NCBI GenBank assembly: GCA_018819405.1
Contig: JAHJQF010000001.1
Coordinates: 34,097 to 98,096 of the forward strand
Direction of reading: 5' to 3'
DNA length: 64,000 bases
DNA from: Patescibacteria group bacterium
Lineage (GTDB): Bacteria; Patescibacteriota; Patescibacteriia; UBA1558; GWA2-36-10
Shown here: one piece after another, positions 1-64,000 of the stretch
Layout of the letters: each line of letters starts with the position of its first letter
Position numbering within the stretch: position 1 is the stretch's first letter
Notes under the pieces: model-generated
Databases searched by the model: none
Seen by the model: only the letters and a program-made list of their open reading frames with translations
What the model was told of the DNA's origin: nothing
Made by a program: the position numbers and the translations under genes

Positions 1-792
1 CAATTATTAAAACAATTCAAAGAATTGGGTTTGTATCCACCTGATGGTTTCGATCCAATAAAGCATACTTACTATGAACCATTTGTAGGTGGTGGGGCAG
101 TATTTTTGGATTTGTTACCAAAAAAAGCTGTGCTATCAGATTTAAATATTGAGCTTATAACTACTTATAAAGTCATTAAGAATGACGTGACTAAATTGAT
201 AAAACTTTTAAAATCTTATAAATACGATAAAGATTTTTATACCAAAGTAAGGAGTAAAAATATTAAAGATTTATCAGATATTCAAATAGCGGCTAGATTT
301 ATTTATCTTAATCGTACCTGTTTCAATGGACTTTATAGAGTAAATAGAAAAGGAGAATTTAATGTACCCATGGGAGAATATACCAACCCCCTAATTTGTG
401 ATGAGGAAAATCTAAATAAAATTTCCAAAGCTCTCAAAAATGTAAAAATATACAACGAAGATTATAAAAAAGTTTTAAAGCGTGCCAAAAAAGGTGACTT
501 TATTTATTTTGATCCGCCATATTATCCAGTAAATAAGACTTCAAATTTTACCAACTATACTACTCAAGATTTTTTGGAAAAAGAACAAGCAGAGCTCAGA
601 AATACTTTTTTTGAGCTACATAAACGAGGTTGTTTTGTAATGTTATCAAATTCTGATACCCCATTTATAAACAAACTTTATTCAAATTTAGATAAAAAGA
701 TAAAAGTAAATAAAGTGTTAGCTGGTAGAAATGTAAATTCTGATGCTAAAAAAAGAGGCAAGATAAAAGAAGTTTTGGTTATTAATTATTAG
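1..792 (+). CDS. Dam/DpnM-family GATC N6-adenine DNA methyltransferase (5'-partial, starts upstream of window)
   Basis: Frame is open from nt 1. Translation aligns with the Dam/DpnM family (alpha-class D12): YEPFVGGGAVFLDL (motif I), NGLYRVNRKGEFNVPMG, GDFIYFDPPY (motif IV), FVMLSNS, RGKIKEVLVINY C-terminus. Confidence 0.9.
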   Translation, partial: QLLKQFKELGLYPPDGFDPIKHTYYEPFVGGGAVFLDLLPKKAVLSDLNIELITTYKVIKNDVTKLIKLLKSYKYDKDFYTKVRSKNIKDLSDIQIAARFIYLNRTCFNGLYRVNRKGEFNVPMGEYTNPLICDEENLNKISKALKNVKIYNEDYKKVLKRAKKGDFIYFDPPYYPVNKTSNFTNYTTQDFLEKEQAELRNTFFELHKRGCFVMLSNSDTPFINKLYSNLDKKIKVNKVLAGRNVNSDAKKRGKIKEVLVINY

Positions 793-796
793 TTTT

Positions 797-2425
797 ATGG
801 ATTTTTTTGCTAAAAGTTATAAATTATCAGCTATTTTACAAAAAAGAGAATTTATAATACCAGAATTTCAGAGAGAATATACGTGGGGAAAAGATCAGTT
901 AGATGAATTTTGGGATGATATAAATTCTGCCGAAGGTGATTATTTTTTAGGAACAATTGTGTTATCTGGCAAAGACTTTGATAGTATGGGACCCTTTAGA
1001 ATCATAGATGGACAACAAAGGTTGACCACAATATTAATTTTAATTAATAGATTAATATTTAGATTTGAAAATATAAAAGAAGGTAATGAATTAGCAGAGG
1101 CTCTGAAGAGTAGAATATTTTTTAAGGATGATAACGCAAAAGATCATATAATATTGCAAAATCAAAATGCTCATAAATATTTTCAAGACATTGTTTTGTA
1201 TAATAATGTAAATAATGATAGCAACGTAGAGGCTAAAAAATTAAATGAAGCAAAAGAATATTTTAGTAGTAAATTAAAATCTTTTGATATAGTTAAATTG
1301 AAAGATATCAGAAATATTTTATTAAATCTCGATTTTATAGTTGTCCTTCAGGATGATGATCAAAGTGCTATAAATATTTTCGTAACTCTGAATTTTAGAG
1401 GTGTTAATTTAGATATTTTAGATCTAGTCAAGAGTTTTATTGTTACAAAATTTAAAAAACAAGAAGGGATAGATGATCCTAGGGTTACATGGAAAAATAT
1501 TTTAGAAAATATAAAAATAAATAGAAAAAATTTTTTTAATAGATATTGGGCATCATATTATGAAAAAATTAGTGAGCCTAAATTATATAAAAATTTTAAC
1601 AACAAGAAAGACTCTATAGGAGCTGAAAATCTTTTAAAAAGTCTTTTAAAATTTTCAGAAGTATATAGAGATGCTTTGGATTCTGAGTCAACAGATTGGG
1701 GATTATATTGTCCTTATGATAAAAAATTAGGCACTAAAATTAGAGGAATGATTTATTCATTGGATAAATTTAATATAAAAGTACATTATTCATTTCTTAT
1801 CACTTTGCTTGAATTATCAAAAAATAAAAAAATACATCAAAATAAAATTATCAAAATGATTAGTATCATTGAAAAATTTCATTTTTTATTTAATGCTGTT
1901 TGTTCATATAGACCATCTGGCTTGGACACTTTATATTCTAAATACGCAGTACAGCTTAGACTTGAGGGGGAAGATAGTGATTCAATTTTTTCAAGTTTAA
2001 CAGAAGAATTAGTTAAAAGAATCCCCGAAAAAGAGGAGTTTATCTCATTATTTAAAGAATTAAGTTATACGAAAGATAAGGGTTTAATTTTGTATATTTT
2101 TAGATTATTAGAGAAAAAATATTCGCCAGGAAAGGATGTTGATATATCAGAAGAATCGTTAGATCATTTATCCCCTCAAGCCAGTAATGAAGTTTGGACT
2201 CATAATATTGGCAATTTAATTTTATTGGAAAAAGAGCTTAACAAAAAAAGAGACAACAAAGATTTATCATCTTCATATAAAATAATGGAAAAAACATCAT
2301 TTGAATCCACATCAAATTTTTTAAAAGTTAAACTTTCTAAATGGGATGAAGAAGCTTGTAAGCAAAGAGCGATAATTTTGGCGGAGGAAATATATAATTA
2401 CACTATTAATAGTTTAAAAATATGA
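797..2425 (+). CDS. DUF262 (ParB/Srx-like, DGQQR) + DUF1524 (His-Me finger) protein, GmrSD/type IV restriction-like
   Basis: N-terminal IPEFQREYTW...DGQQRLTT motif is typical of DUF262. C-terminal DHLSPQAS...WTHNIGNLILLEKELNKKRDNK is a DUF1524 His-Me finger-like nuclease motif. Start is 5 nt after the MTase stop, and the stop overlaps the next start (ATGA). Confidence 0.75.
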   Translation: MDFFAKSYKLSAILQKREFIIPEFQREYTWGKDQLDEFWDDINSAEGDYFLGTIVLSGKDFDSMGPFRIIDGQQRLTTILILINRLIFRFENIKEGNELAEALKSRIFFKDDNAKDHIILQNQNAHKYFQDIVLYNNVNNDSNVEAKKLNEAKEYFSSKLKSFDIVKLKDIRNILLNLDFIVVLQDDDQSAINIFVTLNFRGVNLDILDLVKSFIVTKFKKQEGIDDPRVTWKNILENIKINRKNFFNRYWASYYEKISEPKLYKNFNNKKDSIGAENLLKSLLKFSEVYRDALDSESTDWGLYCPYDKKLGTKIRGMIYSLDKFNIKVHYSFLITLLELSKNKKIHQNKIIKMISIIEKFHFLFNAVCSYRPSGLDTLYSKYAVQLRLEGEDSDSIFSSLTEELVKRIPEKEEFISLFKELSYTKDKGLILYIFRLLEKKYSPGKDVDISEESLDHLSPQASNEVWTHNIGNLILLEKELNKKRDNKDLSSSYKIMEKTSFESTSNFLKVKLSKWDEEACKQRAIILAEEIYNYTINSLKI

Positions 2426-2958
2426 AAAAAGACGGAACAGGTGGCTCTAACACACAAACAGGAATTAATTTTGAAAATAAAATAGATTTATTAGTTTTTT
2501 TAGATAAAAATGTTAAAGGGTATTCTGTAAAAAAAGTAGGCATAGGCTCAGAAATTTATTATGAAAATAAATTAGTTGCAAATTCTTTTAAGAAACACGA
2601 GCTTTATAAGTTCCTTAGTTCTAAGGGAATTGATTACAAAAAATATTTATCAAAAAAATTGTTGCCAGATGATGCTATCTACGTAATTAAAGAAAATACC
2701 CTTTTTATTATAGAAGTTAAATATCAGCAAGTTGGTGGCTCGGTAGATGAAAAATTACAGACTTGTGATTTTAAATTGAAGCAATATAAAAAACTTTTTT
2801 CAGAATTAAATTATGAAGTGGAATATATTTATATTATTAGTGATTGGTTTAAGAGCGATGGTTATAAAGATACTTTAGAATATATTATAGAAGTTGGTTG
2901 TAAATATTATTTTGAATATTTACCACTACATAAAATAGGCCTGCCTGTGCCAAAATAA
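2422..2958 (+). CDS. Short PD-(D/E)xK nuclease resembling the catalytic core of DpnII/MboI-family restriction endonucleases (possibly truncated)
   Basis: LPDDAIYVIKENTLFIIEVKYQQVGGSVDEKL carries a D...(D/E)-x-K signature and resembles the C-terminal core of R.DpnII (recalled from memory). At 178 aa it is much shorter than the about 288 aa DpnII REase. Confidence 0.5.
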   Translation: MKKDGTGGSNTQTGINFENKIDLLVFLDKNVKGYSVKKVGIGSEIYYENKLVANSFKKHELYKFLSSKGIDYKKYLSKKLLPDDAIYVIKENTLFIIEVKYQQVGGSVDEKLQTCDFKLKQYKKLFSELNYEVEYIYIISDWFKSDGYKDTLEYIIEVGCKYYFEYLPLHKIGLPVPK

Positions 2959-2962
2959 AAAT

Positions 2963-3712
2963 ATGAAGAAAAGCGAAGTTAATTTACACCCAGAAAATTT
3001 TGATTTAGAGTGTACTACGGTTTGGTCATTTCCCAGACGTGGTAAATGGGCTACGCATAAATCAGATTGGCGTGGAAATTGGGCACCAGAAGTAGTGCGC
3101 AATCTTATTTTACGTTATTCAAAAGAAGGCGATCATTTGCTTGATTGTATGATTGGCGGGGGAACAACTGCCATTGAAGCCAAAATTTTAAATAGAAATA
3201 TAACCTGCGTAGACGTAAACGAAGAAGCTCTGGAAATAACCAAAAAAGTTTTAAAATTTGAAGTTGACAATCAAGCAACACAAAGGATAAAGAAGTGTGA
3301 TGCTAGGCAAATGAGTTTTATAAAAGATGAAGAGATTGATTTTGTGCTTACTCACCCACCATATGCAGATATTATAAAATACAGTGATGGAAAAATAAAA
3401 GAAGATTTATCAAATATTCATGACATTGATGAATTTGTAAAAGAGATGGCTTTTGTAGCTAAAGAAATTTATAGGGTTTTAAAACCAGGTAAATATTGTG
3501 CAATTTTGATTGGTGACACCAGAAGACAAAAGATGTATCAGGTGATTTCTTATAAGGTAATGGATGAATTTATAAAATTAGGATTTAAACTAAAAGAGGA
3601 TATTATAAAACAACAGCATAATTGTAAGGCTACTGGTTTTTGGGCTAAAAAATCAAAAGAATATAATTTTTTACTTATAATGCACGAGCATCTATTTATT
3701 TTTCAGAAATAA
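2963..3712 (+). CDS. N6-adenine/N4-cytosine (amino) DNA methyltransferase, DpnA-like but with motif I preceding motif IV
   Basis: SKEGDHLLDCMIGGGTTAIEA (AdoMet-binding motif I) is followed by FVLTHPPYADI (motif IV, (D/N/S/T)PPY). The N-terminal half resembles the C-terminal half of beta-class MTases such as DpnA (recalled from memory), i.e. a permuted order. Confidence 0.7.
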   Translation: MKKSEVNLHPENFDLECTTVWSFPRRGKWATHKSDWRGNWAPEVVRNLILRYSKEGDHLLDCMIGGGTTAIEAKILNRNITCVDVNEEALEITKKVLKFEVDNQATQRIKKCDARQMSFIKDEEIDFVLTHPPYADIIKYSDGKIKEDLSNIHDIDEFVKEMAFVAKEIYRVLKPGKYCAILIGDTRRQKMYQVISYKVMDEFIKLGFKLKEDIIKQQHNCKATGFWAKKSKEYNFLLIMHEHLFIFQK

Positions 3713-3726
3713 TTTTTACAAGCTAT

Positions 3727-3757
3727 TAAAAAACTGACCCCTAGGGTCAGTTTTTTA
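3727..3757. terminator. Bidirectional rho-independent terminator between convergent genes
   Basis: aaaaaa-CTGACCC-cta-GGGTCAG-tttttt: 7-bp stem flanked by an A-run and a T-run. Confidence 0.7.
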
Positions 3758-3766
3758 TTAATTTAT

Positions 3767-4288
3767 CTATTTCTTTTTAGCAACTGCTTTTTTCTTGGGA
3801 GCTGCTTTTTTCTTGGCCGGAGCTTTTTTGGCTACGACTTTTTTCTTGCTAGTTGCTTTGACTTCTACTACCACCGGTGTCTCATCAGCTTCTACTTCTG
3901 TAGTAGGAGCGTCTGGTACCAATACTTTCATCAATTGGTCTACTTTGTAGTTTAGAGTCTTGATAGCTTTGAGGATTTCTTTTTCTTTGGAATCCTGAGC
4001 TACTTTTGCTCCCCTGTCTTCAAAGCTTGGTCTTCTGTCTCTAGCACCTCTATCACCGCCGCCTTGTTTGCTAAAACAATCACTGCAGTAAATAGGCTTG
4101 TCGCCACGAGGCTTGAATGGCACTTCGCACTCTTTGTGACAGGCATCACAAATTGCTTTGTGCATACTTGGACGGTCAAAACCTCCGCCGCCTCTATTGA
4201 ATCCCCCACCTGAACCACGGCGATCAAAGCCGCCTCTGTCTCTCCTGTCACCTGACCTACCGCCTCTATCCCTGTTAAAATTTCCCAT
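3767..4288 (-). CDS. Small nucleic-acid-binding-like protein: RGG/Gly-Arg-rich N-terminus, FCS/YacG-like C-x2-C...YCSDC zinc ribbon, Lys/Ala-rich histone H1-like tail
   Basis: RGGFDRRGSGGGFNRGGGGFDRP repeats; CDACHKECEVPFKPRGDKPIYCSDCF (C-x2-C-x18-C-x2-C); C-terminal KKKVVAKKAPAKKKAAPKKKAVAKKK. Confidence 0.6.
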   Translation of the reverse strand: MGNFNRDRGGRSGDRRDRGGFDRRGSGGGFNRGGGGFDRPSMHKAICDACHKECEVPFKPRGDKPIYCSDCFSKQGGGDRGARDRRPSFEDRGAKVAQDSKEKEILKAIKTLNYKVDQLMKVLVPDAPTTEVEADETPVVVEVKATSKKKVVAKKAPAKKKAAPKKKAVAKKK

Positions 4289-4419
4289 AATTTTAGCCCG
4301 TTAAACATTCGCCCAGCGAATCCTGCCAAGCAAGATTTAACGGGGTGAACTCTAATTAGTTAATATATAGTTCCATTCTAGCTGTTTGGCCAATAAAAAG
4401 CAATGGCCGACCTATATTT

Positions 4420-6174
4420 CTAGTCCGCTACTAATTGTAACTGACCATTTACTGACTTGATATGATAAAGCTCGTAGTCTATCTGATTGTCTTGCCAAGT
4501 GACAGCGACGGCCAATTCTTTTTGAGTATCCTCAGAAAAATATTGATCAAAGACAAAATTTCCCAGGGAATAAAAAATAGGTCTGTCTTTGTATATTTCC
4601 ACGCCTTGGACTACATGAGGATGATGCCCAATTATGACATCAGAGCCTACATCAATCAATTGATGAGCCATTTTTTGTTGGCTACTATTGTAATCAAGCT
4701 GATATTCCTCGCCCCAGTGAACATTGACCACTACCAGCTCTGCCTGCTCTTTGAGTGCTTTGATTAGCTCGCTAGCTTTGGTCATATCTATTTTGGAGCC
4801 AACTGTACTCAAACCAATCATAGCAACACTGCGTCCCTCTACTGACAAAACAGTAGCTGAACAGTCCGCCACTTGACCATCTTGGCAACCAGAAAAATCA
4901 AAATCCAACTGGCTGAGATTGTTTCTGGTTTCTTCTAGGCCTTTTTGACCCTGATCAGCCAAATGATTATTAGCCAGATTAAAAAAAGTAAAATATTTGT
5001 CTAGCTGGGAAACTATATTGGGCGCAAAAGCAAAATCATAATTTTTGATAGGGTCATAATGAGCGCCACTACTGGTAACTGCGCCTTCTAGATTGGCACT
5101 TACTAAATCATAGCCCACAAAAAAATCATCAGCTACCAAATTGCCAAAAATATAGTCCAAGCCTTTTTGGTCAATCAAGGTTTTGACATACCTATCTAGC
5201 ATCAGGTCACCTGTAAAAAGCATTTTGATAGGTCGTTGGCTGATAATTTTATTGCTACTAAAAAATCCCGTCACATAGCTGGTCGTACTGTCCAAATCTG
5301 GCTTGTCTGCTAATATAGCGGAATTGGAATTGTCCAAAAGATTAAAACTCTTGCCTGACAACTGAGCAAACTTTAAAATAGTATAAATAGAAGCTGGTGA
5401 ATCAACTGCTATATTGTAGATATTATCAAAGTCAAAATTATTTATGGTGGCAATAGACAGCTTGTCGTCTTTTTGAGCCTCTTGACTAGTCTGGTAATGA
5501 GAAAAATCTACACTAGCTAAAACTAATATTTTTTTGTCTTGGCTCAAATCATACAAAGACTGCGCCAATTGACTGGCTGATTGAGCATCCACAGTAGGCT
5601 TTAAGATAATAGGCAAAAACTTGGCCTTAGGAAATGTCTTTTTGATAAAAGAAACTTCACTAAAAATGGCGTGTTCATTTCTGATTGCCTCTTCATCAAT
5701 TGCTATGTCATTTGACTGAGTCAATCTCTTGGCTGTCTGACTATCATAGGCCAACACTCCGTATGGCGTCTGCCAGTCATAGGCTGAACTTATCATATCG
5801 CTATTTCCAGCCAAAAAATGATTGGGTCCAATAAGAATGACAGTATCAAAGTCCTGACCTTCCAAATTGTAAAAAAAGTTGGCTATCAAATCAGCGGCCA
5901 AAAGATGATGAGGAATAATACCAGCCACTACGGCCTCTGTGCTAGCTGGCTGTTTTATTTTGACAAATTTGTAAGCAATCTCAAAAAAATCTTTGTCTCT
6001 AGGAAAAGAATATTGGAATTCTTTGTCTAGCAACTCGTCGCTGTTTTGATTTTGTAGTTGAGCCAGTACCAAATCATTGCTTTTGAAATAAGCAAAAACA
6101 GAAGTTAATAAGCCTATCAATGATAGGCTTATTAAAACTAAAGAAAATATTAATCTGAGACTTGCTTTTTGCAT
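4420..6174 (-). CDS. Membrane-anchored fusion: Memo/AmmeMemoRadiSam-B-like domain + CapA (PGA_cap) metallophosphatase-like domain
   Basis: N-terminal TM helix. VVAGIIPHH...ILIGPNHF resembles the Memo family. The C-terminal half has LFTGDLMLDR...NVHWGEEY...IIGHHPHVVQGVE...YSLGNFVFDQ, typical of CapA-family proteins. Confidence 0.6.
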   Translation of the reverse strand: MQKASLRLIFSLVLISLSLIGLLTSVFAYFKSNDLVLAQLQNQNSDELLDKEFQYSFPRDKDFFEIAYKFVKIKQPASTEAVVAGIIPHHLLAADLIANFFYNLEGQDFDTVILIGPNHFLAGNSDMISSAYDWQTPYGVLAYDSQTAKRLTQSNDIAIDEEAIRNEHAIFSEVSFIKKTFPKAKFLPIILKPTVDAQSASQLAQSLYDLSQDKKILVLASVDFSHYQTSQEAQKDDKLSIATINNFDFDNIYNIAVDSPASIYTILKFAQLSGKSFNLLDNSNSAILADKPDLDSTTSYVTGFFSSNKIISQRPIKMLFTGDLMLDRYVKTLIDQKGLDYIFGNLVADDFFVGYDLVSANLEGAVTSSGAHYDPIKNYDFAFAPNIVSQLDKYFTFFNLANNHLADQGQKGLEETRNNLSQLDFDFSGCQDGQVADCSATVLSVEGRSVAMIGLSTVGSKIDMTKASELIKALKEQAELVVVNVHWGEEYQLDYNSSQQKMAHQLIDVGSDVIIGHHPHVVQGVEIYKDRPIFYSLGNFVFDQYFSEDTQKELAVAVTWQDNQIDYELYHIKSVNGQLQLVAD

Positions 6175-8658
6175 TTATTTTATAAGCTCGCTGGACCACT
6201 TGTCCTGTTGTGGCATAGTGCCATTTGATTTGTAGGCTATGTCTTGCCAGTCTTCATCGGACAAGCGCTCATCAAGTGTATCAGCAAATTCATAATGACT
6301 ATAGACTACTCCTCTAGTCAATCTAGTGCCATTTGTATCACTGACTGCCACATAGACAATATATGGTTTGCCGGTTGCTTGATATAGAATCTGCTCATTG
6401 ACAGCATCAGTATGTATATCAGCTATTATGCCGGCTCTTTTTTCTTTGTCGGTCAATTCTCCACCTGGCAAAGGCTCAACAATTCTAGACAAGCTAGTAC
6501 TGATAGTGCGCAGTTTTTCAAAATCATCATCGCTGATAGTTTGATTGCTCAATTCTTTTTCGGCCAGCTGTCTGAAGAAAATGGCACTGTCTATAAAGCT
6601 CTGATATTTATACTCATACTCTTCTGGAAATACCTCTCTATCTTTGAGACCATTCATAGTGACTGTAGCCAAATCTACAATTTTGTTCCAAAATTCCAGA
6701 TCAGCTTCTACATAACCTTTGACCACTTCTGGCACATCCTTTGGCACGTCACCTCCACCACCGAGCTCGGCATAGGACTGTTTGGCATAAAGCAAAGTAT
6801 CGTGCTTGAGCTCAGTATAAGAGCCTAGTGTTGTACCTATATTTTTCTTTTGCCAGCTACCCGTCTGCATAAAATATGGATAGCCTTCACCATAAGCACC
6901 AAGCAAGCTAGAAAAAATATCCAACCAACGCCAATAAATATTTTTTCTCCACATATCCTGATCATAAGCGGCAAATTCCATATCCAATCTACCAAGTACT
7001 TTGGCTATTATTTTGTCAGATTCTCTATTCTGCTCTTTGATGCGCACCGGATCATTTATCCAATCATTGAGATAGCTACTAACTACTTGATTGTCTGGAG
7101 CCAAGACTCTAAGAGGCATCAAAGTTGTCGGCATAGTCGGCAACATTTGGCCGGTCTCTGGATCAGGAACACCAACCCCTTGGGTCAAATTATTGATAAT
7201 ATAGGCATCAGGAGTAAAACGCTGACCCATAAAACGAAATTGTTTCAGATTGTTTAGCATTTCTTCTCTTTGACCGCCGTCATCATTGACATCCAATACT
7301 TCTGAAACTATGCGTGGGGCAGGCAAATCTTTTTTGGCTTGAGTGATAAACTCTGCCAACTTGGCCTGATCAAATAACTGAGCAGTAGATACATTTGCTC
7401 CATAGACTTTTTTGATTTCATCAGTATATTGATAAGCCGTCAAATCATCTACATCCCCGACAAAAAAATCAATCACATCGGACATGTCTGACCACATCTT
7501 AGCCAGACTTTGATCACTTACTTTGAGATTGTTTATTTGTCCAGTGATAAGTATGGCATCTCTGGTCAAAGGCTCGCTCATCAAAGGAAAGCCCATACGA
7601 CCATACCACATCATGGCTATGAAATAGCTTTTTAATACATCATTTTTGGTATAGTGTGAGCGCGGCTTAAATTGGGAATAGTCATTGGTAAATTCTGGTC
7701 TAAGCGGACTAAACAATGGCGAGGGAGCTAGACCTTTGGCATTTTGAATTAAGATTAATTCCTGATTAGCCAAGTCATATATTTCATTGTCCAAATTCTG
7801 ACCGGCATACTGCCTACTATTTAGCGAAAAGGCCAAATCCTGCTCACTATTGGCTACTTGCTGATTATCTACTGCTTCTAGATATTGGGTAAAGGTCTCA
7901 AAGTCTTCTGGTTTCAACTGGGCTGAAAAAGAGCTACTACCAGCATCCAAGACTACTAGTGGTATCAAATAATAAACTGACAACCTTTTGTAAGAATCTT
8001 TCAATTCCGGATTTGTCTCCTGATTGTAATGGCTAATTGAATCAATAAATAAAGCCTTGGTCATAGCTTGCAAACTTGGTTGAAATTTGTTTTGCTCTAT
8101 ACTCTGAAAACTTCTATCAATCAATATATGATATAAGTGAAGAGCTAGGTCACTGGAAATAAAAATAGCATCATCTGGCTCACGCAAATACATATTACTA
8201 CTACCATCAAACTTGTCATACATATCTACAAAATCATTCAGTGCTGGAGTCTGACCAACAATGTCATTTACGGCCAAGAAAAAACCATCATTTTCTAAAG
8301 CTGCTTTTTGGCTGTCAGAAAAGCTAACGCCTTGAAAGTCTCCTCCATTTTGCAACTGAGCAAAACTAATTTTGCTAAAAGGTATCATAGCTTTGACTAG
8401 AGCATTACTATAAGTGTCTTGGGCAAAGGCTGTCTTAATCAAACCAAAGCTCCATACTTTATTTTCCATCTGGTTGATATTTTGGTTGGTATTGACCGGC
8501 TGGTCTGGCACTTGAATTTTACTAAAAACAAAATACCAGATAGCTACTATAGCCAAAAGCAACAACACCACGCCAAAAATCAAATAAACACTAATAGATC
8601 TTTTGATTTCTGGCTTAGGATTTTTAGGTGTCGGATTGCTATTTTGTTGAGAATCCAT
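6175..8658 (-). CDS. Large membrane-anchored extracytoplasmic hypothetical protein (827 aa)
   Basis: Single N-terminal TM segment (LIFGVVLLLLAIVAIWYFVF) followed by a long soluble region. No motif recognised with confidence. Confidence 0.4.
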   Translation of the reverse strand: MDSQQNSNPTPKNPKPEIKRSISVYLIFGVVLLLLAIVAIWYFVFSKIQVPDQPVNTNQNINQMENKVWSFGLIKTAFAQDTYSNALVKAMIPFSKISFAQLQNGGDFQGVSFSDSQKAALENDGFFLAVNDIVGQTPALNDFVDMYDKFDGSSNMYLREPDDAIFISSDLALHLYHILIDRSFQSIEQNKFQPSLQAMTKALFIDSISHYNQETNPELKDSYKRLSVYYLIPLVVLDAGSSSFSAQLKPEDFETFTQYLEAVDNQQVANSEQDLAFSLNSRQYAGQNLDNEIYDLANQELILIQNAKGLAPSPLFSPLRPEFTNDYSQFKPRSHYTKNDVLKSYFIAMMWYGRMGFPLMSEPLTRDAILITGQINNLKVSDQSLAKMWSDMSDVIDFFVGDVDDLTAYQYTDEIKKVYGANVSTAQLFDQAKLAEFITQAKKDLPAPRIVSEVLDVNDDGGQREEMLNNLKQFRFMGQRFTPDAYIINNLTQGVGVPDPETGQMLPTMPTTLMPLRVLAPDNQVVSSYLNDWINDPVRIKEQNRESDKIIAKVLGRLDMEFAAYDQDMWRKNIYWRWLDIFSSLLGAYGEGYPYFMQTGSWQKKNIGTTLGSYTELKHDTLLYAKQSYAELGGGGDVPKDVPEVVKGYVEADLEFWNKIVDLATVTMNGLKDREVFPEEYEYKYQSFIDSAIFFRQLAEKELSNQTISDDDFEKLRTISTSLSRIVEPLPGGELTDKEKRAGIIADIHTDAVNEQILYQATGKPYIVYVAVSDTNGTRLTRGVVYSHYEFADTLDERLSDEDWQDIAYKSNGTMPQQDKWSSELIK

Positions 8659-8764
8659 AATTTTTAATTAATTATTTTATTTGACTATATTATAGCAAAA
8701 AAACAGCTTAAAAGCGAGTAGTCAGTTATTATAAATAACATAAAAATATGCTATAATTTTAGTA

Positions 8765-9529
8765 ATGACTATCAAAAAAACATCTGCCATTTTTGGCTTC
8801 ATACTAATTCTAGTATTAGTTTTTTATCTCCGTGTCTACATAAAAGATTTATTTTTTGAATTAAAAAAAATCACACTACCTGATGAAATAACCTATAATT
8901 CAATTGATAATCTAAGTGGCTCAGCTGGCATCAATCTAGCAGTGCCTTTTTCTTCTCAGGCGCCATATGGAGATTGGGATTTACCATATCTGGAAGCTTG
9001 CGAGGAAACCTCTGCTCTTTTGGTGGATTATTTTTATAGAAACGAAAAACTCAGCCCAAAAATAGTCAAAAGGGAAATATTACAAATGGTGGATTGGGAA
9101 AATAAAAGATTTGGCTACCACGAAGACACCACCGCCCAAGAAACAGCTACACTATTAAAAGAGTATTTTGGCTACCAGCGGGTAGATGTTATTTATGATT
9201 TTTCTTTTGAAGATATAAAAGAACAAATTTTATCCGGCCGACCAGTCATCGTGCCAGTAGCTGGCCGCTTGCTCAACAACCAGTTTTATAAACAACCCGG
9301 CCCAATCTATCACACCGTGGTGGTCAAAGGTCTGACAAAAGATGGAAATTTTATTACCAATGATGTCGGCACTAAAAGAGGCCACAATTATGTCTATGAT
9401 GCCACTCTTTTTTACGATGCTATCCATGATGGTCCTATAGATGTAAATGAATTTAGTAGCGCTGCACTGGAAAAGGAAATACTAACAAGCAGAAAAGCAA
9501 TGATAGTAGTTTACCCTAATGAAAAATAA
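8765..9529 (+). CDS. Membrane-anchored papain-like (C39-like, YvpB/BtrH-type) cysteine peptidase candidate
   Basis: N-terminal TM. QAPYGDWDLPYLEACEETSALLVDYFY resembles the catalytic Cys region of Peptidase_C39_2-like proteins; downstream His (HTVVVKG). Confidence 0.45.
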   Translation: MTIKKTSAIFGFILILVLVFYLRVYIKDLFFELKKITLPDEITYNSIDNLSGSAGINLAVPFSSQAPYGDWDLPYLEACEETSALLVDYFYRNEKLSPKIVKREILQMVDWENKRFGYHEDTTAQETATLLKEYFGYQRVDVIYDFSFEDIKEQILSGRPVIVPVAGRLLNNQFYKQPGPIYHTVVVKGLTKDGNFITNDVGTKRGHNYVYDATLFYDAIHDGPIDVNEFSSAALEKEILTSRKAMIVVYPNEK

Positions 9530-9849
9530 TATAAACAAAAAACACCAATGAAAATTGATATTTTTTGTTTGGCATATTTTATTTTTTATTTTTTGCCTTT
9601 ACTATACCTATGATAGCGATAGTGACCAATACAAATCCTATCAATTGCGCTCCCGGACTATCATCGTATCCTCCAAATACAAACATAAATATACCCATAG
9701 GTATTAGCAGAATAAACAATACTATTTTAATAGTGTATTTTTCTTTATTCATATAAAAAGTATAACATAATTATTTATAATAAAAAACCTAATAATTGTG
9801 TATTTTTTTACTAGATGATAAAATATAATCTGAATTATTAATTTTTATT

Positions 9850-10068
9850 ATGGCAAAACACAAATTGACCTTGAGTTATTTGACCAACAATCTTCTTATT
9901 GTTGTAGGACTAGTCCTTATTTGGCGTGGAATTTGGTATGTCTTAGATGGAATAGATAAGGCATTTTTTGGAGACAACCATTTTTGGACATCTCTAGGCG
10001 GTATTATTTTGGGATTAGCAGTCCTATATTTACCAGATAAGGATTTAAAAGAAATCTCAAAACTTTAA
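9850..10068 (+). CDS. Small membrane protein (72 aa)
   Basis: Two predicted TM helices, directly upstream of the antiporter gene. Confidence 0.3.
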   Translation: MAKHKLTLSYLTNNLLIVVGLVLIWRGIWYVLDGIDKAFFGDNHFWTSLGGIILGLAVLYLPDKDLKEISKL

Positions 10069-10074
10069 AACATT

Positions 10075-11016
10075 ATGAATTCTATTATTACTACTATCTT
10101 GGCTCTTCTAGCCCTATTTTATATTTTAGGAAAATCAGCTGATTTGGCTATTTATCATCTTAAAATCATTGCCAAAAAATTGGGCATTGGTGTTTTCTTT
10201 TTAGGACTGACAATGGGCTTTTTCACTTCTTTTCCTGAATTAGCTATTGGGATCAATACTATTATTGAAGGCGTACCAAATGTATCATTGGGCAACTTAT
10301 TTGGCGGTTTGATGGTTTTGTTTGGATTGGTCTTGGGTATTAGTATTTATTTGCAACGAAAAATAGATTCTGATTATGACTATCGGGTTTTTGGTATTAT
10401 CTTACTGTTTTTGTTTGTGCCTATTTTATTTGGTCTTGACGGAACTTTTGGCACTATTGATGGTTTGATAATAACTATTTCTTATTTTGTTATATTATTC
10501 ATTTTATATTATCGCCAAAAACATACTATCAATATCCCCCATATAATAGACAGAAAAGATATAACAAAGCATACTTTTCTTTTTTTATTAGGGCTAGTCA
10601 TGGTTTTATTGGTAGCTAATTTTACAGTCCATCTCACAGTAGGACTTTTGTCTTATTTGCCGCTTAGCAAATTTGTTGTTGGAATTATCATCTTTTCTAT
10701 TGGTACCAACTTTCCAGAAATAGTCATTGCTTTTAGGTCTTGGCGAAACAATGCCAAAGAGCTGTCTTTTAGTAATCTACTTGGTTCTGGTATGGCCAAT
10801 ATTTTGTTGGTAGGAGTCTTTTCAATTATGCGACCTTTTAGTATAAAAATAGATAATTCTTATTATTTACTTATTATTGGAATAGCTGTTTTGTTGTCTT
10901 TGCTTTTTTTGTTTTACCGAACCGGACGATCCTTAAAGAGAGGCGAAGGATTAATACTAATTATTATCTATTTACTCTTTATAGTCACACAGATTATTTT
11001 TGAAGAATCAATATAG
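10075..11016 (+). CDS. CaCA-family Na+/Ca2+ (cation/Ca2+) exchanger
   Basis: Multiple TM helices with two alpha-repeat signatures, GFFTSFPELAIGI and GTNFPEIVIAF. Confidence 0.8.
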   Translation: MNSIITTILALLALFYILGKSADLAIYHLKIIAKKLGIGVFFLGLTMGFFTSFPELAIGINTIIEGVPNVSLGNLFGGLMVLFGLVLGISIYLQRKIDSDYDYRVFGIILLFLFVPILFGLDGTFGTIDGLIITISYFVILFILYYRQKHTINIPHIIDRKDITKHTFLFLLGLVMVLLVANFTVHLTVGLLSYLPLSKFVVGIIIFSIGTNFPEIVIAFRSWRNNAKELSFSNLLGSGMANILLVGVFSIMRPFSIKIDNSYYLLIIGIAVLLSLLFLFYRTGRSLKRGEGLILIIIYLLFIVTQIIFEESI

Positions 11017-11124
11017 AAATATAGAAACAAAAAATAGCCTTTAGTGCTATTTTAAAGTCAACTCCACACTTTGGATGAGTTTAGAACTATGGATTGGTAT
11101 AGAATAAAAACTGAGTTAAATCAA

Positions 11125-11535
11125 CTATCCATTCTTAGCAATAAATAAAATATATATAATAGTAATAATTGATGGAATTATAATTATAATAATCCGAATA
11201 ATAAATTTTTTTATCAAACTTGCTATATCAGTTTTACCTGTAATATCTTTTTCAGTAAAAGGTAAATTAAAGATTGCTATAAAAATAGCAATAGACCTAT
11301 GAATAATAGATAAAATTATTTTTTTTGAACGTTGAAAATTTTCTTTATTTGGATGGGATCTAAGTATAATGTTAAGACAGACAAAAATAATAGTCCATAC
11401 TATAGTTATCGTTTCCATTTCGCTTGGCATCAGATCTTTATTATGAGTATCAAGCCTTTCTACGATGCTAGCTGAAATAAAAAAAATTATTAACAGCCAA
11501 GAAGCTACTATTGCAATTTTATCTATTTTATTCAT
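11125..11535 (-). CDS. Hypothetical membrane protein (136 aa), flanked by about 23-bp direct repeats
   Basis: Hydrophobic and Ile-rich. Flanked by caaaaaatagcctttag(g/t)gc repeats near 11030 and 11550. Confidence 0.35.
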   Translation of the reverse strand: MNKIDKIAIVASWLLIIFFISASIVERLDTHNKDLMPSEMETITIVWTIIFVCLNIILRSHPNKENFQRSKKIILSIIHRSIAIFIAIFNLPFTEKDITGKTDIASLIKKFIIRIIIIIIPSIITIIYILFIAKNG

Positions 11536-11668
11536 ATCAAAATTATACCAAAAAATAGCCTTTAGGGCGATTCTTCAGATACTGGCTCCGTCCCACGGCG
11601 CACTTATGCGCCTCTGGACGTCGCATAAATAAAAAAATCATTAGCCAGAAGGCTACTGATTTTTTTAA

Positions 11669-11743
11669 TGGCTCCGGGAGGGGGATTCGAACCCACGACC
11701 AATTGATTAACAGTCAACTGCTCTACCACTGAGCTATCCCGGA
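11669..11743 (-). tRNA. tRNA-Asn(GTT): tRNA-Asn (anticodon GTT), CCA encoded
   Basis: Manual cloverleaf fold: acceptor TCCGGGA/TCCCGGA, D-arm GCTC-AGTGGTA-GAGC, anticodon stem GTTGA/TCAAT with loop cTGTTaa, T-loop TTCGAAT, 3' GCCA. Confidence 0.8.
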
Positions 11744-11982
11744 ATGAATTTTTTAATAAATTGTCTACCCCGATAACTTTTTAGTTGTTTTTCTCTGGTC
11801 AGGGCTTCTTTTCTTGTTTTAATTTTTTCAGAATATATGATTTCCCAATTTCCATCAAATTTAGATGTATACCCAGAAAATATTTTTTTATTGTGTATAG
11901 TCAAACGTTCTGATAGATTTTTTGTTTGACCAATATAAAATTTATTTACTGTTTTGTTATAAATAGCATAGACAGTATACAT
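11734..11982 (-). CDS. GIY-YIG domain nuclease (UPF0213-like, 82 aa); 3' end overlaps the tRNA-Asn 5' end by 10 nt
   Basis: YAIYNKTVNKFYIGQTKNLSERLTIHN...REKQLK is a GIY-YIG motif. Confidence 0.7.
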   Translation of the reverse strand: MYTVYAIYNKTVNKFYIGQTKNLSERLTIHNKKIFSGYTSKFDGNWEIIYSEKIKTRKEALTREKQLKSYRGRQFIKKFIPG

Positions 11983-12003
11983 ATCGCTTTTCTAAATTTT
12001 ATA

Positions 12004-12045
12004 AACTGCTCTGCCTCCGCCAGCTGGCGGAGAGCTATCCCGGAA
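12004..12045 (-). repeat. Degenerate duplicate of the tRNA-Asn 5' portion (aactgctct...gagctatcccggaa) containing a hairpin
   Basis: 14-nt exact match gagctatcccggaa (12032-12045 vs 11731-11744) plus an upstream aactgctct match. The intervening ctccgccagctggcggag is an inverted repeat. Confidence 0.6.
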
Positions 12046-12048
12046 AAA

Positions 12049-12300
12049 TTATAAACTATTTTTTATCAAATTTTCTTTGGCTGTTTTGCTCCAAGTCTTT
12101 ATTTCCGCTTCTCTTTTCATAGCCTTGCCAACCGAAGCAAACTCCTCCCAGTAAATTATTTTAACAGGCCTTCTTTGTTTTGTATATTTAGCACCTTGAC
12201 CACTATTATGTTTGAGCTCTCTATCTTTTAAATTTGTAGTATAGCCTGTATAGATTGTGTCATCACTGCAACGGGCAAGATAACAATAATATTTTTTCAT
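12049..12300 (-). CDS. GIY-YIG domain nuclease (second copy, 83 aa)
   Basis: YYCYLARCSDDTIYTGYTTNLKDRELKHN...REAEIKTW is a GIY-YIG motif. Confidence 0.7.
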   Translation of the reverse strand: MKKYYCYLARCSDDTIYTGYTTNLKDRELKHNSGQGAKYTKQRRPVKIIYWEEFASVGKAMKREAEIKTWSKTAKENLIKNSL

Positions 12301-12319
12301 TTGTTTTGCTCAGTTGAAT

Positions 12320-12396
12320 TGGTAGCAGGGGGGAGAATCGAACTCCCGACCTCAGGCTTATGAGTCCTACGCTCTAACCAACTGAGCTACCCTGCC
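12320..12396 (-). tRNA. tRNA-Met/Ile2(CAT): tRNA with CAT anticodon (elongator Met or Ile2/lysidine), CCA encoded
   Basis: GGCAGGGTAGCTCAGTTGGTTAGAGCG...loop CTCATAA...GGGAGTTCGATTCTCCC...CCCTGCTACCA. Cloverleaf with one A-G mismatch in the anticodon stem. Confidence 0.7.
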
Positions 12397-12416
12397 TAAG
12401 AATAGATATAAAATTT

Positions 12417-12492
12417 TGGTAGCGGGGGCCGGACTCGAACCGGCGACCTTCAGGTTATGGGCCTGACGAGCTGCCAACTGCTCTACCCCGCG
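12417..12492 (-). tRNA. tRNA-fMet(CAT): Initiator tRNA-fMet (CAT), CCA encoded
   Basis: CGCGGGGTAGAGCAG...GTCAGGCCCATAACCTGAAGGTCGCCGGTTCGAGTCCGGCCCCCGCTACCA is nearly identical in architecture to E. coli tRNA-fMet (recalled), including an unpaired C1. Confidence 0.8.
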
Positions 12493-12515
12493 TCGTGAAA
12501 TAAATATAATTTTGG

Positions 12516-12592
12516 TGGTCGGAGTGGTGGGACTTGAACCCACGACCTTACGCACCCCATGCGCACGCGCTAGCCAACTGCGCCACACCCCG
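12516..12592 (-). tRNA. tRNA-Pro(GGG): tRNA-Pro (anticodon GGG), CCA encoded
   Basis: Acceptor CGGGGTG/CACTCCG, D-arm GCGC-AGTTGGCTA-GCGC, anticodon stem TGCGC/GCGTA with loop aTGGGGt, T-arm GTGGG-TTCAAGT-CCCAC. Confidence 0.75.
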
Positions 12593-12640
12593 CAAAATTA
12601 TATACTAAAGTATAGAGGGTTATGGCACAATTTACAAGTT

Positions 12641-12717
12641 TGGTGGACCCAAGGAGACTTGAACTCCTGACCTCTTCCATGCCATGGAAGCGTTCTAGCC
12701 AACTGAACTATGGGCCC
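12641..12717 (-). tRNA. tRNA-Ala(GGC): tRNA-Ala (anticodon GGC) with G3-U70 identity pair, CCA encoded
   Basis: GGGCCCATAGTTCAGTTGGCTAGAACG-CTTCC-aTGGCat-GGAAG...TGGGTCCACCA; a G3:U70 pair is present. Confidence 0.8.
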
Positions 12718-12810
12718 TATAAATAATTGCTTAATTGTCTAATTGATTAATAGTTTAATTGTTCTTATCAATTATCCTATTATACTATCAATCTATATAG
12801 CCTATTAATT

Positions 12811-12897
12811 TGGTACCGAGGAGAGGAATCGAACCTCCACGGGGTTGCCCCCACTGGATTTTGAGTCCAGCGCGTCTACCAATTCCGCCACCTCGGC
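12811..12897 (-). tRNA. tRNA-Leu(CAA): tRNA-Leu (anticodon CAA), long variable arm, CCA encoded
   Basis: GCCGAGGTGGCGGAATTGGTAGACGCG-CTGGA-cTCAAaa-TCCAG-TGGGGGCAACCCCGT-GGAGGTTCGATTCCTCT-CCTCGGTACCA. Confidence 0.8.
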
Positions 12898-12933
12898 AAA
12901 AATACGAATAACACGGATGATTTTACAATATAA

Positions 12934-13320
12934 ATGGATTTTAGTCAACCCTTAAAAATAAAAGAGCGGCCAGACCCAATGAGCTCGGCCGCCTATGCTT
13001 CTTCTCAAGCTGGAGGCAAACTACCACCAATTGCGGCGATAGTCCCGCCTGTCCATGAGCTGCGCCTCCTGAGCCGCCTGCTTGCGTCTGAGTTTGGCCG
13101 CTTCTGCGAACTCGGCGTAGAGTAGCGCGGATACTTGATGTACCGATATACCCCGACGAGCTGCCTCAGCCCTGAGACGATCCTCCTTCTCCTGTTTGGC
13201 ACGAAACTTCCTGGCCTTGGATTTGGCCTGGCCGGGTGTCTGGCAGCAGCCAAAGACCCTTTCACGACGTGACGAACGTGTGCTCAAGACATACCTCCTA
13301 TGTTGTTGCCACATGTTATG
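12934..13320. other. GC-rich (by eye above 55% GC) about 390-bp islet abutting the tRNA cluster, with an Arg-rich 97-aa ORF (13021-13314, minus)
   Basis: Abrupt compositional shift. ORF ...RAEAARRGISVHQVSALLYAEFAEAAKLRRKQAAQEAQL reads like an HTH/RHH or IS OrfA-like fragment. No RNase P, tmRNA or SRP motifs were found. Confidence 0.35.
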
Positions 13321-13371
13321 GGGGCAAAACTTATAATAATTTATCTAAATTAAAACAAATTGTCAATACAA

Positions 13372-15024
13372 CTATTTGAGCAGCCTCAAACGACCCTCAT
13401 CAACAGTAATTATTCCCACCTCACTATTTTCAATACGCTTTCTCATGTCTGAGTTGGGAATGAAACGTATTGTATTGGCCATATAATTTTGATAGTTATA
13501 ATTCCAAAGCTCCCAATACACATCATTGACTTCAATTGAAGTAATACCAGTCACTACAAAAGAGCCATCTACGCTTTCGGCAAACCAGCCTAGATTGTCA
13601 CGACGCCAGTTCAAAAGATGTTTGTTTTTATTTTCTTTGTTGACCACCACATAGGCATAAGTCGGCAATATCTCTGGCGCCTTGTCTTTGTAATATATCT
13701 CAAGAGCTTGACCAAGATTATTTCTGAATACTTCTGCTCCCGATAGATTATCAGGCAAGCCAACCGACAGATAGAAATTTGTCTGAGGGGAATGTATGTA
13801 TTTGTAACTATCTACTATCTGACGACTGAGATCTCCAGCTGCCTGCCAAATAATACTTTTGTAATAAATAATAGAGCTAGACAATATCAAAAATAAAATT
13901 AAAATTATTTTTTTTATACTTAGTGAAAATTTTAAGACTGCCAACAAGTAGACCAAAATCATCAAGAAAAAACTAGCCGACAAATACATGTATCTTTCTC
14001 CAGCAAAAGTAGTGTGGTGGAGACCAGTTATTAAAAATGGTGATAGCATAAACAAAAATCCGGCAAACAAAACAAATTGGAGCCACTGTTTTTTTATAAG
14101 TAATACAAAAAAATACAAAGCCAAAAAAGAAAACAAAATAATAACAATTGGCGCCAGATAATAATAAATTGCTTTGTACATCAAAGGCCTAATAAAACCA
14201 AAAGTGACCATATCTCCCAAATAGACGGCCAAGTTGCCTGCCCAGTCACCTGCTGCCAAATTCAAACTATGACTACCATAATAACCAAATAAAAGCCCAA
14301 TAGCTATGTATCGAACCACCAAAAATGAAATCAACAAAACAAAATACCCTGTCAAATACGTATAAGCTGGTATTGATTTATTTTTTTCTTTGATAGAATA
14401 AAAATAAATTTCTAACATCATAATAACAAAAGGCAAGCTAATAGCTGTCTCTTTTATAAGTAGAGCTACGGTAAAAAATAAAAACGACAAAAACAAATTT
14501 ATTTTTTTGCTATTTTTTCTAAAGTCAAAATATTTCAAAAGTGCCAAAAAATAAAACAATGTCATCCAAAGATGTGGCCAGGCGGCTACCCAAGAAACTA
14601 TCTCCACCTGTATAGGCCAAATCAAAAATAAAAGTCCCACCAAAATGGCCCAAGGTTTTTTATCTTTTATTTTTGTCCAAGAAAAAGTATGTTTGGCCAA
14701 CAAATAAACCAACCAAGAGTTAACACCGTGTAGCAATAAGCTCACCAAATGATAGCCAAAATATCGCAAATCAAATAGGCTATAAAAAAATTTGAATATA
14801 AACACCAAAAGAGGATTGTAAGATCCACCGTAAGTCTGACCCTCATAATTGGTCAAAAATATATGCCAAGAAGGATGAAAATCGCGGGCAATGACCAACC
14901 AATGAAAATCATCAGAAACAAAAAAATTTATCAGCGCTTGGTGATAAAATAGTATGCTCAATCCCAAAAATATAAATAGAATATGCCAAGATTTTATATT
15001 GTTCAATCTATTTTGACAATCCAT
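13372..15024 (-). CDS. Polytopic membrane protein, GT-C-fold glycosyltransferase-like (PMT/ArnT-like) candidate
   Basis: More than 10 predicted TM helices followed by a soluble C-terminal domain of about 150 aa; an FVSDDFHW loop sits near the N-terminus. Confidence 0.4.
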   Translation of the reverse strand: MDCQNRLNNIKSWHILFIFLGLSILFYHQALINFFVSDDFHWLVIARDFHPSWHIFLTNYEGQTYGGSYNPLLVFIFKFFYSLFDLRYFGYHLVSLLLHGVNSWLVYLLAKHTFSWTKIKDKKPWAILVGLLFLIWPIQVEIVSWVAAWPHLWMTLFYFLALLKYFDFRKNSKKINLFLSFLFFTVALLIKETAISLPFVIMMLEIYFYSIKEKNKSIPAYTYLTGYFVLLISFLVVRYIAIGLLFGYYGSHSLNLAAGDWAGNLAVYLGDMVTFGFIRPLMYKAIYYYLAPIVIILFSFLALYFFVLLIKKQWLQFVLFAGFLFMLSPFLITGLHHTTFAGERYMYLSASFFLMILVYLLAVLKFSLSIKKIILILFLILSSSIIYYKSIIWQAAGDLSRQIVDSYKYIHSPQTNFYLSVGLPDNLSGAEVFRNNLGQALEIYYKDKAPEILPTYAYVVVNKENKNKHLLNWRRDNLGWFAESVDGSFVVTGITSIEVNDVYWELWNYNYQNYMANTIRFIPNSDMRKRIENSEVGIITVDEGRLRLLK

Positions 15025-15027
15025 AAT

Positions 15028-15483
15028 CTAAAAAGAAATTTTTACCAAAGTTAGGGTGACTAATATCTGAAAAGGTACACCATAGACGATAGAATACTGC
15101 CAACTAAATATATTGTGAAGCTTGGCATGATATACTATATACCAATATAAACTGGTCAAACGGAAACTCTCAATAACTATCCAGGCCAAATCAGGAAGCC
15201 AAGCTCCAAAGACAGCCCAAAATAAAACCCAATGGTTGATGCCCTGATGGCTAATAACATAAAAATAAACCAAAGCACAAGAAACAACCATGTCTATAGA
15301 AGCAACATTTAAAAGGTAGAGAAATTTCTCTTTACCTTTTTTATCTTCAGCCAAATTGTCATCTCCGTGAGGCACCATATCCAAAATAAAATGCGATAAT
15401 AGACTAAAAATAAACGCTAAAAATGGGTCACTTACTTTGGTACTGACCCAGATAGCAGCTGAAGTGTGCGGGGTTATAAACAT
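15028..15483 (-). CDS. Small polytopic membrane protein (151 aa), possibly a membrane-bound metal-dependent hydrolase (His/Asp-rich loops)
   Basis: Hydrophobic; HFILDMVPHGDD motif. Confidence 0.3.
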   Translation of the reverse strand: MFITPHTSAAIWVSTKVSDPFLAFIFSLLSHFILDMVPHGDDNLAEDKKGKEKFLYLLNVASIDMVVSCALVYFYVISHQGINHWVLFWAVFGAWLPDLAWIVIESFRLTSLYWYIVYHAKLHNIFSWQYSIVYGVPFQILVTLTLVKISF

Positions 15484-15510
15484 AAATCTATAATAGCATA
15501 AAAATATAAT

Positions 15511-16824
15511 TTAATAGTCCCTCAATTTCCTCATATCCTCATGTTTTTTGATGCGTTCCAAAGCTTTGGCCTCAATCTGACGAATACGCTCACGAGTGAC
15601 GCCAAACTCTTGACCCACCTCTTCCAAGGTATGAGCCACGCCATCGGTCAGACCAAAACGCATTTCTAATATCTTTTGCTCACGAGGAGTAAGATCACTG
15701 ATTACTTTGCGCACATGATCGCCTAGTAGCTTGAGAGCCGCCACACGATCTGGACCAATATTTTTTTCATCTTCAATAAAATCACCTAGGGTACTATCTT
15801 CTTCATCGTCACCAACTGATGCTTCCAAAGATACTGTCTCTTGAGAAATTTTGATAATCTGTCTTATCTTGTCAATATCCTCGCCCATTTCAGAAGCAAT
15901 CTCTTCTGGCAAGGGATCCCGACCCAATTCTTGAACCAAACGACGCTCAATCTGATTGAAACGATTGATAGTTTCTACCATGTGTACAGGAATACGGATT
16001 GTCCTACTCTGATCAGCCAAGGCACGAGTGATAGCCTGACGAATCCACCAAGTAGCATAAGTAGAAAATTTATAACCTTTGCGATAATCAAATTTTTCTA
16101 CTGCTCTAAAAAGTCCAATATTACCTTCTTGAATGAGGTCCAACAATGTCAGAGATCTGCCGGTAAATTTTTTGGCAATAGAAACTACCAAACGTAAATT
16201 GGCTTCTATCAATTTTTTCTTGGCTTCTAAATCACCTTTTTCTTTACGCTTGGCCAAAGCCATTTCTTCTTCCGAATTTAAGAGCGGCACTTTGCCAATC
16301 TCACGCAAATACATCTGGATAGAATCGGAGGCAATGTCAGTCAAATCTCCTCGCTTTTCATCACTACCTACTCCTGATTTGGACAAAATTGCCGAAGTCT
16401 TCTCATCTACATTTAAAATATTACCTTCGGTCGCTACGACAGAAATTGCCATATCTTCCAATTTGTCTAAAAGATCTTCCAGTCTTGGAATATAATCTTC
16501 CAAATTAGAAAAGACCCTCAGAATCTCATCTTCAGTGATAAAACTCCTAGAGTGGGCTTTTTTTATCAAAAGCTCAATAGCCGCTTCATCTATTTTAGCT
16601 TTGACTGCTTTTGTTTTGACAGTAGTCTTTTTGACCACTGATTTTTTAGTTGTTTTGCTGACAGATTTTTTTGCTGCCGGCTTGTTCTTTTTTAGCGCTG
16701 TTTTTTTGACAGCCGCTTTACTAGCCTTTTTAGGTTTGTTGACACTCCTTTTTGAAGCAGTGCTTTTTTTGGCCACCTTTTTTGCAGTGACCGATTTTTT
16801 AGTTGTCTTTTTTTTGACAGGCAT
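15511..16824 (-). CDS. rpoD: RNA polymerase sigma-70 factor RpoD
   Basis: Region 2 [27 protein letters not shown] and region 4 [26 protein letters not shown]; Lys-rich N-terminus. Confidence 0.95.
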
Positions 16825-16827
16825 GCG

Positions 16828-18618
16828 CTAGCTCTGTAAATTATTTATTTCTCTATTAATTAAATTTATTTTATGCGATATTTCGTCTTGTTTGGCTTTA
16901 TCTTTTACCAATTCCGACTGACGTAAATTGTTTATCAATTCCGCTCTTTGAGACTCCAAATATAATTTTTTGACCCTATTAAGCAATTGTTGAAAATCAT
17001 TTGCCAAATCCGACTGGTCTGATTCATTATAGTTTTTTTCTCCCCAAAGTGAGAGTTTTATCCAGTCATCTTTTTCTAATTGTTCAATTTCAGAGAAGTT
17101 GGCAAAATTGCCTAAATTCTGATGCTTAGTATAATAAATTATTACTTTTTTGTAAAGGGGCCTTAAACTCTCAGCAATAAACTCCGGCTCCAAATCAGCT
17201 ATCAATTTTTCTAGATATTCTTTCTTATAAAAAGCAATGGCCAAAAGCTCTTCTGAAAGCATTAGAATTTGATCTTTTCTTTTGGGTGTGGCTGCGACCA
17301 CAGTAGTTTCTGTCTTCTCCAAAAATGACTTGGCTTGATCTAAATCATTTTTAAGCATATCAAAAGGTAATTGTAACTTATCAGACAAAATCTTCAGATA
17401 ATGTGCTTGTTCTACATTACTACCTAGATATTTTATAATGGGTAGAAGTTTATTGACAGCAAGTTTTTTGTGGTCAGCGCGATTGAGATCAATAGCTGAA
17501 AAAATCCTCTTGAAATAATAATCCATTACTGGTATAGATTCTTTGATGGCGCTCAGCCAGGCATTATCGGAGTCTTTTACCATGTCAGCCGGATCCTTGC
17601 CTTTTGGTAAAACCAAAATTTTTACATTCATATCTTCCTGCCAACACAAGGCAATACTTCTAAAAGAAGCCCGAGAGCCGGCCGCATCACCATCAAAAGC
17701 TAAAATAATATTATTGCTATATCTTTTTATCAGTTTGATATGGTCTATAGTAAGAGCCGTACCTGACACTGCTACACAATTTTTAGCACTAGTCTGATGA
17801 GAAGCAATAACATCCATATTACCTTCTACAATAATCAGATATTTTTTGTTTCGGATAGTATCTTTAGCCAAATGCCAACCATAGAGTAGCCTGCTCTTGT
17901 CATATACTATGGTCTGAGGACTATTGATATACTTGCCGCCTTGTTCTATTTCATCATAGGCAATGCCGGCCAAGGTACGTGATGTAAAAGCTACTACTCG
18001 GCCTTGGCTATCAAACAGAGGAAACATCAGTCTTTTTCTAAAACGATCCACATAACCGCTATTATCTTTTTTTTTGACTATCAGACCGGCATCAAACATT
18101 TCTTTTTCGCTGTAGCCATTTTCAATCAAATATTTATAAAGGCCATCCCAAAGCTCGCCGGATAATCCTAATTTCCATTTTGAGATACTACCTTTGTCTA
18201 TTTTTCTTTTATCTAGATAATCCTTTACTTTGTCTGACACCTGGCCGTCTTGCTCCAAAATATTGTGATAAAAATCAGCCGCTGCTTGATTGACCTGATA
18301 AATGCGACTGTTGTCTTTTGTAACTATATTTGAAAAACCAGTCAAAGCTACATTGGCTCGTTCGGCTAGTATCCTAACCGCCTCTTTAAAATCTATACCC
18401 TCATACTCCTGGACAAAGCTGATTACATCGCCACCCTTATCGCAACCAAAACAATGCCAAATTTGTTTTTCTTTGGACACCATAAAGCTAGGTGTTTTTT
18501 CATTATGAAAAGGACAGACTGCCTTAAAATTGCCGCCTACCTGCTGTAGATTGATGTAACTAGACACTGTCTCTACTATATCCAAACGATTTTTTATTTC
18601 CTCTACCGGACTTGTCAT
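16828..18618 (-). CDS. dnaG: DNA primase DnaG
   Basis: CHC2 zinc finger CPFHNEKTPSFMVSKEKQIWHCFGC and TOPRIM domain (IIVEGNMDVIA). Classical dnaG-rpoD linkage. Confidence 0.95.
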   Translation of the reverse strand: MTSPVEEIKNRLDIVETVSSYINLQQVGGNFKAVCPFHNEKTPSFMVSKEKQIWHCFGCDKGGDVISFVQEYEGIDFKEAVRILAERANVALTGFSNIVTKDNSRIYQVNQAAADFYHNILEQDGQVSDKVKDYLDKRKIDKGSISKWKLGLSGELWDGLYKYLIENGYSEKEMFDAGLIVKKKDNSGYVDRFRKRLMFPLFDSQGRVVAFTSRTLAGIAYDEIEQGGKYINSPQTIVYDKSRLLYGWHLAKDTIRNKKYLIIVEGNMDVIASHQTSAKNCVAVSGTALTIDHIKLIKRYSNNIILAFDGDAAGSRASFRSIALCWQEDMNVKILVLPKGKDPADMVKDSDNAWLSAIKESIPVMDYYFKRIFSAIDLNRADHKKLAVNKLLPIIKYLGSNVEQAHYLKILSDKLQLPFDMLKNDLDQAKSFLEKTETTVVAATPKRKDQILMLSEELLAIAFYKKEYLEKLIADLEPEFIAESLRPLYKKVIIYYTKHQNLGNFANFSEIEQLEKDDWIKLSLWGEKNYNESDQSDLANDFQQLLNRVKKLYLESQRAELINNLRQSELVKDKAKQDEISHKINLINREINNLQS

Positions 18619-18718
18619 GCTCTTATCTTAGGCTAAATTTTAGCTTTAGTCAAAGAAAAAGGCGCCGGACAAAATCATGATTTGCCAGACGCCTTCTCAA
18701 TAGATTTGGGGTCAAATT

Positions 18719-18967
18719 CTACGACCCATCATCCTTTTTAGGTGGCACGAAAGCATATTTCAAGCCACACACACTGCAGTGGAAACCCTTAAAAACATCC
18801 CTGTACTGCCTACGGCCACCTGGGCCAAAAATACGTGGCCCTGTGCTGGGATCATACTCTGTTGTTATGACCTTTACTATCTTAGCGCCGCAAACCACAC
18901 AATGACCATCGGTTTCAACTACTTGTGACATTTCTAATCCTTTCGTTGAGTGAACGTTGATGGACAA
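18719..18967 (-). CDS. Small zinc-ribbon protein (two CxxC pairs)
   Basis: CVVCGAK...CSVCGLK. Confidence 0.4.
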   Translation of the reverse strand: MSINVHSTKGLEMSQVVETDGHCVVCGAKIVKVITTEYDPSTGPRIFGPGGRRQYRDVFKGFHCSVCGLKYAFVPPKKDDGS

Positions 18968-19426
18968 TTAAAAATTAACACTATTTTCCAAACTAATCAA
19001 ATATTTTTTATTTTTTAGGCCACCAGCATAACCAACTAGCCTACCAGTAGCACCCACTACTCTGTGGCAAGGTATAATAATAGGTATTTTATTTTTATTG
19101 ACTGCTTGACCTATTGCTCGGCTAGCCAGAGGATTGCCTACCATTTTGGCCAGATCAGAATAAGAAATAACACTGCCATAAGGTATTTTGGACAAGGCAA
19201 GCCAAACTTTATTTTGCCAATTAGTGCCCGCTAGCTTAATAGGTAAATCAAATTTTTTTCTTTTACTTTTGAAATACTGGTTTAATTGAACAACACACTT
19301 GGTTCCAAGTGTGTTGTCGCTATTTTGGCCAATTTTTTTGACAAAATTTATAGCCAAAATATTTTGTTTGTCAGATACAATTTCTAAAACACCGACTGGT
19401 GAATCTAGATAATTTCTGTATTGCAT
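18968..19426 (-). CDS. ogt: Methylated-DNA-protein-cysteine methyltransferase (O6-alkylguanine alkyltransferase)
   Basis: Active site IPCHRVVGATG. Confidence 0.9.
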   Translation of the reverse strand: MQYRNYLDSPVGVLEIVSDKQNILAINFVKKIGQNSDNTLGTKCVVQLNQYFKSKRKKFDLPIKLAGTNWQNKVWLALSKIPYGSVISYSDLAKMVGNPLASRAIGQAVNKNKIPIIIPCHRVVGATGRLVGYAGGLKNKKYLISLENSVNF

Positions 19427-20368
19427 TTATTTTATCATTACTGGAGCTGGTATGGTTTTTTCTCCGTTGGCTGAAGATACTTTTTGGCTGAAACATTGAT
19501 AACCCTTGTCATGTTTGTAATCACCGGATGGATAATACATAGCATCATTGCCGTCAAGATTGGAAGTCAAAAAATCTGCACAAATTTTGTATTCATCATC
19601 AGCAGTGACCTCATAATCATAATATTTTTTGCCATCTGGTTGTTGCAAGGCCTTTTCACTCAACCTATAGCCAGTTTCTGTATTCATCAAAGTAGCCAAG
19701 TCCTCAGGCATTTTTTCATTTAAGGTATAGTAGTTTATAACCGCTGAATTAATTTCGTATAAATTATTTACTACTTCTCTATCAATTTTTTTATTCCTAG
19801 TTTCAACTGGAGAATCTACAAAAAACCATGACAGCACAAATACTGCGGCTACTACTGCCAAAGAAACCCAGGCATACATACTAATAGTTTTATTTTTTTG
19901 ACCTTGTACTTCTTCTCTCCTAATGTCATAGAAATAAAAAGAAAATACAGTGCCTGAAATAGCCAAAGCTGTCAAAGTCTTTAGGATAAATTTTGTAGTC
20001 AAATCACCACCTAAGAAACTATTTATGGTGGCTATCAAAAAACCAATCATTACTACTACTGAGACAAGCAGTATAAAATAAGTAAGCCATTTACGCACTC
20101 CGGCATCTTTATCTAATATACCGGCAAAAAGATTCTTGAAAATCTGACGAGAAGTCAGATAGTAGATAGGTGCCGAAACAATAATAGCTGAAATAGCAAA
20201 TTTCATAGCCCCATCATTATAACTAATTGCATAGTCTTTTATAATGTCTACAATCTGTTTATTGATAATTTGAAATACTATTATGCCAACAGAAATTGAC
20301 ATAAATACCAACGCTACCAGTGATAATAAATAAAGAAAAGCGTATTTGGCTGAGTCATGTTTAGCCAT
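19427..20368 (-). CDS. Membrane protein with an extracytoplasmic C-terminal domain, hypothetical
   Basis: About 5 N-terminal TM helices followed by a soluble Cys-containing domain. Confidence 0.35.
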   Translation of the reverse strand: MAKHDSAKYAFLYLLSLVALVFMSISVGIIVFQIINKQIVDIIKDYAISYNDGAMKFAISAIIVSAPIYYLTSRQIFKNLFAGILDKDAGVRKWLTYFILLVSVVVMIGFLIATINSFLGGDLTTKFILKTLTALAISGTVFSFYFYDIRREEVQGQKNKTISMYAWVSLAVVAAVFVLSWFFVDSPVETRNKKIDREVVNNLYEINSAVINYYTLNEKMPEDLATLMNTETGYRLSEKALQQPDGKKYYDYEVTADDEYKICADFLTSNLDGNDAMYYPSGDYKHDKGYQCFSQKVSSANGEKTIPAPVMIK

Positions 20369-20379
20369 ATTTTTATATT

Positions 20380-20610
20380 TTAATTATTAATTTTTTTAGA
20401 TTTTACTAATTTAAATAAATGAGAAAATGCTGACAAGATAAATACAATTTGTAAAACTACGAAAATCCACTCTCTGATACTATAACTATACACTAAAAGA
20501 GCTACTCCGCCAATAATATACAAAGTATCTTCCAAATATTTTTTCTGCCAAAATACACCGGTTGATATTATAACTAGCCCTAGTATTCCTACAAATTTGT
20601 AAATATCCAT
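20380..20610 (-). CDS. Small membrane protein (76 aa)
   Basis: Two TM helices. Confidence 0.3.
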   Translation of the reverse strand: MDIYKFVGILGLVIISTGVFWQKKYLEDTLYIIGGVALLVYSYSIREWIFVVLQIVFILSAFSHLFKLVKSKKINN

Positions 20611-20614
20611 ATTT

Positions 20615-21331
20615 TTATTTGATTAATAAATCAGCAAAATGTCCGACCAGATAACCGACCAAAAGAGCAACCCCACCTAATATCATTATTCTAAATCCAG
20701 CTTTTAGCCAATTTATCTTGGTGTATTTTGTAGTAGCTACGCCCAAGACAAATAAACCAGCCAAAGTAGCACCAATTGATATATAGATTGCCTTATCTAT
20801 TGGTAGTAGAAAATAAGCAAACAAAGGAATAATACCCCCTATTATGTAGGCAAAAAACATAAATAGGCCGTTACGCCAGGGATGACTTTTATCCAATATA
20901 GATATGTTTAATTCATGAGCGGCCATTTCTTTGAGCATGAGTTTTTTGTTTTTTGAGGCTACTTCCGACATCTTATCAGCTATATCTATTGGCCAACCGT
21001 CACGTATATAAATATCTTTTAGCTCTTTTTTTTCTTCATGAGGAAAATCTTCTATTTCACTTTTTTCTTCATAAAGTTTTCTTTTGATCACATCTCTTTC
21101 TGAACCGCTAGATATATATGAACCAATACCCATAGAAATTGATTCCACTGCAATAATGACCATACCGGCCAAAACAACCGTGAATTTGTCCTGGCTACCA
21201 ACTGCAATGCCAGTAATAGCCCCTAGGGTAGAAACCATACCATCCTCCATACCAAAAACTATTTCTCTGATAGCCAAAATAATTTTTGAATTTTGGTGAT
21301 GGATATAATCAGGGTTGTATCTATCGTGCAT
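20615..21331 (-). CDS. VIT1/CCC1-family (DUF125) Fe/Mn transporter
   Basis: FGMEDGMVSTLGAITGIAVG signature plus C-terminal TM helices. Confidence 0.8.
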   Translation of the reverse strand: MHDRYNPDYIHHQNSKIILAIREIVFGMEDGMVSTLGAITGIAVGSQDKFTVVLAGMVIIAVESISMGIGSYISSGSERDVIKRKLYEEKSEIEDFPHEEKKELKDIYIRDGWPIDIADKMSEVASKNKKLMLKEMAAHELNISILDKSHPWRNGLFMFFAYIIGGIIPLFAYFLLPIDKAIYISIGATLAGLFVLGVATTKYTKINWLKAGFRIMILGGVALLVGYLVGHFADLLIK

Positions 21332-21334
21332 ATT

Positions 21335-23538
<2,204 letters not shown>

Positions 23539-23759
23539 AAGTAAATCAATTTTACCTCAAAAACACCAAAAAAACAAGCCTCTCAGCACATTATTATGTT
23601 ATTTATTTATGCACTAATTTAGGTATAATAATTTTTTATCTACCGACAAGACTTGAGATATAATTATTTTTTTATTTTTGTCAATTTTGCCTTTGGCCTT
23701 ATAAATAAATTTAGAATATGGTTTGAATTAACTCCTTTTAACTATATAAAAATCAACCT

Positions 23760-23790
23760 AAAAATAAAAAGCCCTAATGGGCTTTTTAAA
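23760..23790 (-). terminator. Rho-independent terminator downstream of msrB
   Basis: AAAGCCC-taat-GGGCTTT hairpin with a flanking U-run on the minus strand. Confidence 0.65.
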
Positions 23791-23791
23791 A

Positions 23792-24202
23792 TTACTCAAA
23801 TAATTTACTATATTCCCCGTAGCCTTGTTTTTCCAAATCAGCTCTGGGTATAAATTTCAAAGCCGCCGAATTGATACAATATCTCTGACTAGTCGAACCA
23901 GGTCCGTCATCAAAGACATGCCCCAAGTGGGAATCTGCCTGAGAGCTACGCACTTCAATACGACCGTCGTCTTCCGGCTTTTCTACTACCAAGCTCTTAT
24001 CAATCGGCCTAGTAAAGCTTGGCCAACCAGTGTTGGAATCATATTTGTCCTGCGAAGAGAATAAAGGCTTCCCTGATACTATATCTACATATATACCTTC
24101 TCTTTTTTCATTCCAATATTCATTGTCAAATGGTGGTTCTGTACTACATTGCTGGGTGACTTTGTACTGCATTGGAGTTAATTTCTCTTTGAGTTCATCC
24201 AT
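23792..24202 (-). CDS. msrB: Peptide-methionine (R)-S-oxide reductase MsrB
   Basis: GWPSF and RYCINSAAL motifs. Confidence 0.9.
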
Positions 24203-24246
24203 AACACTTATATTCTAATAATATAATTTTAATACTACTAAAAATT

Positions 24247-24645
24247 TTATTCTGTAGTCACACCATCAAAGTCCTCTTCATTGGCCTCGGCTTCTTCTTT
24301 GGTCTTTCTGACAATGCCGTCTTTGTGATGAGCCGGTGAATAGATAGTATAGAGCTTTAACTCTTCAGTAGCAGAAGTATTTATAATATTATGCTGGCTA
24401 CCAGCTGGTACTACAACTGCTACTCCATCAGACAATTCATATTCATTGCCATCAATGATAGCTTTGCCCTGACCACTTTCAAAACGAAAAAACTGGTCAT
24501 TTTCAGTATGGGTCTCCATACCGATTTCTGATTTTGGAGCTATACTCATCAAGACTAGTTGGCTATGTTTTGAGGTATAGAGAACTTTGCGAAAATTACT
24601 ATTTTCCAAAGTCTCACGCTCAATATTAATACTAAACCCTTTCAT
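24247..24645 (-). CDS. Cupin-domain protein
   Basis: Size and HxH...E...H cupin-like pattern (GMETHTEND...VVVPAGSQHN). Confidence 0.5.
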   Translation of the reverse strand: MKGFSINIERETLENSNFRKVLYTSKHSQLVLMSIAPKSEIGMETHTENDQFFRFESGQGKAIIDGNEYELSDGVAVVVPAGSQHNIINTSATEELKLYTIYSPAHHKDGIVRKTKEEAEANEEDFDGVTTE

Positions 24646-24684
24646 AATTTTATATTTAAATTAGTTAAATATACTGCTTCATCA

Positions 24685-25659
24685 TTACCAGGATTTTATC
24701 TTTATATAATGCCCGCCCAGCGTCCAGTCTTCGTGCTTTTTCAAATCATCTATAAACTCAGGAAATCTTTCAGTTACTCTTTTTAGGTTGCCGTCAGTAT
24801 CTACAAACTTGGGATCTACAAAACGTAATTTATTTTTGGAAAAAAAGTCATAATTATTTTTATCAAAATCTATCACCAGTTTTGGATTTAATTTGGCCAA
24901 GAGATCAAGCACTTGTTGATTAGCGCTATTTTTTAATTTGTCATAGACAAACTTGTCATCCTCAAACAAATCATCTTTACTAATAATATTTTCCGCCAAA
25001 GCAATCTTAATAGCGTTGGCCAAAATTTGGAAAAGAGCAATTTCAAGCGGAGCTGACCAAACTCGATAGTCCATATCCAAAAAATCTTTGGCAAAATATA
25101 GAGCAATATCAGGCTTACTAAAAACTATTTCGTTATTTACTGTGACAAAATCAGCTATATAGCTAGCCACTCTTTCCCCCTCTTTCAAATATCCCACTCT
25201 ATCACGCAGAGCATAATCAATCCTATCGGCACAAAGATCTGGTAATTTTCTTTCCAGTAGAGGGAAGTTGTTTTCATCCAACAATCTATCCAAATCAAAA
25301 TTGTATTTTTTCAAAATACCAGGTATATCTGATTTTTTGATTATTTCTTCATGAAATTTTTCATGAAATTCGTGATCCTCATTTTCAAAAACATAATCAA
25401 TAACGTGAGAAAATGCAGTATGTGGCACGTCATGAAGAAGCCCGGCAATTTGCTCTTCGAGAGGAGCGCCCAAAATTTTAAGCAGTATCATCACACCTAC
25501 CGAATGCTCATAACGGTTTATTGGTTTATTCAAAGCATATTGGGATGCTCCGGCCTGATTAATACCCTTGAGCCTCTCCAAAGGAAAAGACTGCATAAGC
25601 TCCAAAAGCACAGGCTCATTTATTTCTATTTTGCCGTAAACTCTATCTGTAATTATCAT
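24685..25659 (-). CDS. HD-domain metal-dependent phosphohydrolase
   Basis: HSVGV...LLHDVPHTAFSH HD motif. Confidence 0.75.
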   Translation of the reverse strand: MIITDRVYGKIEINEPVLLELMQSFPLERLKGINQAGASQYALNKPINRYEHSVGVMILLKILGAPLEEQIAGLLHDVPHTAFSHVIDYVFENEDHEFHEKFHEEIIKKSDIPGILKKYNFDLDRLLDENNFPLLERKLPDLCADRIDYALRDRVGYLKEGERVASYIADFVTVNNEIVFSKPDIALYFAKDFLDMDYRVWSAPLEIALFQILANAIKIALAENIISKDDLFEDDKFVYDKLKNSANQQVLDLLAKLNPKLVIDFDKNNYDFFSKNKLRFVDPKFVDTDGNLKRVTERFPEFIDDLKKHEDWTLGGHYIKIKSW

Positions 25660-25668
25660 TGAAAAAAA

Positions 25669-26412
25669 TTATCGTAATGTCCAGCCGCCATCTACCACAA
25701 TAGTTTGACCGGTGACATAAGACGCCAAGTCAGAAGCCAGATACAAAACTGCTCCGGCAATATCTTCGGGCTGTCCCATACGAGCCATAGGAATAGCTGA
25801 TATAGTCTGTTGTAACACTTTGTCGTCCATAGCCCCGGTTGCTCCCGGTGTTTGTATTGCACCAGGTAGTACGGCATTTACCGTAATTTTCTTTGATGCC
25901 AATTCAAGTGCCAGCGCTCTAACCATAGCATTTACTCCGCCTTTGGAAGCACAGTAGTGTACCAATCCGGCAAAACCAACCACCGAAGCAATTGAAGATA
26001 TATCAATAATTCTGCCACCTTCAGCCATCACAGCGGCTGCCGCTTGAGAACATAAAAATGTACCTTTGAGATTAATATCAATTACTTTGTCCCAATCCGC
26101 TTCAGTCATTTTGTCAGAGGAAATAAATGGATAAATACCAGCATTGTTGACCAAAATATCTAGGCCACCAAATTCTTTGGCTGTAGAAGATATCATATTA
26201 TCAATATCAGCTTTTTTACTAACATCACACTCTATAGCCAAAGACTTCACTCCCAGCTTGGTGATTTCATCACAAACATTTTGACATTCTTTGATATCCA
26301 AATCGGCCACTACTACATTGGCTCCAGCTTTGGCTAACATCAAAGCAATTCCTTTGCCAATTCCCTGTTTGGCACCAGTGACTATAGCTGTTTTATTTTG
26401 CAAATTTATCAT
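25669..26412 (-). CDS. SDR-family oxidoreductase (FabG-like 3-oxoacyl-ACP reductase)
   Basis: TGAKQGIGKG Rossmann motif, NNAG, YCASKGG catalytic tyrosine motif. Confidence 0.85.
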   Translation of the reverse strand: MINLQNKTAIVTGAKQGIGKGIALMLAKAGANVVVADLDIKECQNVCDEITKLGVKSLAIECDVSKKADIDNMISSTAKEFGGLDILVNNAGIYPFISSDKMTEADWDKVIDINLKGTFLCSQAAAAVMAEGGRIIDISSIASVVGFAGLVHYCASKGGVNAMVRALALELASKKITVNAVLPGAIQTPGATGAMDDKVLQQTISAIPMARMGQPEDIAGAVLYLASDLASYVTGQTIVVDGGWTLR

Positions 26413-26620
26413 ATTTTTTTACCCCGTTAAACAATATTTGAGCTAAGCTCAAATATTAAACTTAATTATTATCTATTAAAGATCATCTTATACTAATCTA
26501 ATTTAATAATACAATAGTAATAAAAAATTATCAAAAATTTAAGTTTGTTTAACGGGCTGAATTTAAAAATAAGCTATCAACTATAATGATAACTTATCTA
26601 AAAATTGTTGTAAAACAATG

Positions 26621-27181
26621 CTACCTTACTTCCCCAATATTATCTTTGATTATTTCAAGCGCTGCTTTATGCAAACTTGGATTTGAATGGCTTCTACAAA
26701 GGTTTTTAAATACCACAACATTGAATCCTCTGTCAAAAGCATCTCTAGCAAAAGTCAAAACGCAATTTTCGGTATCTATTCCAGCCAAATGTACTTCTTT
26801 AATACCTTTATTTTTTAAGAGACTCTCTATTTTTTTATTTACAAAAGCTCCGTAAGTATCTTTTATAAAGACTTTTTTAGATTTTGCTAGTTCAGCAATC
26901 TCATCCATAAGTCCATACTCCTCTTCTTTCATAAAACCTTTCCAGCCCAGATTTCTATATAAATAACTTTTATTATTATTTATGTGTTGGGTAAATAAAA
27001 TCAAAGAATATTTCTTATGATTTTTTTCTACAAATTTTTTAATTCGTGTAGCAAGGCCTTTAGTATGCTCTGAAATAAAACCTTTTTGGACATCAATAAT
27101 TACTAATACTTTTTTCATATTTTTTATTAAGCTGTTTTTAATTTTCTCGGTCGCTTGATAGCAAAAATTATAGATGAACAC
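26621..27181 (-). CDS. Isochorismatase-family cysteine hydrolase (nicotinamidase-like)
   Basis: VLVIIDVQKGF start motif and a conserved Cys (ENCVLT). Confidence 0.75.
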   Translation of the reverse strand: MFIYNFCYQATEKIKNSLIKNMKKVLVIIDVQKGFISEHTKGLATRIKKFVEKNHKKYSLILFTQHINNNKSYLYRNLGWKGFMKEEEYGLMDEIAELAKSKKVFIKDTYGAFVNKKIESLLKNKGIKEVHLAGIDTENCVLTFARDAFDRGFNVVVFKNLCRSHSNPSLHKAALEIIKDNIGEVR

Positions 27182-27705
27182 ATTAAGACTAGATAAGATG
27201 GAAATACTATTTCGGTAAAAGCCCAGGTCTTTACGGCTGCAAAACTAGTCAGAGCATTAAATAAACCAGCTGCATAAGCGCTGACCGATTCTGACTCTGG
27301 ATATTGCCATGATTTTTTCAAAGTCGGTAATCCTGCCAAAGCATCACTTAAAACTGCAAAAATTATGGCTACTATCGGTTCTTTGGTAACAAGCCACAAA
27401 ACTAGAGCCAAGGCTGATAAGCCTCCGCAGATATAATCAAGCTTTTTCAGTTGCCAATATGATTTTTTGTTTACAAAAGAAGCCAACAAAACCAAAAATG
27501 GACAAAAACCGGCCATAAAAATTGGCAACACTACCCAGCTAAAACCAGCTGACAGGCCAGCGGCACTAGCAATCATTGGAGCTATAGACCACATCAGCCA
27601 AGTGACACGATTTGGCTGGTTCAAGCCTCTCAATGTATCTCTGATATAGCTAGATGTCCCTATAATATTGACTGCCGCTCCTAGTAAAACTAAATATTGG
27701 ATCAT
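27127..27705 (-). CDS. Polytopic membrane protein, hypothetical; 3' end overlaps the downstream gene by 55 nt
   Basis: 5-6 TM helices. Confidence 0.35.
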   Translation of the reverse strand: MIQYLVLLGAAVNIIGTSSYIRDTLRGLNQPNRVTWLMWSIAPMIASAAGLSAGFSWVVLPIFMAGFCPFLVLLASFVNKKSYWQLKKLDYICGGLSALALVLWLVTKEPIVAIIFAVLSDALAGLPTLKKSWQYPESESVSAYAAGLFNALTSFAAVKTWAFTEIVFPSYLVLMCSSIIFAIKRPRKLKTA

Positions 27706-27897
27706 GAATAAATTTTATCACATAAACATCAAAAACAAAAAGAAGTAAATATTAGAAATTATGCTAAGTATTTACTTAAAGAAGGCGCGGTGTCTGAAAA
27801 AAGAGAGTTGTTGGGTAATTTGAGATCAAGAATAACATATAAGAATAAAAAATTGAGTATAATTATATAAATAATTTAACTAACATTAGCTATAAAT

Positions 27898-27926
27898 TTG
27901 ACAAATCTAAGTCATTTTGATATAAA
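27898..27926 (+). promoter_or_regulatory. Consensus sigma-70-like promoter (TTGACA-17-TATAAA) upstream of the 28026 ORF
   Basis: TTGACA at 27898-27903, 17-nt spacer, TATAAA at 27921-27926. Confidence 0.5.
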
Positions 27927-28025
27927 TGTAAGCTGTTTTAAACAAATGAATATTTTGACAAATAAAAATTTTCATTGTAAAGTTGGGGTAGTTATTGGCT
28001 ATAATTAGCATAATAATCAAAAAAT

Positions 28026-28691
28026 ATGAAAAAACAGGCAACAATTGCAAGCTCAATAATAGTAGTCCTGATAATATTAGGGGGTCTAGTATATTGGAGT
28101 TTAAATAAAAATCATACATTCTATAATAATGAAAATATAAATGAGAATGAGAACGTGAACAATGAAAATGCGAACATTGACAATTTAAATACGGAACTAG
28201 ATACAAGCAACTGGGTTACTTTCGAAGATAAAGAATTAGGTATTAGTTACAAACATCCTGCTGACTGTTGGCAAAACTGGGCTGGCCCTGGTACCAATTA
28301 TAGTGTATACGTAAATTGCCATTCCGGCATAGCTATGTCATATGAAAAAGCTATTAATTCTTTCCCAAATTATGACAATGGCCGAAAATTAAGTATAAAA
28401 GATATCGCTGATATTTATTATAACCTCAATGAAAATATTCCAGATGTTAAAATACTTAGTGATATCAATAGAGTAGATATAAATTCTAATGAGGCTTATC
28501 AATTTACAGTAGATTCTGCTTTCTATATGCCTTGTGATGATGACTATACTAAAAGTTGTAATGGAGGTGTTTTATATAGTAAATATAAAATTACATTTGT
28601 AGGTAATGGTAATAATAATATGATACTAGACACTGAATATAATAATTCCCTTGATGAAAAGATATTAGAGACATTCAATTTTACAAAATAA
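28026..28691 (+). CDS. Membrane-anchored or secreted Asn-rich hypothetical protein
   Basis: N-terminal TM segment; low-complexity NENINENENVNNENANIDNLN region. Confidence 0.4.
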   Translation: MKKQATIASSIIVVLIILGGLVYWSLNKNHTFYNNENINENENVNNENANIDNLNTELDTSNWVTFEDKELGISYKHPADCWQNWAGPGTNYSVYVNCHSGIAMSYEKAINSFPNYDNGRKLSIKDIADIYYNLNENIPDVKILSDINRVDINSNEAYQFTVDSAFYMPCDDDYTKSCNGGVLYSKYKITFVGNGNNNMILDTEYNNSLDEKILETFNFTK

Positions 28692-28746
28692 TAAATAGTC
28701 AAAAATAAGAAAAGCGAAATTGAGACTTACTTGTAACGGTTGGTCT

Positions 28747-28778
28747 TTTTGTGTCCAGAGATTTTTGTGTCCAGAGAT
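28747..28778. repeat. Perfect tandem 16-bp direct repeat (ttttgtgtccagagat x2) at the junction with GC-rich DNA
   Basis: Read directly from the sequence. Followed by inverted repeat ggttgtaa...ttacaacc at 28811-28843. Confidence 0.8.
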
Positions 28779-28921
28779 TGAGGAATATAAATATTATTCT
28801 TTTTCTCTGGTTGTAAAACCAGAATCTAGTTCCTTACAACCTAAAACAACAAACAGAAAGGAGTTGTTTAAGCATAATTTGCTAGTCTAATTCTGGACTA
28901 AGCAAAAGTCAAACTAACAAC

Positions 28922-30796
28922 TTGAAGAGAGGTAGAATCGTGAAGAGAACATTCTTGATTCTGTTGGCTCTGATCATAACGATCAGTAGCAATGTCCTTG
29001 CACAAGGACCAATCAGCGGATTTTACTACCCCGCTGATGAGATGGTCAATGACTGGCAGTACTATGCCAGCAGAAGCTTCTACGTCGACAACAACCACCT
29101 CGGAGCAGACGTAGATCTGGCGGAGGGAGTGGCGATCAAGGCCATAGCTAGGGGTAAAATCGTCTACTACGCCGGGGCATCATCCTATGGTGCTCTAGTG
29201 GTAGCAATTGAACACGAACTCCCAGAGGAAATAACTTTCCTTGGTGCTACTGGCGAGCTGAGAACGACCAGGTACGTACTCTCAATCTATGGACATCTAC
29301 GAAAAAGTGCAGAGAGAGTAGGCGCAGAACTGCCTTGGCAATACGGAGATATTGTCCAACAGGGTGACATAATCGGTTATGTAAATAATAGTAGTCATCC
29401 TGATGGAATTGCTCCAGACCCAAATGGTGATGGACTTGAACATCTGCATCTGGGAATTCGTCTATCAAATGAAGCAACCGCCAAAGCCCAAGACGGGAGC
29501 CTGTGGCTCAGAGGTTACAATAACAACTCTGGGATGCAAATTTACTTTACTAATCCGATACCCCTGGTATCTGGATTGGCACAATTTGCACAGTCTCCTT
29601 CATGGCAGACCGAAAATGGAGTTTCGTTGTCCTTCATGAACACGTACAATGCCTCTACTGTGGATGATCATCCCCTTGGGATGCCTTGGCAAAATACAGA
29701 GTACGGCTCTATGTATGTTCATGAAGTTAACAACATGCTCATCCAGGACTTTCAAGATCTTCGTGATGAGGGTGGTCCAAGTAATGGTTACTACAACCCT
29801 TACACGGCCATCATTCGTTACGATGATCCCTGGATGAGCCGAGAAGCCCGCTTGCTCAAAGAGGGGTTCTGGGATGTTTGGATGAATCGTCGTGGCTGGA
29901 TCACCTTTGGTTTTCCCACTACAGACGAGGAACTTGATAGTGGAAGAGTCTGGCAGACATTCCGTCGGCCTGGCTTCAACTACCAGAACAATCCCAATGA
30001 CTACAAAGAGTTCCACTTCCGTTGGGACTCTAACACCCAGAGCCTTGATATCCTGGATCAATACTACAACCCCGTAATGTTTTCGGAGTTGGTGGTCGAA
30101 CCAGGAAGTCCCTCTACTATGTTGGAAATGAGTGGAAACAACTACTCTGCTTCCGACATAGCGGAGTTGAAAGAGGCCACTGGTAATAAAGAGGTTACTG
30201 GCGGTGGTTCTATGTCCGAAAACAACCCATTCAAAGAGATGGGACTTTTGGACAGTAGCACGAAATCCCTGACTAATGGCGTCTACCACTCTGGTATTAA
30301 GGTAGCCGCTTTTGGTGAAGCTTTCGAGCTTGTAGAAGGGAACAGCTACGGCGATTTCTATGCCGTAGTCAATGGATCCATGGTACTCATGGACTCTTTT
30401 ACCATGAACGGCAATATGGTTATCTATATTGACGATTCACCCCCAGTAGGAGAGCTCCAGTTTGGCTATTGGACCATTTCGCCCAATCCTGGCAACGTTG
30501 GACAATCGCTCCATCTTGAAGGAGAAGTTTACAACGTTGGAGGATCACCAGTCACTATCTCGGAAGTAAAGATAGAGCTCATTGACCCTAGCGGCAATGA
30601 AGCCTACCATTACTCCGAGTACAACGTTGTTTTGCAACCAGGAAGCGGCTGGTATCAGTGGATGGAATGCTATCCATATATGCCAGGCAATCACACTGTT
30701 CGCTTTCGCGGACTGGTTGATGGGCAATGGACGACATTCTCTACGCACACTGTGTATGTCGAGGGTAGTCAAATAGTCTCTCATCTAGTCGACTGA
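28922..30796 (+). CDS. Secreted M23 (LytM-type) zinc metallopeptidase with a large C-terminal extension; GC-rich, probably acquired
   Basis: HLGADVDLAEG...YGHL...GDIIGYVNNSSHPDG...EHLHLGI is an M23 signature. Signal peptide; probable true start is GTG at 28940 after RBS gaggtag. GC well above its neighbours. Confidence 0.8.
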   Translation: MKRGRIVKRTFLILLALIITISSNVLAQGPISGFYYPADEMVNDWQYYASRSFYVDNNHLGADVDLAEGVAIKAIARGKIVYYAGASSYGALVVAIEHELPEEITFLGATGELRTTRYVLSIYGHLRKSAERVGAELPWQYGDIVQQGDIIGYVNNSSHPDGIAPDPNGDGLEHLHLGIRLSNEATAKAQDGSLWLRGYNNNSGMQIYFTNPIPLVSGLAQFAQSPSWQTENGVSLSFMNTYNASTVDDHPLGMPWQNTEYGSMYVHEVNNMLIQDFQDLRDEGGPSNGYYNPYTAIIRYDDPWMSREARLLKEGFWDVWMNRRGWITFGFPTTDEELDSGRVWQTFRRPGFNYQNNPNDYKEFHFRWDSNTQSLDILDQYYNPVMFSELVVEPGSPSTMLEMSGNNYSASDIAELKEATGNKEVTGGGSMSENNPFKEMGLLDSSTKSLTNGVYHSGIKVAAFGEAFELVEGNSYGDFYAVVNGSMVLMDSFTMNGNMVIYIDDSPPVGELQFGYWTISPNPGNVGQSLHLEGEVYNVGGSPVTISEVKIELIDPSGNEAYHYSEYNVVLQPGSGWYQWMECYPYMPGNHTVRFRGLVDGQWTTFSTHTVYVEGSQIVSHLVD

Positions 30797-31259
30797 ATTC
30801 AGCTTTGAATTTATTTGTTTCAATATTTATTGCTTTTTCTGCTTCATTTATTTTGTTCTTCGTTTCTGATAAAATAACTTCCTTCAGTTTAATATTTTTG
30901 CTCTCCGAAACACTTTCTATTTTTTCGAGTAACAATTTTTCTGCTTCAGCAATCTTGTTCTCAGTTTCTAAAGATAATTTTTTTTCTTGACCACTGAAGG
31001 ATTTTAGTAATTTTTTATCATTTTCGTGACTAAATGAATCAATTGAGGAATCTACCTCATCTCTTATTTGATCTACCAAAGCACGCGTATCCTCGTTTAG
31101 CTTATTGATGCTTTCTTCTTGTTTATCAAGTTTTTTTCTAAGTGGGTTAAGATTAAAGAAAGAAAAGGCAACGCCAAATGCCAACAAAATGGTTACTGAT
31201 ATAGCTAAATAAGCTATGTTAGATTGAACTAATACTTCTGTTAAATTCACTACTTCCAT
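30741..31259 (-). CDS. Membrane-anchored coiled-coil protein, hypothetical; convergent 56-bp overlap with the M23 gene
   Basis: N-terminal TM followed by a heptad-rich Lys/Glu region. Confidence 0.4.
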   Translation of the reverse strand: MEVVNLTEVLVQSNIAYLAISVTILLAFGVAFSFFNLNPLRKKLDKQEESINKLNEDTRALVDQIRDEVDSSIDSFSHENDKKLLKSFSGQEKKLSLETENKIAEAEKLLLEKIESVSESKNIKLKEVILSETKNKINEAEKAINIETNKFKAEFSRLDERLFDYPRHTQCA

Positions 31260-31309
31260 ATATAATTTTTACTTCTCCTACAAACAGCTTATCTTAATTA
31301 CGATAACCA

Positions 31310-31345
31310 GTCAAACAACAAAAAACACCCAAATCGGGTGTTTTA
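31310..31345 (-). terminator. Rho-independent terminator (minus strand) immediately after the GC-rich element
   Basis: Minus-strand RNA is AAAACACCCGAUUUGGGUGUUUUUUGUUGUUUG: stem CACCC/GGGUG followed by a U-run. Confidence 0.65.
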
Positions 31346-31560
31346 AATTAACTAATTTTTTAAGACCATAGTGCTAGCACGAGTGCCCTTCGACTCGCTC
31401 ACTTCGTTCACTCGCTCAGGACATTCGATTCTATTGGTCGAATGGTCGGAGGTGCTGTAAGCACCGCAGATCATGAGTGAACTTTTGCAAAGCAAAAGCG
31501 AATCGAATGGCGGTGCACTCGGGTTAAGTAGCACCAACACGCAAATGTTATAAGGGTTTT
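31346..31560 (-). ncRNA. Candidate structured small RNA (about 215 nt, GC-rich, unknown class)
   Basis: GC-rich island in an AT-rich spacer with nested complementarity on the minus-strand RNA: GGUGC...GCACC, CUUUUGC-UUU-GCAAAAG, GGUGCU-UACA-AGCACC, long-range CAUUCGAUUC/GAAUCGAAUG and CGAGUGC/GCACUCG. Ends at its own terminator. Confidence 0.4.
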
Positions 31561-31683
31561 TGATGATTTTATCTATAACCTAATTTAGGTACGTGGGTCG
31601 TAGTAAAATGCGACAGTATAAAAGATTATTAAATATATTGTTTTAAAAAAAATGCCACTTTTCCGTGCCTAATAGTTTTACTT

Positions 31684-32274
31684 TTAATTTTCTACAATCA
31701 CCGATTGATTATCGGTTAAACGTCTTACTTTGCATTTATACTTATTTTCATAGTTTTTTATTTTTTCTTCAGTCTCTTTAGTATAGTGAGGGTAGATGAT
31801 AGTGTCAGTTAAATTCAAGCCTGTTAGATCTTCTAATTTGACGGTATTTATTTTTCTATCAAAATAATCCACGATGTTAATGTCTGGCCCTAAAACAACT
31901 CCGCCGCCACTGATACCTACAATAATTACTCCTCGATCAACTAGATGGGTGATAACTTTGTCAGCTCCGCTTTTTTTGAGATAATATAAAAGATAAAATG
32001 GATTGCCACCATTAATATAAATAACATCAAACTTTTTTAACTTATTTGGATTTTCAAACTCAATATCAAAAAATTTGACTTGCTTAAAACCCATATTCTC
32101 AAGCACCTGCTTTGCTAAAACCGCATGCTTATTTTCTTCTTTCCACTCTGCTGAGGCGGTGGTTATAATAGCCACAGACAAATTTTTAGATGCTTTAGGT
32201 AACAAAGTTAGCAACTTCTTTTTTAAAGTCTTATTTTTTTGAAACCCATAGGATGATAATATAATGTTTACCAT
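31684..32274 (-). CDS. S51-family peptidase E-like (type 1 glutamine amidotransferase-like fold) protein
   Basis: VIYINGGNPFYLL...GISGGGVVLG motifs. Confidence 0.6.
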   Translation of the reverse strand: MVNIILSSYGFQKNKTLKKKLLTLLPKASKNLSVAIITTASAEWKEENKHAVLAKQVLENMGFKQVKFFDIEFENPNKLKKFDVIYINGGNPFYLLYYLKKSGADKVITHLVDRGVIIVGISGGGVVLGPDINIVDYFDRKINTVKLEDLTGLNLTDTIIYPHYTKETEEKIKNYENKYKCKVRRLTDNQSVIVEN

Positions 32275-32319
32275 ATAACTTATAGTATAAGAAAAAATCG
32301 CCTAAAAAGCAATATATAA

Positions 32320-32366
32320 TTTTTATTAAAAAGGGGTAGGTCATTCATGAATGAATTTCCTACCCC
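32320..32366 (-). terminator. Rho-independent terminator closing the GC-rich island operon
   Basis: GGGGTAGG-18 nt-CCTACCCC hairpin 2 nt past the HAD gene stop; U-run on the minus strand. Confidence 0.6.
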
Positions 32367-32368
32367 GA

Positions 32369-33031
32369 TCAACGCAATCTTAATGGCCAATCCAATTGAC
32401 CGACCACAAAATCAGCTTTAGCTGAAAGAACATTTTGGTACTTAGTATTTGGTCTTTTTACCTCCACAACTAGCGCCTCAGGAAATCTCGTCTTTACCTC
32501 ATCGATATTTTTTGGATTATCATCCAAAAAAATAATCGGCGAGGTACCTATAATTTCCATATAGCGCCACTTAACTCCTGATGTAACCGTGAAGCTGTGG
32601 CAAAGATCACTAAGCTTGCTTCCGACAAATTTAGCAAGCTGGAAATTTAGATCACCATGAGTTAATATAACCACCTCACAACCTGATCTTATCGCAGAAC
32701 CAAGAAAAAGCTCAGAATCATCGAAAACGTACAAATGACCTTTTTCTCTAACATATTTCTGCATTTCTACTACAACTTTTCTAATTCTGTCTAGCTCAAT
32801 TCTTTGACTTCTTTGAACCATCAGAAAAAAGTTAAACAGCAGGTTGTCTGGGGGAACTAAAGCGAGAGATGGATCAAGTAAATCCCTACTAATTCCACAC
32901 GCTTCACACAATTCGTACAGATCCCGATAAAGCGCATCGGAATCAAATACAGTTCTATCAAAATCGACAATAAGCAGTTCCTGACTACTTGTATTCATTA
33001 ACGAAATCCTCCTTTGTGGAACATCAAACAA
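32369..33031 (-). CDS. HAD-superfamily phosphatase/hydrolase (GC-rich island)
   Basis: Motif I IVDFDRTVF (DxDxT) and late FLDDNPKN motif. Confidence 0.7.
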   Translation of the reverse strand: MFDVPQRRISLMNTSSQELLIVDFDRTVFDSDALYRDLYELCEACGISRDLLDPSLALVPPDNLLFNFFLMVQRSQRIELDRIRKVVVEMQKYVREKGHLYVFDDSELFLGSAIRSGCEVVILTHGDLNFQLAKFVGSKLSDLCHSFTVTSGVKWRYMEIIGTSPIIFLDDNPKNIDEVKTRFPEALVVEVKRPNTKYQNVLSAKADFVVGQLDWPLRLR

Positions 33032-33080
33032 TTAAGAGGGATAAGGCTCAATCATGCATATAGCACAATTGAGCCTTGGG

Positions 33081-34127
33081 TTACAACTTGGATGTCTCAT
33101 GGATTCTCTCCACGAGTGTTGGAATGTATTTCTTCTTACACTCGCCACAAAGCGAGGTGCCGGAAACACATTCCTGATACATCCGCGTTGTTGCGTCGTA
33201 AGGTTGTAAAACCTCGGCGATCTTAAAGAAAGAACAATTATGTGGGTTACCACCTTTCCGACGCTGTTCTTCTGGAGTCGAACGACCACCGGAAAAACTT
33301 CGTCGCAGTTTACGCTCAATCTGCTCGCGAGTCTCGTCTAGAAGAATGAGTGATTTTGAGTTCTTCACGCTCATTCTCTGTCCAGGATCTTCCAAGCTTG
33401 GAAGAAGCAGGCGATACGAGTAACTCGGCAACGGAAGCTTAAGTTGACGAGCAATTATCTTCGTAGCTTCCGCGTGTGTGATCTGGTGGATGTCCGATAG
33501 GACAAGAGTCGGACGATTCGGAAAAAGTGTTGTCGGCAAAAGAAACGCTGCGGCTGTGATGGCAGGAACACGAAGCGTAGTAACAGAAACACCCTCGTCC
33601 CAACCATATAGTTGCAAAACCTTTCTTGCCGACAGACACGCTCCTGAACGATTGTCGAGAACTTGGAGTTCCCGACAATCTTGGTCAGAGAAACTCACTG
33701 AAGCATCTGGTAACGAATCACCTATAAACTTCAGATATGTCTCTCCAAACCTCGCCATCTCAATCTTTGCGTCATTGGCACTTAGAAGCCGATCCGCCTC
33801 GTACCCAGCAAACACGAAAATTGGTTGACCACCCTGTTGGACGAGCCAATACAATTCTCGCATTAGTGTGAGATGACCGAGGTGGAATGTCGCACCAGGA
33901 CGCATACCAACTAACACCGAGAACTGCTTTCCAATTACCATTGCTTTGAAGACAGGCAGTGGGTTTTGAAAAGCCCAAACACTGACACGAGCGAAGCCTT
34001 CCCAAATATCGGTAAAATTGTCGGTCAACGCCCCCGCTATTGTCTCGAGAGAGAATTGTTTAACTACGTTGGTTGCTTCAGCAGCAGCCAATATTGCTCT
34101 TTCTCCCAGCCAGTTTTCAAGCGCCAT
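33081..34127 (-). CDS. Divergent TrpRS-like class I aminoacyl-tRNA synthetase paralog with a C-terminal C-x21-C-x6-C-x2-C (putative Fe-S) cluster
   Basis: HIGH-like GMRPGATFHLGH, KMSKS-like SVKNSKSL, and C-terminal NCSFF...QECVSGTSLCGECKKK. Has an N-terminal extension of about 70 aa. GC-rich. Confidence 0.65.
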   Translation of the reverse strand: MALENWLGERAILAAAEATNVVKQFSLETIAGALTDNFTDIWEGFARVSVWAFQNPLPVFKAMVIGKQFSVLVGMRPGATFHLGHLTLMRELYWLVQQGGQPIFVFAGYEADRLLSANDAKIEMARFGETYLKFIGDSLPDASVSFSDQDCRELQVLDNRSGACLSARKVLQLYGWDEGVSVTTLRVPAITAAAFLLPTTLFPNRPTLVLSDIHQITHAEATKIIARQLKLPLPSYSYRLLLPSLEDPGQRMSVKNSKSLILLDETREQIERKLRRSFSGGRSTPEEQRRKGGNPHNCSFFKIAEVLQPYDATTRMYQECVSGTSLCGECKKKYIPTLVERIHETSKL

Positions 34128-34966
34128 TAGTGTCTCCTTTACTTGATTACGCGTGGAGAAAATGAATCATCTCCTCCAAGCGACTTTCCAGGTTGTTGTC
34201 TCTGACATACTGCTCGGCTTTCTGCATGTAGAATGCGGGAAAGTCCGGCATACCCCCATGAAGACTACTTCCCAGCGCCCAAAAACGAGCAACCGCCGCG
34301 AGAGTACTTTCATGCAACTGCTCTTCGGAAAGTGCATGATGGTATCGAAACATATCCCCGCTTTGTGTTACGATCCCCGCTTTCAGAAAAGACAAGGTTG
34401 TCGCCTCAGCCATCCTTACCCACAACTGCTGAAAGGATGGAGAGATGTAGTAACGCAGAAAATAACTGCGATACCACGGACATAGATGGAAGCGCGCGAG
34501 TACGGAGTCTGCCACCAAGTCTACACTTGTGGCAAAAATTCTTTCTCGCTTTACAGCCATCGCTGCCGCAAACGGCCCGATGAACGCCCCACCGACTTCC
34601 ATAACCACATCCCTATCTTTTTGCGAAGCCATGAACATAACATGAGGGTTATATACTTTGCCGGCGAAGTATCCTCCGAAAGTTTTCTGTCTACCATCAC
34701 TCACAAAATCATTTCTATTAAGTAAGTAGATGGTGACCGGATAACCCTCGAAGGACGATTGAATCCTTTGAATAGTGGTTGGTTGCGTGTGGATAAAGAG
34801 AAGATCAAGGTCACTCTCGGGATTTTGTTGGTTCAGCACGAAGCTGCCGTAGCACACCCAAAAGCTCCCGTCACCTTCTTGTGCTCCGATTTCGCTCGCA
34901 AGACATGCAACCGCTCGCGCAACAAAGTCGAAGTTTTCTTGCTTCATGAATGTTCTGTACACGTGC

Positions 34967-37101
<2,135 letters not shown>

Positions 37102-37320
37102 TTAGAGCTATTTTGCTTGACTTGAATTGTCAAGGTTCTGAAACACGAACCAGAATTTAATGTCACTGGTATGACATTTTATTTTACGATAAAACATACA
37201 TTTTGTCAAGCATATATATTCATATATTATTACAATATCCGACTAAGGTCAAACAAAAAAACACTATCAAAATAAATAGTATTTTTATAGGTAATCGGGT
37301 CATCCGATACTAAATTGTCG

Positions 37321-37411
37321 TGGCGGAGAGGACAGGATTCGAACCTGCGAGGGATTTTACTCCCTACTCGCTTTCCAAGCGAGCGCACTAGACCAACTAT
37401 GCGACCTCTCC
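37321..37411 (-). tRNA. tRNA-Ser(GGA): tRNA-Ser (anticodon GGA), long variable arm, CCA encoded
   Basis: GGAGAGGTCGCATAGTTGGTCTAGTGCG-CTCGC-tTGGAaa-GCGAG-TAGGGAGTAAAATCCCTCGC-AGGTTCGAATCCTGT-CCTCTCCGCCA. Confidence 0.8.
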
Positions 37412-37661
37412 ATGTTTTAATACGCTTTTCAAGTTTAGCCCGTAAATAAGCGCAGCGAATTTTACGGGCCGTGTGCACTACCCGCCTGCCACGGCTTCGC
37501 CGAAGGCGATGGCGGGCAGGGACCACCCACCGCCACAAATATCTAATTTAAATGAAGGCGGGGTCCCGCTACGCGGGATATGCGAACCTTCCTAGTGACC
37601 AACTATGTTTAGCCCGTAGCCAGACAAGCTATGCTTGGATGTGCTATGGGCCGACCTCTCC
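37412..37661. other. GC-rich hairpin-rich about 250-bp element abutting the tRNA-Ser 5' end, bounded by an 11-bp direct repeat of the tRNA 5' end
   Basis: cgacctctcca at 37403-37413 and 37651-37661. Hairpins GCCCGTAAA-14-TTTACGGGC, CCTGCC...GGCAGG, TCCCGC-tac-GCGGGA; gtttagcccgta is repeated. Confidence 0.4.
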
Positions 37662-37741
37662 AAAATATGCCTAAACAGTATAGATTTTATCATAATTTTA
37701 GTCAATACAAAAACCCCCGCCAAAAAGCGAGGGTCTGTAAA

Positions 37742-40150
37742 TTATTTTTTAGACTTTTTACGACTTCTAGTTTTTTCAGTTTTCTTGATAGCAATAATGG
37801 TTTTGATTACCGTGTCTGGATTGAGTGAAATAGAATCAATACCCTCGCCTACCAAAAATTGAGCAAAGTCCGGAAAATCAGAGGGAGCCTGACCGCAGAT
37901 ACCGATTTTTCTTTTGTTCTTTTTGGCAATAGCTATCACTTGTCTTATCAACTGTTTGACTGATTCATTTCTTTCATCATAGACATGAGCGACCAATTCG
38001 CTGTCACGATCTACGCCTAGAGTAAGCTGAGTAAGGTCGTTTGACCCGATTGAAAATCCGTCAAAAATTTGGCAGAACTCTTCGGCTAGTATTACATTGG
38101 ACGGAATTTCACACATCACATACACCTCCAAGCCGTCTACACCACGCTTGAGACCATGCTCAGCCATAATACGCAATACTTTTTTGCCCTCTTCTACTGT
38201 CCGACAAAATGGTACCATGATTTTCAAATTCTTTAGACCCATTTCTTTGCGTACTTTGACCAATGCTTTGCACTCCAGCTCAAAAGCAGCTAGATATTTT
38301 GGACTATAATATCTACTAGCCCCACGCCAGCCAATCATTGGATTTCTTTCTTCCGGCTCAAACTCAGTACCACCAATCAAACTAGCATATTCATTTGATT
38401 TAAAATCAGACAATCTAATAATTACATCTTTAGGATAAAAAGCGGCCGCAATTCTGGAAATTCCTTCGGCTAATTTGTCTATGAAAAATTGTGGTTTATT
38501 TTTGTAAGCTGCGGTCTGCTCTTCAATAACTCTCTTGGTCTTAGGGTCTTTGATTTTGGCAAAGTTGAGCAAAGCCAAAGGATGAATACGAATGTAATTG
38601 GAAATAATAAATTCTTCACGAGCCAAACCAACACCTTCATTGGGAATAAAACTTTGTGCCATGGCCATTTCTGGATTACCAATATTCATCATTATCTTGG
38701 TTTTGGATTTTTTGAAATTTTTCAAATTTGTTTTTTTGATTTCGTATTTTAGTAAACCGTTGTAAATGAATCCTTTTTCACCTTCAGCACAGGAGACCGT
38801 GACATTTTGTCCATTTTTCAATTTTTCTGTCCCGTCTTTGGTGCCGACTACGCAAGGAATACCCAACTCACGAGAAATAATAGCCGCGTGACATGTCCTG
38901 CCACCCGAATTGGTAATGATAGCGCTGGCTATTTTCATAATTGGCTCCCAATCTGGATCAGTCATCTCGGTGACTAGCACCTCACCTGGCTTGAACTTGT
39001 CAATATTTTTGGCGTCTTTGATAATATGGACCTTGCCCTGACCAATTTTGTTGCCCACCGATGCACCAATAGACAAAACCTTGCTGCGTTCTTTGATAAT
39101 ATATTCAATCAAAGTATTGGGGTCATCCTGACTGCGGACTGTCTCCGGTCTGGCTTGTACAATATAGAGTTTGCCAGTCTTACCATCTTTGGCCCATTCC
39201 ATATCCATTGGTTTTTTGTAGTGCTCTTCAATTTGGACTGCCCATTTAGCCAGTTGCAATACCTCGCTGTCTTTGAGCACAAAAGTATTTTGCTCCTTTT
39301 TTGAGACAGGCATATTTTTGGTGTTGCTTTTGGCCTGGCTATCATAAATCAATTTTTTATCCTTGTGACCCAAAGTCTTGGAAATAATAGGTTTGAATCC
39401 CTTAAGTAGTGTTGGCTTGAATACATAGTATTCATCAGGGTTGACCATGCCTTGGACAATATATTCCCCTAATCCGTATATAGAATTGATAAGCACAGCA
39501 TCTCTAAAACCAGATTCAGTATCAATAGAAAACATAACGCCAGATGAAGCCATATCAGAACGTACCATTTTTTGGATAGTGATCGAAAGCTTTACCTTAA
39601 AATGACTAAAGCCTTTGTCAGTACGATATGATACTGCCCTATCAGTAAACAAGCTGGCCATACATCTTTTGCAAGCATCCAAAATCTCTTCAGCTCCTTC
39701 TACATTGAGATAAGTGTCCTGTTGACCGGCAAAAGAAGCGTCCGGCAAATCCTCAGCTGTGGCTGAAGAACGTACCGCCACATCAACATTGGTAGTTTTG
39801 AATTCTTTGGAAAGCTTGTGGTAATTATTTACAATATCCTCTTTCAAATCCTCAGGAAATTCCGCCTTGAGTATTGCCTGCCTGACTTTATGGGCATGCT
39901 CCTGTAAATTTTTGATATTGTGAGTATTGAGAGTCTTGAGAATTTGTCTAATCTCTTTTTTTACACCGGTTGTAGTAATAAAATAATCATAGGCTTCAGC
40001 GGTCACTGCAAAACCATTTGGTATTGGCACGCCTTTTCTGGTCAGTTTGGAATACATTTCACCTAGTGATGCATTTTTGCCGCCCACGCTTGGCACGTCT
40101 TTGATACCAATTTCTTTAAACCACAAAATGTATTTATTTTTCTTTGCCAT
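37742..40150 (-). CDS. ppsA: Phosphoenolpyruvate synthase (pyruvate, water dikinase)
   Basis: N-terminal VPSVGGKNASLGEM, PEP-utilising mobile domain GGRTCHAAIISRELGIPCVVG, C-terminal PEP/pyruvate domain; 802 aa. Confidence 0.9.
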   Translation of the reverse strand: MAKKNKYILWFKEIGIKDVPSVGGKNASLGEMYSKLTRKGVPIPNGFAVTAEAYDYFITTTGVKKEIRQILKTLNTHNIKNLQEHAHKVRQAILKAEFPEDLKEDIVNNYHKLSKEFKTTNVDVAVRSSATAEDLPDASFAGQQDTYLNVEGAEEILDACKRCMASLFTDRAVSYRTDKGFSHFKVKLSITIQKMVRSDMASSGVMFSIDTESGFRDAVLINSIYGLGEYIVQGMVNPDEYYVFKPTLLKGFKPIISKTLGHKDKKLIYDSQAKSNTKNMPVSKKEQNTFVLKDSEVLQLAKWAVQIEEHYKKPMDMEWAKDGKTGKLYIVQARPETVRSQDDPNTLIEYIIKERSKVLSIGASVGNKIGQGKVHIIKDAKNIDKFKPGEVLVTEMTDPDWEPIMKIASAIITNSGGRTCHAAIISRELGIPCVVGTKDGTEKLKNGQNVTVSCAEGEKGFIYNGLLKYEIKKTNLKNFKKSKTKIMMNIGNPEMAMAQSFIPNEGVGLAREEFIISNYIRIHPLALLNFAKIKDPKTKRVIEEQTAAYKNKPQFFIDKLAEGISRIAAAFYPKDVIIRLSDFKSNEYASLIGGTEFEPEERNPMIGWRGASRYYSPKYLAAFELECKALVKVRKEMGLKNLKIMVPFCRTVEEGKKVLRIMAEHGLKRGVDGLEVYVMCEIPSNVILAEEFCQIFDGFSIGSNDLTQLTLGVDRDSELVAHVYDERNESVKQLIRQVIAIAKKNKRKIGICGQAPSDFPDFAQFLVGEGIDSISLNPDTVIKTIIAIKKTEKTRSRKKSKK

Positions 40151-40227
40151 AATATTTTCTTTTAGAAAAATTAAGTCAAGCAGAAACGCTAGACTTAATT
40201 TACTTATTTTTTAACTAAGTTCAAAAA

Positions 40228-40536
40228 CTACAAATTAATCTTTTTTGCATATTTGCCCAATACTGGCAGCTCCCAATATCTACCATCTAAACAGGCTTTG
40301 ATACCCAAAACTGCTAAAATGACAGATATGATCATAACAAAAGGCATTAAAAAAGCGATTATCATACCGACTATTTCAAAAGCAAAAAGCATCACTCCTT
40401 GTTTGGCATGAAATTGGGCAAACTTTGATTTTTTGGCCAAAAACAAGGGTACAAAGCAAAGTATGCCTATATAGCCAATGGCAGCGGTAATTTGATTTTT
40501 TTCAACATCGTTTTTTTCTGGTGTTGGTGTTGACAT
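40228..40536 (-). CDS. Small membrane protein, DUF4870-like
   Basis: YIGILCFVPLFL...FHAKQG pattern. Confidence 0.45.
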   Translation of the reverse strand: MSTPTPEKNDVEKNQITAAIGYIGILCFVPLFLAKKSKFAQFHAKQGVMLFAFEIVGMIIAFLMPFVMIISVILAVLGIKACLDGRYWELPVLGKYAKKINL

Positions 40537-40548
40537 AGTTATTTTATT

Positions 40549-41085
40549 TTAATTTTTAATAGATTTATTTTTTGTGACTTTGATAAACAAAGCTCCTAAT
40601 AGAGCAATCAAAATTATCATCCAAAGTGGCTCGACCAAAAGATTGAGCCAGGCCCAAGCTGATTTGATATATACTATCTTGATAACTCCCAAAATGATAA
40701 TGGCGGCTAAAAAAGAAAAGATGGTGGTTATAAACATCTTATCAGTTGACAAAAGCCATCTAAGGCGGGCTAAAGACAACCAAACAAGTAAGATCACCAA
40801 ACGCCAAGCCCAGGTCATCCAAAATATGAATTGTTCAGACCAATACATCTTGAGACCAATATCGCGCAAAGCAATCTCAGTCACAACAATAAAAACCAAA
40901 AGTACAATAGAGACCAGTATCCAAGAAAATCCAGCCTCTGACTTTGGCTTGAGTTTGATGACTTCCCGACGCAACTCCTCTTCTAGCTCATGTGTGCCAA
41001 AATCAGCCAACCACACCTCAGTGGTTTCATCGGTCTCTACCCCAGTATCTGGATCAATACTATGTTGTGACCTCTTAAATATCAT
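40549..41085 (-). CDS. Membrane protein, hypothetical
   Basis: Several TM helices. Confidence 0.35.
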   Translation of the reverse strand: MIFKRSQHSIDPDTGVETDETTEVWLADFGTHELEEELRREVIKLKPKSEAGFSWILVSIVLLVFIVVTEIALRDIGLKMYWSEQFIFWMTWAWRLVILLVWLSLARLRWLLSTDKMFITTIFSFLAAIIILGVIKIVYIKSAWAWLNLLVEPLWMIILIALLGALFIKVTKNKSIKN

Positions 41086-41129
41086 ATGTCTATATTATAA
41101 CAAAAAATGAGCTAAATTAAAAACCCACC

Positions 41130-41172
41130 CATAAAAAACAACCTCCGAGGTTAATTTAACCTCGGAGGTTGT
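41130..41172 (-). terminator. Strong rho-independent terminator downstream of the metzincin gene
   Basis: 13-bp perfect inverted repeat CAACCTCCGAGGTT-aattta-AACCTCGGAGGTTG with a U-run on the minus strand. Confidence 0.7.
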
Positions 41173-41187
41173 TTGGGCTAAAAAATA

Positions 41188-42969
41188 TTATTCAGTATCA
41201 ATTTGATTTAAATCATTATTGGTAATACCCAGACTCAAGAACCTCATAATCTGATAAGCTGCCTCACCATCTCTCATATAATACCTTTTACCGTCATCAG
41301 GATTTATATACCAAGCTTCACCACGAGACTGCACTTGTAACACTATCTGGCCTTTCAGCCTATTTACCAAACCGCTATCATTGGACATGTTGCCCAAACC
41401 AAGCGGGTTATAATTACCATTCACCTCAACTCCGTCTTTATATCCATCATTATCAGAGTCATCATTATTTGGATCTGTACCCAGCCCTTCTTCCAATTTA
41501 TTACACAGGCCATCATTATCATTATCTACACACTCAAATCTGTCTTCTATACCCACTGGGATTTTAGCTAAATCTACATTGCTGATTCCCAAACCAAGAT
41601 TTCTCATCATACCGTAGGCAGCGCTTCCGTCTTTCATATACATTCGTTTGCCATTGTCCGGTCTTACATACCAAGCTTCGCCATGATTTTCTACCTGCAG
41701 TAAAATTTTTCCTTTTAATCTGTTGCTCAATTCCAAATCTATTTCCGGTAAAGGAACTAATTCTTCAACTGGTGTATCGAGCTCTTCTATTGGCGTAAGA
41801 GGTGGACTAGGGTTGAATTCTTGAAGTAATGTTATTTTTATTATTGCTCTGGATAAAGCGGGATTATCCTCATTTATATCCAAATTCAAAACTTGTACTC
41901 TGGTCTGATCCTCTGGATCATAAAAACCAGTGCTCCCAGTATGAAGATCTGGCGTGTCTTCTTTGAGTACAGCTGAATTCCAGCTAAAATCTTCTCCTAC
42001 TGGACTAGCATCTATCAAAATAGAGTCTGTATATTGTCCTGGATTATTGGTGTGAATGAGTATGCCATTTAAATCAGGCGCGGCGCCTAAATTAGCATCA
42101 AACCCAATAGGCTGACGAAATTCTAAATACCAAAATTTACCATTGTTTCTTTTGATTTTGATGGCCTTAAGCCCAGGATCGCTAGATTCAAAAGGTGTTA
42201 ATTCATAAGTGCCATTAGAGACTATGCTATTAGAATCAACTTCTAATAATTGATGTTGGCTATCAAAAAAACCAATAGTATCTTTTTGTACGGCACTAAA
42301 TTGCCCTGGCCTTGATAGAGGGACACTCATTATGTTGCTCAAATCTTGGACTGTATAAATTTCACATCCGCTAGCACTATAAGGTATGTCATTACATTTA
42401 TACATACCCGCATGTTGAGAGCCAAAGCCGTGCCCTAATTCATGGCCAATACCATAAGGCCAAGGAATAGTATTGTCTGCTACCCAGCCTAAGGTCATAG
42501 TATGATTGCCGTCTGGAGTGGCAAAGGTTCTGGTACCAATATAGCTAGCGCCACGCCCACAATCGCCGTTTGGCATCACAATCATCAAATGATCATAAGC
42601 TAAAAAATCAACAGCACTATTTCCTTCTTCAGTTTCAAGAGCCTGAGTTGCGGCCAAAGAAATAGCTGTCAGATCACAATTATAATTCATCGCCAATTCA
42701 TACCATTTATTTTGATAGTTGGCTGAAGGAAAAACATCACCTGACAAATGAATTTGCCCGTAGGAATTCTCATTATAAAAATTAGCTATGCTATTATTAG
42801 CATTAAAAGTAATATTAACCACATCATCTCGATTGTTTTTCAAACCATCAGTATCTTGAAAGTTTACCAATATGAGTAATATTTTGTGTTCTGTAGTAGT
42901 AGCATTAACCGAAAAATTACCAACAAGAAACAACAAAAACAAAAACAGGAAAAGAATAATTTTTTTCAT
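41188..42969 (-). CDS. Secreted metzincin-type zinc metalloprotease with two C-terminal novel repeat modules and an Asp-rich (DxDxDG-like) segment
   Basis: Signal peptide; GIGHELGHGFGSQH = HExxHxxGxxH; C-terminal 2x NRLKG.I.LQV...GEAWY..PD.G.RYYM.DG.AAY.IMR.L.LGI.N.DL flanking CVDNDNDGLCNKLEEGLGTDPNNDDSDNDGYKDG. Confidence 0.8.
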   Translation of the reverse strand: MKKIILFLFLFLLFLVGNFSVNATTTEHKILLILVNFQDTDGLKNNRDDVVNITFNANNSIANFYNENSYGQIHLSGDVFPSANYQNKWYELAMNYNCDLTAISLAATQALETEEGNSAVDFLAYDHLMIVMPNGDCGRGASYIGTRTFATPDGNHTMTLGWVADNTIPWPYGIGHELGHGFGSQHAGMYKCNDIPYSASGCEIYTVQDLSNIMSVPLSRPGQFSAVQKDTIGFFDSQHQLLEVDSNSIVSNGTYELTPFESSDPGLKAIKIKRNNGKFWYLEFRQPIGFDANLGAAPDLNGILIHTNNPGQYTDSILIDASPVGEDFSWNSAVLKEDTPDLHTGSTGFYDPEDQTRVQVLNLDINEDNPALSRAIIKITLLQEFNPSPPLTPIEELDTPVEELVPLPEIDLELSNRLKGKILLQVENHGEAWYVRPDNGKRMYMKDGSAAYGMMRNLGLGISNVDLAKIPVGIEDRFECVDNDNDGLCNKLEEGLGTDPNNDDSDNDGYKDGVEVNGNYNPLGLGNMSNDSGLVNRLKGQIVLQVQSRGEAWYINPDDGKRYYMRDGEAAYQIMRFLSLGITNNDLNQIDTE

Positions 42970-43061
42970 AATTTTATTTCTAATATATCTATACTATAAC
43001 AAAAAATCAGATAAAATAAAAACCCTCTCTGAATATTTTTCAAAAAGGGAATTATTTTTGT

Positions 43062-44963
43062 TTATTCGGTAGATATTTGTTCTAAATCCTTATTAGTAAT
43101 ACCTAAAGACAAATATCTCATAATTTGATAAGCTGCCTCACCATCGGTCATATAATAACGCCTGCCATCATCTGGATTTATATACCAAGCCTCCCCTCGA
43201 GACTGCACTTGTAACACAATTTTACCTTTTACATTATTAACTAAACTATTATCATAAACTGATTTACCTACACCCAAAGGATTGTAAGCGCTCTTTACTT
43301 CTGCACCATCATCAAAACCATCATCATCAGAATCATTATCATTGGGATCTGTACCAATGCTTTCCTCTAATTTATTACACAGGCCATCATTGTCATCATC
43401 TGTACACTCAAACCTATCTTCTATACCTACTGGAATTTTAGCTAAATCTGCGTTACTTATTCCTAGTCCAAGATCTCTCATCATACCATAGGCCGTATCG
43501 CCATCTTTCATATAAATTCTATTACCGTTATCTGGACGAACATACCAAGCTTCGCCATAATTTTCTACCTGCAGTAAAATTTTTCCTTTTAATCTATTAG
43601 TAAGCTGCAAATTTTTCTGACGCTTGTTTTGATTCTCAATATCGGAATCATCATCTGATTCGATACAAGCCCCTAGTGTATCACCGTGAGTCTGGTGGGC
43701 AGGCCAAGCTGACTCAGCAATTTCTAAAGTATTACTACTGCCATTCCCCGTCAGATGACAGATGATTATTTTTTTGACATCTATGTCGCTATCATCGGAA
43801 TCATCTTCGCTGTCATCAGAAACCACTGCTATTGTTTTCGTAAGTTCATTATTGCTTTCACTTATTTCATCTTTCCTATTCATTGGGTCAACCTTGAAAT
43901 ATAATGACTTTTCGCCAGTAGATGTAAAATGCCCTGTAAAAATATATTCAAAATCATGAATTATTGTAAATGGCTCACCCGCATCTAGCATCATATCATC
44001 AACTACAAAATCTTCAAAATTATGATCATATTGATTCAATGAATCCGTAGTCACTGTCCCGCCCGTCTCATCCACCGCACCTGTGACAGTTATGGTTGTA
44101 TTAGCGCCTGCCTGTGGACTGGACGGAGAAACACTAATATTTTCTATAATCATATCTACACAATTTTCATGATAATGTCCCTCTGGACGTGGAATAATAG
44201 GTTGGCACTCATTTATAGGAGATACATAATCATCATAGCTGGTCACTTCAAAAGTAACATTCTTGGTGTTGTTTTCCTCATTTGATTCCTCTATATCGTC
44301 ATCAGCATCAATTATAGCCGTCGCCTCATAAGTGCCTGCGTCTAATTTTATAGCATTGCTACATGTAGCATAACCAGGGACTACTGTAGCATAACTAGTC
44401 CGACAAACTATATCACCTATGTGTATTTCGATAGTATTATTATAATTTAGAAGATTATTACCCTCATTATCTACATAAACAGTAAAAGCTAGCACTGTGT
44501 CTGCAAATCTATTACTATAATCTGGTGTGCTAAAGCCACCACTATTACCAATTTTAAAATCAGTAATTACCAAATCAGGTTTGTCACGATAAATAGTAAA
44601 TGGCGCATCGCTTTGATCTTGAGGATTTCCATTTTCTCCAGCAGGATAACCGATTATTTTTACTAAAAAATTATCCTCGCCCTGCATAGTTTGATTATCT
44701 AAAATAGTATATTGATAAGCACCCTGAGTATCACTAGGATTGACACTAACTGAAACACCCTGCTGCATTACAGTACCTTCAATATTAGTTATGTATATAA
44801 ATACGCTATTAATATCTGACTGATCCCATCTAAATTCATAAGTCTCCCCACTTTTGAGACTTTCTCCACCATTGGGATATACTAGTTCCAGAGAGGCCGC
44901 TTTAGCAGTATCAGCTAGTCCTAAAAGCAACAATGACCCAAAAAGAAATAATAATTTTTTCAT
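43062..44963 (-). CDS. Secreted multidomain (Ig/CARDB-like) protein, tandem paralog sharing the same C-terminal repeat + Asp-rich module; no HExxH
   Basis: The C-terminal about 170 aa is nearly identical to the upstream gene product (about 80% nt identity over about 550 bp). Signal peptide; Asp/Ser acidic linker (SDDSEDDSDDSDID). Confidence 0.75.
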   Translation of the reverse strand: MKKLLFLFGSLLLLGLADTAKAASLELVYPNGGESLKSGETYEFRWDQSDINSVFIYITNIEGTVMQQGVSVSVNPSDTQGAYQYTILDNQTMQGEDNFLVKIIGYPAGENGNPQDQSDAPFTIYRDKPDLVITDFKIGNSGGFSTPDYSNRFADTVLAFTVYVDNEGNNLLNYNNTIEIHIGDIVCRTSYATVVPGYATCSNAIKLDAGTYEATAIIDADDDIEESNEENNTKNVTFEVTSYDDYVSPINECQPIIPRPEGHYHENCVDMIIENISVSPSSPQAGANTTITVTGAVDETGGTVTTDSLNQYDHNFEDFVVDDMMLDAGEPFTIIHDFEYIFTGHFTSTGEKSLYFKVDPMNRKDEISESNNELTKTIAVVSDDSEDDSDDSDIDVKKIIICHLTGNGSSNTLEIAESAWPAHQTHGDTLGACIESDDDSDIENQNKRQKNLQLTNRLKGKILLQVENYGEAWYVRPDNGNRIYMKDGDTAYGMMRDLGLGISNADLAKIPVGIEDRFECTDDDNDGLCNKLEESIGTDPNDNDSDDDGFDDGAEVKSAYNPLGVGKSVYDNSLVNNVKGKIVLQVQSRGEAWYINPDDGRRYYMTDGEAAYQIMRYLSLGITNKDLEQISTE

Positions 44964-45021
44964 AATTTTAATTTAAATAATAACTAAATAATAACTATAA
45001 GTATAGTAACATTTTTTCTAT

Positions 45022-45050
45022 AAAAAAGCACCTCAGACGACTGAGGTGCT
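45022..45050 (-). terminator. Rho-independent terminator downstream of groEL
   Basis: GCACCTCAG-acga-CTGAGGTGC hairpin with a U-run on the minus strand. Confidence 0.7.
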
Positions 45051-45058
45051 AAAATGTG

Positions 45059-46705
<1,647 letters not shown>

Positions 46706-46801
46706 TTATCTTAAAATTATACTTTATCTTGTCTGTCATACTGAACTTATTTCAGCATCTCCGATAGATCCCGAATCAAGTTCGGGATAACAAGGGAAAA
46801 A

Positions 46802-47077
46802 TTATTCTATGACCGCTAAGAGGTCATCATGATTCAAAATTTTGTACTCTTGTCCGTCAATTTTTATTTCTGAACCGCCATATTCAGAGAAAACAACTTT
46901 TTGCCCAACTTTTACATTTAGTTTGACAATTTTTTCGCCATTACCAACAGCAATAATTTCTCCTTCCATACGGGATTCTCGGTTGGCAGTATCAGGCAAA
47001 ATAATACCTGACTTCGTAGTTTCTTCTTTAGGTAGGGCTTTGACAATTACCCTGTCTCCAAGTGGTTTTAGATTCAT
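46802..47077 (-). CDS. groS: Co-chaperonin GroES
   Basis: 91 aa; immediately upstream of groEL; typical mobile-loop region. Confidence 0.95.
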   Translation of the reverse strand: MNLKPLGDRVIVKALPKEETTKSGIILPDTANRESRMEGEIIAVGNGEKIVKLNVKVGQKVVFSEYGGSEIKIDGQEYKILNHDDLLAVIE

Positions 47078-47115
47078 ATGTTTCTCCTTTATTTACTTAT
47101 AATTTATTAAATAAA

Positions 47116-47142
47116 TTAGCACTCTATATTATAGAGTGCTAA
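47116..47142. promoter_or_regulatory. CIRCE operator (HrcA binding site) upstream of groES
   Basis: TTAGCACTC-tatattata-GAGTGCTAA is a perfect match to the CIRCE consensus TTAGCACTC-N9-GAGTGCTAA. Confidence 0.85.
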
Positions 47143-47184
47143 TCCTCTTTTGTCAACCCAGCCTTTCGCAAAAAGCTGATTAAA

Positions 47185-48483
47185 CTACTTATTATGTTTA
47201 TACAAATTGGCTAGCCCCAAAGCTACTAGCAGCCAACCAGTCCAGGCAGTCCACAAGTAGTGATCAAACATGCCAATTATTATCAATCCTAGTACTAAAC
47301 TAGTTGATAAAACATCTACTTTATTGGCGGATTTTATAATTCTTCGCAAAATATTAAACAATAAAAATATTCCTATAATACCCACCTCGGCTAACATCAA
47401 AATAAATATATTATGAATCGGCTGGACATTGTATGTAGACAATCCTTCATGATTATTTAAGGTATATAATGTATTTATACCCAATCCCTGACCAAAAAAT
47501 CCATTTTTGTAGTTGTCCCAGCCAAGTTGATCCAAAGTATCAATCCGATCATTAATTGATTTCTCTTCCAGCTGAGTCTGAGCCTCTATTCTGGCCGGCC
47601 AGGCGTCGGGCACTATCATATTGAAAGACAAAAACACAGCTACAAAAATCACCGCATATTTGGCAATCACAGTTACTATCAACCAATTTTTTTTGAAAAT
47701 ATTTATCAAAAACAAACTAAAGAAACTCAGGATAAGAGCTAAAATAGCACTCCTAGAAAAACTGGCAAATAAACCATAAGTAGCAATGACCACAGATATT
47801 ACAACAAAAATTAACTCCCAAAAACTTTTTTTCTTGGAGATATTAAGCCAGCCTTTTTTTTCATTCCTTTTGTATAAATCAATCCAAAGATAAATAGCCA
47901 AAAATATTACCACAAATAAAAATCCTCCCAGCATATTGGGATGTGGCAGTGAGCCATAAGCCCGTAGTAACCTACCCACTCCAGTATCCACCACCGAATT
48001 GCCTAGGACTTCTGGCAAATGTTCAGACATCCCCAACCACTTGTTGGCAGTCACTTTTTGAGTCAAAAGCTGATAAAAAGCCAAAAAAGACTGGATTAAT
48101 CCTGAAAGCAACAATATCCTATAGGCAAAAAGTTTTGGTAAAAATTTTACTAAATACGCAAATAAGGCTGCTGAATATATCAGAAATAAATAATAAAAAG
48201 AAACCGAAACTGCTGGCGAGAAAAAACAAACTATAATGGAATAAGCAAAAACGAAATAAAAAAACTTTGACCGAGAAAGCCTCATCTCTTTTTTATTGGC
48301 TAAGGCAAAAAACACAGCGGCCAAAAATAAAAACAATACATTTAGATACAGACTCAATCTTCCATATTGCCAGACTGCCTCTCCCAGCGGCCAATCATAA
48401 AATATCCATCTAGTTTGCCAAGGAATCAAAAAAATAAAAATGGCCAAAAAAATCTTAAACAGTTTATGGTTTGTCTTTTTCAT
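47185..48483 (-). CDS. Polytopic membrane protein, O-antigen ligase (Wzy_C)-like
   Basis: More than 10 TM helices with a central periplasmic loop and a RSAILALILSFFSLF motif region. Confidence 0.5.
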   Translation of the reverse strand: MKKTNHKLFKIFLAIFIFLIPWQTRWIFYDWPLGEAVWQYGRLSLYLNVLFLFLAAVFFALANKKEMRLSRSKFFYFVFAYSIIVCFFSPAVSVSFYYLFLIYSAALFAYLVKFLPKLFAYRILLLSGLIQSFLAFYQLLTQKVTANKWLGMSEHLPEVLGNSVVDTGVGRLLRAYGSLPHPNMLGGFLFVVIFLAIYLWIDLYKRNEKKGWLNISKKKSFWELIFVVISVVIATYGLFASFSRSAILALILSFFSLFLINIFKKNWLIVTVIAKYAVIFVAVFLSFNMIVPDAWPARIEAQTQLEEKSINDRIDTLDQLGWDNYKNGFFGQGLGINTLYTLNNHEGLSTYNVQPIHNIFILMLAEVGIIGIFLLFNILRRIIKSANKVDVLSTSLVLGLIIIGMFDHYLWTAWTGWLLVALGLANLYKHNK

Positions 48484-49423
48484 TATTTTTTAATAAATTA
48501 TGAACTCTCTGTTTCCACTTTTTATAAAAAAGTTCTCGATTATCGTTGGGATAAAATTTTAACATACCCTCATTTACTACAATTTTGGTATCTATATTGA
48601 TCAGTGACTTAAGATTACGATCAATAATCCTAAGCTGCAATGTTCTAATAAAAGCATAAATTGCTCTTTTGAAAAATGGCGGTCGCAAAATGCCATAAAA
48701 AATCTTGGCTACTACTTTTGAATACTTTCTTTCTTTGACAGTCTTGGAAAATTGATTTTTATAAGCATTGGGCAGATAATTTTTGTACCACTGATTGGCC
48801 TCCAAAAATTTTTCATACAAACCGTCCGGATTGTAAATTGGCATAAGTTGTGATACCCAATATGGATAATAAATATCCTCACTGTTTATCATAGTAGACT
48901 CAATATTTAAATGATCTTCATCTACAAAAAAACTCAGACAAAATGCATCGCGTTTGTTTTCATCTTTTGGTCTCATCCTAAAAATTGATACAAATAAAAC
49001 AGTAAAAAATCTAGCTAGCCAAATTGTCTTTCTCTTGGCAATGATAAAAAGATCAATATCACTATCTTCGCTGGCATTGCTATAAGCCAAAGAATTACAG
49101 ACCGCTATCATCCTGACAAAAGGAATAAAACGATAAATCTTGGCGATGTTTATGGCTCTACGAAATTTTCTCTCCGCTAGATTATTGTTTTGCTTGCGCC
49201 TGAGATAAATACTGTCTCTACCAACCAAACTATAGAAGCCCTCTTTTCTGATAATCTCCTGTTGCAGGGTTTGGCTTGTCTCCAAGGCTTTTTTAACATC
49301 AGATATAGAATATTTTTTATTTGGCATATATAGCCATTTCCAAATTTCTGTCAAAGTAAGTGGATAATAAAATATATCAAAAAAAGCTAATGTTTTCAAA
49401 ATAGATTTTTCCAAATCAGTCAT
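48464..49423 (-). CDS. Hypothetical protein with a nucleotidyltransferase-like S-x-DxD motif
   Basis: NSLAYSNASEDSDIDLFII. Confidence 0.35.
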   Translation of the reverse strand: MTDLEKSILKTLAFFDIFYYPLTLTEIWKWLYMPNKKYSISDVKKALETSQTLQQEIIRKEGFYSLVGRDSIYLRRKQNNNLAERKFRRAINIAKIYRFIPFVRMIAVCNSLAYSNASEDSDIDLFIIAKRKTIWLARFFTVLFVSIFRMRPKDENKRDAFCLSFFVDEDHLNIESTMINSEDIYYPYWVSQLMPIYNPDGLYEKFLEANQWYKNYLPNAYKNQFSKTVKERKYSKVVAKIFYGILRPPFFKRAIYAFIRTLQLRIIDRNLKSLINIDTKIVVNEGMLKFYPNDNRELFYKKWKQRVHNLLKNNEKDKP

Positions 49424-49557
49424 CCCCTTAAAAATTACTATAAAATACTTAAATAAAACTACATTTTATAATCCCGCTCGGGACTTATATCTTAATATTA
49501 CTTAAAATACTATTTTTTTTCAAGAAATTTTAAAACCCCGCCTAAGCGGAGTTTTAT

Positions 49558-52404
49558 TTATTTTTTCAAAAGCTTAGCTAAATACTGCCCAGTGAAACTG
49601 TTTTTGACTTTGGCCACCTGAAGCGGTGTACCCTCGGCAACTATTTGACCACCTTTATCACCACCCTCTGGTCCAAGATCTATTATCCAATCAGAACTTT
49701 TTATGACATCCAGATTATGCTCAATGACAAGTACTGTATTACCTTTATCCACCAAACGATGCAACACTTCTAAGAGTCTCTTGATATCATCAAAGTGAAG
49801 ACCAGTGGTCGGCTCATCCAAAATATATAATGTTTTACCCGATGAACGACGTGATAACTCAGTGGCCAACTTTATACGCTGAGCCTCACCACCTGAAAGG
49901 GTAGTAGCCGGCTGACCAAGCTTGATATAACCTAATCCAACATCTACCAAGGTCTTTAGCTTATTAAAAATATTTGGCACATCTCGGAAAAAAATCATAG
50001 CCTCCTCAACAGTCATTTGTAATACTTCGGAAATGTCTTTACCTTTGTAATGAATCTCCAGCGCTTCATCATTATATCTTTTCCCATGGCATTCTTTGCA
50101 CTCAACATAAACATTTGGCAAAAAATTCATTTCTATTTTTATAACCCCATCGCCCTGACAATTTTCACATCTGCCACCTCTGACATTAAAACTGAAACGC
50201 CCAGCTTTGTAGCCTCTGATTTGTGCTTCTTGTAACTCGGCAAACAAATCTCTGATATAAGTAAAAGCACCTGTATAAGTAGCTGGATTGGAACGTGGTG
50301 TACGACCAATCGGGGACTGATCTATATCTATTACTTTATCAATATTTTCCAAGCCCTTGATTTCTTTATGCTCACCCGGATTATCCTTGGAACGATAAAA
50401 ATGCTTAGTTAGGGCTTTGGCCAAAATTTCGGTCATAAGTGTTGACTTACCTGATCCAGATACTCCAGTGATAGATATAAATTTACCCAAAGGAAAATTG
50501 ACATCCAAATCTTTTAGATTAAAAGCTTTGGCTCCAATAATGGCCAAATTTTTACCGTTTCCTTTTCTATATTTTTTGGGAATAGGAATACTTTTTTTGC
50601 CGGACATATATTGACCGGTCAAAGACTTGGGATTTTTCTTTATGGCCTGAGGAGTGCCTTCAGCTACTATTTCACCGCCGTGCTTACCAGCACCTGGCCC
50701 AATATCTATGACATGATCAGCGGCCAATATTGTCTCTTCGTCGTGCTCAACTACTATAACTGAATTACCAAGATCTCTTAGGTCTTTCAGCGTCTTGATG
50801 AGTTTGGCATTGTCTGTCTGGTGCAGACCGATTGAAGGCTCATCCAAAATATATAAAACACCCGTCAAAGAAGAACCAATCTGAGTAGCCAGTCTAATAC
50901 GCTGAGCCTCACCACCTGAAAGGGTAGAGGCATTTCTGTCCAGTGTCAGATAATTTAGACCAACATTTTCCAAAAATACCAAACGTATCTGGATTTCTTT
51001 TAATATCTGGTGGGCAATTAAATTTTCATTTTTTGATAATTCTTTGGGTAAATCGGCAAAGAATACTTTGAGATCATCTATATTTTGATCAGAAATATTG
51101 GCAATATTACTACCGACTATCTTGATATTTAGAGACTCGGGCTTGAGTCTTTTGCCCAGGCAGGCTTCACAAATCTCAACACGCATATAACGCTCTATCT
51201 CACTTCTTATATAATCCGAGTCGGTCTCACGATAACGTCTTTCCAGATTTGGCATTACTCCTTCAAAGGTATCATTATGATTATTATTAAAGCGGCTATT
51301 TTCCAAATCAACCTGATACTTTTCAGCTCCAGTTCCATATAAAATAATATCCAATTGTTTTTTGGTGAGTTTGGCTACCGGCGTACGCGTAGAAAATTTA
51401 TGTTTTTTTGCTACTGCCTCTAATATAGCGCTATACCAATTTTGATTGGCGGCAGTTCTTGACCATGGCCTGATAGCCCCTTCAGCTAGTGCTAATTTTT
51501 TGTTTGGTATGACAAGCTCTGAATCAACGGTTAGCTTGGTACCCAAACCAGTACACTTAGTGCAGGCGCCGTGTGGACTGTTAAAAGAAAAATTTCTAGG
51601 CTCAATAGAAGAAAAAACTACTTCGGGATGCTCTAGACAAGTATAAAATTCACTAAAGACAAAATTTTCTCCTTCCTTTGGCATATATATAATTACAAAA
51701 CCATTTCCGAAATCAAGTGCAGTATCTACTACCTGCTTTAACCTGTCTTTGGTTTTTTTCATACCATCAAGACGTAAGTGATCAACCACCAAATCTATAT
51801 TGTGCTTCTTAGTTTTATCAAAAACCATTTTATCAGCCTCTTCTATACTCAAAAATTCTCCATCTAATCTAATTTTCTTGTAGCCAGAAGCTTTGAATCT
51901 TTTCAAAGACTGCTGATGGTCACCTTTTTTTTCTTTGACTATAGGCGATAAGATCATAAATTCAGCTTCTTTAGGTAGTTGCCAAATTTTTTCTACAATT
52001 TGTTTTTGGCTCATCTTGATAAGAGACTTGCCACACTTGTGACAATGAGGAGTTCCTATTTTAGCAAAAAGTAAACGAAGATAATCATAAATTTCGGTCA
52101 CTGTGCCGACTGTTGATCGAGGATTCCTAGAAGAAGATCTCTGATCAATTGATATAGCCGGACTCAAACCATCAATTTGCTCCACGTCCGGTTTGTCCAT
52201 CAAATCTAAAAACTGCCTGGCATAAGCAGACAGTGACTCCACATATCGACGCTGACCTTCAGCATAGATAGTATCAAAGGCTAAAGATGATTTTCCACTA
52301 CCCGAGAGGCCAGTAATCACCACAAATTTGTTGCGGGGGATTTTGACATCCACATTTTTTAGGTTGTGCACCTTAGCGCCTTTGATTGTTATAAACTGTG
52401 GCAT
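49558..52404 (-). CDS. uvrA: Excinuclease ABC subunit A
   Basis: 948 aa; two ABC ATPase modules ([24 protein letters not shown]) and zinc-finger cysteines. Confidence 0.97.
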
Positions 52405-52569
52405 GAAATTTTTTTTACAAAAATTTTAAAACAATATTCCCGACCATGGTATCATGAATCTATAGCTAAGTCAAGAATCAGAGACAAGCTTACTCAAGCT
52501 CTAATTTGACTATAGTTGACAAAAAAAGGCTTATCTGTTAGTATGGAGTAGTTATAATAACTTCAACAG

Positions 52570-52788
52570 ATGAAAAATATCCTTTATATTGTTCAGATTG
52601 TGATTTCTATCCTTTTAATAGCTACTATACTTATGCAGCAAAAAGGATCAGGTTTGGGTGCTGCCTTTGGCAGTGAATCTTCTATTTATCGCACCAAAAG
52701 AGGTGCTGAAAAGTTTATTTTTAGATTGACCATTATTTTGGCAGCTTTATTTTTGCTGACATCTTTGGCCAATCTATTCATATCATAA
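52570..52788 (+). CDS. secG: Preprotein translocase subunit SecG
   Basis: 72 aa; LMQQKGSGLGAAFG signature. Confidence 0.8.
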   Translation: MKNILYIVQIVISILLIATILMQQKGSGLGAAFGSESSIYRTKRGAEKFIFRLTIILAALFLLTSLANLFIS

Positions 52789-52995
52789 ACTAACCAAACT
52801 TTTTACGTAAAAATTAAAAATTCACTCCATTAAATGAATTTAATTTATTTGGGGTATTTAAAATAATATTATATAATAAATTATATCTATAATTTATTTA
52901 TTACTAATCTAAATATTAAATTTGAAATTAAGCCGTTGCTTGATTTTATTTAACGAGGTAAAGATATAGGAGTCTTCTCTAAAATAAAAAAAAGT

Positions 52996-54849
52996 TTGTT
53001 TTCGCTCGGAGAAAGAAGTGGATCTTCTCTTGGGTCTTTATTTTCTTTTTTTAAAAAAACTAAAGAAAAACTAGCTCCATCAGAAAAGGATGATGTAAAC
53101 CAGCAATTGATAACACAGCTAAACAAAAAGAAAATACCCAGCTGGTCACAGCTAAAACAATTACCAAAATTTTTGAACAAACCGGAAAAACTCCAGTTTA
53201 TAATAGCCTTTTTAATACTAATACTATCAAGCTTTACTATAGCTTGGCGATATTACATAAAAAATTCTGTACCAGTACCAGCGCATGGCGGCAGTTATAG
53301 CGAAGGCCTGGTAGGCGCCCCCAGCCTGGTCAATCCAATACTGGCTACTACTGATGCTGACCGTGATTTGGTAAAATTACTTTTTGCCGGACTAATGAAA
53401 TATGATGAAAATGGCGAATTGATCCCTGACCTAGCTAGTGGATATACTATTGATGCCGAACAAACTACTTATATCTTTGAATTAAAAGAAGGCCTCAAAT
53501 GGCATGACGGAGATCCTGTCACAGTCGATGACATACTCTTTACAATAAATAGTATAAAAAATCCCGAATACAAAAGTCCTTTTAGGAGTAGTTTTATCGG
53601 CGTACAAATACAAGCCATAAATGACCGCACTGTTCAATTTAAATTGGAAAAACCTTTTTCTCCATTCCTTTCAATTTTGACAATTGGCATTATACCAGAA
53701 CACTTATGGTATTCTATCCCCGCTTTTGGAGCAAATCTGGCTGACTTAAATATAAGACCAGTCGGCGCTGGTCCTTATATGTTTAAAACATTGACCAGAG
53801 ATTCCAGTGGCAACATTAGAAGCTATACCCTAAAATCATACGAAGACTATCACTTGAGTAAAGCTTATATAAATGAAATAAATTTTAAATTTTATCCAGA
53901 CTTTTTTACCGGAGTTACTGCTTTACAAAATAAAAATATTGACGGCTTAAATTATTTGCCCAAAGAATACAAAAATGAGATAAAATCCGGCCGAATAGTA
54001 TTTCACGATTTCCAATTTCCACAGTACACTGCTGTGTTTTTCAACCCCCAAAAAAATGAGCTATTATCAAACAATGATTTTAGACACGCTTTGGCTCTGG
54101 GCGTAGACAAACAAAGAATATTGGAAGAAGTCTTGTCTGGTGATGGCCAGCTCATAAATTCTCCTATACTACCAGGCCAAATTGGCTATGATAGTGAGCT
54201 ACAAACCGAAATCTTCAATATCGATAAAGCCAAAGAAATATTGGATGAGCTAGGCTGGGTAATGCCAGAAAGTGGTCAGTTTAGAATAAAAAAAGATAAA
54301 GATGATGAAGAAGCCGCAGTAAAAGAGCTAAGTATTCAGCTAACTACTATCGATCAATCAGACAATGTCAAAATATTGTCTATCATCCAAGAAAATTGGC
54401 AATCTATTGGGGTCAAAACCGAATTAAATATAGTCCCCAAAGATAAAATAAAAAAAGATATTATTGATTCACGTAATTATCAGGCTCTACTATTCGGAGA
54501 AATTATAAACATAAATTCTGGTCCTTATCCTTTTTGGCATTCATCCCAAAATCAAAATCCTGGCTTGAATCTAAGTGTCTTAGCCAATAAAGATGTTGAT
54601 GACTATTTGGATGTTATCAAAAATTCCAAAACCAATGAAGAAAAGTTGGAGCCACTTAAAAAATTTCAAGAAAAACTTTTGGAACTAAATTTTGCTATAT
54701 TTTTATACAACCCTACTTATACTTATCCGACAACCAACAAGCTAAGAGGACCCGAAAGCGTCCACTTTATAAACTTGCCGGCTGATCGTTTTAACAACAT
54801 TAACTCTTGGTACGTAAAAACTAAACGCGTACTAAATTCTAATAATTAA
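52996..54849 (+). CDS. ABC transporter substrate-binding protein, family 5 (oligopeptide/dipeptide type), membrane-anchored
   Basis: SBP_bac_5-like; LKWHDGDPVTVDD motif; N-terminal anchor. Confidence 0.75.
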   Translation: MFSLGERSGSSLGSLFSFFKKTKEKLAPSEKDDVNQQLITQLNKKKIPSWSQLKQLPKFLNKPEKLQFIIAFLILILSSFTIAWRYYIKNSVPVPAHGGSYSEGLVGAPSLVNPILATTDADRDLVKLLFAGLMKYDENGELIPDLASGYTIDAEQTTYIFELKEGLKWHDGDPVTVDDILFTINSIKNPEYKSPFRSSFIGVQIQAINDRTVQFKLEKPFSPFLSILTIGIIPEHLWYSIPAFGANLADLNIRPVGAGPYMFKTLTRDSSGNIRSYTLKSYEDYHLSKAYINEINFKFYPDFFTGVTALQNKNIDGLNYLPKEYKNEIKSGRIVFHDFQFPQYTAVFFNPQKNELLSNNDFRHALALGVDKQRILEEVLSGDGQLINSPILPGQIGYDSELQTEIFNIDKAKEILDELGWVMPESGQFRIKKDKDDEEAAVKELSIQLTTIDQSDNVKILSIIQENWQSIGVKTELNIVPKDKIKKDIIDSRNYQALLFGEIININSGPYPFWHSSQNQNPGLNLSVLANKDVDDYLDVIKNSKTNEEKLEPLKKFQEKLLELNFAIFLYNPTYTYPTTNKLRGPESVHFINLPADRFNNINSWYVKTKRVLNSNN

Positions 54850-54873
54850 TTAACAAATTAACAAAAAACTGTT

Positions 54874-56796
54874 ATGAAAGAAATGAAAGATTCAACTGAT
54901 AGCCTACTGTCAGATAGTTCTGCCAATAGAAAAAAATCTAATCGCAGAAATACTGCTAGAAAAAATTATCAGAACAGAAACAAGAAAACAACCACAAAAA
55001 ACAATTCAAAGTTGGTTGCCAACCCGAGCGCATCGGGAACCCATACACCAGGAAAGAATACTGCCCAAAAAAGCAGCCACAAAAAATATCACCCAAAGAC
55101 CCAAAAAGCTAGCCCAATGCATTCTGTTGGCAACAAGCTAAGGATAATACCTATTGGCGGTTGTGAAGAAGTCGGACGAAACATGACTGTCTTTGAATAT
55201 GGCAGCGACATTGTAATAGTTGATATGGGATTGCAATGGCCTGAAGAAGATATGCCAGGTATTGATTATATTATCCCTAATGTAGAATATCTAAAAGGCA
55301 AAGAAAAAAATATCCGCGCAGTCATTATTACTCATGGTCACTATGACCACATTGGAGCTATACCTCATTTGATACCCAAATTGGGCAACCCAACTATCTA
55401 TGCCACTCCTCTAACTCTAGGCATAATTGCCAAAAGACAGGAAGACTATAGGGGCAATCCACCGCTCAAGTTAAAATCTATTGATACTAACAGCAAACTG
55501 GTTTTGGGAAAATTCAAAGCTTCATTTTTTGGAGTCAGTCACAACATCCCAGGGTCAGTAGGTGTAGTTTTGGAAACTCCAATTGGCAAGGTGCTACACA
55601 CCGGAGATTTTAAAATTGATGCCAAGGCATCAGGAGATGCTCCGACTGAAATCGCCAAAATAAAAGCTTTGGGACGTCAAAATGTCCTAGCCCTAATGGC
55701 AGACTCAACTAATGCCCCAGAAGTTGGCCGTCAGCTGACTGAAGGAGATATCCAGACAAACATTGATGAGATACTAAAACAAGCCAAAGGACGTATCATA
55801 GTTGGTACCTTTGCCTCACTTCTCGGACGTATCCAACAAATCCTCTGGGCTGCAGAAAAAATAAATAAAAAAGTAGTCATAGAAGGATTTTCTATGAAAA
55901 GAAACGTAGAGCTGGCCCAACAACTGGGCTATATGAAAGTCAAAAAAGGCACCATCATCCAACTCAAGGACATGAAAGACTATCCGGATAATAACATTAT
56001 TATTATGTGTACTGGCGCTCAGGGTGAAGACAATGCTGTGCTTATGCGTATTGCTACCGGTGAGCACAAAAAACTCCATGTAGAACAAGGTGACACTATT
56101 GTCTTTTCATCGTCTGTTATACCTGGCAACGAAAGGTCTGTCCAAAGATTAAAAGATAGTCTATACAGAAAAGGAGCCGAGGTCATCCACTATAAAATGA
56201 TGGATGTCCATGCCGGTGGTCATGCCAAACAAGAAGATTTGTTTGATATGATAAAGATGGTCCAACCAATGTACCATATCCCTGTCTATGGAAATCACTC
56301 TTTCTTAAAAATCCATGCTAAGATTGCCCAGAGAGCCGGCATTCCTCTAAATAGAATATTTGTACCCGACAATGGGCAAGTCATAGAATTTGACAGCCAA
56401 AGAAATGGTAAGCTACTCAAAGAAAAAGTACCGTCTGAATATGTGTTTGTAGACGGTCTGGGAGTTGGTGATGTATCACACATTGTACTACGCGACCGTC
56501 AAATGATGGCAGCCGATGGTATGGTAGTAGTGATTGCCACAGTTTCAAGCAAAACTGGCAAGCTAGTTCACTCGCCTGATATAATATCGCGTGGTTTTAT
56601 CTATATGAGGGAAAACAAAGAAATGATAGAGGCCATCCGAACTAAAATAAAAAACATCATAAATGAACACAACAAAACCAACGGCAAGATAAATGATGTC
56701 TACGTCAAAGAAGCTCTGAGAAACGAGTTGGGACAATTTATTTTTCAAAAGACAAAACGTCGTCCGATGGTCTTACCAGTTATCATAGAAGTCTAA
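54874..56796 (+). CDS. rnj: Ribonuclease J (metallo-beta-lactamase/beta-CASP) with a low-complexity basic N-terminal extension
   Basis: IIPIGGCEEVGRNMTVFEY...VDMG, ITHGHYDHIGA (HxHxDH); beta-CASP and C-terminal domains. Confidence 0.92.
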   Translation: MKEMKDSTDSLLSDSSANRKKSNRRNTARKNYQNRNKKTTTKNNSKLVANPSASGTHTPGKNTAQKSSHKKYHPKTQKASPMHSVGNKLRIIPIGGCEEVGRNMTVFEYGSDIVIVDMGLQWPEEDMPGIDYIIPNVEYLKGKEKNIRAVIITHGHYDHIGAIPHLIPKLGNPTIYATPLTLGIIAKRQEDYRGNPPLKLKSIDTNSKLVLGKFKASFFGVSHNIPGSVGVVLETPIGKVLHTGDFKIDAKASGDAPTEIAKIKALGRQNVLALMADSTNAPEVGRQLTEGDIQTNIDEILKQAKGRIIVGTFASLLGRIQQILWAAEKINKKVVIEGFSMKRNVELAQQLGYMKVKKGTIIQLKDMKDYPDNNIIIMCTGAQGEDNAVLMRIATGEHKKLHVEQGDTIVFSSSVIPGNERSVQRLKDSLYRKGAEVIHYKMMDVHAGGHAKQEDLFDMIKMVQPMYHIPVYGNHSFLKIHAKIAQRAGIPLNRIFVPDNGQVIEFDSQRNGKLLKEKVPSEYVFVDGLGVGDVSHIVLRDRQMMAADGMVVVIATVSSKTGKLVHSPDIISRGFIYMRENKEMIEAIRTKIKNIINEHNKTNGKINDVYVKEALRNELGQFIFQKTKRRPMVLPVIIEV

Positions 56797-56811
56797 ACAA
56801 ATTTAAACTTA

Positions 56812-56852
56812 AAAACACCCGTCGGGTTGGAGACCGGACGGGTGTTTTATTA
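56812..56852 (+). terminator. Rho-independent terminator after rnj
   Basis: ACACCCGTCGG-gttggaga-CCGGACGGGTGT followed by TTTTATTATT. Confidence 0.7.
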
Positions 56853-56950
56853 TTATAATTGACAAAAAAAATATAATAAGCTATATTAGCCTGTTTTGAG
56901 ATTGGATAAGTCGTAGACCTGTCAGACCATCCCTAAACTGGAGGAATACA

Positions 56951-57541
56951 ATGAAGTTCTTGATTCTCACTACCCTGATCTTTCTGTCCATTTCCATGCC
57001 TACCCTGGCTGGAGACTCGGTCGGCATCGAGATGCACGCGGATTCGCCAGTCATCATCTTCGCCGACAAGTATGTCAGTGACCACTCCATGATCCACCTC
57101 TGGGCCGTGCCTGGCGTCCAGACCAACTTGCTCTTCCGTATGGGGTCAAACCCCTACAAGATCCTCAAGAAATGTGAATTTGGCCTGGGACCGAGCTTTG
57201 CTATCGTCGATGACCACGAAGTCTGGGCTTACTATGACCTAGAACTGGACACTAAAATCCAACTGGGTCAACTCACTTGGATAGGCTATCGACTTGGACA
57301 ACTTGCCCGCTACAACAGCCTGCAAGACAATTCGCTCCTGCGTGAGCAACTCTTCTGGGGAGATTTTCCTCTGGGAGTGATTGGCAACAACCTGTTCGCC
57401 GATAGTGCCAAACCCCGTTGGTTTTGGGGCGCGGTCTATAGTTTGGGCCGGACAGCATACTTCGGCACCAACAAGATCTTTATCACGGTCAACCTGGCCA
57501 ATACTAACGAAGTTTGGGCCGCCTGGCTTCTCGAAATCTAG
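56951..57541 (+). CDS. GC-rich secreted hypothetical protein (signal peptide), probably acquired
   Basis: RBS GGAGG 6 nt upstream; signal peptide MKFLILTTLIFLSISMPTLA; codon usage and GC unlike neighbours; no recognisable motif. Confidence 0.5.
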   Translation: MKFLILTTLIFLSISMPTLAGDSVGIEMHADSPVIIFADKYVSDHSMIHLWAVPGVQTNLLFRMGSNPYKILKKCEFGLGPSFAIVDDHEVWAYYDLELDTKIQLGQLTWIGYRLGQLARYNSLQDNSLLREQLFWGDFPLGVIGNNLFADSAKPRWFWGAVYSLGRTAYFGTNKIFITVNLANTNEVWAAWLLEI

Positions 57542-57556
57542 ACGGCAACCAGACAT

Positions 57557-57596
57557 CACGGCTCGGTGACGCAAGTCACCGAGCCGCTTATTTTTA
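57557..57596 (+). terminator. GC-rich perfect-hairpin terminator
   Basis: CGGCTCGGTGAC-gcaa-GTCACCGAGCCG followed by TTATTTTTA. Confidence 0.75.
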
Positions 57597-57711
57597 TCCA
57601 AAAACTATATTTGCCTTTAGGCTATATTTAAGATAAAATATAATTAATAGCGTAAAAATCTCATATTAATAAAAACTAGCCGCTGAAACATATTCAGCCT
57701 GACAAACAATT

Positions 57712-58665
57712 ATGAAAACATTATTTTCCGGCATCCAGCCAACTGGCAATCTGCACTTGGGCAATTATCTAGGAGCTATCAAAAATTGGGTAGAGTTACA
57801 AAAAAAATATAACTGTATTTTTTCAATTGTTGACTTGCATGCTTTGAGTTCCAATATCACAGCCCAAGAAATACGAAAAAACATTTTTGATTTGGCAGTA
57901 GATCTAATTGCTCTGGGCATTGACCCAAAAAAATCAATTTTATTTCAGCAGTCCAAAGTAGCTGAGCACACTGAACTGGCTTGGATATTTAATTGTATTA
58001 CGCCTGTATCTGAACTGGAAAGAATGACTCAATTCAAAGACAAAGCCAAAGAGCAGTCTAGTAATATTAATGCCGGGTTATTTGATTATCCAGTCTTACA
58101 AGCAGCTGATATATTACTTTACAAAGCCGAGGCTGTCCCGGTTGGCGAAGACCAGATACAGCATGTAGAATTGACACGCATCATTGCCAAAAAATTTAAT
58201 AACCGCTTTGGCCAATATTTCCCCGAAGCCCAGGCAGTCCTTTCTCCCGCCAAAAGAGTTATGTCTTTAAATAATCCTGACAAAAAAATGAGCAAATCTC
58301 TAGGCGAAGCCAGTTATATTGCTATCAGAGATAGCCGAGACACAATAAGCAAAAAAATAAAAAAAGCAGTTAGCGACGAACAGGGCACAAAAAATCTACT
58401 AGAACTATATAGCTACTTTGGCGACAAGAAAAAACATACCCAAATGACCAAAGACTTTTCTGCTAGAAAACTTATGAACTCTCAGCTAAAAGATGAACTG
58501 ACAATATCTGTCCTAAAATTCCTAGAGCCTATTCAGAAAAAAATATTAATATTAGAAAAAAATCCAGCCAAGGTAAACAAAATACTAGATGATGGAGCAA
58601 AGAGGGCTCAAAAAATCGCCAGCAAAAATATGTCGACCATCAGAAAATTAATTGGTATTAGATAA
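57712..58665 (+). CDS. trpS: Tryptophanyl-tRNA synthetase (native, AT-rich copy)
   Basis: SGIQPTGNLHLGNYLGAI (HIGH), KMSKSLGE (KMSKS); 317 aa. Confidence 0.95.
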   Translation: MKTLFSGIQPTGNLHLGNYLGAIKNWVELQKKYNCIFSIVDLHALSSNITAQEIRKNIFDLAVDLIALGIDPKKSILFQQSKVAEHTELAWIFNCITPVSELERMTQFKDKAKEQSSNINAGLFDYPVLQAADILLYKAEAVPVGEDQIQHVELTRIIAKKFNNRFGQYFPEAQAVLSPAKRVMSLNNPDKKMSKSLGEASYIAIRDSRDTISKKIKKAVSDEQGTKNLLELYSYFGDKKKHTQMTKDFSARKLMNSQLKDELTISVLKFLEPIQKKILILEKNPAKVNKILDDGAKRAQKIASKNMSTIRKLIGIR

Positions 58666-58671
58666 TATAAA

Positions 58672-58713
58672 AATGACCTTCGAGGTTGGTTCAACCTCGA
58701 AGGTCATTTTTTA
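58672..58713 (+). terminator. Rho-independent terminator after native trpS
   Basis: TGACCTTCGAGGTTG-gt-TCAACCTCGAAGGTCA followed by TTTTTT. Confidence 0.8.
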
Positions 58714-58714
58714 T

Positions 58715-58756
58715 ACAAAAAGAAAGCCCCGGGTGTCAAATGTTTGACACACGGGG
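58715..58756 (-). terminator. Terminator for the convergent GC-rich gene
   Basis: CCCCGGGTGTCAAA-tg-TTTGACACACGGGG (one mismatch) with a U-rich tract on the minus strand. Confidence 0.55.
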
Positions 58757-58809
58757 CGAGTTGCACACTTCTACTTCAGCTCAAGGGAAAGAGATGAAAG
58801 TTGAAAGTG

Positions 58810-59499
58810 TTAGGAAATTACCTGGCGGGCGCGCACAATGCCACCGGCACCGTTAGGACTGAACCAGTCGATGATGTGGAGCCTGCCGCCGTCAGCATCC
58901 CACCTGACGCCCAGCACGCCGCCATCGCGGTCGTACGAACCAGCGCACATGGTGATGTTGCTGACATCCAGATGCTGACCAGTTTCCGACCAGTACTTGA
59001 GCTCGAGCACCAGACGCTCAAGCAGGGTAATGGCGTTGACGCCCTGCTGTTTCAGCTGGTTAGCCGAAAGGCTCTTGAGTTCCTCGTCGGCCTCCACCCG
59101 CTCGCGCAGACGAATCGCGTAGCTCTTATCCGACTGGCGGATGTTCTCGACGATGTCCTTGTCCAGGTTGTCCTCGTGGCTCCAGGCCGGGAACTGCTTG
59201 CGGATGGCCTCGAGCACATCGTTGAGCTTCAATCCCTTGGGGATGAAAATGACGCGGTCAAAGTCGCCGGGATTGAGAGCGATAGTGACTCCGTAGAAGT
59301 CCACCACGAGCCGGAAGTACTTGCGGTAGAACTCTTCCCACTCGCCACCGATATCGGTGATGGCGAAAGGATCCTGACGCTGAAGGAAAAGCTCCAGCTC
59401 ACGCACGGTTATAACACCATGCCGTAGTTTGTGCATCAGGTCTGCCAGCAAACCAAGCACCTTGCCCGGTAAGCTACCGATCACTTGCTTCTTGCTCAT
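58810..59499 (-). CDS. GC-rich hypothetical protein (229 aa), probably acquired
   Basis: By eye about 55% GC against an AT-rich background; no recognised motif. Confidence 0.45.
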   Translation of the reverse strand: MSKKQVIGSLPGKVLGLLADLMHKLRHGVITVRELELFLQRQDPFAITDIGGEWEEFYRKYFRLVVDFYGVTIALNPGDFDRVIFIPKGLKLNDVLEAIRKQFPAWSHEDNLDKDIVENIRQSDKSYAIRLRERVEADEELKSLSANQLKQQGVNAITLLERLVLELKYWSETGQHLDVSNITMCAGSYDRDGGVLGVRWDADGGRLHIIDWFSPNGAGGIVRARQVIS

Positions 59500-59661
59500 G
59501 ATCAGCTTCCTTTCATTGATGTTTTAGGTACTTACCCCGGCCTATTCCGAAGTAATAAATAATATTGCTACAGATTACAAATTTTGTCAATAATAAATAT
59601 ATACCAATATCAATTGGTTACTTAATATTAAATAAAGTTAAAGAGGGGTATTTTTTGTTAT

Positions 59662-59690
59662 CTAAAAACCTCCCCTGTTAAGGGGAGGTG
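59662..59690 (-). terminator. Rho-independent terminator downstream of ldh
   Basis: CCTCCCC-tgttaa-GGGGAGG with UUUUU on the minus strand. Confidence 0.7.
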
Positions 59691-59707
59691 CCCAAAGGGC
59701 GGAGGGG

Positions 59708-60628
59708 TTAATTTACAGACTTAATGGCTTTTTTTAGCACTTTGGCTGATTTGATAAAACTAGCTTTTTCCTCTTTGGAAAGGTCTAGGGGCAACTGACC
59801 CATCACACCATGCCGGCCCAATATCACTGGTGTACTCAAACAAACATCTTTTACACCATAAACATTTTCTATCAAGTGAGACACGGGTAAGACCATACGC
59901 TTGTCATGTAAAATTGACATGATTATATTAGCGGCAGCCGAACCAATCCCGTAATAGGTAGATTGCTTACCGGCAATAATAGCATAAGCGGCATTTTTGG
60001 CTTTGGTAAATATATCCTCCTTGTCTTTTGTGCTAAGACGCTTATAAGTATCAAGGCTGATATTGCCAAGTCTGGCACTACTCCAAACTGGGAATTCACT
60101 ATCACCATGCTCTCCCATGATATAAGCATGAATACTCTGAGTACTTATATTGAGTTTGTCACTTAAAAGATGCCTAAATCTAGCTGTATCAAGAGTAGTA
60201 CCACTACCAATTATTTGATTTTTCTTGTTGGGAAACATTTTTATAGCCATATATGTCAAAACATCTACGGGATTGGTAATCATAAGTATCACGGCCTTTG
60301 GATTGGCCTTAAAAACCTGAGGAACTATGTCTCTTATTATTTTGGTATTTTTGCTAATCAAATCCAGACGAGTTTCACCTGGTTTTTGAGCAGCTCCACA
60401 GGTAATCACAACCACACCACTATCTTTGCAGTCACTATAGGTACCCACTTTGATATTTGTATTTCTAGTAAAAGGAGCGGCGTGCTGCAAATCCATTACC
60501 TGAGCTTTGGCCAATTTTTTGTTGACATCAACCAAAGCAATCTCCTCGGCAATATCTTGGACCACCAGACTATAAGCCGTAGTAGAGCCTACCATACCGG
60601 CTCCTATAATTGTCACTTTATTTTTCAT
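59708..60628 (-). CDS. ldh: L-lactate dehydrogenase (LDH/MDH family)
   Basis: KVTIIGAGMVGST (NAD binding), ITNPVDV, GEHGDSEFPVWS. Confidence 0.88.
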   Translation of the reverse strand: MKNKVTIIGAGMVGSTTAYSLVVQDIAEEIALVDVNKKLAKAQVMDLQHAAPFTRNTNIKVGTYSDCKDSGVVVITCGAAQKPGETRLDLISKNTKIIRDIVPQVFKANPKAVILMITNPVDVLTYMAIKMFPNKKNQIIGSGTTLDTARFRHLLSDKLNISTQSIHAYIMGEHGDSEFPVWSSARLGNISLDTYKRLSTKDKEDIFTKAKNAAYAIIAGKQSTYYGIGSAAANIIMSILHDKRMVLPVSHLIENVYGVKDVCLSTPVILGRHGVMGQLPLDLSKEEKASFIKSAKVLKKAIKSVN

Positions 60629-60646
60629 ATATTTTTATTTTAGCTT

Positions 60647-61450
60647 TTAATTTAATTTTATTGTCTGTGATTCTATCTTGCGACCCAAAAATTTTTCAGC
60701 GGCCTTATTAAATTTTTCACTACTATTGGTAGTCAAAAATATTCTTTTTGGATCTTTGCTTGTCTTGGCATATTGACTGTGCCGTTTGAGATACTCAGCC
60801 AGCTTGTCAGCGACTACCTGACCGCTGTCCAATATTTTTACTTCCAATCCAAAATTGCGGGCAATAATGTCGTGTAAAAATCCATAATGTGTACAGCCCA
60901 AAACTACTATATCTGGATTTTCTTTTTTCAGGGGTCTGACATATTCAGTTACAGCCATTTTGGTTTCAGGCTGATCTTCACGCGACTCCTCTATCAACGG
61001 CACAAGCAAGGGGCAAGCTTGTTGAAATACTTTTATATTTGGATCAAGATTAGCAAATTCATGCACATAAGCCTTTGATTCTATGGTGCTGGTGGTACCC
61101 ATGACCGCTACTTTACGATTTTTACTTAGCTCGCCGACAGCTTCTGCCAGTGGCCTGATAACTCCCAAGACATTTTTGTCAGGATATTTTTGAGGCAAAT
61201 ATTCCTGTTGGATGCGGCGCAGCGCCATAGCAGAAGCAGTATTGCAAGCAAAAATAATAAGGCTGCAACCTTGTGAAAATAAATAATCTATGGCTTCTTT
61301 GGCGTATTTAAAAATCACAGCCTGGCTTTTATCTCCATAAGGAGCCCTAGCATTATCACCCAAATATATATAATCGTACTGAGGCAATTTTTTTTCAATA
61401 TCTTTAAATATTGTCAGGCCTCCGTAGCCAGAATCAAATACTCCAATCAT
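60647..61450 (-). CDS. murI: Glutamate racemase
   Basis: IGVFDSGYGGLT and the two catalytic Cys regions (FACNTAS, VLGCTHY). Confidence 0.92.
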   Translation of the reverse strand: MIGVFDSGYGGLTIFKDIEKKLPQYDYIYLGDNARAPYGDKSQAVIFKYAKEAIDYLFSQGCSLIIFACNTASAMALRRIQQEYLPQKYPDKNVLGVIRPLAEAVGELSKNRKVAVMGTTSTIESKAYVHEFANLDPNIKVFQQACPLLVPLIEESREDQPETKMAVTEYVRPLKKENPDIVVLGCTHYGFLHDIIARNFGLEVKILDSGQVVADKLAEYLKRHSQYAKTSKDPKRIFLTTNSSEKFNKAAEKFLGRKIESQTIKLN

Positions 61451-61453
61451 TTA

Positions 61454-62203
61454 TTATTTTTTATTGGCCATTCCTTCAAAAGCCCTTAACACTTCCAACG
61501 GTAGAGCAAATACCACGGTGTTTGATTGATCTGATGACAAATCATTGATAGATTGCAAAGTCCTCAGATGTAAAGCGCCTTGTGCGCCAGCTAGAGTTTT
61601 GGCTGCCTTAGCCATATTTTCAGCAGCAATCACCTCTCCCTCAGCTTTGATAATTACCGCTCGTTTTTCACGCTCAGCTTCGGCCTGCTTAGCAATTGTC
61701 CTCTGCATGTCCTTTGGTAATTCAATGTGTTTGAGATCAACAGAAACTATTTTGATTCCCCAAGGATCGGTAGCGGCATCAACAATCTGTTGAATACGAT
61801 TAGAGATTTGATCACGTTTGCCAAGCAACTCATCAAGGGATACTTCGCCGACTACATCACGCATAGTTGTTTGAGCCAATTGGCTGGTGGCATAGAAAAA
61901 ATCTTCTACTTCCAAAAAAGCTTTTTCAACAGCAATTACTTTATAGTACAAAACTGCATTCACATTGACCGTGACATTATCTTTGGTAATGGCATCCTGA
62001 TCAGGTACATCAACTGCTTTTACCCTAATATCTACTTTATGCATGCTTTGAAAAATCGGCCAGACAATACGCCACCCAGGCTCAACAGTACATAAGTATC
62101 GACCTAAAATAAATTTTATTCCTCTTTCATACTGATTGACTTGCCTGATAGAAATCAATACCAAAAATATGGCAAAGACAATCAAAAAAATTAAAAATGG
62201 CAT
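61454..62203 (-). CDS. SPFH/band-7 (stomatin/prohibitin-like) membrane protein
   Basis: N-terminal TM followed by an SPFH domain and a coiled-coil AEAEREKRAVII region. Confidence 0.8.
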   Translation of the reverse strand: MPFLIFLIVFAIFLVLISIRQVNQYERGIKFILGRYLCTVEPGWRIVWPIFQSMHKVDIRVKAVDVPDQDAITKDNVTVNVNAVLYYKVIAVEKAFLEVEDFFYATSQLAQTTMRDVVGEVSLDELLGKRDQISNRIQQIVDAATDPWGIKIVSVDLKHIELPKDMQRTIAKQAEAEREKRAVIIKAEGEVIAAENMAKAAKTLAGAQGALHLRTLQSINDLSSDQSNTVVFALPLEVLRAFEGMANKK

Positions 62204-62221
62204 AATATTTTATGTTAATTA

Positions 62222-63625
62222 TTATTGTTTTCTTTCTGAAAAATCTATCAAGCTCTCTAACTCTTTTACTTTTTCAGCCAAGATATCTGGAGAGTCTGCC
62301 TCTACTGTCAGACGAAGAAGTGGTTCGGTATTGGAAGGACGGACATTGAACCACCAATCTTTGAATTCTACGGTAATTCCATCAATTTCATCTATAATGT
62401 TTTCTTTATAGGTGTTTCTAAATTTTTCCAACTCTATTTCAATATTGTTTACCACAAAATTGAGCTCATTACTCTTGTAATATAGGTTATAATCTTTCAT
62501 TATTTCTGATATCAAGCGCCCGTCTTGTGATATTGCCTGCAAAATGAGTACCATAGCAATAAAAGCATTATCAGCATAATAATTGTCTCTAAATGCAAAG
62601 TGGGCTGACACCTCGCCACTCATAATACCCTGCTCTTCTCGCATATGGCGAGCCAGATTCAAATAACCCACCTCACTTCTGATTGGCCTACCGCCCCATT
62701 TACTTATCAAATCTTTAACCGAATGAGTGCTAATAAGATTGTAAACAATACCAGCCCCCGGATTGTTTTCCAACATCGGTTTTATCATTGGGATAAGTGT
62801 CATATCACCTTTATAAAGTTTACCTTTCTCATCCAGGAGATTGACCCTATCGCCATCTACATCACAAATAAAACCAAAGTCTGCTCCGATTTCTTTTATC
62901 TTGGCGGCCAACTTATCTGGTGCTCCAGCAGTCAGTGGATTTGGCGCTCGGTTGGGGAAATTTCCATCCGGTTCTTTGAACATCAAAGTAAGCTCACCAG
63001 GCAACTGTTTAAAAATCTCCTCTACCATTTGCCCATTCATGCCATTACCTACATCAACTACCACCTTAAGCGGCTTGATTTTTTTGACATCTACAAAAGA
63101 CATAACATGTGCCAAATGATCGGCCAAAATATCTTTTTTGCCAATTTTTCCTGGCACCTTTTCATCAGCCAACGGGAAATCCAACTCCTGCATATACTGT
63201 AGTATTTCTTTACCCGAAAGAAAATCAATACTATCTGCATATTCAATATTAGCATAAGCCAATTTGCAACCGCCATATTCTGGCGGATTGTGAGAAGCGG
63301 TGGCAAAAAAACCACCGTCGTATTTGTACCTGCCGACAGCAAAATAATAATCATTGATAGACTGCATACCAATATTATCTATAGTCACTCCATACTCCAA
63401 AAATATTTTTACTGCTTCATCAAACAATGCTTGAGATGATTTTCTGCAGTCATAACAAACCACCATCTTCAAATCTTTTATGGGCTTGCCCAATTTATCT
63501 GACAAAAATTTAATATAAGCCTGGGCAATCAAATTGATAGCCTGTTCATTCATCTGCGAAGGATAAATACCACGGAAATCGTATGACTTGAAAATACTAG
63601 TATCAATGTTTTCTAGATAAGACAT
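62222..63625 (-). CDS. Phosphoglucomutase/phosphomannomutase (alpha-D-phosphohexomutase)
   Basis: Active-site TASHNPPEYGG; Mg site DVDGDR; 467 aa. Confidence 0.9.
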   Translation of the reverse strand: MSYLENIDTSIFKSYDFRGIYPSQMNEQAINLIAQAYIKFLSDKLGKPIKDLKMVVCYDCRKSSQALFDEAVKIFLEYGVTIDNIGMQSINDYYFAVGRYKYDGGFFATASHNPPEYGGCKLAYANIEYADSIDFLSGKEILQYMQELDFPLADEKVPGKIGKKDILADHLAHVMSFVDVKKIKPLKVVVDVGNGMNGQMVEEIFKQLPGELTLMFKEPDGNFPNRAPNPLTAGAPDKLAAKIKEIGADFGFICDVDGDRVNLLDEKGKLYKGDMTLIPMIKPMLENNPGAGIVYNLISTHSVKDLISKWGGRPIRSEVGYLNLARHMREEQGIMSGEVSAHFAFRDNYYADNAFIAMVLILQAISQDGRLISEIMKDYNLYYKSNELNFVVNNIEIELEKFRNTYKENIIDEIDGITVEFKDWWFNVRPSNTEPLLRLTVEADSPDILAEKVKELESLIDFSERKQ

Positions 63626-63964
63626 TTATTTGTGTTCTTTGTTAATTTTAAATAAATAAGCAAAATTACCCCAAGCAATAATATAAACTATCATAATAAA
63701 GAAAAATCCAACCAGAGGAATCTTGCCAATCAAGATATAAAGCAAGGCGCCAAAAGATATAAGTCCCAAAGGCGACCATTTATATTTTTTCAACAATCTT
63801 TCTTTGACTGTATTACCCAAAAGCCAAGCACCCATTACTTGAGCCAAATAAAGACCAATCAACCAAGCACCCATTATAATCATTGCTAAAGGCAGCCCAA
63901 TGACAGTAATAGCGATTAGCAAACAAGCTAAAGGAGTAACTACTAAAAGCAAAATACCTTTCAA
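63626..63964 (-). CDS. Small polytopic membrane protein, hypothetical
   Basis: Three or four TM helices; start/stop abut the upstream gene. Confidence 0.35.
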   Translation of the reverse strand: MKGILLLVVTPLACLLIAITVIGLPLAMIIMGAWLIGLYLAQVMGAWLLGNTVKERLLKKYKWSPLGLISFGALLYILIGKIPLVGFFFIMIVYIIAWGNFAYLFKINKEHK

Positions 63965-64000
63965 GAGTGTTCGGACACTGTGTTTTTTGGTTCTATTGTA

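What the first reader, a model, noticed from the sequence alone, without database searches (positions are those of the whole stretch)
1..3712. DpnII-like GATC R-M cassette with rearranged gene order and an inserted DUF262/DUF1524 (GmrSD-like) gene
The first gene aligns end to end with DpnM/Dam (FEPFVGGGA, NGLYRVN, DPPY). The fourth gene resembles the DpnA-type second MTase but in permuted order (motif I GGGTT before THPPY). The third gene (178 aa) carries the D-x-IEVK core resembling the R.DpnII/MboI endonuclease family but is about 110 aa shorter than the DpnII REase. Between MTase 1 and this short nuclease sits a 542-aa DGQQR (DUF262) + His-Me (DUF1524) protein, joined by a 5-nt gap upstream and an ATGA overlap downstream. 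The canonical order dpnM-dpnA-dpnB is therefore broken. A modification-dependent-type nuclease embedded inside a modification-protected type II operon is unusual. It may represent a hybrid defence operon, or a decaying REase complemented by a new nuclease partner.
Basis: partly seen in the sequence, partly recalled or inferred. Interest (0 to 1): 0.6.

Follow-up and report, generated by a model that had tools for sequence, protein, structure and literature searches.

The report
GATC restriction operon with embedded GmrSD nuclease
A low-GC, horizontally acquired four-gene operon in a Patescibacteria genome combines two DNA methylases, a small uncharacterised nuclease that most likely cuts unmethylated GATC, and a GmrSD-type nuclease of the kind that attacks modified DNA; it is one example of a widespread modular cassette, not a decaying DpnII system.

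Summary
The four genes exist as described. They are a Dam methylase (cut by the window edge), a 542-aa GmrSD-like protein with intact DGQQR and His-Me motifs, a 178-aa PD-(D/E)XK nuclease, and a circularly permuted N6_N4 methylase. They are packed 4 nt apart or overlapping, at 27% GC against 38% in the rest of the window, and end in one hairpin terminator.

The 178-aa gene is not a truncated DpnII/MboI enzyme. It gives no DpnII HMM hit. It is a full-length member of a large, highly conserved, uncharacterised family (Pfam PDDEXK_11; about 1,000 clusters at 50% identity, nearly all 170-190 aa). That family sits next to Dam-type and/or DpnA-like methylases in almost every locus examined.

In sister cassettes with the same Dam and the same permuted methylase, its slot holds DpnII-family or MutH-family nucleases instead. 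I therefore infer that it is a methylation-sensitive GATC endonuclease; this was not tested.

A GmrSD gene lies directly after Dam in about 16% of such cassettes. These genes belong to several lineages only 23-32% identical to each other. More distant relatives stand alone in other genomes.

Best reading: a type II GATC restriction-modification operon carrying an embedded, autonomous type IV enzyme. This extends the known embedding of GmrSD in type I, BREX and Hma systems to type II.

The parts
1..792 (+). Dam-family (alpha-class, D12) N6-adenine methylase, presumed GATC-specific. The 5' end is cut by the window: 56 codons lie upstream and the full protein is 319 aa.
   Evidence: Pfam MethyltransfD12 2.5e-58; TIGR00571 dam 1.2e-77; PADLOC MTase_II 1.8e-87. 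Full gene at L001 7412-8371. Motifs at nt 82-99, 325-345 and 511-522.
797..2425 (+). GmrSD-like protein (HEC-06 type): an N-terminal DUF262/ParB-like NTPase domain and a C-terminal DUF1524 His-Me nuclease domain. Presumed type IV (modification-dependent) restriction enzyme.
   Evidence: GmrSD_N 4.7e-34 and GmrSD_C 2.5e-10. PADLOC HEC-06 8.1e-64 over the full length. DGQQR, H457, G472-N473-L474 and N482 are invariant across 12 cassette GmrSDs.
1007..1021 (+). DGQQR nucleotide-hydrolysis motif of the GmrSD protein
   Evidence: Q79A and R80A in the equivalent motif abolish HEC-06 defence (bioRxiv 10.1101/2024.01.29.577857).
2162..2257 (+). His-Me (HNH-like) nuclease motif of the GmrSD protein: DHLSP ... 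GNL ... N
   Evidence: It corresponds to EHICP in HEC-06 and DHIYP in BrxU, whose acidic residue and His are required for defence.
2422..2958 (+). 178-aa PD-(D/E)XK nuclease of the uncharacterised PDDEXK_11 family. Inferred to be a methylation-sensitive type II restriction endonuclease for GATC.
   Evidence: Pfam PDDEXK_11 6.6e-05. 5,268 homologues, all about 178 aa. AF2 pLDDT 82.8, with only superfamily-level PD-(D/E)XK fold matches. Methylase neighbours in almost all loci. Its slot holds DpnII and MutH family nucleases in sister cassettes.
2665..2766 (+). Catalytic core of the nuclease: P82-D83-D84 ... E98-x-K100-x-Q102 ... GSVDEKLQTC
   Evidence: Invariant in 26 family members; coordinates.
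2963..3712 (+). Second methylase (M2): an N6_N4_Mtase-related enzyme with circularly permuted motif order (I before IV) and an invariant HPPY motif IV
   Evidence: Pfam N6_N4_Mtase 1.7e-24 in two stretches. PADLOC MTase_II PDLC03376 4.3e-91. Permutation shown against PDB 2zie. Family alignment A4 has 77% mean column identity.
3727..3757 (.). Strong hairpin (14-bp stem) with T-runs on both sides: the likely bidirectional terminator closing the operon
   Evidence: L001 11306-11336; window position = L001 position minus 7579. No + strand terminator-like site lies inside the operon.

Best explanation
The region is a horizontally acquired, co-transcribed four-gene restriction cassette of a modular family. 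Two methylases form the conserved outer frame.

**The parts**
- **Dam** (first gene) marks host GATC as G6mATC.
- **The 178-aa PDDEXK_11 nuclease** is the methylation-sensitive type II endonuclease. It cuts unmethylated GATC in incoming DNA.
- **The permuted methylase M2** (last gene) is the counterpart of the second methylase of DpnII/MboI-type systems. It holds the position that DpnA-like beta methylases hold in related cassettes.
- **The GmrSD-like gene** between Dam and the nuclease is an embedded, autonomous NTP-dependent His-Me nuclease of the type IV kind. It attacks DNA whose bases are hypermodified and which therefore escapes GATC cleavage. One operon thus covers both unmodified and modified invaders.

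**Shown here**
- The domain identities and the intact catalytic motifs.
- The operon-like packing.
- Recurrence of the same architecture elsewhere.
- Interchangeability of the nuclease slot.

**Inferred**
- GATC specificity of the 178-aa nuclease and of M2.
- Modification dependence and the substrate of the GmrSD protein.
For: **1. Operon and horizontal origin**
- Gaps are 4 nt, a 4-nt overlap, and 4 nt.
- There is one strong terminator after gene 4 and none inside on the + strand.
- The cassette is 27.2% GC against 38.0% in the rest of the window.

**2. The nuclease family is a restriction-enzyme partner of GATC methylases**
- Counts for 82 non-redundant genome loci:

| Arrangement | Loci |
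|---|---|
| Beta methylase - R3 | 30 |
| Dam - R3 - methylase | 14 |
| Dam - DpnII - R3 - methylase | 6 |
| Dam - methylase - R3 (DpnII order) | 7 |
| Dam - R3 only | 4 |

- The beta methylases are 52-66% identical to the N. gonorrhoeae NgoAXI methylase fragments, which REBASE lists as beta/GATC (PMC6789123 Table 1).
- A distant homologue on a Leuconostoc plasmid follows an annotated DNA adenine methylase.
- A natural fusion of Dam and this nuclease exists, P0310.

**3. Slot interchangeability**
- In cassettes with Dam 61-81% and M2 72-82% identical to the window's, the same slot holds several families:
  - DpnII (PF04556)
  - MutH family (PF02976, 4.5e-18)
  - PDDEXK_11
  - DUF6996/6997
  - a Pfam-less protein of about 205 aa

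**4. GmrSD**
- All 8 relatives of the window's GmrSD at 34% identity or more that I checked lie in Dam-GmrSD-R-M2 cassettes.
- 10 of about 63 resolved M2-anchored metagenome cassettes carry a GmrSD directly after Dam.
- The catalytic residues are invariant.
- Relatives at 30-32% identity in Leptolyngbya and Pectobacterium stand alone with no methylase nearby, so the protein type works autonomously.
- HEC-06-type proteins give phage defence that needs the DGQQR and (D/E)H motifs.
- GmrSD-family enzymes embedded in BREX and type I loci restrict modified phages alongside the host system.

**5. GATC frequency**
- GATC is mildly under-represented in the window: O/E 0.72, third lowest of the 16 palindromic tetramers.
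Against: - No member of the PDDEXK_11 family has been characterised. It gave no hit in PADLOC or NCBIfam, none in the phage collection, and no close solved structure. The literature search for the family name found nothing.
- GATC specificity therefore rests entirely on gene context.
- In 7 loci the family co-occurs with a DpnII-family gene in one cassette. It may therefore do something a DpnII enzyme does not: cut hemimethylated or single-stranded DNA, or read a narrower site.
- The GATC depletion is weak and TCGA and TGCA are lower.
- The GmrSD substrate is unknown.
- The constant position right after Dam could indicate a tighter functional link than simple embedding.
- M2 has an unusual HPPY motif IV, and neither its target base nor its site is known.
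Confidence: 0.65

Rival explanations
1. Integrated system. The GmrSD-like protein is functionally coupled to the restriction-modification genes rather than autonomous. One version: it reads the host's G6mATC mark as 'self', as SspE reads phosphorothioate, and attacks DNA lacking it. Another version: it guards the system and fires when a phage inhibits it, as PrrC does for EcoPrrI.
For: - GmrSD always sits immediately after Dam, 1-13 nt away, in several lineages only 23-32% identical to each other, while the nuclease slot downstream varies.
- The window's nearest Dam relatives (L094, L088, L105) all keep GmrSD although the nuclease differs.
- SspE is a DUF262/DUF1524 protein that depends on the host's modification (cited).
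- PrrC is embedded in a type I locus and senses its inhibition.
Against: - Relatives at 30-32% identity are stand-alone genes with no methylase nearby.
- GmrSD also occurs at other positions in related cassettes: after R3 in L036, between R3 and M2 in L060, after M2 in L158.
- Most cassettes with the same frame lack GmrSD altogether.
- On the Dam tree, cassettes with and without GmrSD are interspersed.
- The characterised embedded GmrSD proteins, BrxU and TgvAB, act independently of their host systems.
Confidence: 0.12
2. Different specificity. Genes 3 and 4 form a type II pair for a site other than plain GATC, such as a longer site containing GATC or an unrelated site. Dam is then a separate, orphan-like methylase that merely travels with them.
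For: - The commonest arrangement of the nuclease family is a two-gene pair with a single N6_N4 methylase and no Dam (30 of 82 loci).
- M2 has an atypical HPPY motif.
- The nuclease co-occurs with DpnII in some cassettes, which redundancy alone does not explain.
Against: - In four loci (L008, L040, L054, L073; two of these, L040 and L073, sit at contig ends) and on the Leuconostoc plasmid, Dam is the only adjacent methylase. Dam methylation must therefore protect against the nuclease there.
- A Dam-nuclease fusion exists.
- The partner beta methylases are orthologues of a DpnA-like methylase that REBASE lists as GATC.
- The slot is shared with DpnII and MutH family nucleases inside the same Dam...M2 frame.
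Confidence: 0.1
3. Chance neighbour or passenger. The GmrSD gene is a selfish or neutral insertion, possibly inactive, with no role in defence. The conserved methylase frame is simply a tolerated landing or recombination site.
For: - Many unrelated genes occupy the interior of the frame: OLD-like ATPase, AIPR, DndB-like, NOV_C and Mrr.
- GmrSD presence is patchy.
Against: - The catalytic motifs are invariant across lineages that have diverged to about 25% identity, which indicates purifying selection on activity.
- The gene is in the same orientation and tightly coupled in every case.
- The other occupants are themselves mostly known defence nucleases, the pattern called 'guilt by embedding'.
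Confidence: 0.08
4. One reading: gene 3 is a decaying, truncated DpnII/MboI endonuclease whose function has been taken over by the GmrSD nuclease.
For: There is a local resemblance of the catalytic core: D..(L/F)xIEV(K/N)(Y/F)..GGS aligns between the two families over 51 columns at 31% identity.
Against: - No PF04556 hit.
- The hhalign probability is 1.9%.
- 5,268 homologues and about 1,000 clusters at 50% identity are nearly all 170-190 aa, with 57 invariant positions among the 26 aligned.
- The AF2 model is a compact, complete PD-(D/E)XK domain, pLDDT 82.8.
- The same full-length gene is present in cassettes without GmrSD.
Confidence: 0.02

Closest known systems
DpnII restriction-modification cassette of Streptococcus pneumoniae (dpnM-dpnA-dpnB) and the MboI system
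   Same: - It has two methylases plus one endonuclease in one operon, and the first methylase is Dam-type.
- The target is GATC and the block is 6mA (reviewed in PMC12707154).
- Sister cassettes of the window's carry a true DpnII-family endonuclease.
   Different: - The order is Dam-(GmrSD)-R-M2, not M-M-R.
- The endonuclease here belongs to an unrelated-by-HMM, uncharacterised family of 178 aa.
- The second methylase is a circularly permuted HPPY enzyme, not beta-class DpnA.
- A fourth gene (GmrSD) is present.
HEC-06 (GmrSD-like protein embedded in Hma systems; Payne et al., bioRxiv 10.1101/2024.01.29.577857)
   Same: - It is the best PADLOC match: 8.1e-64 over the full length.
- It has the same DUF262 + DUF1524 architecture.
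- The DGQQR and (D/E)H-x-x-P motifs, shown there to be needed for phage defence, are present.
- It too is embedded in the same orientation inside a methylase-containing defence operon.
   Different: - The host system here is a three-gene type II GATC cassette, not Hma.
- That survey covered only Hma, BREX, DISARM and type I.
- Sequence identity to the tested HEC-06 protein was not measured.
BrxU in the pEFER BREX island (PMC8565348) and TgvAB in the Vibrio cholerae VPI-2 type I system (bioRxiv 10.1101/2024.04.04.588119)
   Same: These are GmrSD-family type IV enzymes embedded inside a modification-based defence locus. They give complementary protection against phages with modified DNA.
   Different: - The host systems differ (BREX, type I).
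- The PADLOC match to the BrxU-type models (HEC-05) is weak, 7.6e-07 over a short stretch.
- phmmer found no significant match to any PDB chain.
Neisseria leuS/dam/drg locus (NgoAXI)
   Same: N. gonorrhoeae carries, downstream of drg, a frameshifted DpnA-like methylase followed by a truncated 47%-identical homologue of the 178-aa nuclease. This is the remnant of a Dam/DpnA/nuclease cassette of the same kind.
   Different: - The Neisseria copy is decayed and unannotated.
- Dam has been replaced by the DpnI-family Drg endonuclease (PMC4269198, PMC6789123).
- There is no GmrSD.
Fusobacterium vincentii SB055 Dam-DpnII-Mrr-M2 cassette
   Same: - It has the same frame: Dam first and the permuted HPPY methylase last (58% identical).
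- A GATC endonuclease and a type IV-like nuclease sit inside.
- In F. nucleatum ATCC 10953 a Dam homologue methylates GATC and unmethylated vectors fail to transform. Whether that is the same locus was not checked.
   Different: The endonuclease is DpnII family, and the embedded enzyme is Mrr_cat, placed after the endonuclease rather than after Dam.

Membership tests
DpnII/MboI endonuclease family (Pfam PF04556), for gene 3 | Significant match to the DpnII HMM | tested here: not met
   No PF04556 hit at E <= 0.1. True members in sister loci score 1.3e-97 and 4.7e-109.
DpnII/MboI endonuclease family (Pfam PF04556), for gene 3 | Profile-level homology and a length of about 280 aa | tested here: not met
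   hhalign of A1 against A2 gives a 51-column core match, E = 0.026, probability 1.9%. Family length is 170-190 aa.
PDDEXK_11 (Pfam PF20472), for gene 3 | HMM match at or above the gathering score | tested here: inconclusive
   The window protein scores 23.1 bits against a cut-off of 23.7. Many 60-88% identical homologues carry a precomputed PF20472 hit, and P0255 scores 24.0.
PD-(D/E)XK nuclease superfamily, for gene 3 | Conserved D...(D/E)xK catalytic motif on an alpha/beta restriction-endonuclease-like fold | tested here: met
   D83/D84, E98 and K100 are invariant. The AF2 model has pLDDT 82.8. The best Foldseek hits are XisH, Hjc, BstEII (TMq 0.45), HincII and BsoBI, all weak.
Type II restriction endonuclease specific for GATC, for gene 3 | Adjacent cognate methylase | tested here: met
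   A Dam and/or N6_N4 methylase is adjacent in all but 6 of 82 loci. Those 6 are at contig edges or have unresolved gene calls. A Dam-nuclease fusion also exists.
Type II restriction endonuclease specific for GATC, for gene 3 | Cleavage at unmethylated GATC, blocked by G6mATC | not testable with these tools
   Inferred from context only.
Dam family (MethyltransfD12 / TIGR00571), for gene 1 | HMM match above the cut-off, with motif I FxGxG and motif IV DPPY in alpha-class order | tested here: met
   198.2 bits (cut-off 22) and 261.2 bits (cut-off 114.85); motifs at nt 82-99 and 511-522.
GmrSD family (DUF262 + DUF1524), for gene 2 | Both domains present above the gathering score, joined in one chain | tested here: met
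   GmrSD_N 118.7 bits (cut-off 33.2) at residues 12-215; GmrSD_C 40.8 bits (cut-off 23) at residues 411-530.
GmrSD family (DUF262 + DUF1524), for gene 2 | DGQQR motif and the His-Me (D/E)H...N...N motif | tested here: met
   D71-R75, H457, N473 and N482 are invariant in alignment A3.
GmrSD family (DUF262 + DUF1524), for gene 2 | NTP-stimulated cleavage of modified DNA only | not testable with these tools
   No biochemical data; assumed by analogy with GmrSD, BrxU and TgvAB.
HEC-06 (PADLOC), for gene 2 | Full-length match to the HEC-06 models | tested here: met
   PDLC04154 8.1e-64, residues 12-531 against profile positions 16-559 of 569.
HEC-06 (PADLOC), for gene 2 | Embedded in an Hma (helicase-methylase-ATPase) system | tested here: not met
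   The neighbours are Dam, a PD-(D/E)XK nuclease and an N6_N4 methylase; there is no helicase or ATPase.
DpnA-type beta-class N6_N4 methylase, for gene 4 | Motif order IV (DPPY) before I (FxGxG) | tested here: not met
   Motif I (GGGTT, residues 65-69) precedes motif IV (HPPY, 131-134). The alignment to 2zie is permuted.
DpnII-type GATC restriction-modification system (whole cassette) | Dam-type methylase, a second methylase and a GATC endonuclease in one operon | tested here: inconclusive
   The architecture is met. The endonuclease and second methylase belong to other families, and their GATC specificity is inferred, not shown.

The most novel reading that the evidence does not exclude
The GmrSD-like protein may be a working partner of Dam rather than an independent passenger. 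In one version it uses G6mATC as the self mark and licenses attack on unmarked or differently marked DNA. In another it fires when a phage blocks the GATC endonuclease or methylase. Either would make Dam-GmrSD a new two-component, methylation-referenced restriction module, one that has repeatedly exchanged its classical endonuclease partner among at least five unrelated nuclease families.
Probability: 0.12. Interest if true: 0.8.

Novelty: new variant of a known kind. Interest (0 to 1): 0.5.

Why it matters
1. It points to a large, uncharacterised family of small nucleases as probable GATC restriction enzymes. The family has about 1,000 clusters at 50% identity and is spread from Patescibacteria to Bacteroidales, Campylobacterota and Neisseria. 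It would be a source of new isoschizomers and an annotation fix for thousands of 'hypothetical proteins'.
2. It shows that GATC restriction-modification cassettes form a modular frame. Two conserved methylases bracket an interior that swaps among at least five non-homologous nucleases (a sixth, DpnI-family occupant marks a decayed cassette). The interior also takes up extra defence genes: GmrSD, Mrr, OLD-like and AIPR.
3. It extends 'defence genes embedded in defence systems', so far surveyed in type I, BREX, DISARM and Hma, to small type II operons. It does so in Patescibacteria, whose immunity is poorly known.
4. The GmrSD lineages in one slot are only about 25% identical while the flanking genes are 60-80% identical. 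That makes a clean natural test case for arms-race-driven turnover.

Tried and rejected
- **Solved relatives of the 178-aa protein.** A sequence search of the PDB found only noise.
- **Family libraries.** PADLOC and NCBIfam gave nothing for the 178-aa protein. The phage collection gave no match. A literature search for 'PDDEXK_11' found no paper.
- **Homology to DpnII.** Profile-profile comparison with DpnII was not significant. In the profile search of 1.84 billion representatives, the top 150 hits were nearly all 100-260 aa. The two longer ones are fusions of the domain with another domain (P0255, 290 aa; P0310, 489 aa), not DpnII-family proteins.
- **GATC under-representation.** It is real but weak (O/E 0.72) and not the strongest among palindromic tetramers, so I did not use it as main evidence.
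- **Published experimental handles.** I read the Prevotella intermedia and Fusobacterium methylome papers looking for one on this nuclease family. They concern MboI/DpnII-type loci and Dam only.
- **A single ancestral insertion of GmrSD.** The Dam tree shows cassettes with and without GmrSD interspersed. GmrSD also occurs at other positions (L036, L060, L158). Repeated gain, loss or replacement fits better.

Full report
**What is in the window**

Four + strand ORFs fill positions 1-3712.

- **Gene 1 (1-792)** is a Dam-family N6-adenine methylase.
  - It matches Pfam MethyltransfD12 at 2.5e-58, TIGR00571 'dam' at 1.2e-77, and a PADLOC type II methylase model at 1.8e-87.
  - The window cuts off its first 56 codons. 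A longer contig of the same organism, a Patescibacteria group bacterium, gives the full 319-aa gene. It also shows that no DpnII-type gene lies upstream; the upstream neighbours are a 90-aa HNH_3 gene on the other strand and housekeeping genes.
- **Gene 2 (797-2425, 542 aa)** has both GmrSD domains above Pfam's thresholds. It matches PADLOC's HEC-06 models over its full length at 8.1e-64.
- **Gene 3 (2422-2958, 178 aa)** matches only Pfam PDDEXK_11, just under the cut-off, and not DpnII.
- **Gene 4 (2963-3712, 249 aa)** is an N6_N4_Mtase relative whose two halves align to the profile in swapped order.

Several features indicate an operon of foreign origin:

- The junctions are a 4-nt gap, an ATGA overlap and a 4-nt gap.
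- A 14-bp-stem hairpin follows gene 4, and there is no internal + strand terminator.
- The cassette is 27% GC against 38% for the rest of the window.

**Gene 3 is a complete member of a large family, not a shortened DpnII**

- The word-indexed search found 5,268 homologues. The best 120 are all 155-191 aa and 61-100% identical, and they come from many phyla.
- An exhaustive profile search found 1,019 clusters at 50% identity, nearly all 170-190 aa.
- Twenty-six diverse members share 57 invariant positions. These include E18, P82-D83-D84, E98-x-K100-x-Q102 and GSVDEKLQTC.
- AlphaFold gives a confident compact alpha/beta domain, pLDDT 82.8. Its only PDB fold matches are weak hits to PD-(D/E)XK proteins: XisH, Hjc, BstEII and HincII.
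- A DpnII-family alignment built from related loci aligns to it only over the catalytic core: 51 columns, E = 0.026, probability 1.9%.
It does not establish family membership, and the 'about 110 aa missing' idea is wrong.

**What gene 3 does, judged from context**

I fetched 80 genome loci encoding the family and labelled the neighbours. The nuclease, called R3 here, almost always touches a methylase.

| Arrangement | Loci (of 82) |
|---|---|
| Beta-class N6_N4 methylase - R3 | 30 |
| Dam - R3 - methylase | 14 |
| Dam - DpnII - R3 - methylase (Bacteroidales) | 6 |
| Dam - methylase - R3, the DpnII gene order | 7 |
| Dam - R3 only | 4 |

- The DpnII genes in the Bacteroidales loci score 1.3e-97 against PF04556.
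- The beta methylases are 52-66% identical to a frameshifted DpnA-like methylase in Neisseria gonorrhoeae. That gene lies between drg and an unannotated, truncated 47%-identical copy of R3. REBASE lists the locus (NgoAXI) as beta-class, GATC (PMC6789123).
- A 29%-identical homologue on a Leuconostoc plasmid follows an annotated DNA adenine methylase.
- One database protein, P0310, is a Dam-R3 fusion.
- Where Dam is the only neighbouring methylase, Dam methylation must be what protects the host.
- The simplest reading is a GATC endonuclease blocked by G6mATC. This is an inference; no member has been characterised.

**The GmrSD gene is a recurrent occupant of this cassette**

- The window's GmrSD has a small clade of relatives, 34-57% identical. 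All eight I could place lie in the order Dam-GmrSD-R-M2.
- Across those cassettes, Dam is 64-77% identical to the window's. M2 is 73-82% identical in all but L092, which carries a beta-class methylase instead.
- Among seven of those cassettes, the R gene differs:
  - PDDEXK_11 in the window and L094;
  - MutH family in L088 (4.5e-18);
  - DpnII family in L090, L092, L095 and L096.
- Anchoring on M2 instead (alignment A4), a metagenome scan returned 80 more loci. HMM labelling gave the following:
  - About 63 have a resolved upstream region.
  - The R slot holds DpnII (about 25), MutH-like (about 10), PDDEXK_11 (about 8), a DUF6996/DUF6997 protein (about 10) or a Pfam-less protein of about 205 aa (5).
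  - Ten carry a GmrSD, always directly after Dam.
- Those GmrSDs fall into several lineages only 23-32% identical to one another. Their Dam and M2 stay 61-82% identical to the window's.
- DGQQR and the His-Me residues are invariant across them.
- On a Dam tree, cassettes with and without GmrSD and the different R types are interspersed. The window's nearest neighbours all keep GmrSD.
- Other genes found inside the same frame are an OLD-like ATPase-TOPRIM (L007, L017), AIPR (L128), a DndB-like protein (L117), NOV_C (L174) and Mrr_cat. The Mrr_cat cases are L122 and a Fusobacterium vincentii chromosome with Dam-DpnII-Mrr-M2.

**How it most likely works**

Dam, and probably M2, mark host GATC. 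The 178-aa nuclease destroys unmarked DNA. The GmrSD protein is an embedded type IV enzyme for DNA whose modified bases defeat the type II enzyme.

Three points favour autonomy of the GmrSD protein:

- Homologues at 30-32% identity in Leptolyngbya and Pectobacterium are solitary genes.
- GmrSD also sits at other positions in related cassettes (L036, L060, L158).
- Most cassettes lack it altogether.

The literature supports the model. HEC-06-type proteins defend against phages and need the same motifs. BrxU in BREX and TgvAB in a type I system restrict phages with modified DNA alongside their host systems. GmrSD neighbourhoods are enriched in type I genes.

The constant position after Dam keeps a coupled mechanism alive as a minority reading. 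That would be either methyl-mark sensing like SspE or guarding like PrrC. I give it about 12%.

**Comparison with known systems, and novelty**

- As a system it works like DpnII/MboI: two methylases and GATC.
- Its endonuclease and second methylase fail the membership tests for DpnII (PF04556) and for beta-class DpnA.
- Embedding of GmrSD enzymes is established for type I, BREX and Hma. The systematic survey did not look at type II, and I found no paper linking GmrSD with DpnII-type cassettes.
- The finding is therefore a new variant of a known kind. It carries two useful by-products: a probable new GATC endonuclease family, and a picture of GATC cassettes as a conserved methylase frame with a rapidly exchanged nuclease interior.

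**Limits**

- All specificities are inferred from context.
- GATC depletion in the window is modest: O/E 0.72, with TCGA and TGCA lower.
- My ORF calling in fetched loci was simple, and counts near contig ends are approximate.
- Some loci were fetched because they contain GmrSD. Only the ORF3-anchored set (4 of 82) and the M2-anchored set (10 of about 63) give unbiased frequencies.

Noticed in passing
L086 3989-4444 (N. gonorrhoeae NZ_CP119142.1, about 10,934-11,389): Downstream of leuS-drg the gonococcal chromosome carries a frameshifted DpnA-like methylase (L086 3291-3668 and 3714-3992). It is followed by an unannotated, C-terminally truncated homologue of the 178-aa nuclease (151 aa, 47% identical). 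Papers on the drg/NgoAXI locus mention only the truncated methylase.
   Followed up: partly
L169 5306-7708 and L170 (metagenome contigs Ga0209417_1003783 and Ga0076064_121): In a Dam...M2 frame, a DpnI/Drg-family gene (PF06044 1.9e-73 plus DpnI_C) sits in the nuclease slot. Dam is truncated to 247 aa and the N-terminus of M2 is disrupted. This looks like a 'dam-replacing' event like the Neisseria one, in an unrelated lineage.
   Followed up: partly
P0310 (489 aa, from the representative search): A single protein with an N-terminal Dam domain (MethyltransfD12 8.5e-55, residues 20-268) and a C-terminal PDDEXK_11-family domain (residues 322-485). It is either a natural methylase-nuclease fusion or a read-through. 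Its genomic context was not examined.
   Followed up: partly
L097 3351-6717 (Fusobacterium vincentii SB055, NZ_CP084075.1; filed in PLSDB as a 2.1-Mb 'plasmid'): A Dam-DpnII-Mrr_cat-M2 cassette lies directly after dnaE. The record is a chromosome mislabelled as a plasmid, as are the two N. gonorrhoeae records of about 2.17 Mb.
   Followed up: partly
L107 2518-3276 and nine similar loci; L104 6388-6996 and four similar loci: Two more candidate GATC endonuclease families occupy the nuclease slot of Dam...M2 cassettes. One is a 252-aa DUF6996+DUF6997 protein (5.2e-52). The other is a protein of about 205 aa with no Pfam match and a D...EVK motif.
   Followed up: partly
L034, L044, L048, L056, L071, L084 (Bacteroidales); L051 (Sulfurimonas); L057 (Akkermansia): A DpnII-family gene and a PDDEXK_11-family gene sit side by side in one Dam/methylase cassette. 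That gives two different putative GATC nucleases together, which simple redundancy does not explain.
   Followed up: no
L007 5194-6991; L017 5232-6989: An OLD-like ATPase (AAA_15/AAA_21 plus an OLD-like TOPRIM) is inserted between Dam and the nuclease. It is split into two ORFs in L007.
   Followed up: partly
window 3767-4288 (- strand): A 173-aa protein with an RGG/GGF-rich N-terminus, a treble-clef zinc finger (zf_Tbcl_2, 5.7e-17) and a lysine/alanine-rich basic tail. It converges on the cassette's terminator.
   Followed up: no
L001 6933-7205 (about 375-650 nt upstream of window position 1, - strand): A 90-aa HNH_3 gene lies just upstream of Dam inside the low-GC stretch. L002 has a GIY-YIG gene at the equivalent place. 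These may be homing-endonuclease-like passengers at the cassette border.
   Followed up: no
window 11669-12897 (- strand): A cluster of six tRNA genes (Asn, Met, Met, Pro, Ala, Leu); a seventh (Ser) lies at 37321-37411. Unremarkable.
   Followed up: no

Follow-up and report, generated by a model that had tools for sequence, protein, structure and literature searches.

GC-rich islands in an AT-rich Patescibacteria-type genome: probable cassettes from the radiation's own gene pool, including a TrpRS II operon

The stretch of DNA analysed here (the 64-kb window), which comes from an AT-rich, Parcubacteria-like member of the Patescibacteria, has an overall GC of 0.374, or 0.353 once seven GC-rich patches and the tRNA genes are masked. 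The question raised by this locus is how these patches arose. The original prediction held that they were acquired repeatedly from a higher-GC donor, such as the host bacterium of an episymbiont, with little amelioration and no residual integrase. The patches are as follows:

12934-13320: patch 1, GC 0.550
28900-30800: patch 2, GC 0.472
31346-31560: patch 3, GC 0.456
32320-37320: patch 4 as predicted, GC 0.464 (core 33032-37130, GC 0.487)
37412-37661: patch 5, GC 0.540
56900-57600: patch 6, GC 0.518
58715-59500: patch 7, GC 0.562

Tests of GC, GC3, and tetranucleotides confirm that the patches are compositionally separate from the backbone, as had been proposed. The GC of patches 1, 2, 4, 5, 6, and 7 is reached by none of the same-length background windows (629-1040 windows); patch 3 stands out less, since 2.9% of background windows are equally GC-rich, but its tetranucleotide distance still falls in the top 0.1%. 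The borders are sharp (GC 0.45-0.58 inside versus 0.27-0.40 in the 200-bp flanks), and the GC3 of island ORFs is 0.44-0.75 versus about 0.30 for host genes (41 of 46 host ORFs lie within 0.23-0.38; full range 0.15-0.42). The proposed difference in ribosome-binding sites also holds: a GGAG/GAGG motif precedes four of eight island genes, with two more partial matches, versus one of 46 host genes, and backbone genes have A-rich leaders without Shine-Dalgarno sites. Three of the patches are close to tRNA genes: patch 1 is 36 bp away from tRNA-Leu, while tRNA-Ser has patch 5 directly against its 5' end and island 4 on its 3' side. (The tRNA genes in the window are also GC-rich, for structural reasons.) As expected, no integrase, transposase, or recombinase domain is present among window ORFs of at least 90 aa; likewise, a search of the window for mobility genes, bounding direct repeats, and attachment sites yielded none for any of the islands.

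The most interesting lead is island 4, whose surroundings contain the following features:

32369-33031, minus strand: HAD-like gene (DxDxT motif), 220 aa, GC 0.38, GC3 0.31
33081-34127, minus strand: gene 4, archaeal-type TrpRS paralogue (Pfam tRNA-synt_1b)
34147-34962, minus strand: gene 3, pol-beta-type nucleotidyltransferase-like, 271 aa, GTG start with AAGGAG upstream
34967-36070, minus strand: gene 2, APH/protein-kinase-like phosphotransferase, 367 aa, HGDPQPSN and DWEW invariant in the alignment
36067-37086, minus strand: gene 1, auxiliary tryptophanyl-tRNA synthetase of the TrpRS II class, HLGH and KMSKS motifs
37321-37411, minus strand: tRNA-Ser(GGA), between island 4 and patch 5 (ARAGORN and Rfam)

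The extent first proposed, 32320-37320, stands for the GC-rich core, which runs from about 33032 to about 37130, but not for the HAD-like gene, which is host-like in composition and thus not compositionally part of the island; this gene is 86% identical and syntenic in the Parcubacteria genome L006. As judged from its sequence, island 4 is a four-gene operon encoding a TrpRS II, an APH-like kinase, a nucleotidyltransferase, and an archaeal-type Fe-S TrpRS paralogue. It would be transcribed from its own promoter, a near-consensus element at 37209-37181 (minus strand) upstream of gene 1, within a 190-bp AT-rich spacer that separates the right edge of the island from tRNA-Ser.

The same cassette, in conserved order, is present in at least seven other Patescibacteria genomes: Berkelbacteria CP066697 (L002), MAG_93 (L005), Parcubacteria GW2011_GWA2_40_23 (L006), L007, Kaiserbacteria (L099/L100), and L101/L102. 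Across Patescibacteria lineages its proteins are 67-88% identical, while flanking host proteins compared between these genomes reach only about 54% (RNase J, compared between the same genome pair, is 54%). Strong purifying selection, rather than transfer, could lie behind part of this conservation. The idea of a recent import does not fit island 4, which adjoins the same Peptidase_S51 gene in L006 and L101, an adjacency indicating that the acquisition predates divergence from them. Also bearing on age, cassette genes of the window and L006 have a third-position identity (0.66-0.74) similar to that of their host genes (0.64-0.86). Nor has there been little amelioration. The window cassette has the lowest GC3 of five measured copies (0.44-0.55 versus 0.55-0.71), and cassette GC is graded across genomes, from 0.53-0.55 in Berkelbacteria, near that of the surrounding genome (about 0.51), and 0.52-0.57 in L005, L006, and L007, through 0.48-0.50 in the window and 0.44-0.50 in L099, to 0.40-0.46 in L101. 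This gradation, from native-looking to nearly host-like, argues that amelioration is under way.

Island 7 also belongs to a family of the radiation. Diversity-generating retroelements (DGRs) diversify variable proteins such as Mtd of Bordetella phage, and they are reportedly abundant in the Candidate Phyla Radiation (CPR, the Patescibacteria) and DPANN, a finding said to be that of Paul et al. 2017. Two features are relevant here:

58810-59499, minus strand: island 7, predicted DGR target (variable) protein, GC3 0.75
58822-58941, minus strand: variable-region (VR) equivalent in the 3'-terminal part of island 7, aligning with the template repeats (TRs) of L011 and L103

Every named one of the 132 homologues of island 7 is from Patescibacteria, and in L011, L012, and L103 the homologues adjoin bAvd and reverse transcriptase genes. 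The island 7 VR differs from the TRs of L011 and L103 at about 30 positions, of which 20-21 are adenines in the TR. Where TR and VR come from the same genome, adenines account for 21 of 22 mismatches in L011, all 16 of 16 in L103, and 28 of 33 when the target is a remote one sharing the contig. In addition, the invariant VR scaffold pattern of these family members has its sole window match in this 3'-terminal segment. These alignments argue that island 7 is a DGR target of a Patescibacteria-only family. The protein may sit at the surface or bind a ligand, with the 120 nt that encode its C-terminus being rewritten through adenine-specific mutagenic retrohoming; a C-type-lectin fold was looked for in the protein and was not confirmed. 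Unlike complete DGRs, island 7 has no TR, Avd, or RT within the 64-kb window, which would make it a remote or orphaned target.

Island 2 contains a single gene:

28922-30796, plus strand: M23-family metallopeptidase surface protein (Pfam Peptidase_M23)

Matches to this protein are rare (only 238 among 1.84 billion representatives), and the best of them are PKD proteins of 1100-1900 aa from named Patescibacteria. The gene has 84.6% nucleotide identity to an internal portion of a 1302-aa gene in L096, and its homologues in L095 and L096 are likewise GC-rich patches; in L095 the M23/PKD gene adjoins a serine recombinase and methylases. By this comparison island 2 is a short, apparently truncated version of the long M23/PKD-repeat proteins of Patescibacteria, and it may be a truncated cell-wall-lytic surface protein.

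The two remaining coding islands, one of which lies next to the canonical TrpRS gene, are ORFans:

13021-13287, minus strand: island 1, small basic ORF (88 aa from TTG 13287, or 97 aa from ATG 13314)
56951-57541, plus strand: island 6, 196-aa ORFan between RNase J and the host TrpRS, GC3 0.66
57712-58665, plus strand: host (canonical) TrpRS1, between islands 6 and 7, AT-rich (GC 0.36)

Island 1 (ORF GC 0.58, GC3 0.63) lies 5' of tRNA-Leu; AGGAGG serves as its ribosome-binding site, and a GC-rich hairpin at about 12965-12993 as its terminator. Its RNA folding is insignificant (z -1.9 and -0.6). It forms a singleton cluster whose gene call comes from Logan/ENA alone. Island 6 has a GGAGG ribosome-binding site and a signal-peptide-like N-terminus, and a single-sequence structure model (pLDDT 36) was unusable. 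Neither protein has a family match in Pfam, NCBIfam, PHROG, or PADLOC (for island 1, none above threshold), and island 6 has no homologue beyond its own genome. TrpRS1 best matches canonical bacterial TrpRS in the PDB, its best metagenome relative being only 53% identical. In L014 and L013, the order SBP-RNaseJ-TrpRS1-racemase-PGM is kept with spacers of 39 bp and 7 bp and uniform GC, and these short spacers show that the sites of islands 6 and 7 are empty there. (The empty-site relatives are only 50-60% identical, and loss there is an alternative to gain of island 6.) For islands 1 and 6, the case for foreign origin thus consists of composition and ribosome-binding sites, joined in island 6 by a single empty site.

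Patches 3 and 5 are of another kind:

31346-31560, minus strand: patch 3, structured non-coding segment that is a small-RNA candidate, with an intrinsic terminator after it at 31344-31322 (minus strand)
37412-37661, minus strand: patch 5, GC-rich leader with many hairpins, preceded by a promoter (TTGACT-17-TATACT, 37705-37677) and leading into tRNA-Ser

Neither matches an Rfam family, and both fold better than shuffled sequence (z -4.5 on the minus strand and -3.7 on the plus strand for patch 3; -2.5 and -3.6 for patch 5). The upstream block 31506-31630 is kept in L096, where it precedes tRNA-Arg and tRNA-Ser. Patch 5 opens at 37661-37597 with a copy, itself interrupted, of the start of tRNA-Ser (its 5' end) and contains two related hairpins, each terminating in TACGGGCTAAAC, and a 12-nt internal repeat. 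Each patch lies behind a promoter at a tRNA locus and has many stable hairpins. Their GC most likely comes from RNA structure or from remnants of tRNA-targeted insertions, not from gene import. A single explanation for all seven patches, as first proposed, is not supported, since 3 and 5 are non-coding, structured, and tRNA-associated and 1 and 6 are ORFans.

Taken together, the patches probably represent cassettes from the radiation's own gene pool (2, 4, 7, and probably also 1 and 6) alongside two non-coding segments, in a correctly assembled contig. The coding islands would have entered from higher-GC Patescibacteria lineages and would then drift slowly toward host composition, with ribosome-binding sites and terminators still in the style of the donor. 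The evidence supports horizontal transfer of islands 4, 6, and 7 and makes it likely for island 2, and the interpretation first offered is right only in part. Repeated recent import from the higher-GC host bacterium of an episymbiont, with little amelioration, would account for the atypical composition, the sharp borders, and the Shine-Dalgarno signals foreign to the backbone, and the ORFan of island 6 does resemble a secreted beta-rich protein. Moreover, TrpRS II alone is also found outside the radiation, in Geobacteraceae (79% identical) and Deinococcus (about 68%), and the ultimate source of that gene could lie there. The Geobacteraceae locus, however, lacks the other cassette genes, and the full four-gene cassette is seen only on Patescibacteria-type contigs; one 7-kb cassette contig is binned as Gammaproteobacteria, yet its flanks have a GC of 0.37 and its RNase J is 54% identical to that of the window. 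By best-match taxonomy, wherever homologues of an island could be detected, its nearest named relatives belong to the Patescibacteria (Berkelbacteria, Kaiserbacteria, Parcubacteria, Komeilibacteria, Minisyncoccia, Liptonbacteria). Given also that island 4 is old, sitting at the same locus in relatives, with a GC3 already about 10 points under the other copies, a host-bacterium donor is quite improbable.

It is rather unlikely, too, that the high GC is simply a property of these gene families and RNAs, held without recent transfer by selection (RNA structure, codon or amino-acid needs) or by GC-biased gene conversion in often-recombining genes. Such an explanation would suit the non-coding patches, whose folding recalls the structural basis of high GC in tRNA genes, and the homologues of islands 2, 4, and 7, which are GC-rich patches in many other low-GC Patescibacteria. 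At DGR loci elsewhere, only the target gene is GC-rich (0.56-0.58), beside host-like Avd and RT (0.30-0.35), so that family-specific selection or biased conversion could hold its GC high. In the coding islands, however, GC3 is raised and not just GC1 and GC2; the continuum of cassette GC down to near host level in L101 better fits decay after import; cassette genes are far more alike between lineages than backbone genes are; and islands 6 and 7 are missing from syntenic relatives. The source is a metagenome-assembled genome and the composition flips sharply at gene boundaries, as might result if higher-GC reads had been joined into an AT-rich contig during assembly or binning. Such chimerism is unlikely, and we give it hardly any weight: island and backbone proteins occur together in NCBI (1,035,212 bp), Logan/ENA (1,035,872 bp), and JGI (187,754 bp) contigs, an independent 5.1-kb Logan contig (SRR6514730) spans the junction of island 4 with the S51 host gene, the cassette-HAD-S51 and cassette-...-S51 junctions recur in other genomes, and every island begins and ends in intergenic DNA with intact promoters and terminators.

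An origin within the radiation recalls the model of horizontally acquired genomic islands undergoing amelioration, which is said to be that of Lawrence & Ochman. As in that model, the islands have atypical GC, GC3, and oligonucleotides, lie near tRNA genes, are absent from syntenic relatives, and grade toward host composition in older copies. Unlike classic genomic islands, they are accompanied in the window by neither an integrase nor flanking repeats or other genes for mobility, they comprise single genes or one operon rather than large multi-gene elements, their donors would come from the recipient's own radiation, and the same families are GC-rich in many recipients.

The content of the island 4 operon suggests what such a cassette may do. 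Work on D. radiodurans TrpRS II and on auxiliary or antibiotic-resistant TrpRS copies was reportedly published by Buddha et al. 2004 and Kitabatake et al. 2002. Gene 1 matches the D. radiodurans enzyme (1yi8, 2a4m) with 450 bits and about 68% identity, the next TrpRS scoring 258 bits; it keeps the HIGH and KMSKS motifs and coexists with a canonical TrpRS to which it is only 35% identical. Unlike the D. radiodurans gene, it heads a conserved four-gene operon and has no nitric-oxide synthase gene nearby. Auxiliary and antibiotic-resistant TrpRS copies, including that of Deinococcus, have been reviewed (PMC9437257).

Gene 4 resembles the TrpRS-A of the TrpRS-A/ORF1 operons in CPR bacteria and DPANN archaea, which carries a four-cysteine [4Fe-4S]-type motif, C-x22-C-x6-C-x2-C (Mukai et al. 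2017, PMC5370408). Its top PDB matches are the archaeal TrpRS of A. pernix and P. horikoshii, and its score is far under the cut-offs of the NCBIfam PRK12285 models. It sits in a CPR genome beside other TrpRS genes, coexists with a bacterial TrpRS, and has a C-x21-C-x6-C-x2-C motif that is invariant in seven orthologues; HIGH appears as HLGH. In contrast to the TrpRS-A operons, there is no tRNA-Trp(A73) gene in or adjoining the window cassette, the partners are kinase-like and nucleotidyltransferase-like, and RMSVK replaces KMSKS.

The domain matches of these two partners are weak (E 3e-5 to 2e-3). Gene 2 has an NCBIfam APH(3') match (E 3e-5) and a profile match to spectinomycin phosphotransferase 3i0o that spans the catalytic loop; gene 3, whose start is set by orthologue alignment and its ribosome-binding site, has a GS...DLD motif, weak matches to NTP_transf_2, MntA, and GlnD, and no sequence match in the PDB. 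From this domain content, the operon is most likely an auxiliary or protective tryptophan-charging module, in which TrpRS II would keep tRNA-Trp charged during inhibition of the canonical enzyme while the small molecule concerned would be made or inactivated by the other three enzymes. It is equally possible that the kinase and nucleotidyltransferase confer resistance by modifying a drug. The antibiotic clusters of indolmycin, mupirocin, and albomycin producers carry an additional aminoacyl-tRNA synthetase that is resistant (PMC9437257), and island 4 is similar in that a divergent second synthetase adjoins a kinase, a nucleotidyltransferase, and a synthetase-like adenylating enzyme. Unlike those clusters, the window copy has only its four core genes plus the HAD-like gene and Peptidase_S51. 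Around the cassette in L099 and L101 there are further genes of this sort, for a TylF-type methyltransferase, an aminotransferase, and a GFO/IDH/MocA oxidoreductase. In L101 the cassette also adjoins the T4SS-like genes PrgI, TraC, and TraG, a setting that counts toward transfer.

Because gene transfer commonly shows itself as islands of atypical composition, finding GC-rich patches in the window is unsurprising in itself. The GC content of the window is 0.374, and that of the background is 0.353 once the patches and the tRNA genes are masked. Checks of GC, GC3 and tetranucleotide composition bear out the original observation that the seven patches are real, with six of the seven exceeding all background windows of the same size. 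The patches, of which the coding ones are called islands here, are as follows:

GC content of the patches
12934-13320: patch 1, GC 0.55
28900-30800: patch 2, GC 0.47
31346-31560: patch 3, GC 0.46
32320-37320 as first claimed: patch 4, GC 0.46 (core of the island, 0.49)
37412-37661: patch 5, GC 0.54
56900-57600: patch 6, GC 0.52
58715-59500: patch 7, GC 0.56

For every patch but patch 3, none of the equal-length background windows (629-1040 of them) is as GC-rich as the patch; by tetranucleotide distance all seven patches are outliers, and patch 3, which is marginal on GC, is extreme. At the patch borders, GC rises from 0.27-0.40 outside to 0.45-0.58 inside within 200 bp. The ORFs within the patches have a GC3 of 0.44-0.75, compared with 0.23-0.38 for 41 of the 46 host ORFs. 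The backbone surrounding them is composed of housekeeping genes (RpoD, DnaG, Ogt, SAH hydrolase, GroEL/ES, UvrA, PEP synthase, RNase J, the canonical TrpRS, lactate/malate dehydrogenase and phosphoglucomutase) together with seven tRNA genes, and a search of the whole window at the Rfam gathering threshold detected no family other than tRNAs.

The translation signals of the islands also differ from those of the host, as had been proposed. When all gene starts in the window are compared (46 backbone and 8 island genes), GGAG or GAGG is present at -18 to -3 in 4 of the 8 island genes, with two more having partial sites, but in only 1 of the 46 backbone genes, most of which have A-rich leaders. 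The presence or absence of a Shine-Dalgarno site divides the two sets of genes sharply within one genome and could mark foreign genes in these lineages. The claim that no integrase remains is likewise sustained, in that no integrase, transposase or recombinase domain is found in any ORF of at least 90 aa in the window. No repeats were found to flank the coding islands or to be common to different patches within the window, the sole repeat being a partial copy of the 5' end of tRNA-Ser within patch 5, and the PADLOC defence-system models gave no matches. (A phage origin was considered and rejected: scans of viral contigs yielded only TrpRS matches of 56% identity and none for the island 7 protein, and the PHROG matches were trivial.)

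The patches might instead have arisen through the joining of unrelated sequences during assembly. However, the NCBI (MBU12024xx, KKH39_00xxx; 1.03-Mb), Logan/ENA and JGI (187,754-bp) assemblies all show island genes sharing a contig with backbone genes, a separate Logan contig spans the junction between island 4 and the neighboring Peptidase_S51 gene (S51), and this same junction recurs in other genomes. Because the three assemblies agree, the junction is bridged and it is found elsewhere, assembly chimerism is unlikely.

The largest of the islands, island 4, had been assigned five ORFs between 32320 and 37320. The GC-rich island stands, but its bounds do not: at 32369-33031 a gene for a 220-aa HAD-like protein shows the composition of the host, and consequently the island starts at ~33032. 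It ends at ~37130, where an AT-rich spacer with a near-consensus promoter separates it from tRNA-Ser. The five ORFs are thus this HAD-like gene plus the four genes of the operon (the cassette):

36067-37086, minus strand: gene 1, TrpRS II, complete and carrying the HLGH and KMSKS motifs
34967-36070, minus strand: gene 2, APH/protein-kinase-like phosphotransferase with HGDxxxxN and D-x-E motifs; its APH-family matches are weak but specific
34147-34962, minus strand: gene 3, pol-beta nucleotidyltransferase-like, with the GS...DxD signature
33081-34127, minus strand: gene 4, archaeal-type TrpRS paralogue, whose nearest solved relatives are the A. pernix and P. horikoshii TrpRS enzymes

Gene 1 groups with the TrpRS II class, scoring 450 bits with ~68% identity to the D. 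radiodurans TrpRS II (1yi8, 2a4m) versus 258 bits for the next solved TrpRS, and it coexists with a housekeeping enzyme. This second enzyme, TrpRS1 (57712-58665), is AT-rich, has its best matches among the canonical Bacillus/E. coli type and is just 35% identical to gene 1, so that both kinds of TrpRS are found in one genome. Gene 1 has hundreds of metagenomic relatives at 77-90% identity, under names that include Berkelbacteria, Kaiserbacteria, Paceibacterota and Geobacteraceae. The gene 2 protein had no match in the plasmid collection, and the gene 3 protein, whose GTG start is set by its orthologues and by an AAGGAG site, had none in a PDB profile search. In gene 4 the HIGH motif is retained, KMSKS is replaced by RMSVK, and there is an invariant C-x21-C-x6-C-x2-C (C298, C320, C327, C330), as in [4Fe-4S] TrpRS enzymes.

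The same four genes in the same order are present in L002 (the complete Berkelbacteria genome CP066697), L005 (Patescibacteria MAG_93), L006 (Parcubacteria GW2011_GWA2_40_23), L099/L100 (Kaiserbacteria) and L101/L102 (an 897-kb JGI contig), as well as in L007, a small contig that has been binned as Gammaproteobacteria and has Patescibacteria-like flanks. TrpRS II without the other cassette genes is found at a Geobacteraceae locus and in L003 (GCA_038106525). In L099 and L101 the neighbors of the cassette include a TylF-type methyltransferase, an aminotransferase and a GFO/IDH/MocA oxidoreductase, and in L101 T4SS-like genes (PrgI, TraC-like, TraG-like) lie upstream. In L002 a tRNA-Trp is located 2 kb downstream of the cassette; the region 3' of the cassette (14241-17596) contains, besides this tRNA, genes for a GCS2-family ligase, an AstE/AspA-family hydrolase and a pyridoxal-dependent decarboxylase, and a FeeM-like N-acyl amino acid synthase and a ThiF protein are encoded upstream, so that the neighborhood looks amino-acid or tryptophan related. 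The L003 contig (JAYOEC010000001, 1-21020) is a mosaic of ~0.42 and ~0.55 GC segments in which TrpRS II is a solitary 1-kb GC-rich gene with a Peptidase_S51 gene near it, and patchy composition may be common in genomes such as this.

Comparison of these copies bears directly on the age of the island. The cassette has a GC of 0.53-0.55 in the Berkelbacteria, where the genome around it is ~0.51. Elsewhere it is a patch in low-GC genomes, with a GC of 0.52-0.57 in L005, L006 and L007 (flanks 0.33-0.47, mostly <0.42), 0.48-0.50 in the window, 0.44-0.50 in L099, and 0.40-0.46 in L101 (flanks 0.35-0.43); of the five copies with a measured GC3, that in the window has the lowest (0.44-0.55), the other four having 0.55-0.71. 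A graded series of this kind would be expected if the cassette had been imported and had then ameliorated, and it contradicts the earlier view that there has been little amelioration. Furthermore, L006 shares with the window, in the same order, the cassette, the HAD-like gene (86%) and Peptidase_S51 (81%), and in L101 three other genes separate the cassette from S51 (78%); at third codon positions, the identity between the window and L006 is about the same for cassette genes as for host genes. The acquisition is therefore older rather than recent, and island 4 is old and visibly ameliorating. Across lineages the cassette proteins share 67-88% identity. For the pair of the window and L007 the range is 71-82%, compared with 54% for RNase J, and the best metagenomic relative of TrpRS1, from a scan that also yielded the syntenic loci L013, L014 and L025, is 53% identical. 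That the identity of the cassette is well above that of RNase J and TrpRS1 supports its exchange among lineages.

As a class, acquired compositional islands are already known; the four-gene TrpRS II operon is a new variety, and a search of the literature for the cassette found nothing specific. Auxiliary TrpRS enzymes have been assigned roles in stress or in resistance to TrpRS inhibitors (PMC9437257). Mukai et al. (2017) described archaeal-type TrpRS-A genes with a partner ORF in CPR and DPANN, whose function was left open (PMC5370408). Gene 4 is likewise archaeal-type, has the four-Cys Fe-S motif and resides in a CPR genome, but the operon of Mukai et al. includes tRNA-Trp(A73) and ORF1, whereas the window has no tRNA-Trp gene. 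The domain content of the cassette is also compatible with that of an antibiotic cluster carrying a self-resistance aminoacyl-tRNA synthetase, although neither a product nor homology to a known pathway was found. Judging from domain content, our best inference, held with low confidence, is that the operon would constitute an auxiliary or protective tryptophan-charging module, in which the kinase, the nucleotidyltransferase and the TrpRS-like enzymes would build or neutralize a small molecule directed at TrpRS; its enzymes suggest that a compound acting on tryptophan charging is either made or resisted. A more specific and rather improbable proposal is that the operon is a self-contained module spreading horizontally among Patescibacteria, which would either produce an inhibitor and confer immunity to it or act as a 'target-replacement' addiction module. 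As an inhibitor producer, it would make a tryptophanyl-adenylate-like TrpRS inhibitor with TrpRS II as the producer's immunity gene; as an addiction module, it would inactivate the resident TrpRS or tRNA-Trp by means of the kinase or nucleotidyltransferase, with TrpRS II then rescuing the cell. If either were true, an ultra-small episymbiont would gain a weapon or a selfish element directed against tryptophan charging. The operon is found in several Patescibacteria classes, and that organisms with genomes of ~1 Mb, reliant as they are on other cells, should keep such a module speaks for its importance in conflict or dependence.

Island 7 encodes a 229-aa protein whose family has 132 detectable members, all of the named ones from Patescibacteria. 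In three comparison loci (L011/L012 and L103), the homologue adjoins a bAvd gene and an RVT_1 reverse transcriptase (RT). In L011 and L103 the last 117-118 nt of the gene, corresponding to a variable region (VR), are repeated between the gene and avd as a template repeat (TR), and the mismatches between TR and VR fall at TR adenines in 21 of 22 cases in L011 and in all 16 in L103. Mismatches that fall almost only at adenines are the hallmark of a diversity-generating retroelement (DGR), and thus members of this family are DGR targets. A second family member on the L103 contig, P0134, lies 18 kb from the DGR with no RT beside it and has 28 of its 33 differences from the TR at adenines, indicating that remote targets exist in the family. 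The gene in the window has the same VR scaffold at 58822-58941 with ~30 differences from the foreign TRs of L011 and L103, 20-21 of which are at adenines, and nowhere in the 64 kb of the window is there a TR, Avd or RT. On this sequence evidence, island 7 is a clear-cut case of a DGR target gene that lies apart from its retroelement. An AlphaFold model of the protein is confident (pLDDT 90.7) and has no significant structural neighbor that would point to the C-type-lectin-like fold expected of a DGR target. In the complete DGR cassettes of low-GC Patescibacteria (L103, 8001-10442; L011, 4852-7300), the targets have a GC of 0.52-0.58 and Avd/RT 0.30-0.35; the RT and Avd proteins of the two are 89.5% identical, and their targets are ~66-68% identical to the window protein.

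Islands 6 and 7 lie on either side of TrpRS1. In L014 (a 963-kb contig of uniform GC 0.29) and L013, the gene order is solute-binding protein, RNase J, TrpRS1, racemase and phosphoglucomutase, with spacers of 39 bp between RNase J and TrpRS1 and 7 bp between TrpRS1 and the next gene. In the window, the first of these gaps is occupied by a 196-aa ORF (island 6), and the second by the DGR target and a host-like dehydrogenase gene. By gene order, then, islands 6 and 7 are absent from the matching sites of syntenic relatives. These relatives are distant (50-63% protein identity), and it is possible that the islands were lost there rather than gained here. The distant relative L025 has genes for Avd, an RT and a member of the target family (1445-6873) immediately upstream of its TrpRS1 homologue, an arrangement that echoes the window and suggests that the adjacency of TrpRS1 and a DGR target may be old.

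The remaining coding islands are smaller. Among 1.84 billion representatives, only 238 relatives of the island 2 M23 peptidase could be detected, the best of which are PKD-repeat proteins of 1100-1900 aa from Patescibacteria. The gene corresponds to an internal part of a 1302-aa gene in L096, a locus of a related genome, at 84.6% nucleotide identity, and lacks the PKD tail. Its homologues in L095 and L096 have a GC of 0.40-0.52 (flanks 0.25-0.38), and in L095 the M23/PKD gene lies among genes for a serine recombinase, methylases and MutH. Islands 1 and 6 are ORFans, each with a strong Shine-Dalgarno site. Patch 1 folds no better than shuffled sequence and is treated as a small ORF rather than an RNA; its Shine-Dalgarno site and GC-rich hairpin terminator suggest that it is expressed and foreign in style. 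For the 196-aa ORF of island 6, homologues were found only in its own genome, the plasmid collection gave no match, and its single-sequence structure model was unusable.

Patches 3 and 5 are both non-coding. Rfam searches of these and patch 1, at the gathering threshold and permissively up to an E of 5, returned tRNAs and nothing else credible. (Two matches from relaxed ARAGORN runs, a permuted tmRNA that overlaps tRNA-Leu and, in patch 3, a tRNA-Pro with an intron, were judged spurious.) Patch 3 has a fold z of -4.5 relative to shuffled sequence and is followed by an intrinsic terminator. A 125-nt block ahead of the rest of the patch (31506-31630), which includes a hairpin and then GCCA, is conserved at 74% identity in L096 (4593-4727) with two compensatory base-pair changes. 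This block lies directly 5' of the rest of patch 3 in the window and directly 5' of tRNA-Arg, which is followed by tRNA-Ser, in L096, where tRNA genes thus occupy the patch 3 position. The fold, the terminator and the conserved upstream block together indicate that patch 3 is probably transcribed as a small RNA. Patch 5 lies between another near-consensus promoter and tRNA-Ser and begins with the following feature:

37597-37661, minus strand: interrupted copy of the tRNA-Ser 5' end (first 21 nt), reading GGAGAGGTCG, a 44-nt insertion, CATAGTTGGTC

The interrupted copy is positioned 186 nt upstream of the real tRNA-Ser, just 3' of the promoter; its insertion is a hairpin with a short tail, and a second hairpin at ~37433-37465 has the same stem and a TAAAC tail. 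Patch 5 could be a structured leader, or it could be the remnant of a small tRNA-targeted insertion. The GC-richness of both patches may merely reflect RNA structure, as it does in tRNA genes.

Taken together, these results sustain only in part the idea that the patches were acquired horizontally. The coding islands are foreign and come from within the Patescibacteria radiation, probably so in the case of the ORFans, islands 1 and 6, and patches 3 and 5, being non-coding, fall outside this account. The proposed donor, the host bacterium of an episymbiont, is not supported, the best-match taxonomy of islands 2, 4 and 7 pointing to Patescibacteria. This reduced genome draws on a gene pool shared among Patescibacteria, with its own composition and translation signals, rather than on the genome of its presumed host. 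Many low-GC Patescibacteria have GC-rich members of the families of islands 2, 4 and 7, and at the DGR loci only the target gene is GC-rich, the adjacent RT and Avd being host-like; why whole families should stay GC-rich, as these targets do beside AT-rich RT genes, is a puzzle. Frequent exchange of such genes would explain it and is favored by the amelioration series in the case of island 4 alone; maintenance of GC by each family would explain it as well.

Two further features lie outside the seven patches originally listed. The left end of the window (1-3712) is anomalous in the opposite direction, a low-GC island (GC 0.25-0.32, GC3 0.17-0.23) whose genes serve restriction-modification and defence and encode a Dam-type methylase, a GmrSD endonuclease, a PD-(D/E)XK nuclease and an N6/N4 methylase. 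At 3767-4288 on the minus strand is a gene for a 173-aa protein with a treble-clef zinc finger (zf_Tbcl_2), whose GC of 0.46 is above background and whose GC3 of 0.37 is near the host level.

Follow-up and report, generated by a model that had tools for sequence, protein, structure and literature searches.

REPINs, the closest described counterparts of the element analyzed here, are inverted pairs of REP sequences with a spacer, mobilized by RAYT transposases (PMC3116915, PMC3337134). A second point of reference is the premise that genuine ncRNAs are enriched among the structured, GC-rich spacers of AT-rich genomes (PMC6429828, PMC8723152). We analyzed a spacer in the window (the whole stretch of 64,000 nucleotides from a Patescibacteria (CPR) genome), where a GC-rich imperfect palindrome lies between two genes (Table 1). 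Judged by its flanking proteins, the window belongs to a 1.04-Mb contig of a Parcubacteria-like CPR MAG.

The spacer between the S51 gene and the 172-aa gene spans 424 nt on the minus strand. Its 178-nt core has a GC content of 50.6%, compared to 27.8% in the remaining spacer. The preliminary description had reported a GC-rich, highly structured segment between two minus-strand genes with a terminator directly after it, and sequence, GC content, and folding all bear this out. Next to the spacer, the 3′ ends of the convergent 172-aa gene (-) and an M23 peptidase ORF (+) overlap by 56 nt (window 30741-30796).

Table 1. Features of the palindromic spacer and its surroundings (window coordinates unless a locus is named).
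Feature	Position	Strand	Basis
Upstream gene, Peptidase_S51/type-1 glutamine amidotransferase-like	31684-32274	-	Pfam PF03575, E = 1e-26
Weak hairpin and T8 just past the S51 stop codon	31645-31669	-	Sequence; about -5 kcal/mol
Weak promoter-like TAGATA-17 nt-TATAAC	31547-31575	-	By eye only; 4/6 and 5/6 match
Whole feature, possible transcript of ~225 nt (palindromic core, AT-rich linker, terminator)	31321-31545	-	Sequence; fold z = -4.86
GC-rich imperfect palindrome (core)	31368-31545	none	Both-strand folding; GC contrast
Outer closing stem, 5′ strand (GUGUUGGUGCUA), pairs with 31369-31380	31529-31540	-	MFE fold
5′ arm, degraded inverted copy (complement) of module and flank	31469-31521	-	MFE pairing, by-eye alignment, inverted repeats
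Central hairpin GGUGCU-UAC-AGCACC	31451-31465	-	Fold and inverted-repeat search
Central hairpin CAUUCGA-CCAAUAGAA-UCGAAUG	31422-31444	-	Fold and inverted-repeat search
G·A hairpin module GUCCU-GA-GC-GA-GU-GA-AC-[GAA]-GU-GA-GC-GA-G(U)C-GA-AGGGC	31385-31422	-	RNAfold; matches elsewhere
Outer closing stem, 3′ strand (GUGCUAGCACUA)	31369-31380	-	MFE fold
Intrinsic terminator, 9-bp stem, A-run before, U6-rich tail after	31316-31344	-	Terminator scan, 10 pairs, 4 G-C
Downstream gene, 172-aa coiled-coil/membrane near-orphan	30741-31259	-	Only 2 homologues, ~40% identity, among 5.8 billion proteins
GTCATTGCGAG family loci: L016, L026, L027, L030, L031, L033, L034, L049, L057, L060, L065, L069	e.g., L049:1018-1100		

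Folding of positions 31310-31560 gave a minimum free energy (MFE) of -81.9 kcal/mol versus -58.5 ± 4.8 kcal/mol in 200 dinucleotide shuffles (z = -4.86), none of which folded as well (0/200). In both the MFE and the centroid structure, the whole 5′ arm (31540-31473) pairs with the whole 3′ arm (31414-31371), and the predicted shape is a long interrupted rod with an apical multiloop that carries two small hairpins. The helices first listed for this spacer could all be located. The GGUGC…GCACC complementarity lies within 31535-31511 of the minus strand, an inverted-repeat search placed the CUUUUGC-UUU-GCAAAAG hairpin at 31498-31482, and the two sides of the long-range pair CGAGUGC/GCACUCG are at 31521-31515 and 31385-31379. 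The GGUGCU/AGCACC hairpin is present at 31465-31451, with a loop of three nucleotides (UAC) and not the four (UACA) originally given. Since the fold is well beyond that of dinucleotide shuffles and all listed helices were found, we take the observation to be real and non-random.

Not all of these helices can form together. The long-range pair CAUUCGAUUC/GAAUCGAAUG is indeed 10 nt long and 100% complementary (31509-31500 and 31431-31422), but the MFE structure does not contain it, and enforcing this 10-bp helix yields -57.5 compared to -67.1 kcal/mol for the core, i.e., 9.6 kcal/mol worse. The 3′ strand of the CAUUCGA-CCAAUAGAA-UCGAAUG hairpin can pair with 31509-31500 instead, and CAUUCGA is present twice in the element, such that either copy can pair with UCGAAUG. 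The omission of the long-range helix from the MFE and its energetic penalty thus indicate that the pairings in the preliminary description are in part mutually exclusive alternatives. Folded by strand, the core reaches -67.1 kcal/mol (z = -4.6) on the minus strand and -66.2 kcal/mol (z = -3.9) on the plus strand. Because both strands fold equally well, the structure belongs to an imperfect palindrome at the DNA level and not to one transcript.

The terminator, AAAACACCC-GAUUU-GGGUGUUUU at 31344-31322 followed by U6-G-UU-G-UUU, has a hairpin energy of -13.1 kcal/mol. It begins 25 nt past the last helix of the element, and the downstream gene starts 62 nt beyond it. The terminator scan confirmed the canonical terminator proposed earlier, except that the tail has six U and not seven. 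An A-run ahead of the stem, together with the U6-rich tail, makes the terminator potentially bidirectional. At the other end, the promoter-like TAGATA-17-TATAAC is placed 7 nt before the first helix, and a putative RNA start would fall at ~31540; a sigma-70 consensus scan found no promoter on the minus strand near 31545-31600, in a group (CPR) whose promoters are poorly known. The hairpin and T8 behind S51 were not called by the terminator scan. They would make a poor terminator, so read-through from S51 into the element is plausible.

The element was originally left without a class, and the searches that we ran agree: a check against Rfam covariance models matched no Rfam family, tRNA, or tmRNA to the core, with 6S, SRP, RNase P, tmRNA, riboswitches, and ribozymes among the families covered. 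Rfam 15 at the gathering threshold over the whole window returned seven tRNAs elsewhere and 0 matches in the element, and at E ≤ 10 over 31200-31750, it returned weak terminator look-alikes outside the core only. ARAGORN likewise placed 7 tRNAs elsewhere in the window and no tRNA or tmRNA at 31300-31560. The nearest resemblance among known classes is to 6S RNA (SsrS), which at ~180 nt is similar in length and is also a long interrupted double-stranded rod; like it, the element may be transcribed on its own. 6S RNA consists of a closing stem, a large central bubble, and a terminal stem, whereas the element has an apical multiloop and no central bubble; unlike 6S RNA, it is not conserved in relatives, and 6S models did not match it even at E ≤ 10. 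We rejected 6S membership on the continuous arm-to-arm pairing without central bubble in the MFE and centroid structures. On reading the sequence, we also rejected hammerhead, twister, and HDV-type cores, the T-box, and a tRNA-like T-arm, the last because UUCGAUU is not enclosed by a G53-C61-type stem. A retron and a TnpB/IscB guide RNA were dismissed because neither an RT nor a TnpB/IscB gene lies nearby.

The window also holds other tRNA-rich and GC-rich stretches. Six tRNA genes (Asn, Met, Met, Pro, Ala, and Leu) form a cluster at window 11669-12897 (-), and a Logan contig of the same organism (L083) ends inside tRNA-Asn, at window position 11711. A further GC-rich block lies at window 37412-37700 (-) between a PEP-synthase terminator and tRNA-Ser(GGA). 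This block has no Rfam match and includes a second copy of the tRNA 5′ start GGAGAGGTCG at ~37660, a repeat ACGGGCTAAAC at ~37617 and ~37443, and GC-rich hairpins (GCCTTCGGCGAAGCC).

For comparison with relatives, we used the S51-linked loci of six of them (L003/4, L005/6, L007/8, L009/10, L081, and L082; S51 identity 78-86%). The upstream side of S51 is syntenic in several relatives, but downstream synteny is not conserved, and the element is absent downstream of S51 in 6/6 of these related Patescibacteria loci. The position is taken instead by tRNAs, a GIY-YIG ORF, other GC-rich blocks, or different genes, and these differing contents indicate that it is a variable insertion hotspot. The element is also absent upstream of the two homologues of the downstream gene (three loci, L078-L080; ~40% identity), which are preceded by tRNA genes or unrelated sequence. 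The full element was recovered elsewhere only as identical copies from the same organism.

Several of these loci have features of their own. Downstream of S51, L007:3640-4190 carries a tRNA-Ser, then a 77-aa GIY-YIG-like ORF and a second, partial copy of the 5′ end of that tRNA (repeat CCTCTTGGGTACCTCTCC), an arrangement that looks like a homing-endonuclease insertion at a tRNA. L005:3600-3760 and L009:3200-3450 have other, unrelated GC-rich self-complementary blocks directly after S51, e.g., GGCAGGCGAGCGAGGGCGTGGCGG…CCGCCACGCCCGAGCCGAGCCGAAGCG; GC-rich palindromic islands seem to recur at the hotspot downstream of S51. In L078:790-1010, a tRNA-like gene (GGAGAGG…CCTCTCCGCCA) is, by eye, interrupted in its T-arm region; the insert, also read by eye, is a complete second tRNA-like sequence (GCGGAGGG…CCCTCCGC) flanked by the inverted repeat GCACGCCCCGCACCAGG/CCTGGTGCGGGGTG.

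The preliminary description had proposed a dedicated structured small RNA, and had named lack of conservation in relatives as evidence that would speak against it. Such conservation is absent at the six S51 loci and the three downstream-gene loci: the element is missing from L003-L010, L081, L082, and L078-L080. A species- or genus-specific trans-acting sRNA, with a promoter start at ~31540, a ~170-nt rod, a linker, and a Rho-independent terminator, and perhaps exapted from a palindromic insertion, would account for the very stable fold, for the canonical terminator 25 nt past the last helix, and for the by-eye TAGATA-17-TATAAC 7 nt ahead of the first helix. The contrast of 50.6% to 27.8% GC is also a signature used for finding ncRNAs in AT-rich genomes (PMC6429828), and the G·A module described below lies on the strand that is co-transcribed. 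These points are set against an element that is not conserved in any relative reached, a fold that lacks strand specificity, a minus strand on which the promoter scan was empty, and the lack of any Rfam relative; the sole conserved part is a generic module that shows no strand bias elsewhere. We therefore regard such an sRNA as unlikely. The claim of a dedicated small-RNA gene is not supported, given its absence in all relatives examined, a fold that is not strand-specific, and relatives elsewhere that share the module only.

The order of structured domain, terminator, and gene start 62 nt later could also be that of a cis-regulatory leader, in which a riboswitch- or attenuator-like domain would control the 172-aa gene through the terminator and the CAUUCGA duplicates would provide exclusive pairings. 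Alternative helices do exist, with two CAUUCGA copies for one UCGAAUG. However, the element contains no GGGUG-like competitor for CACCC, hence no antiterminator, and the competing helix rearranges the element only internally, at a cost of 9.6 kcal/mol. Furthermore, tRNA genes or unrelated sequence lie upstream of the two homologues of the 172-aa gene, no cis-regulatory family in Rfam matches, and the 172-aa gene itself is a near-orphan of unknown function. Without an antiterminator and without association with homologues of the downstream gene, we consider a leader or riboswitch role very unlikely, the least probable of the readings weighed here.

The anatomy of the palindrome offers a different account. 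The 3′ arm consists of an intact G·A module with its closing helix (31422-31385), followed by GCACUCG, and the MFE pairs 31521-31473 with 31414-31379. Aligned with each other, the 5′ arm reads CGAGUGC…CCAUUCGAUUCGCU…GUUCACUC and the complement of the 3′ arm CGAGUGC-CCUUCGACUCGCU…GUUCACUC; several transitions set the 5′ arm apart from this complement, and the mini-hairpin CUUUUGC-UUU-GCAAAAG (31482-31498) takes the place of its apex. The spacer between the arms is ~46 nt (31521-31469 versus 31422-31379), or ~64 nt between the innermost paired helices. The architecture is that of a REP/REPIN, in which two inverted copies of a short palindromic unit flank a spacer and together form a long hairpin.

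The likeness to REP, BIME, and REPIN sequences extends to the context. Like them, the element is an intergenic imperfect palindrome of two inverted ~35-nt hairpin units and a spacer, is GC-richer than its surroundings, stands after a gene and beside a terminator, and folds equally well on both strands. The differences are equally clear. REPINs occur in tens to hundreds of copies, whereas blastn and pattern searches of ~77 kb of the 1.04-Mb contig (the window and 13-kb extensions) found no further copy of the element or the module, leaving one copy in the stretch inspected. No target-site duplication was seen, and no RAYT or other transposase was noticed among those ORFs of the window and the extensions that we inspected. 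The sequence is unrelated to REPINs, one unit is heavily decayed, and the long spacer (~64 nt) has hairpins of its own. REPIN-like inverted pairs of the module are also rare among the other module-bearing loci. On copy number, two Logan contigs of the same organism both end within the module and overlap there by 30 nt (k-1), and another contig of the same assembly breaks alike at a tRNA gene; this suggests, as a hint and not as proof, that module k-mers occur in more than one context in that sample.

The reading that we favor, with about even confidence, is that the element is a GC-rich imperfect palindrome of the REP/REPIN/MITE kind, single-copy and specific to its lineage, that occupies an intergenic insertion hotspot of this Patescibacteria (CPR) genome. 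An inserted repeat-type element is preferred to a conserved sRNA gene because the element is absent from relatives while its best-kept part is found in unrelated microbes. It would have arisen by insertion or by inverted duplication in the hotspot. The 5′ arm is a decayed inverted copy of the module, such that the arms zip into a long rod on either strand. The S51 gene itself ends without a convincing terminator, so the element is probably part of the S51 mRNA as its 3′ UTR, and the read-through transcript would end at the strong terminator at 31344-31322. By analogy with REP sequences, the rod and terminator would then act as a passive 3′ structure that protects the transcript or reinforces termination. 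A dedicated trans-acting role of the element is, most likely, lacking.

An inserted palindrome of this kind has to be distinguished from a non-functional scar, i.e., a horizontally acquired GC-richer fragment or a decayed, self-complementary remnant of coding sequence. Points in its favor are the variable content of the hotspot in relatives, a 62-aa ORF that runs across the element, and the 45-53% GC of the genes at 28922-30796 and 33081-37086 in a window of 37% GC. Blocks of ~30% and of ~47-50% GC form a mosaic in this genome. However, the 62-aa ORF has no homologue (0 among 5.8 billion proteins), z scores of -4 to -5 on both strands are unexpected for a random fragment, and the module is intact and near-identical to copies elsewhere. 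We judge a scar to be quite improbable, somewhat more so than an sRNA. The two GC-rich blocks themselves include an M23 peptidase, two tRNA-synt_1b (TrpRS/TyrRS-like) paralogues, and their neighbors. The other genes of the genome have ~25-35% GC, and this mosaic composition suggests that the 45-53% GC blocks were horizontally acquired.

The part of the element that has counterparts in other organisms is the G·A hairpin module, which lies on the co-transcribed strand. RNAfold predicts for its 34-38 nt, at -8.6 kcal/mol, a series of 2-bp Watson-Crick steps alternating with 2x2 tandem G·A loops and closed off by a C(GAA)G cap. No such hairpin is predicted for the complementary strand, which reaches only -2.5 kcal/mol. 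Stable mini-hairpins with a GNA triloop and sheared tandem G·A pairs are known, e.g., those of the GCGAAGC type. The module resembles them in its C(GAA)G apex and in its 2-bp Watson-Crick steps with 5′-GA/3′-AG tandem mismatches. Unlike GCGAAGC-type hairpins, it is much longer, periodic (three tandem G·A steps), and conserved in sequence across phyla.

In the element, the module comprises an exact 21-mer at 31414-31394, the core CGAGUGAACGAAGUGAGCGAG, and the closing helix GUCCU/AGGGC, and the similarity of other loci to the element is confined to 31385-31422. Among GTDB species genomes, the 18-mer CGAGTGAACGAAGTGAGC occurs at 64 loci, compared to ~17 expected by chance under uniform base composition, and the 21-mer ending in GAG at least 26 times, compared to ~0.3 expected. 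The matches to the core come from many bacterial phyla, Halobacteriales, and one viral contig. The closest match, at 35/36 positions, is a Peribacteria (CPR) locus, L064. Scanning metagenomes for a 20-mer of the 3′ arm yielded one match, on an unrelated GC-rich contig (L012); this match extends to 33/34 nt and again lies inside a long palindrome. In a plasmid collection, a distant blastn search gave only 28-nt matches at chance level, and four patterns run against viral contigs gave one module match only, at the apex of a terminator-like hairpin (L077). Module-bearing loci had no Rfam match, and a literature search by sequence strings and hairpin type turned up no described biological element with the module sequence.

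Across CPR, other bacterial phyla, haloarchaea, and the viral contig, the core is near-identical while the closing helix changes freely. By locus, the latter is AUUGC/GCAAU, AUCGC/GCGAU, AUUCC/GGAAU, AUCCC/GGGAU, CCGGCGG/CCGCCGG, or GCAGC/GCUGC. Unrelated closing helices around an invariant core amount to covariation. By crude gene calls, the module is oriented with the neighboring ORF in 23 cases and against it in 19, without bias, as is expected of DNA-level repeats.

Some of the settings in which the core was found are worth recording. In the Halobacteriales loci L024, L025, L032, L040, L042, L046, L056, L059, L061, L063, L070, and L073-L075, and on the viral contig (L077:1575-1625), the 21-nt G·A core caps GC stems, which often have a T-run behind them and are then terminator-like. 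Haloarchaeal spacers have many degenerate GAGCGAAGCGAG/GAACGGAGTGAGCGA variants near the 21-nt core. In the Candidatus Peribacteria locus (L064:90-300, -), an intact tRNA-Leu(UAG) has, ~75 nt behind it, a partial duplicate of itself, which consists of the 3′ half of the T-stem, the 3′ strand of the acceptor, and CCA, with the T-loop replaced by the G·A module.

About 23 of the module loci form a repeat family, with the palindromic organization GTCATTGCGAG-[module]-GGCAATC-loop-GATTGCTTCG-linker-CTCGCAATGAC over 72-110 nt, which we defined from L016-L069 as a covariance model (R1). The family is multi-copy, its members at times arranged in tandem; 8 kb of L027 contain six copies, and there are several loci per genome. 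Genomes that carry it include those of Anaerolineales, WOR-3, Latescibacterota, Elusimicrobia, Rickettsiales, and Syntrophales. Within it, co-variation of T6C and A31G favors the local G·A hairpin over a long-range stem. The family has no Rfam 15 match, and we found no paper on it by sequence strings. It shares with the window element an identical 18-21-nt core (CGAGUGAACGAAGUGAGCGAG), a short Watson-Crick closing helix, an intergenic position, and a palindromic form. In contrast, the element lacks the GTCAT…ATGAC ends and the GCAATC/GATTGC helix of the family, and it is 178 nt long and single-copy. Run against the window, R1 scored 16.6 bits (E = 0.21) at 31371-31422 only, compared to 64-91 bits for members. 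As the model recognizes only the module in the element, the element is not a member of the GTCATTGCGAG…CTCGCAATGAC family and shares the module alone.

These matches raise another reading, which we hold tentatively and consider about as unlikely as an sRNA: the true object of interest would be the 21-38-nt G·A module, as a functional motif or the footprint of a mobile insert, and not the 178-nt palindrome. The module could be an undescribed functional nucleic-acid motif, e.g., a hairpin cap that binds a protein or resists nucleases. Alternatively, a tiny mobile insert may have left it as a footprint, with hairpin loops (terminator apices, the tRNA T-loop remnant, or repeat elements) as its targets. 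If either were true, the element would be a CPR case of a palindromized module, possibly exapted as a stable RNA end.

In an AT-rich CPR genome, the combination of strong folding, high GC, and a terminator is insufficient evidence of an sRNA, since inserted palindromes leave the same signature. The locus is thus a worked example of how a palindrome can be separated from an sRNA by both-strand folding, synteny, and a search for shared modules. The module and the GTCATTGCGAG repeat family are widespread across bacterial phyla and haloarchaea and absent from Rfam. Should a function or mobility be demonstrated for them, many spurious ORFs and GC-rich intergenic islands in MAGs would be accounted for. 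The module, with its conservation across domains, and the undescribed repeat family are more intriguing leads than the element itself.

Follow-up and report, generated by a model that had tools for sequence, protein, structure and literature searches.

The window, a stretch of 64,000 nucleotides from contig JAHJQF010000001.1 of a Patescibacteria group bacterium, carries on its reverse strand a gene for a tryptophanyl-tRNA synthetase (TrpRS)-like protein within a putative six-gene operon. The earlier note had claimed a 348-aa TrpRS-like product, which is borne out by the open reading frame, the TrpRS fold and a homologous cysteine motif. The features of the locus, numbered from the first letter of the window and given in the direction of transcription, are as follows.

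37321..37411 (-), tRNA-Ser(GGA), flank of the compositional island and possible integration site; the GC step falls here
37181..37209 (-), promoter-like site TTGACA-17-TAAAAT upstream of the cassette; best of the scan, 11/12 matches
36067..37086 (-), TrpRS II-type tryptophanyl-tRNA synthetase, 339 aa; TIGR00233 248 bits against a cut-off of 176.75
34967..36055 (-), APH/choline-kinase-like kinase, 362 aa; Brenner motif CHGDPQPSN, VDWEW, GSSGARV...AVK
34147..34962 (-), Pol-beta-type nucleotidyltransferase (NTase) with Tam41-like fold, 271 aa; GTG start at 34962, NCBI start ATG at 34947
33081..34127 (-), TrpRS-like paralog, 348 aa; archaeal/eukaryotic-type class Ic fold, catalytic pocket remodelled
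33873..33887 (-), HIGH motif FHLGH of the paralog (aa 81-85), read from the sequence
33363..33377 (-), KMSKS-equivalent loop RMSVK of the paralog (aa 251-255), from alignment to 3a04 and 3jxe
33138..33236 (-), C298-x21-C320-x6-C327-x2-C330, putative [4Fe-4S] site in the anticodon-binding domain of the paralog, from sequence and alignments
32369..32998 (-), HAD-superfamily phosphatase-like accessory gene; motifs DFDRTV...DDNPKN read from the sequence
31684..32274 (-), Peptidase_S51 (PepE/cyanophycinase-like) accessory gene; Pfam E 1e-26
31322..31344 (-), terminator-like hairpin closing the putative six-gene operon, from a sequence scan

The four genes from the TrpRS to the paralog, referred to here as the cassette, are tightly spaced, with strong Shine-Dalgarno sites and one strong promoter. 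A canonical TrpRS, a kinase and an NTase had been described as sharing an operon with the paralog; all three are present at tight spacing, but the TrpRS is a close relative of the auxiliary TrpRS II of Deinococcus radiodurans (1yi8/2a4m; 450 bits, E 6e-134, roughly 65% identity by eye). The cassette is compositionally foreign in the Patescibacteria window, with a GC of 0.49 compared to 0.36 in the flanks, and no convincing att-like direct repeats matching the tRNA-Ser end turned up in a repeat search. No T-box, riboswitch or attenuator was detected upstream of the cassette by Rfam, which found tRNAs only in the window (gathering threshold) and the leader (E-value mode). There is no tRNA gene inside the cassette, and the tRNA-Trp genes near it at two loci (L001 and L005) are of the bacterial type with G73. 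Downstream of the cassette, the Peptidase_S51 gene was observed in 7 of 16 loci and the same HAD protein in L007, L011, L015 and L017, while other HAD genes adjoin variant cassettes.

Fold, cysteine motif and catalytic pocket of the paralog

The paralog belongs to a family of about 70 members. It matched Pfam tRNA-synt_1b (E 6e-11), but its scores against the PRK12285 equivalogs of NCBIfam were 3-4 fold under the cut-offs (119 bits against 320, 115 against 451 and 113 against 478), and its TIGR00233 score of 85.8 bits was also below the cut-off of 176.75. The AF2 model (pLDDT 94) contains the class Ic Rossmann fold, the helical anticodon-binding domain and the archaeal-type N-terminal region. 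By Foldseek, its best fold match was the Aeropyrum pernix TrpRS 3a04 (TM 0.80), with human TrpRS at TM 0.79, in alignments of 353-359 columns. Two expectations had to be revised on these grounds. First, the proposed N-terminal extension of about 70 aa corresponds to the N-terminal region normally present in archaeal/eukaryotic-type TrpRS, with 359 columns aligned to 3a04. Second, the affiliation with Thermotoga-type TrpRS was not upheld; the paralog is closest to archaeal-type TrpRS, compared to a TM of 0.61 for the bacterial-type Thermotoga enzyme.

The cysteine motif C-x21-C-x6-C-x2-C was found as claimed, at aa 298/320/327/330 (nt 33138-33236), with a chance expectation in the paralog of ~1e-4. 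The earlier note had considered that these cysteines might not be conserved in homologs; they were invariant in 29 of 29 aligned sequences (21 family members and 8 archaeal TrpRS), and each position was filled in 94-97% of 33 family representatives in an HMM alignment. They match one for one the cysteines of A. pernix TrpRS, whose crystal structure contains a [4Fe-4S] cubane (PMC4027196). The motif given in the note for Thermotoga-type TrpRS was also correct for T. maritima: Han et al. report C-x22-C-x6-C-x2-C and generalise it to C-x(21-24)-C-x6-C-x2-C (PMC2954223). With the [4Fe-4S] TrpRS of A. pernix (3A04/3A05) and T. maritima (2G36), the paralog shares the class Ic fold, the HIGH motif, this cysteine spacing in the anticodon-binding domain and the GGR-T-EEQR-GG-P-C block around the cluster; unlike them, it lacks the C-terminal ~20 aa. 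Judged by alignment, the cysteine motif is of the [4Fe-4S] type and homologous to that of Fe-S TrpRS. The redox-sensing role that had been suggested for it gained no specific evidence in its favour.

The block that contains the cysteines has been conserved in the paralog as in true TrpRS, as shown by predicted protein identities of 29-32% between paralog and canonical TrpRS, compared to 36% within groups. The close preservation of this anticodon-binding/Fe-S block speaks for continued binding of tRNA(Trp) by the paralog, which a purely small-molecule ligase would have no need of. Aminoacyl-tRNA synthetase (aaRS) scaffolds are known to work outside translation from dedicated gene clusters, as in MshC (Cys:GlcN-Ins ligase), cyclodipeptide synthases (CDPS) and SerRS-like amino acid:carrier-protein ligases, and the paralog resembles them in this respect. 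However, the anticodon-binding domain was lost or replaced in those enzymes, whereas the paralog has the TrpRS architecture in full, down to the Fe-S anticodon block. It also retains the HIGH motif, in contrast to CDPS, which have lost both HIGH and KMSKS and have no anticodon-binding domain.

The catalytic motifs showed a different pattern. The HIGH motif FHLGH is present at aa 81-85 as claimed, with H82 and H85 invariant and G84 nearly so across the 21 family members and 8 archaeal TrpRS, and all three invariant when the family was aligned alone. The KNSKS string that had been taken for the KMSKS motif does exist (aa 255-259, nt 33351-33365), but alignment to solved TrpRS places the equivalent loop at RMSVK (aa 251-255). 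R251, M252 and S253 are conserved across the family, compared to KMS[AS]S in canonical enzymes; without exception, the first position was Arg in the family (33 representatives) and Lys in canonical enzymes (78 representatives). Similarly, the P-x-G-x-D-Q-D-P...R..RD motif has become L-S-D-I-[NHK]-Q-x-T-H..E, in which Q215 alone was kept. A group-wise analysis of the same 33 family and 78 canonical representatives identified S78, Q96, Q191, P210, D214 (the GxDQ Asp), D216, P217, R220, R223 and D224 as canonical invariants that were lost or replaced, in addition to K251 changed to Arg; these residues set the paralog apart from the [4Fe-4S] TrpRS. Identity to canonical TrpRS in the catalytic domain was 19%, compared to 32% within groups. 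Together, these comparisons show a catalytic pocket that has, by its residues, been rebuilt. A changed Trp pocket had also been considered from the positions of human Tyr159 and Gln194 and was dropped, as both positions vary among canonical archaeal TrpRS too.

A conserved anticodon block beside a rebuilt catalytic pocket might point to a tRNA-dependent transferase, comparable to CDPS or MprF-type enzymes, that docks Trp-tRNA(Trp) made by the partner TrpRS via the Fe-S domain and moves Trp to an acceptor prepared by the kinase and the NTase. A partner TrpRS of any type would fit the role of supplier, and CDPS provide a precedent for class Ic-like enzymes that use aminoacyl-tRNA (PMC9437257). 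However, strictly kept HIGH histidines and a conservative Lys-to-Arg change in KMSKS are expected for ATP chemistry, CDPS having lost both motifs, and the fusion of the paralog to an aminotransferase in some genomes suggests a free amino acid as substrate. We consider a transferase of this kind decidedly improbable.

Distribution, co-evolution and partner enzymes of the cassette

The TrpRS, the APH/choline-kinase-like kinase, the Tam41-like NTase and the paralog form an obligate four-gene cassette that is horizontally mobile. All four families occurred together in 15 of 15 CPR loci examined, and the cassette was detected in 8 of 185,579 species genomes. Carriers include CP066697.1 and the contig with NCBI gene KKH39_00365. 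Actinoplanes (L021) and a high-GC contig (L020) have the four genes in a permuted order, and two further loci (L025/L026) contain them between flanking genes that look Gram-negative. Recombinase, T4SS and transposase genes neighbor the cassette in other loci. The NTase and kinase families match the paralog family in size, and nearly all of their members with readable context lie inside the cassette; in the 63-member kinase family, every member whose surroundings were read was in the cassette or in a permuted module. A Streptomyces homolog of the NTase (P0171) is solitary and was uninformative. We found no earlier description of the cassette in the literature searched.

Several versions of the cassette carry additional genes, often the HAD phosphatase and the S51 amidohydrolase. 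In L020, in the Actinoplanes protein P0190 and in P0219, the paralog and a HisC-like aminotransferase are fused into one protein; certain versions also encode a HisC/CobD-like PLP enzyme, an oxidoreductase and a methyltransferase. Genes found next to the cassette include HisC-like, IolG-like, TylF-like, LLM, HAD, MFS and EamA genes. Many loci, several CPR genomes included, contain the four core genes only, without an aminotransferase or oxidoreductase.

Pairwise identities of the kinase, NTase and paralog correlate with r = 0.94-0.99, while the partner TrpRS is far more conserved than these three proteins (for example, 65% compared to 36%). As measured by these identities, the paralog was shown to co-evolve with the kinase and NTase, unlike a translational synthetase. 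It was never observed without a genuine TrpRS alongside, and at least three different TrpRS types fill this position across loci, suggesting that TrpRS activity as such is required. Because the cassette is so rare, a separate housekeeping TrpRS is likely to be encoded elsewhere in the genomes that bear it. This constant association with another TrpRS, a kinase and an NTase, and an evolution much faster than that of a housekeeping synthetase, further distinguish the paralog from known [4Fe-4S] TrpRS. Given scores far under the NCBIfam cut-offs, loss of the GxDQ Asp and KMSKS Lys and evolution as fast as that of the kinase and NTase, the paralog is, on sequence criteria, not a standard TrpRS.

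It is nevertheless conceivable that the paralog is a second functional Trp-tRNA(Trp) synthetase, an auxiliary enzyme tolerant of stress or inhibitors that uses a [4Fe-4S] cluster for anticodon recognition as in T. maritima and A. pernix. The full-length TrpRS fold with both N-terminal and anticodon-binding domains, the HIGH motif and the conserved Fe-S/anticodon block would all be expected of such an enzyme; Fe-S TrpRS are active synthetases (PMC2954223), additional TrpRS-A of archaeal type are known from CPR bacteria (PMC5370408), and bacterial-type G73 tRNA-Trp genes are found close to the cassette in L001 and L005. Apart from the features that already exclude a standard TrpRS, this reading is opposed by the loss of about ten other canonical invariants, the genuine TrpRS always found adjacent, the aminotransferase fusion in Actinobacteria and a cassette without a tRNA(A73) gene, though archaeal-type TrpRS normally require A73. 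Overall, we regard a second translational synthetase as unlikely.

The closest described arrangement is that of Mukai et al. 2017, in which CPR bacteria and DPANN archaea carry TrpRS-A1, TrpRS-A2 or TrpRS-A-like proteins with an 'ORF1' (PMC5370408). As in the cassette, these are extra archaeal-type TrpRS homologs in CPR, tightly paired with an upstream ORF and present beside a bacterial-type TrpRS, and some TrpRS-A members are predicted to bind [4Fe-4S]. However, the two systems differ in three respects. First, the TrpRS-A operon has a tRNA-Trp(A73) gene, which the cassette lacks. Second, TrpRS-A1 and ORF1 are free of Trp, whereas the paralog (5 Trp) and the NTase, which has invariant Trp residues across its family, contain it. 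Third, the obligate upstream partner of the paralog is a Pol-beta/Tam41-like NTase, and the kinase is obligatory. An orthogonal archaeal tRNA-Trp(A73) pair was rejected as an explanation, given the cassette without tRNA and the G73 of nearby tRNA-Trp genes.

The kinase and NTase are distant from characterized enzymes. In the kinase, CHGDPQPSN (Brenner HxDxxxxN) and VDWEW (a D-x-E/DFG-like metal site) are invariant; its match to Pfam APH/Choline_kinase was weak (14.7 bits, under the cut-offs), a PDB profile search gave marginal matches only (E 0.02-0.4), and its weak NCBIfam and PDB matches were to APH(3'), APH(9) and choline kinase. The NTase likewise gave only marginal matches in a PDB sequence-profile search, so that fold comparison was needed. 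Its fold, with a G-S...D-x-D catalytic motif and a winged-helix C-domain, best matched Tam41 globally and not an ANT, while the N-domain resembles ANT(4'), ANT(3'')(9), MNT antitoxins and Hailong HalB.

Enzymes of the APH and ANT type are also well known for conferring resistance by drug modification. The cassette might be a multi-layer antibiotic resistance island, against a TrpRS-directed or another drug, that combines two target-bypass synthetases with an APH-like phosphotransferase and an ANT-like nucleotidyltransferase. In addition to these likenesses, the mobile context, the MFS or EamA transporters adjoining the cassette in L020 and L023 and the role of TrpRS duplicates as known indolmycin-resistance determinants (PMC9437257) would fit. 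However, resistance genes act independently and shuffle, whereas the kinase and NTase families are almost confined to the cassette and co-evolve tightly with the paralog. Nor would resistance account for a biosynthetic-type aminotransferase fused to the paralog, the oxidoreductase and methyltransferase genes that recur nearby or an NTase whose best global match is Tam41, and we judge it quite unlikely.

The neighbors of the cassette also raised the question of a toxin-immunity, abortive-infection or tRNA-repair module acting on tRNA(Trp) or TrpRS. HipT phosphorylates TrpS, and MenT NTases block tRNA. By analogy, tRNA(Trp) or TrpRS would be modified by the kinase, the NTase or both; the paralog would provide the adaptor for tRNA(Trp), and the antidotes would be the TrpRS and the HAD phosphatase. 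Such a module would be in keeping with the frequent mobile or defence-island neighbors (RM/Vsr, SLFN_AlbA_2, Abi_2, MazE and recombinases), the resemblance of the NTase N-domain to MNT antitoxins and HalB, its C-terminal winged helix and the conserved anticodon-binding block. However, none of the six operon proteins had a meaningful match in a PADLOC scan, indicating that the cassette falls outside the catalogued defence systems; the kinase motifs are of the small-molecule type, and we know of no precedent for APH-fold RNA kinases. As the metabolic fusions and neighbors (HisC, IolG-like, LLM and TylF) would also be left unexplained, this appears very improbable.

Proposed function and significance

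We conclude that the paralog is a neofunctionalised archaeal-type TrpRS paralog in a rare mobile cassette, and that its role is probably non-translational. The non-canonical role suggested in the earlier note is thus favoured because invariants have been lost, scores fall below the cut-offs, the paralog evolves fast together with the kinase and NTase, a genuine TrpRS is its constant companion and aminotransferase fusions occur. The cassette may encode a pathway of its own, devoted to a small molecule or linked to tRNA(Trp), in which the co-encoded TrpRS would confer immunity or act as supplier. We give this reading, whose chemistry is inferred, somewhat less than an even chance. Many four-gene-only loci, the conserved anticodon/Fe-S block and the likeness of the APH and ANT folds to drug-modifying enzymes were counted against it.

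In the proposed pathway, the paralog would still use ATP, through HIGH and the RMS loop, to activate Trp or a Trp-like amino acid, for which the fused or adjacent aminotransferase may be the source in some versions. It would then hand on the amino acid, to tRNA(Trp) or to some unconventional acceptor. The kinase would phosphorylate a hydroxyl and the Tam41-like NTase would then nucleotidylate the phosphate, an order proposed from the folds by analogy with the Kennedy pathway and cobamide nucleotide-loop assembly. The product could be a Trp-linked phospho-nucleotide resembling the Trp-AMP (or Trp+ATP) state of TrpRS. The co-encoded TrpRS would act as an insensitive immunity copy or a dedicated supplier of Trp-tRNA, and the HAD and S51 enzymes may trim or detoxify intermediates.

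The gene content resembles established pathways that couple a kinase to an NTase, namely the Kennedy enzymes ChoK/CCT, the Tam41 CDP-DAG synthase and the cobamide loop enzymes PduX-CobD-CbiB-CobU/CobY-CobC, in its choline-kinase-like kinase, Tam41-like NTase, HisC/CobD-like PLP enzyme and phosphatase. By analogy, it may mirror their logic: phosphorylate, attach by amide, nucleotidylate, dephosphorylate. However, sequence similarity to those kinase and NTase pairs is marginal, and the amide step would fall to the TrpRS paralog, which has no precedent in these pathways. A puromycin-like (Pur10/Pur4) reading of the oxidoreductase and aminotransferase pair was weakened, as puromycin synthesis uses a DegT-type aminotransferase and the one here is HisC/CobD-like.

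A second TrpRS beside pathway genes is a hallmark of inhibitor producers and resistant strains. The cassette shares this arrangement with the self-resistance and auxiliary TrpRS, Streptomyces TrpRS1 (indolmycin) and D. radiodurans TrpRS II-NOS; it differs in having neither NOS nor known indolmycin or chuangxinmycin genes, and in a partner TrpRS whose type varies between loci. More specifically, and on balance rather doubtfully, the Fe-S paralog, kinase and NTase might assemble a tryptophanyl-(amino-alcohol)-phospho-nucleotide, a mimic of Trp-AMP or Trp+ATP that poisons the TrpRS of competitors or hosts, with the co-encoded TrpRS as the immunity gene.

Paralogs of aaRS have proved fruitful both for new chemistry and for antibiotic discovery guided by resistance. 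In the cassette, the entire TrpRS scaffold, with its Fe-S anticodon block, has taken on a new specialisation and is tied to three partner enzymes, and the set of four moves between bacteria that are only very distantly related. A cultured Actinoplanes carries a version of the cassette (WP_089299331.1 locus), which makes the question of its role directly testable. If the product is a TrpRS-directed antimetabolite, both the inhibitor class and the immunity TrpRS would be new. Should it be the proposed Trp-AMP or Trp+ATP mimic, CPR would have been assigned a chemical weapon for the first time, and natural aaRS inhibitors would gain a new class, synthesised by a repurposed duplicate of the enzyme that the class inhibits. 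Alternatively, the paralog may charge tRNA(Trp) with a noncanonical amino acid, or may repair or modify this tRNA; the cassette would then be relevant to how plastic the genetic code is in nature, and to the role of [4Fe-4S] clusters in TrpRS, which is still unexplained. In each case, the carriers include genome-reduced CPR episymbionts, organisms thought to have almost no secondary metabolism.

The paralog and its place among TrpRS proteins

The gene under study encodes a TrpRS-like protein, hereafter the paralog, identical to NCBI KKH39_00365 from a 1.04-Mb contig of a Patescibacteria bacterium. The HIGH motif FHLGH claimed by the earlier note is present at residues 81–85, and four of the six cysteines (298, 320, 327 and 330; nt 33138–33236) have exactly the C-x21-C-x6-C-x2-C spacing it described, for which the chance expectation is ~1e-4 given the cysteine content of the protein. 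The string KNSKS, read there as a degenerate KMSKS, does occur at residues 255–259, but the true equivalent is RMSVK (251–255), four residues upstream, which HMMER places opposite KMSSS and KMSAS of solved archaeal TrpRS. The supposed N-terminal extension was not borne out, as ~70 residues before HIGH are common to archaeal/eukaryotic-type TrpRS and the predicted structure superposes over its full length.

Pfam gave a weak tRNA-synt_1b match, and the paralog scored 113–119 bits against the NCBIfam archaeal-type TrpRS models (PRK12285 series; cut-offs 320–478) and 86 bits against TIGR00233 (cut-off 177). The closest solved relatives by sequence were A. pernix TrpRS (3a04, E 9e-20) and P. horikoshii TrpRS (3jxe), with T. 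maritima TrpRS a far weaker match. AlphaFold, run on 33 family members, gave a confident model (pLDDT 94, pTM 0.92) that matched 3a04 (TM 0.80) and human TrpRS (0.79) best, compared to 0.61 for T. maritima TrpRS. The four cysteines line up with those of the A. pernix enzyme, in which crystallography shows a [4Fe-4S] cubane (PMC4027196), and they fit the published T. maritima motif C-x22-C-x6-C-x2-C, generalised to x21–24 (PMC2954223). The earlier note was therefore right about the Fe-S motif, but the affiliation is archaeal-type rather than Thermotoga-type. In T. maritima the motif lies within the anticodon-binding domain, beside anticodon C34 (PMC2954223).

Some 70 family relatives (37–85% identity, 342–370 aa) were found in Patescibacteria, including Woesebacteria and Berkelbacteria; beyond them, identity to the paralog drops abruptly to ~27% (archaeal TrpRS). 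Aligning the best 150 of ~1000 archaeal-type TrpRS relatives, recovered by an exhaustive profile search, to the family profile gave three groups. Group A, the family of the paralog (33 representatives), replaces GxDQ by S-D-I-[NHK]-Q and KMS by RMS, and almost always has four cysteines, while the canonical group C (78 representatives) has GxDQ plus KMS[SAK]S and four cysteines in only ~55%. Group A has lost or exchanged the canonical residues S78, Q96, G183, Q191, P210, D214, D216, P217, R220, R223, D224, K251 (to R) and S255; H82, G84, H85, Q215, M252, S253, K273, G280/281, G292 and K331 are kept. Membership among bona fide TrpRS fails on three points (family score, KMSKS lysine, GxDQ aspartate), the paralog is not a standard TrpRS, and we consider a plain second TrpRS unlikely. 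Paralog and canonical enzymes share 19% identity in the catalytic domain (32% within groups) and 29–32% in the Fe-S/anticodon block, residues 273–335 (36% within groups). The anticodon-binding/Fe-S module is thus about as constrained as it is in genuine TrpRS, while the catalytic pocket has been rebuilt.

Group B (11 representatives) is a second archaeal-type TrpRS paralog family, with G-[NT]-E for GxDQ, RMS for KMS and four cysteines (P0187, P0188, P0192, P0205, P0206, P0210, P0214, P0230, P0269, P0294). Other archaeal-type relatives (P0279, P0296, P0207/P0220, P0284) are fusions to a class IV aminotransferase, chorismate mutase, PheRS B3/4 domain or TPR repeats.

A four-gene cassette, its conservation and its variants

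The operon in the window comprises:

37209–37181, minus strand: promoter-like TTGACA-17-TAAAAT, first element
36067–37086, minus strand: partner TrpRS
34967–36055, minus strand: kinase
34147–34962, minus strand: NTase (GTG start backed by a Shine-Dalgarno site and homologs)
33081–34127, minus strand: paralog, 348 aa
32369–32998, minus strand: HAD-like phosphatase
31684–32274, minus strand: Peptidase_S51
31344–31322, minus strand: terminator-like hairpin, end of operon

The kinase and NTase are co-operonic with the paralog, as had been claimed, the gaps among the four core genes being 4–19 nt. The neighbour described as a canonical TrpRS is a genuine one (TIGR00233, 248 bits), but it is closely related to the auxiliary TrpRS II of D. 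radiodurans (1yi8/2a4m, 450 bits; at most 257 bits to other TrpRS). The kinase, whose database matches were only marginal, carries invariant GSSGARV... (12 further residues not shown) and VDWEW motifs of APH/choline-kinase type.

The same four genes, in the same order, recur at all 15 Patescibacteria (CPR) loci examined, except that at one of the 15, L011, the contig ends too early to include the TrpRS. The NTase and kinase families (72 and 63 matches) are of the same size as that of the paralog and essentially confined to the cassette wherever context was readable. Pairwise identities of kinase, NTase and paralog across loci correlate at r = 0.94–0.99, and all three evolve fast, at 36–40% identity between the window and L005 compared to 65% for the far more conserved partner TrpRS. 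Since it co-varies with the kinase and NTase and outpaces the partner TrpRS, the paralog behaves like a pathway enzyme rather than a translational synthetase. Its association with the kinase, the Tam41-like NTase and a genuine TrpRS is obligate and co-evolving.

The paralog is carried by only 8 of 185,579 species-representative genomes, and the cassette is horizontally mobile. The four genes of the window stand out sharply in composition (GC 0.47–0.51 against 0.30–0.38), as an island directly downstream of tRNA-Ser(GGA). Flanks are unrelated between CPR loci and often contain serine recombinases, T4SS genes, RadC, XRE/S24 regulators, an RM system, a Schlafen-like gene or a transposase. A toxin, defence or repair module is a very improbable identity for the cassette. 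On an 897-kb Patescibacteria contig (L009), two tRNA-Ser genes (4646–4733 and 12674–12764) bracket an extended cassette running from TrpRS II through S51, and T4SS genes precede it, which suggests an integrative element. Around the Berkelbacteria cassette (L001, CP066697.1; 4198–4743 and 11359–12639) lie aromatic-amino-acid-flavoured genes: FeeM-like N-acyl amino acid synthase, ThiF, Pyridoxal_deC decarboxylase, YbdK-type carboxylate-amine ligase, EPSP synthase and tRNA-Trp.

Accessory genes at CPR loci include a specific HAD phosphatase (5/16), Peptidase_S51 (7/16), a HisC/CobD-like PLP enzyme paired with an IolG-like oxidoreductase (L007, L009, L015) and a TylF-like methyltransferase (L009). 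Outside CPR, a high-GC contig (L020) and Actinoplanes (L021/L022, WP_089299331.1) share the order HAD, NTase, paralog fused to a HisC-like aminotransferase (a Rosetta-stone link), TrpRS II-like, kinase and luciferase-like oxidoreductase, beside an MFS transporter or XRE/TPR regulator. L025/L026 have kinase, NTase, paralog (42% identical, cysteine motif intact) and a third-type TrpRS, plus a HAD gene and transposase, among Gram-negative-type flanking genes. At L023/L024 the kinase and NTase are followed by an orphan 332-aa protein and then a standard TrpRS, and an EamA transporter is also present. The Woesebacteria cassettes (L004/L014) begin with a standard TrpRS of bacterial type instead of TrpRS II. 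Given these differing TrpRS types and gene orders, the cassette requires a TrpRS activity of whatever lineage, and the NTase–paralog and TrpRS/kinase adjacencies are preserved.

The orphan protein (CxxC...CxxC; L023 10932–11930, L024 2680–3678) occupies the position of the TrpRS-like gene, has no match in Pfam or PDB, and may be the counterpart of 'ORF1', the class I aaRS-like protein described by Mukai et al. A solitary distant homolog of the NTase (25% identity) in Streptomyces (L018/L019, 6684–7538) adjoins PAP2 and CyanoTRADDas_TM genes and has neither a TrpRS nor a kinase in its vicinity.

Elsewhere in the window, an unannotated GC-rich stretch of ~250 nt (37430–37700, minus strand) separates the PEP synthase terminator from tRNA-Ser(GGA). 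The stretch has a promoter-like site of its own (37705–37677), opens with words (GGAGAGGTCG, CATAGTTGGTC) that also begin the neighbouring tRNA-Ser, is moderately structured (z −2.3), has no match in ARAGORN or Rfam, and may be a tRNA remnant or small RNA. A second compositional island (28922–30796, plus strand; GC ~0.47 against 0.27–0.31 around it) encodes a secreted-looking 624-aa Peptidase_M23 protein and was probably also horizontally acquired. Six tRNA genes (Asn, Met x2, Pro, Ala, Leu) cluster at 11669–12897 (minus strand).

A possible pathway and related systems

We tentatively propose a dedicated non-translational pathway in general, with the following chemistry as a working model. The paralog would still activate Trp, or an amino acid resembling it, as the aminoacyl-adenylate. 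Kinase and NTase would act in series, phosphorylating and then nucleotidylating, by analogy with choline kinase/cytidylyltransferase, Tam41 and the cobamide loop enzymes PduX-CobD-CbiB-CobU/Y-CobC, and together the enzymes would yield a Trp-linked phospho-nucleotide similar to Trp-AMP or Trp+ATP. The TrpRS encoded alongside could serve as immunity copy or Trp-tRNA supplier; that the cassette is itself a resistance island seems rather unlikely. Because the anticodon block is conserved, we give substantial weight to a part for tRNA(Trp), whether as acceptor or as donor. A tRNA-dependent transferase is distinctly improbable.

Among known proteins the paralog is closest to the A. pernix and T. maritima Fe-S TrpRS enzymes, and the nearest described system is the CPR/DPANN TrpRS-A + ORF1 operon, which likewise combines an archaeal-type TrpRS homolog, an unknown upstream ORF and a bacterial TrpRS (PMC5370408). 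However, that operon carries tRNA-Trp(A73) and is Trp-free (PMC5370408), whereas the cassette has no tRNA and contains Trp residues; tRNA-Trp genes near it have G73. In function the cassette recalls aaRS paralogs recruited to make metabolites (MshC, CDPS) and aaRS genes that confer self-resistance (PMC9437257). A literature search found no prior description of it.

The paralog finding is real, and the cassette is more than a lone paralog. It adds a new form, spread across phyla, to the 'aaRS paralog + resistant aaRS' theme; the kinase/Tam41-like NTase pairing is unprecedented and the Fe-S anticodon module is retained. Since a cultured Actinoplanes carries a version, the function of the cassette is testable.
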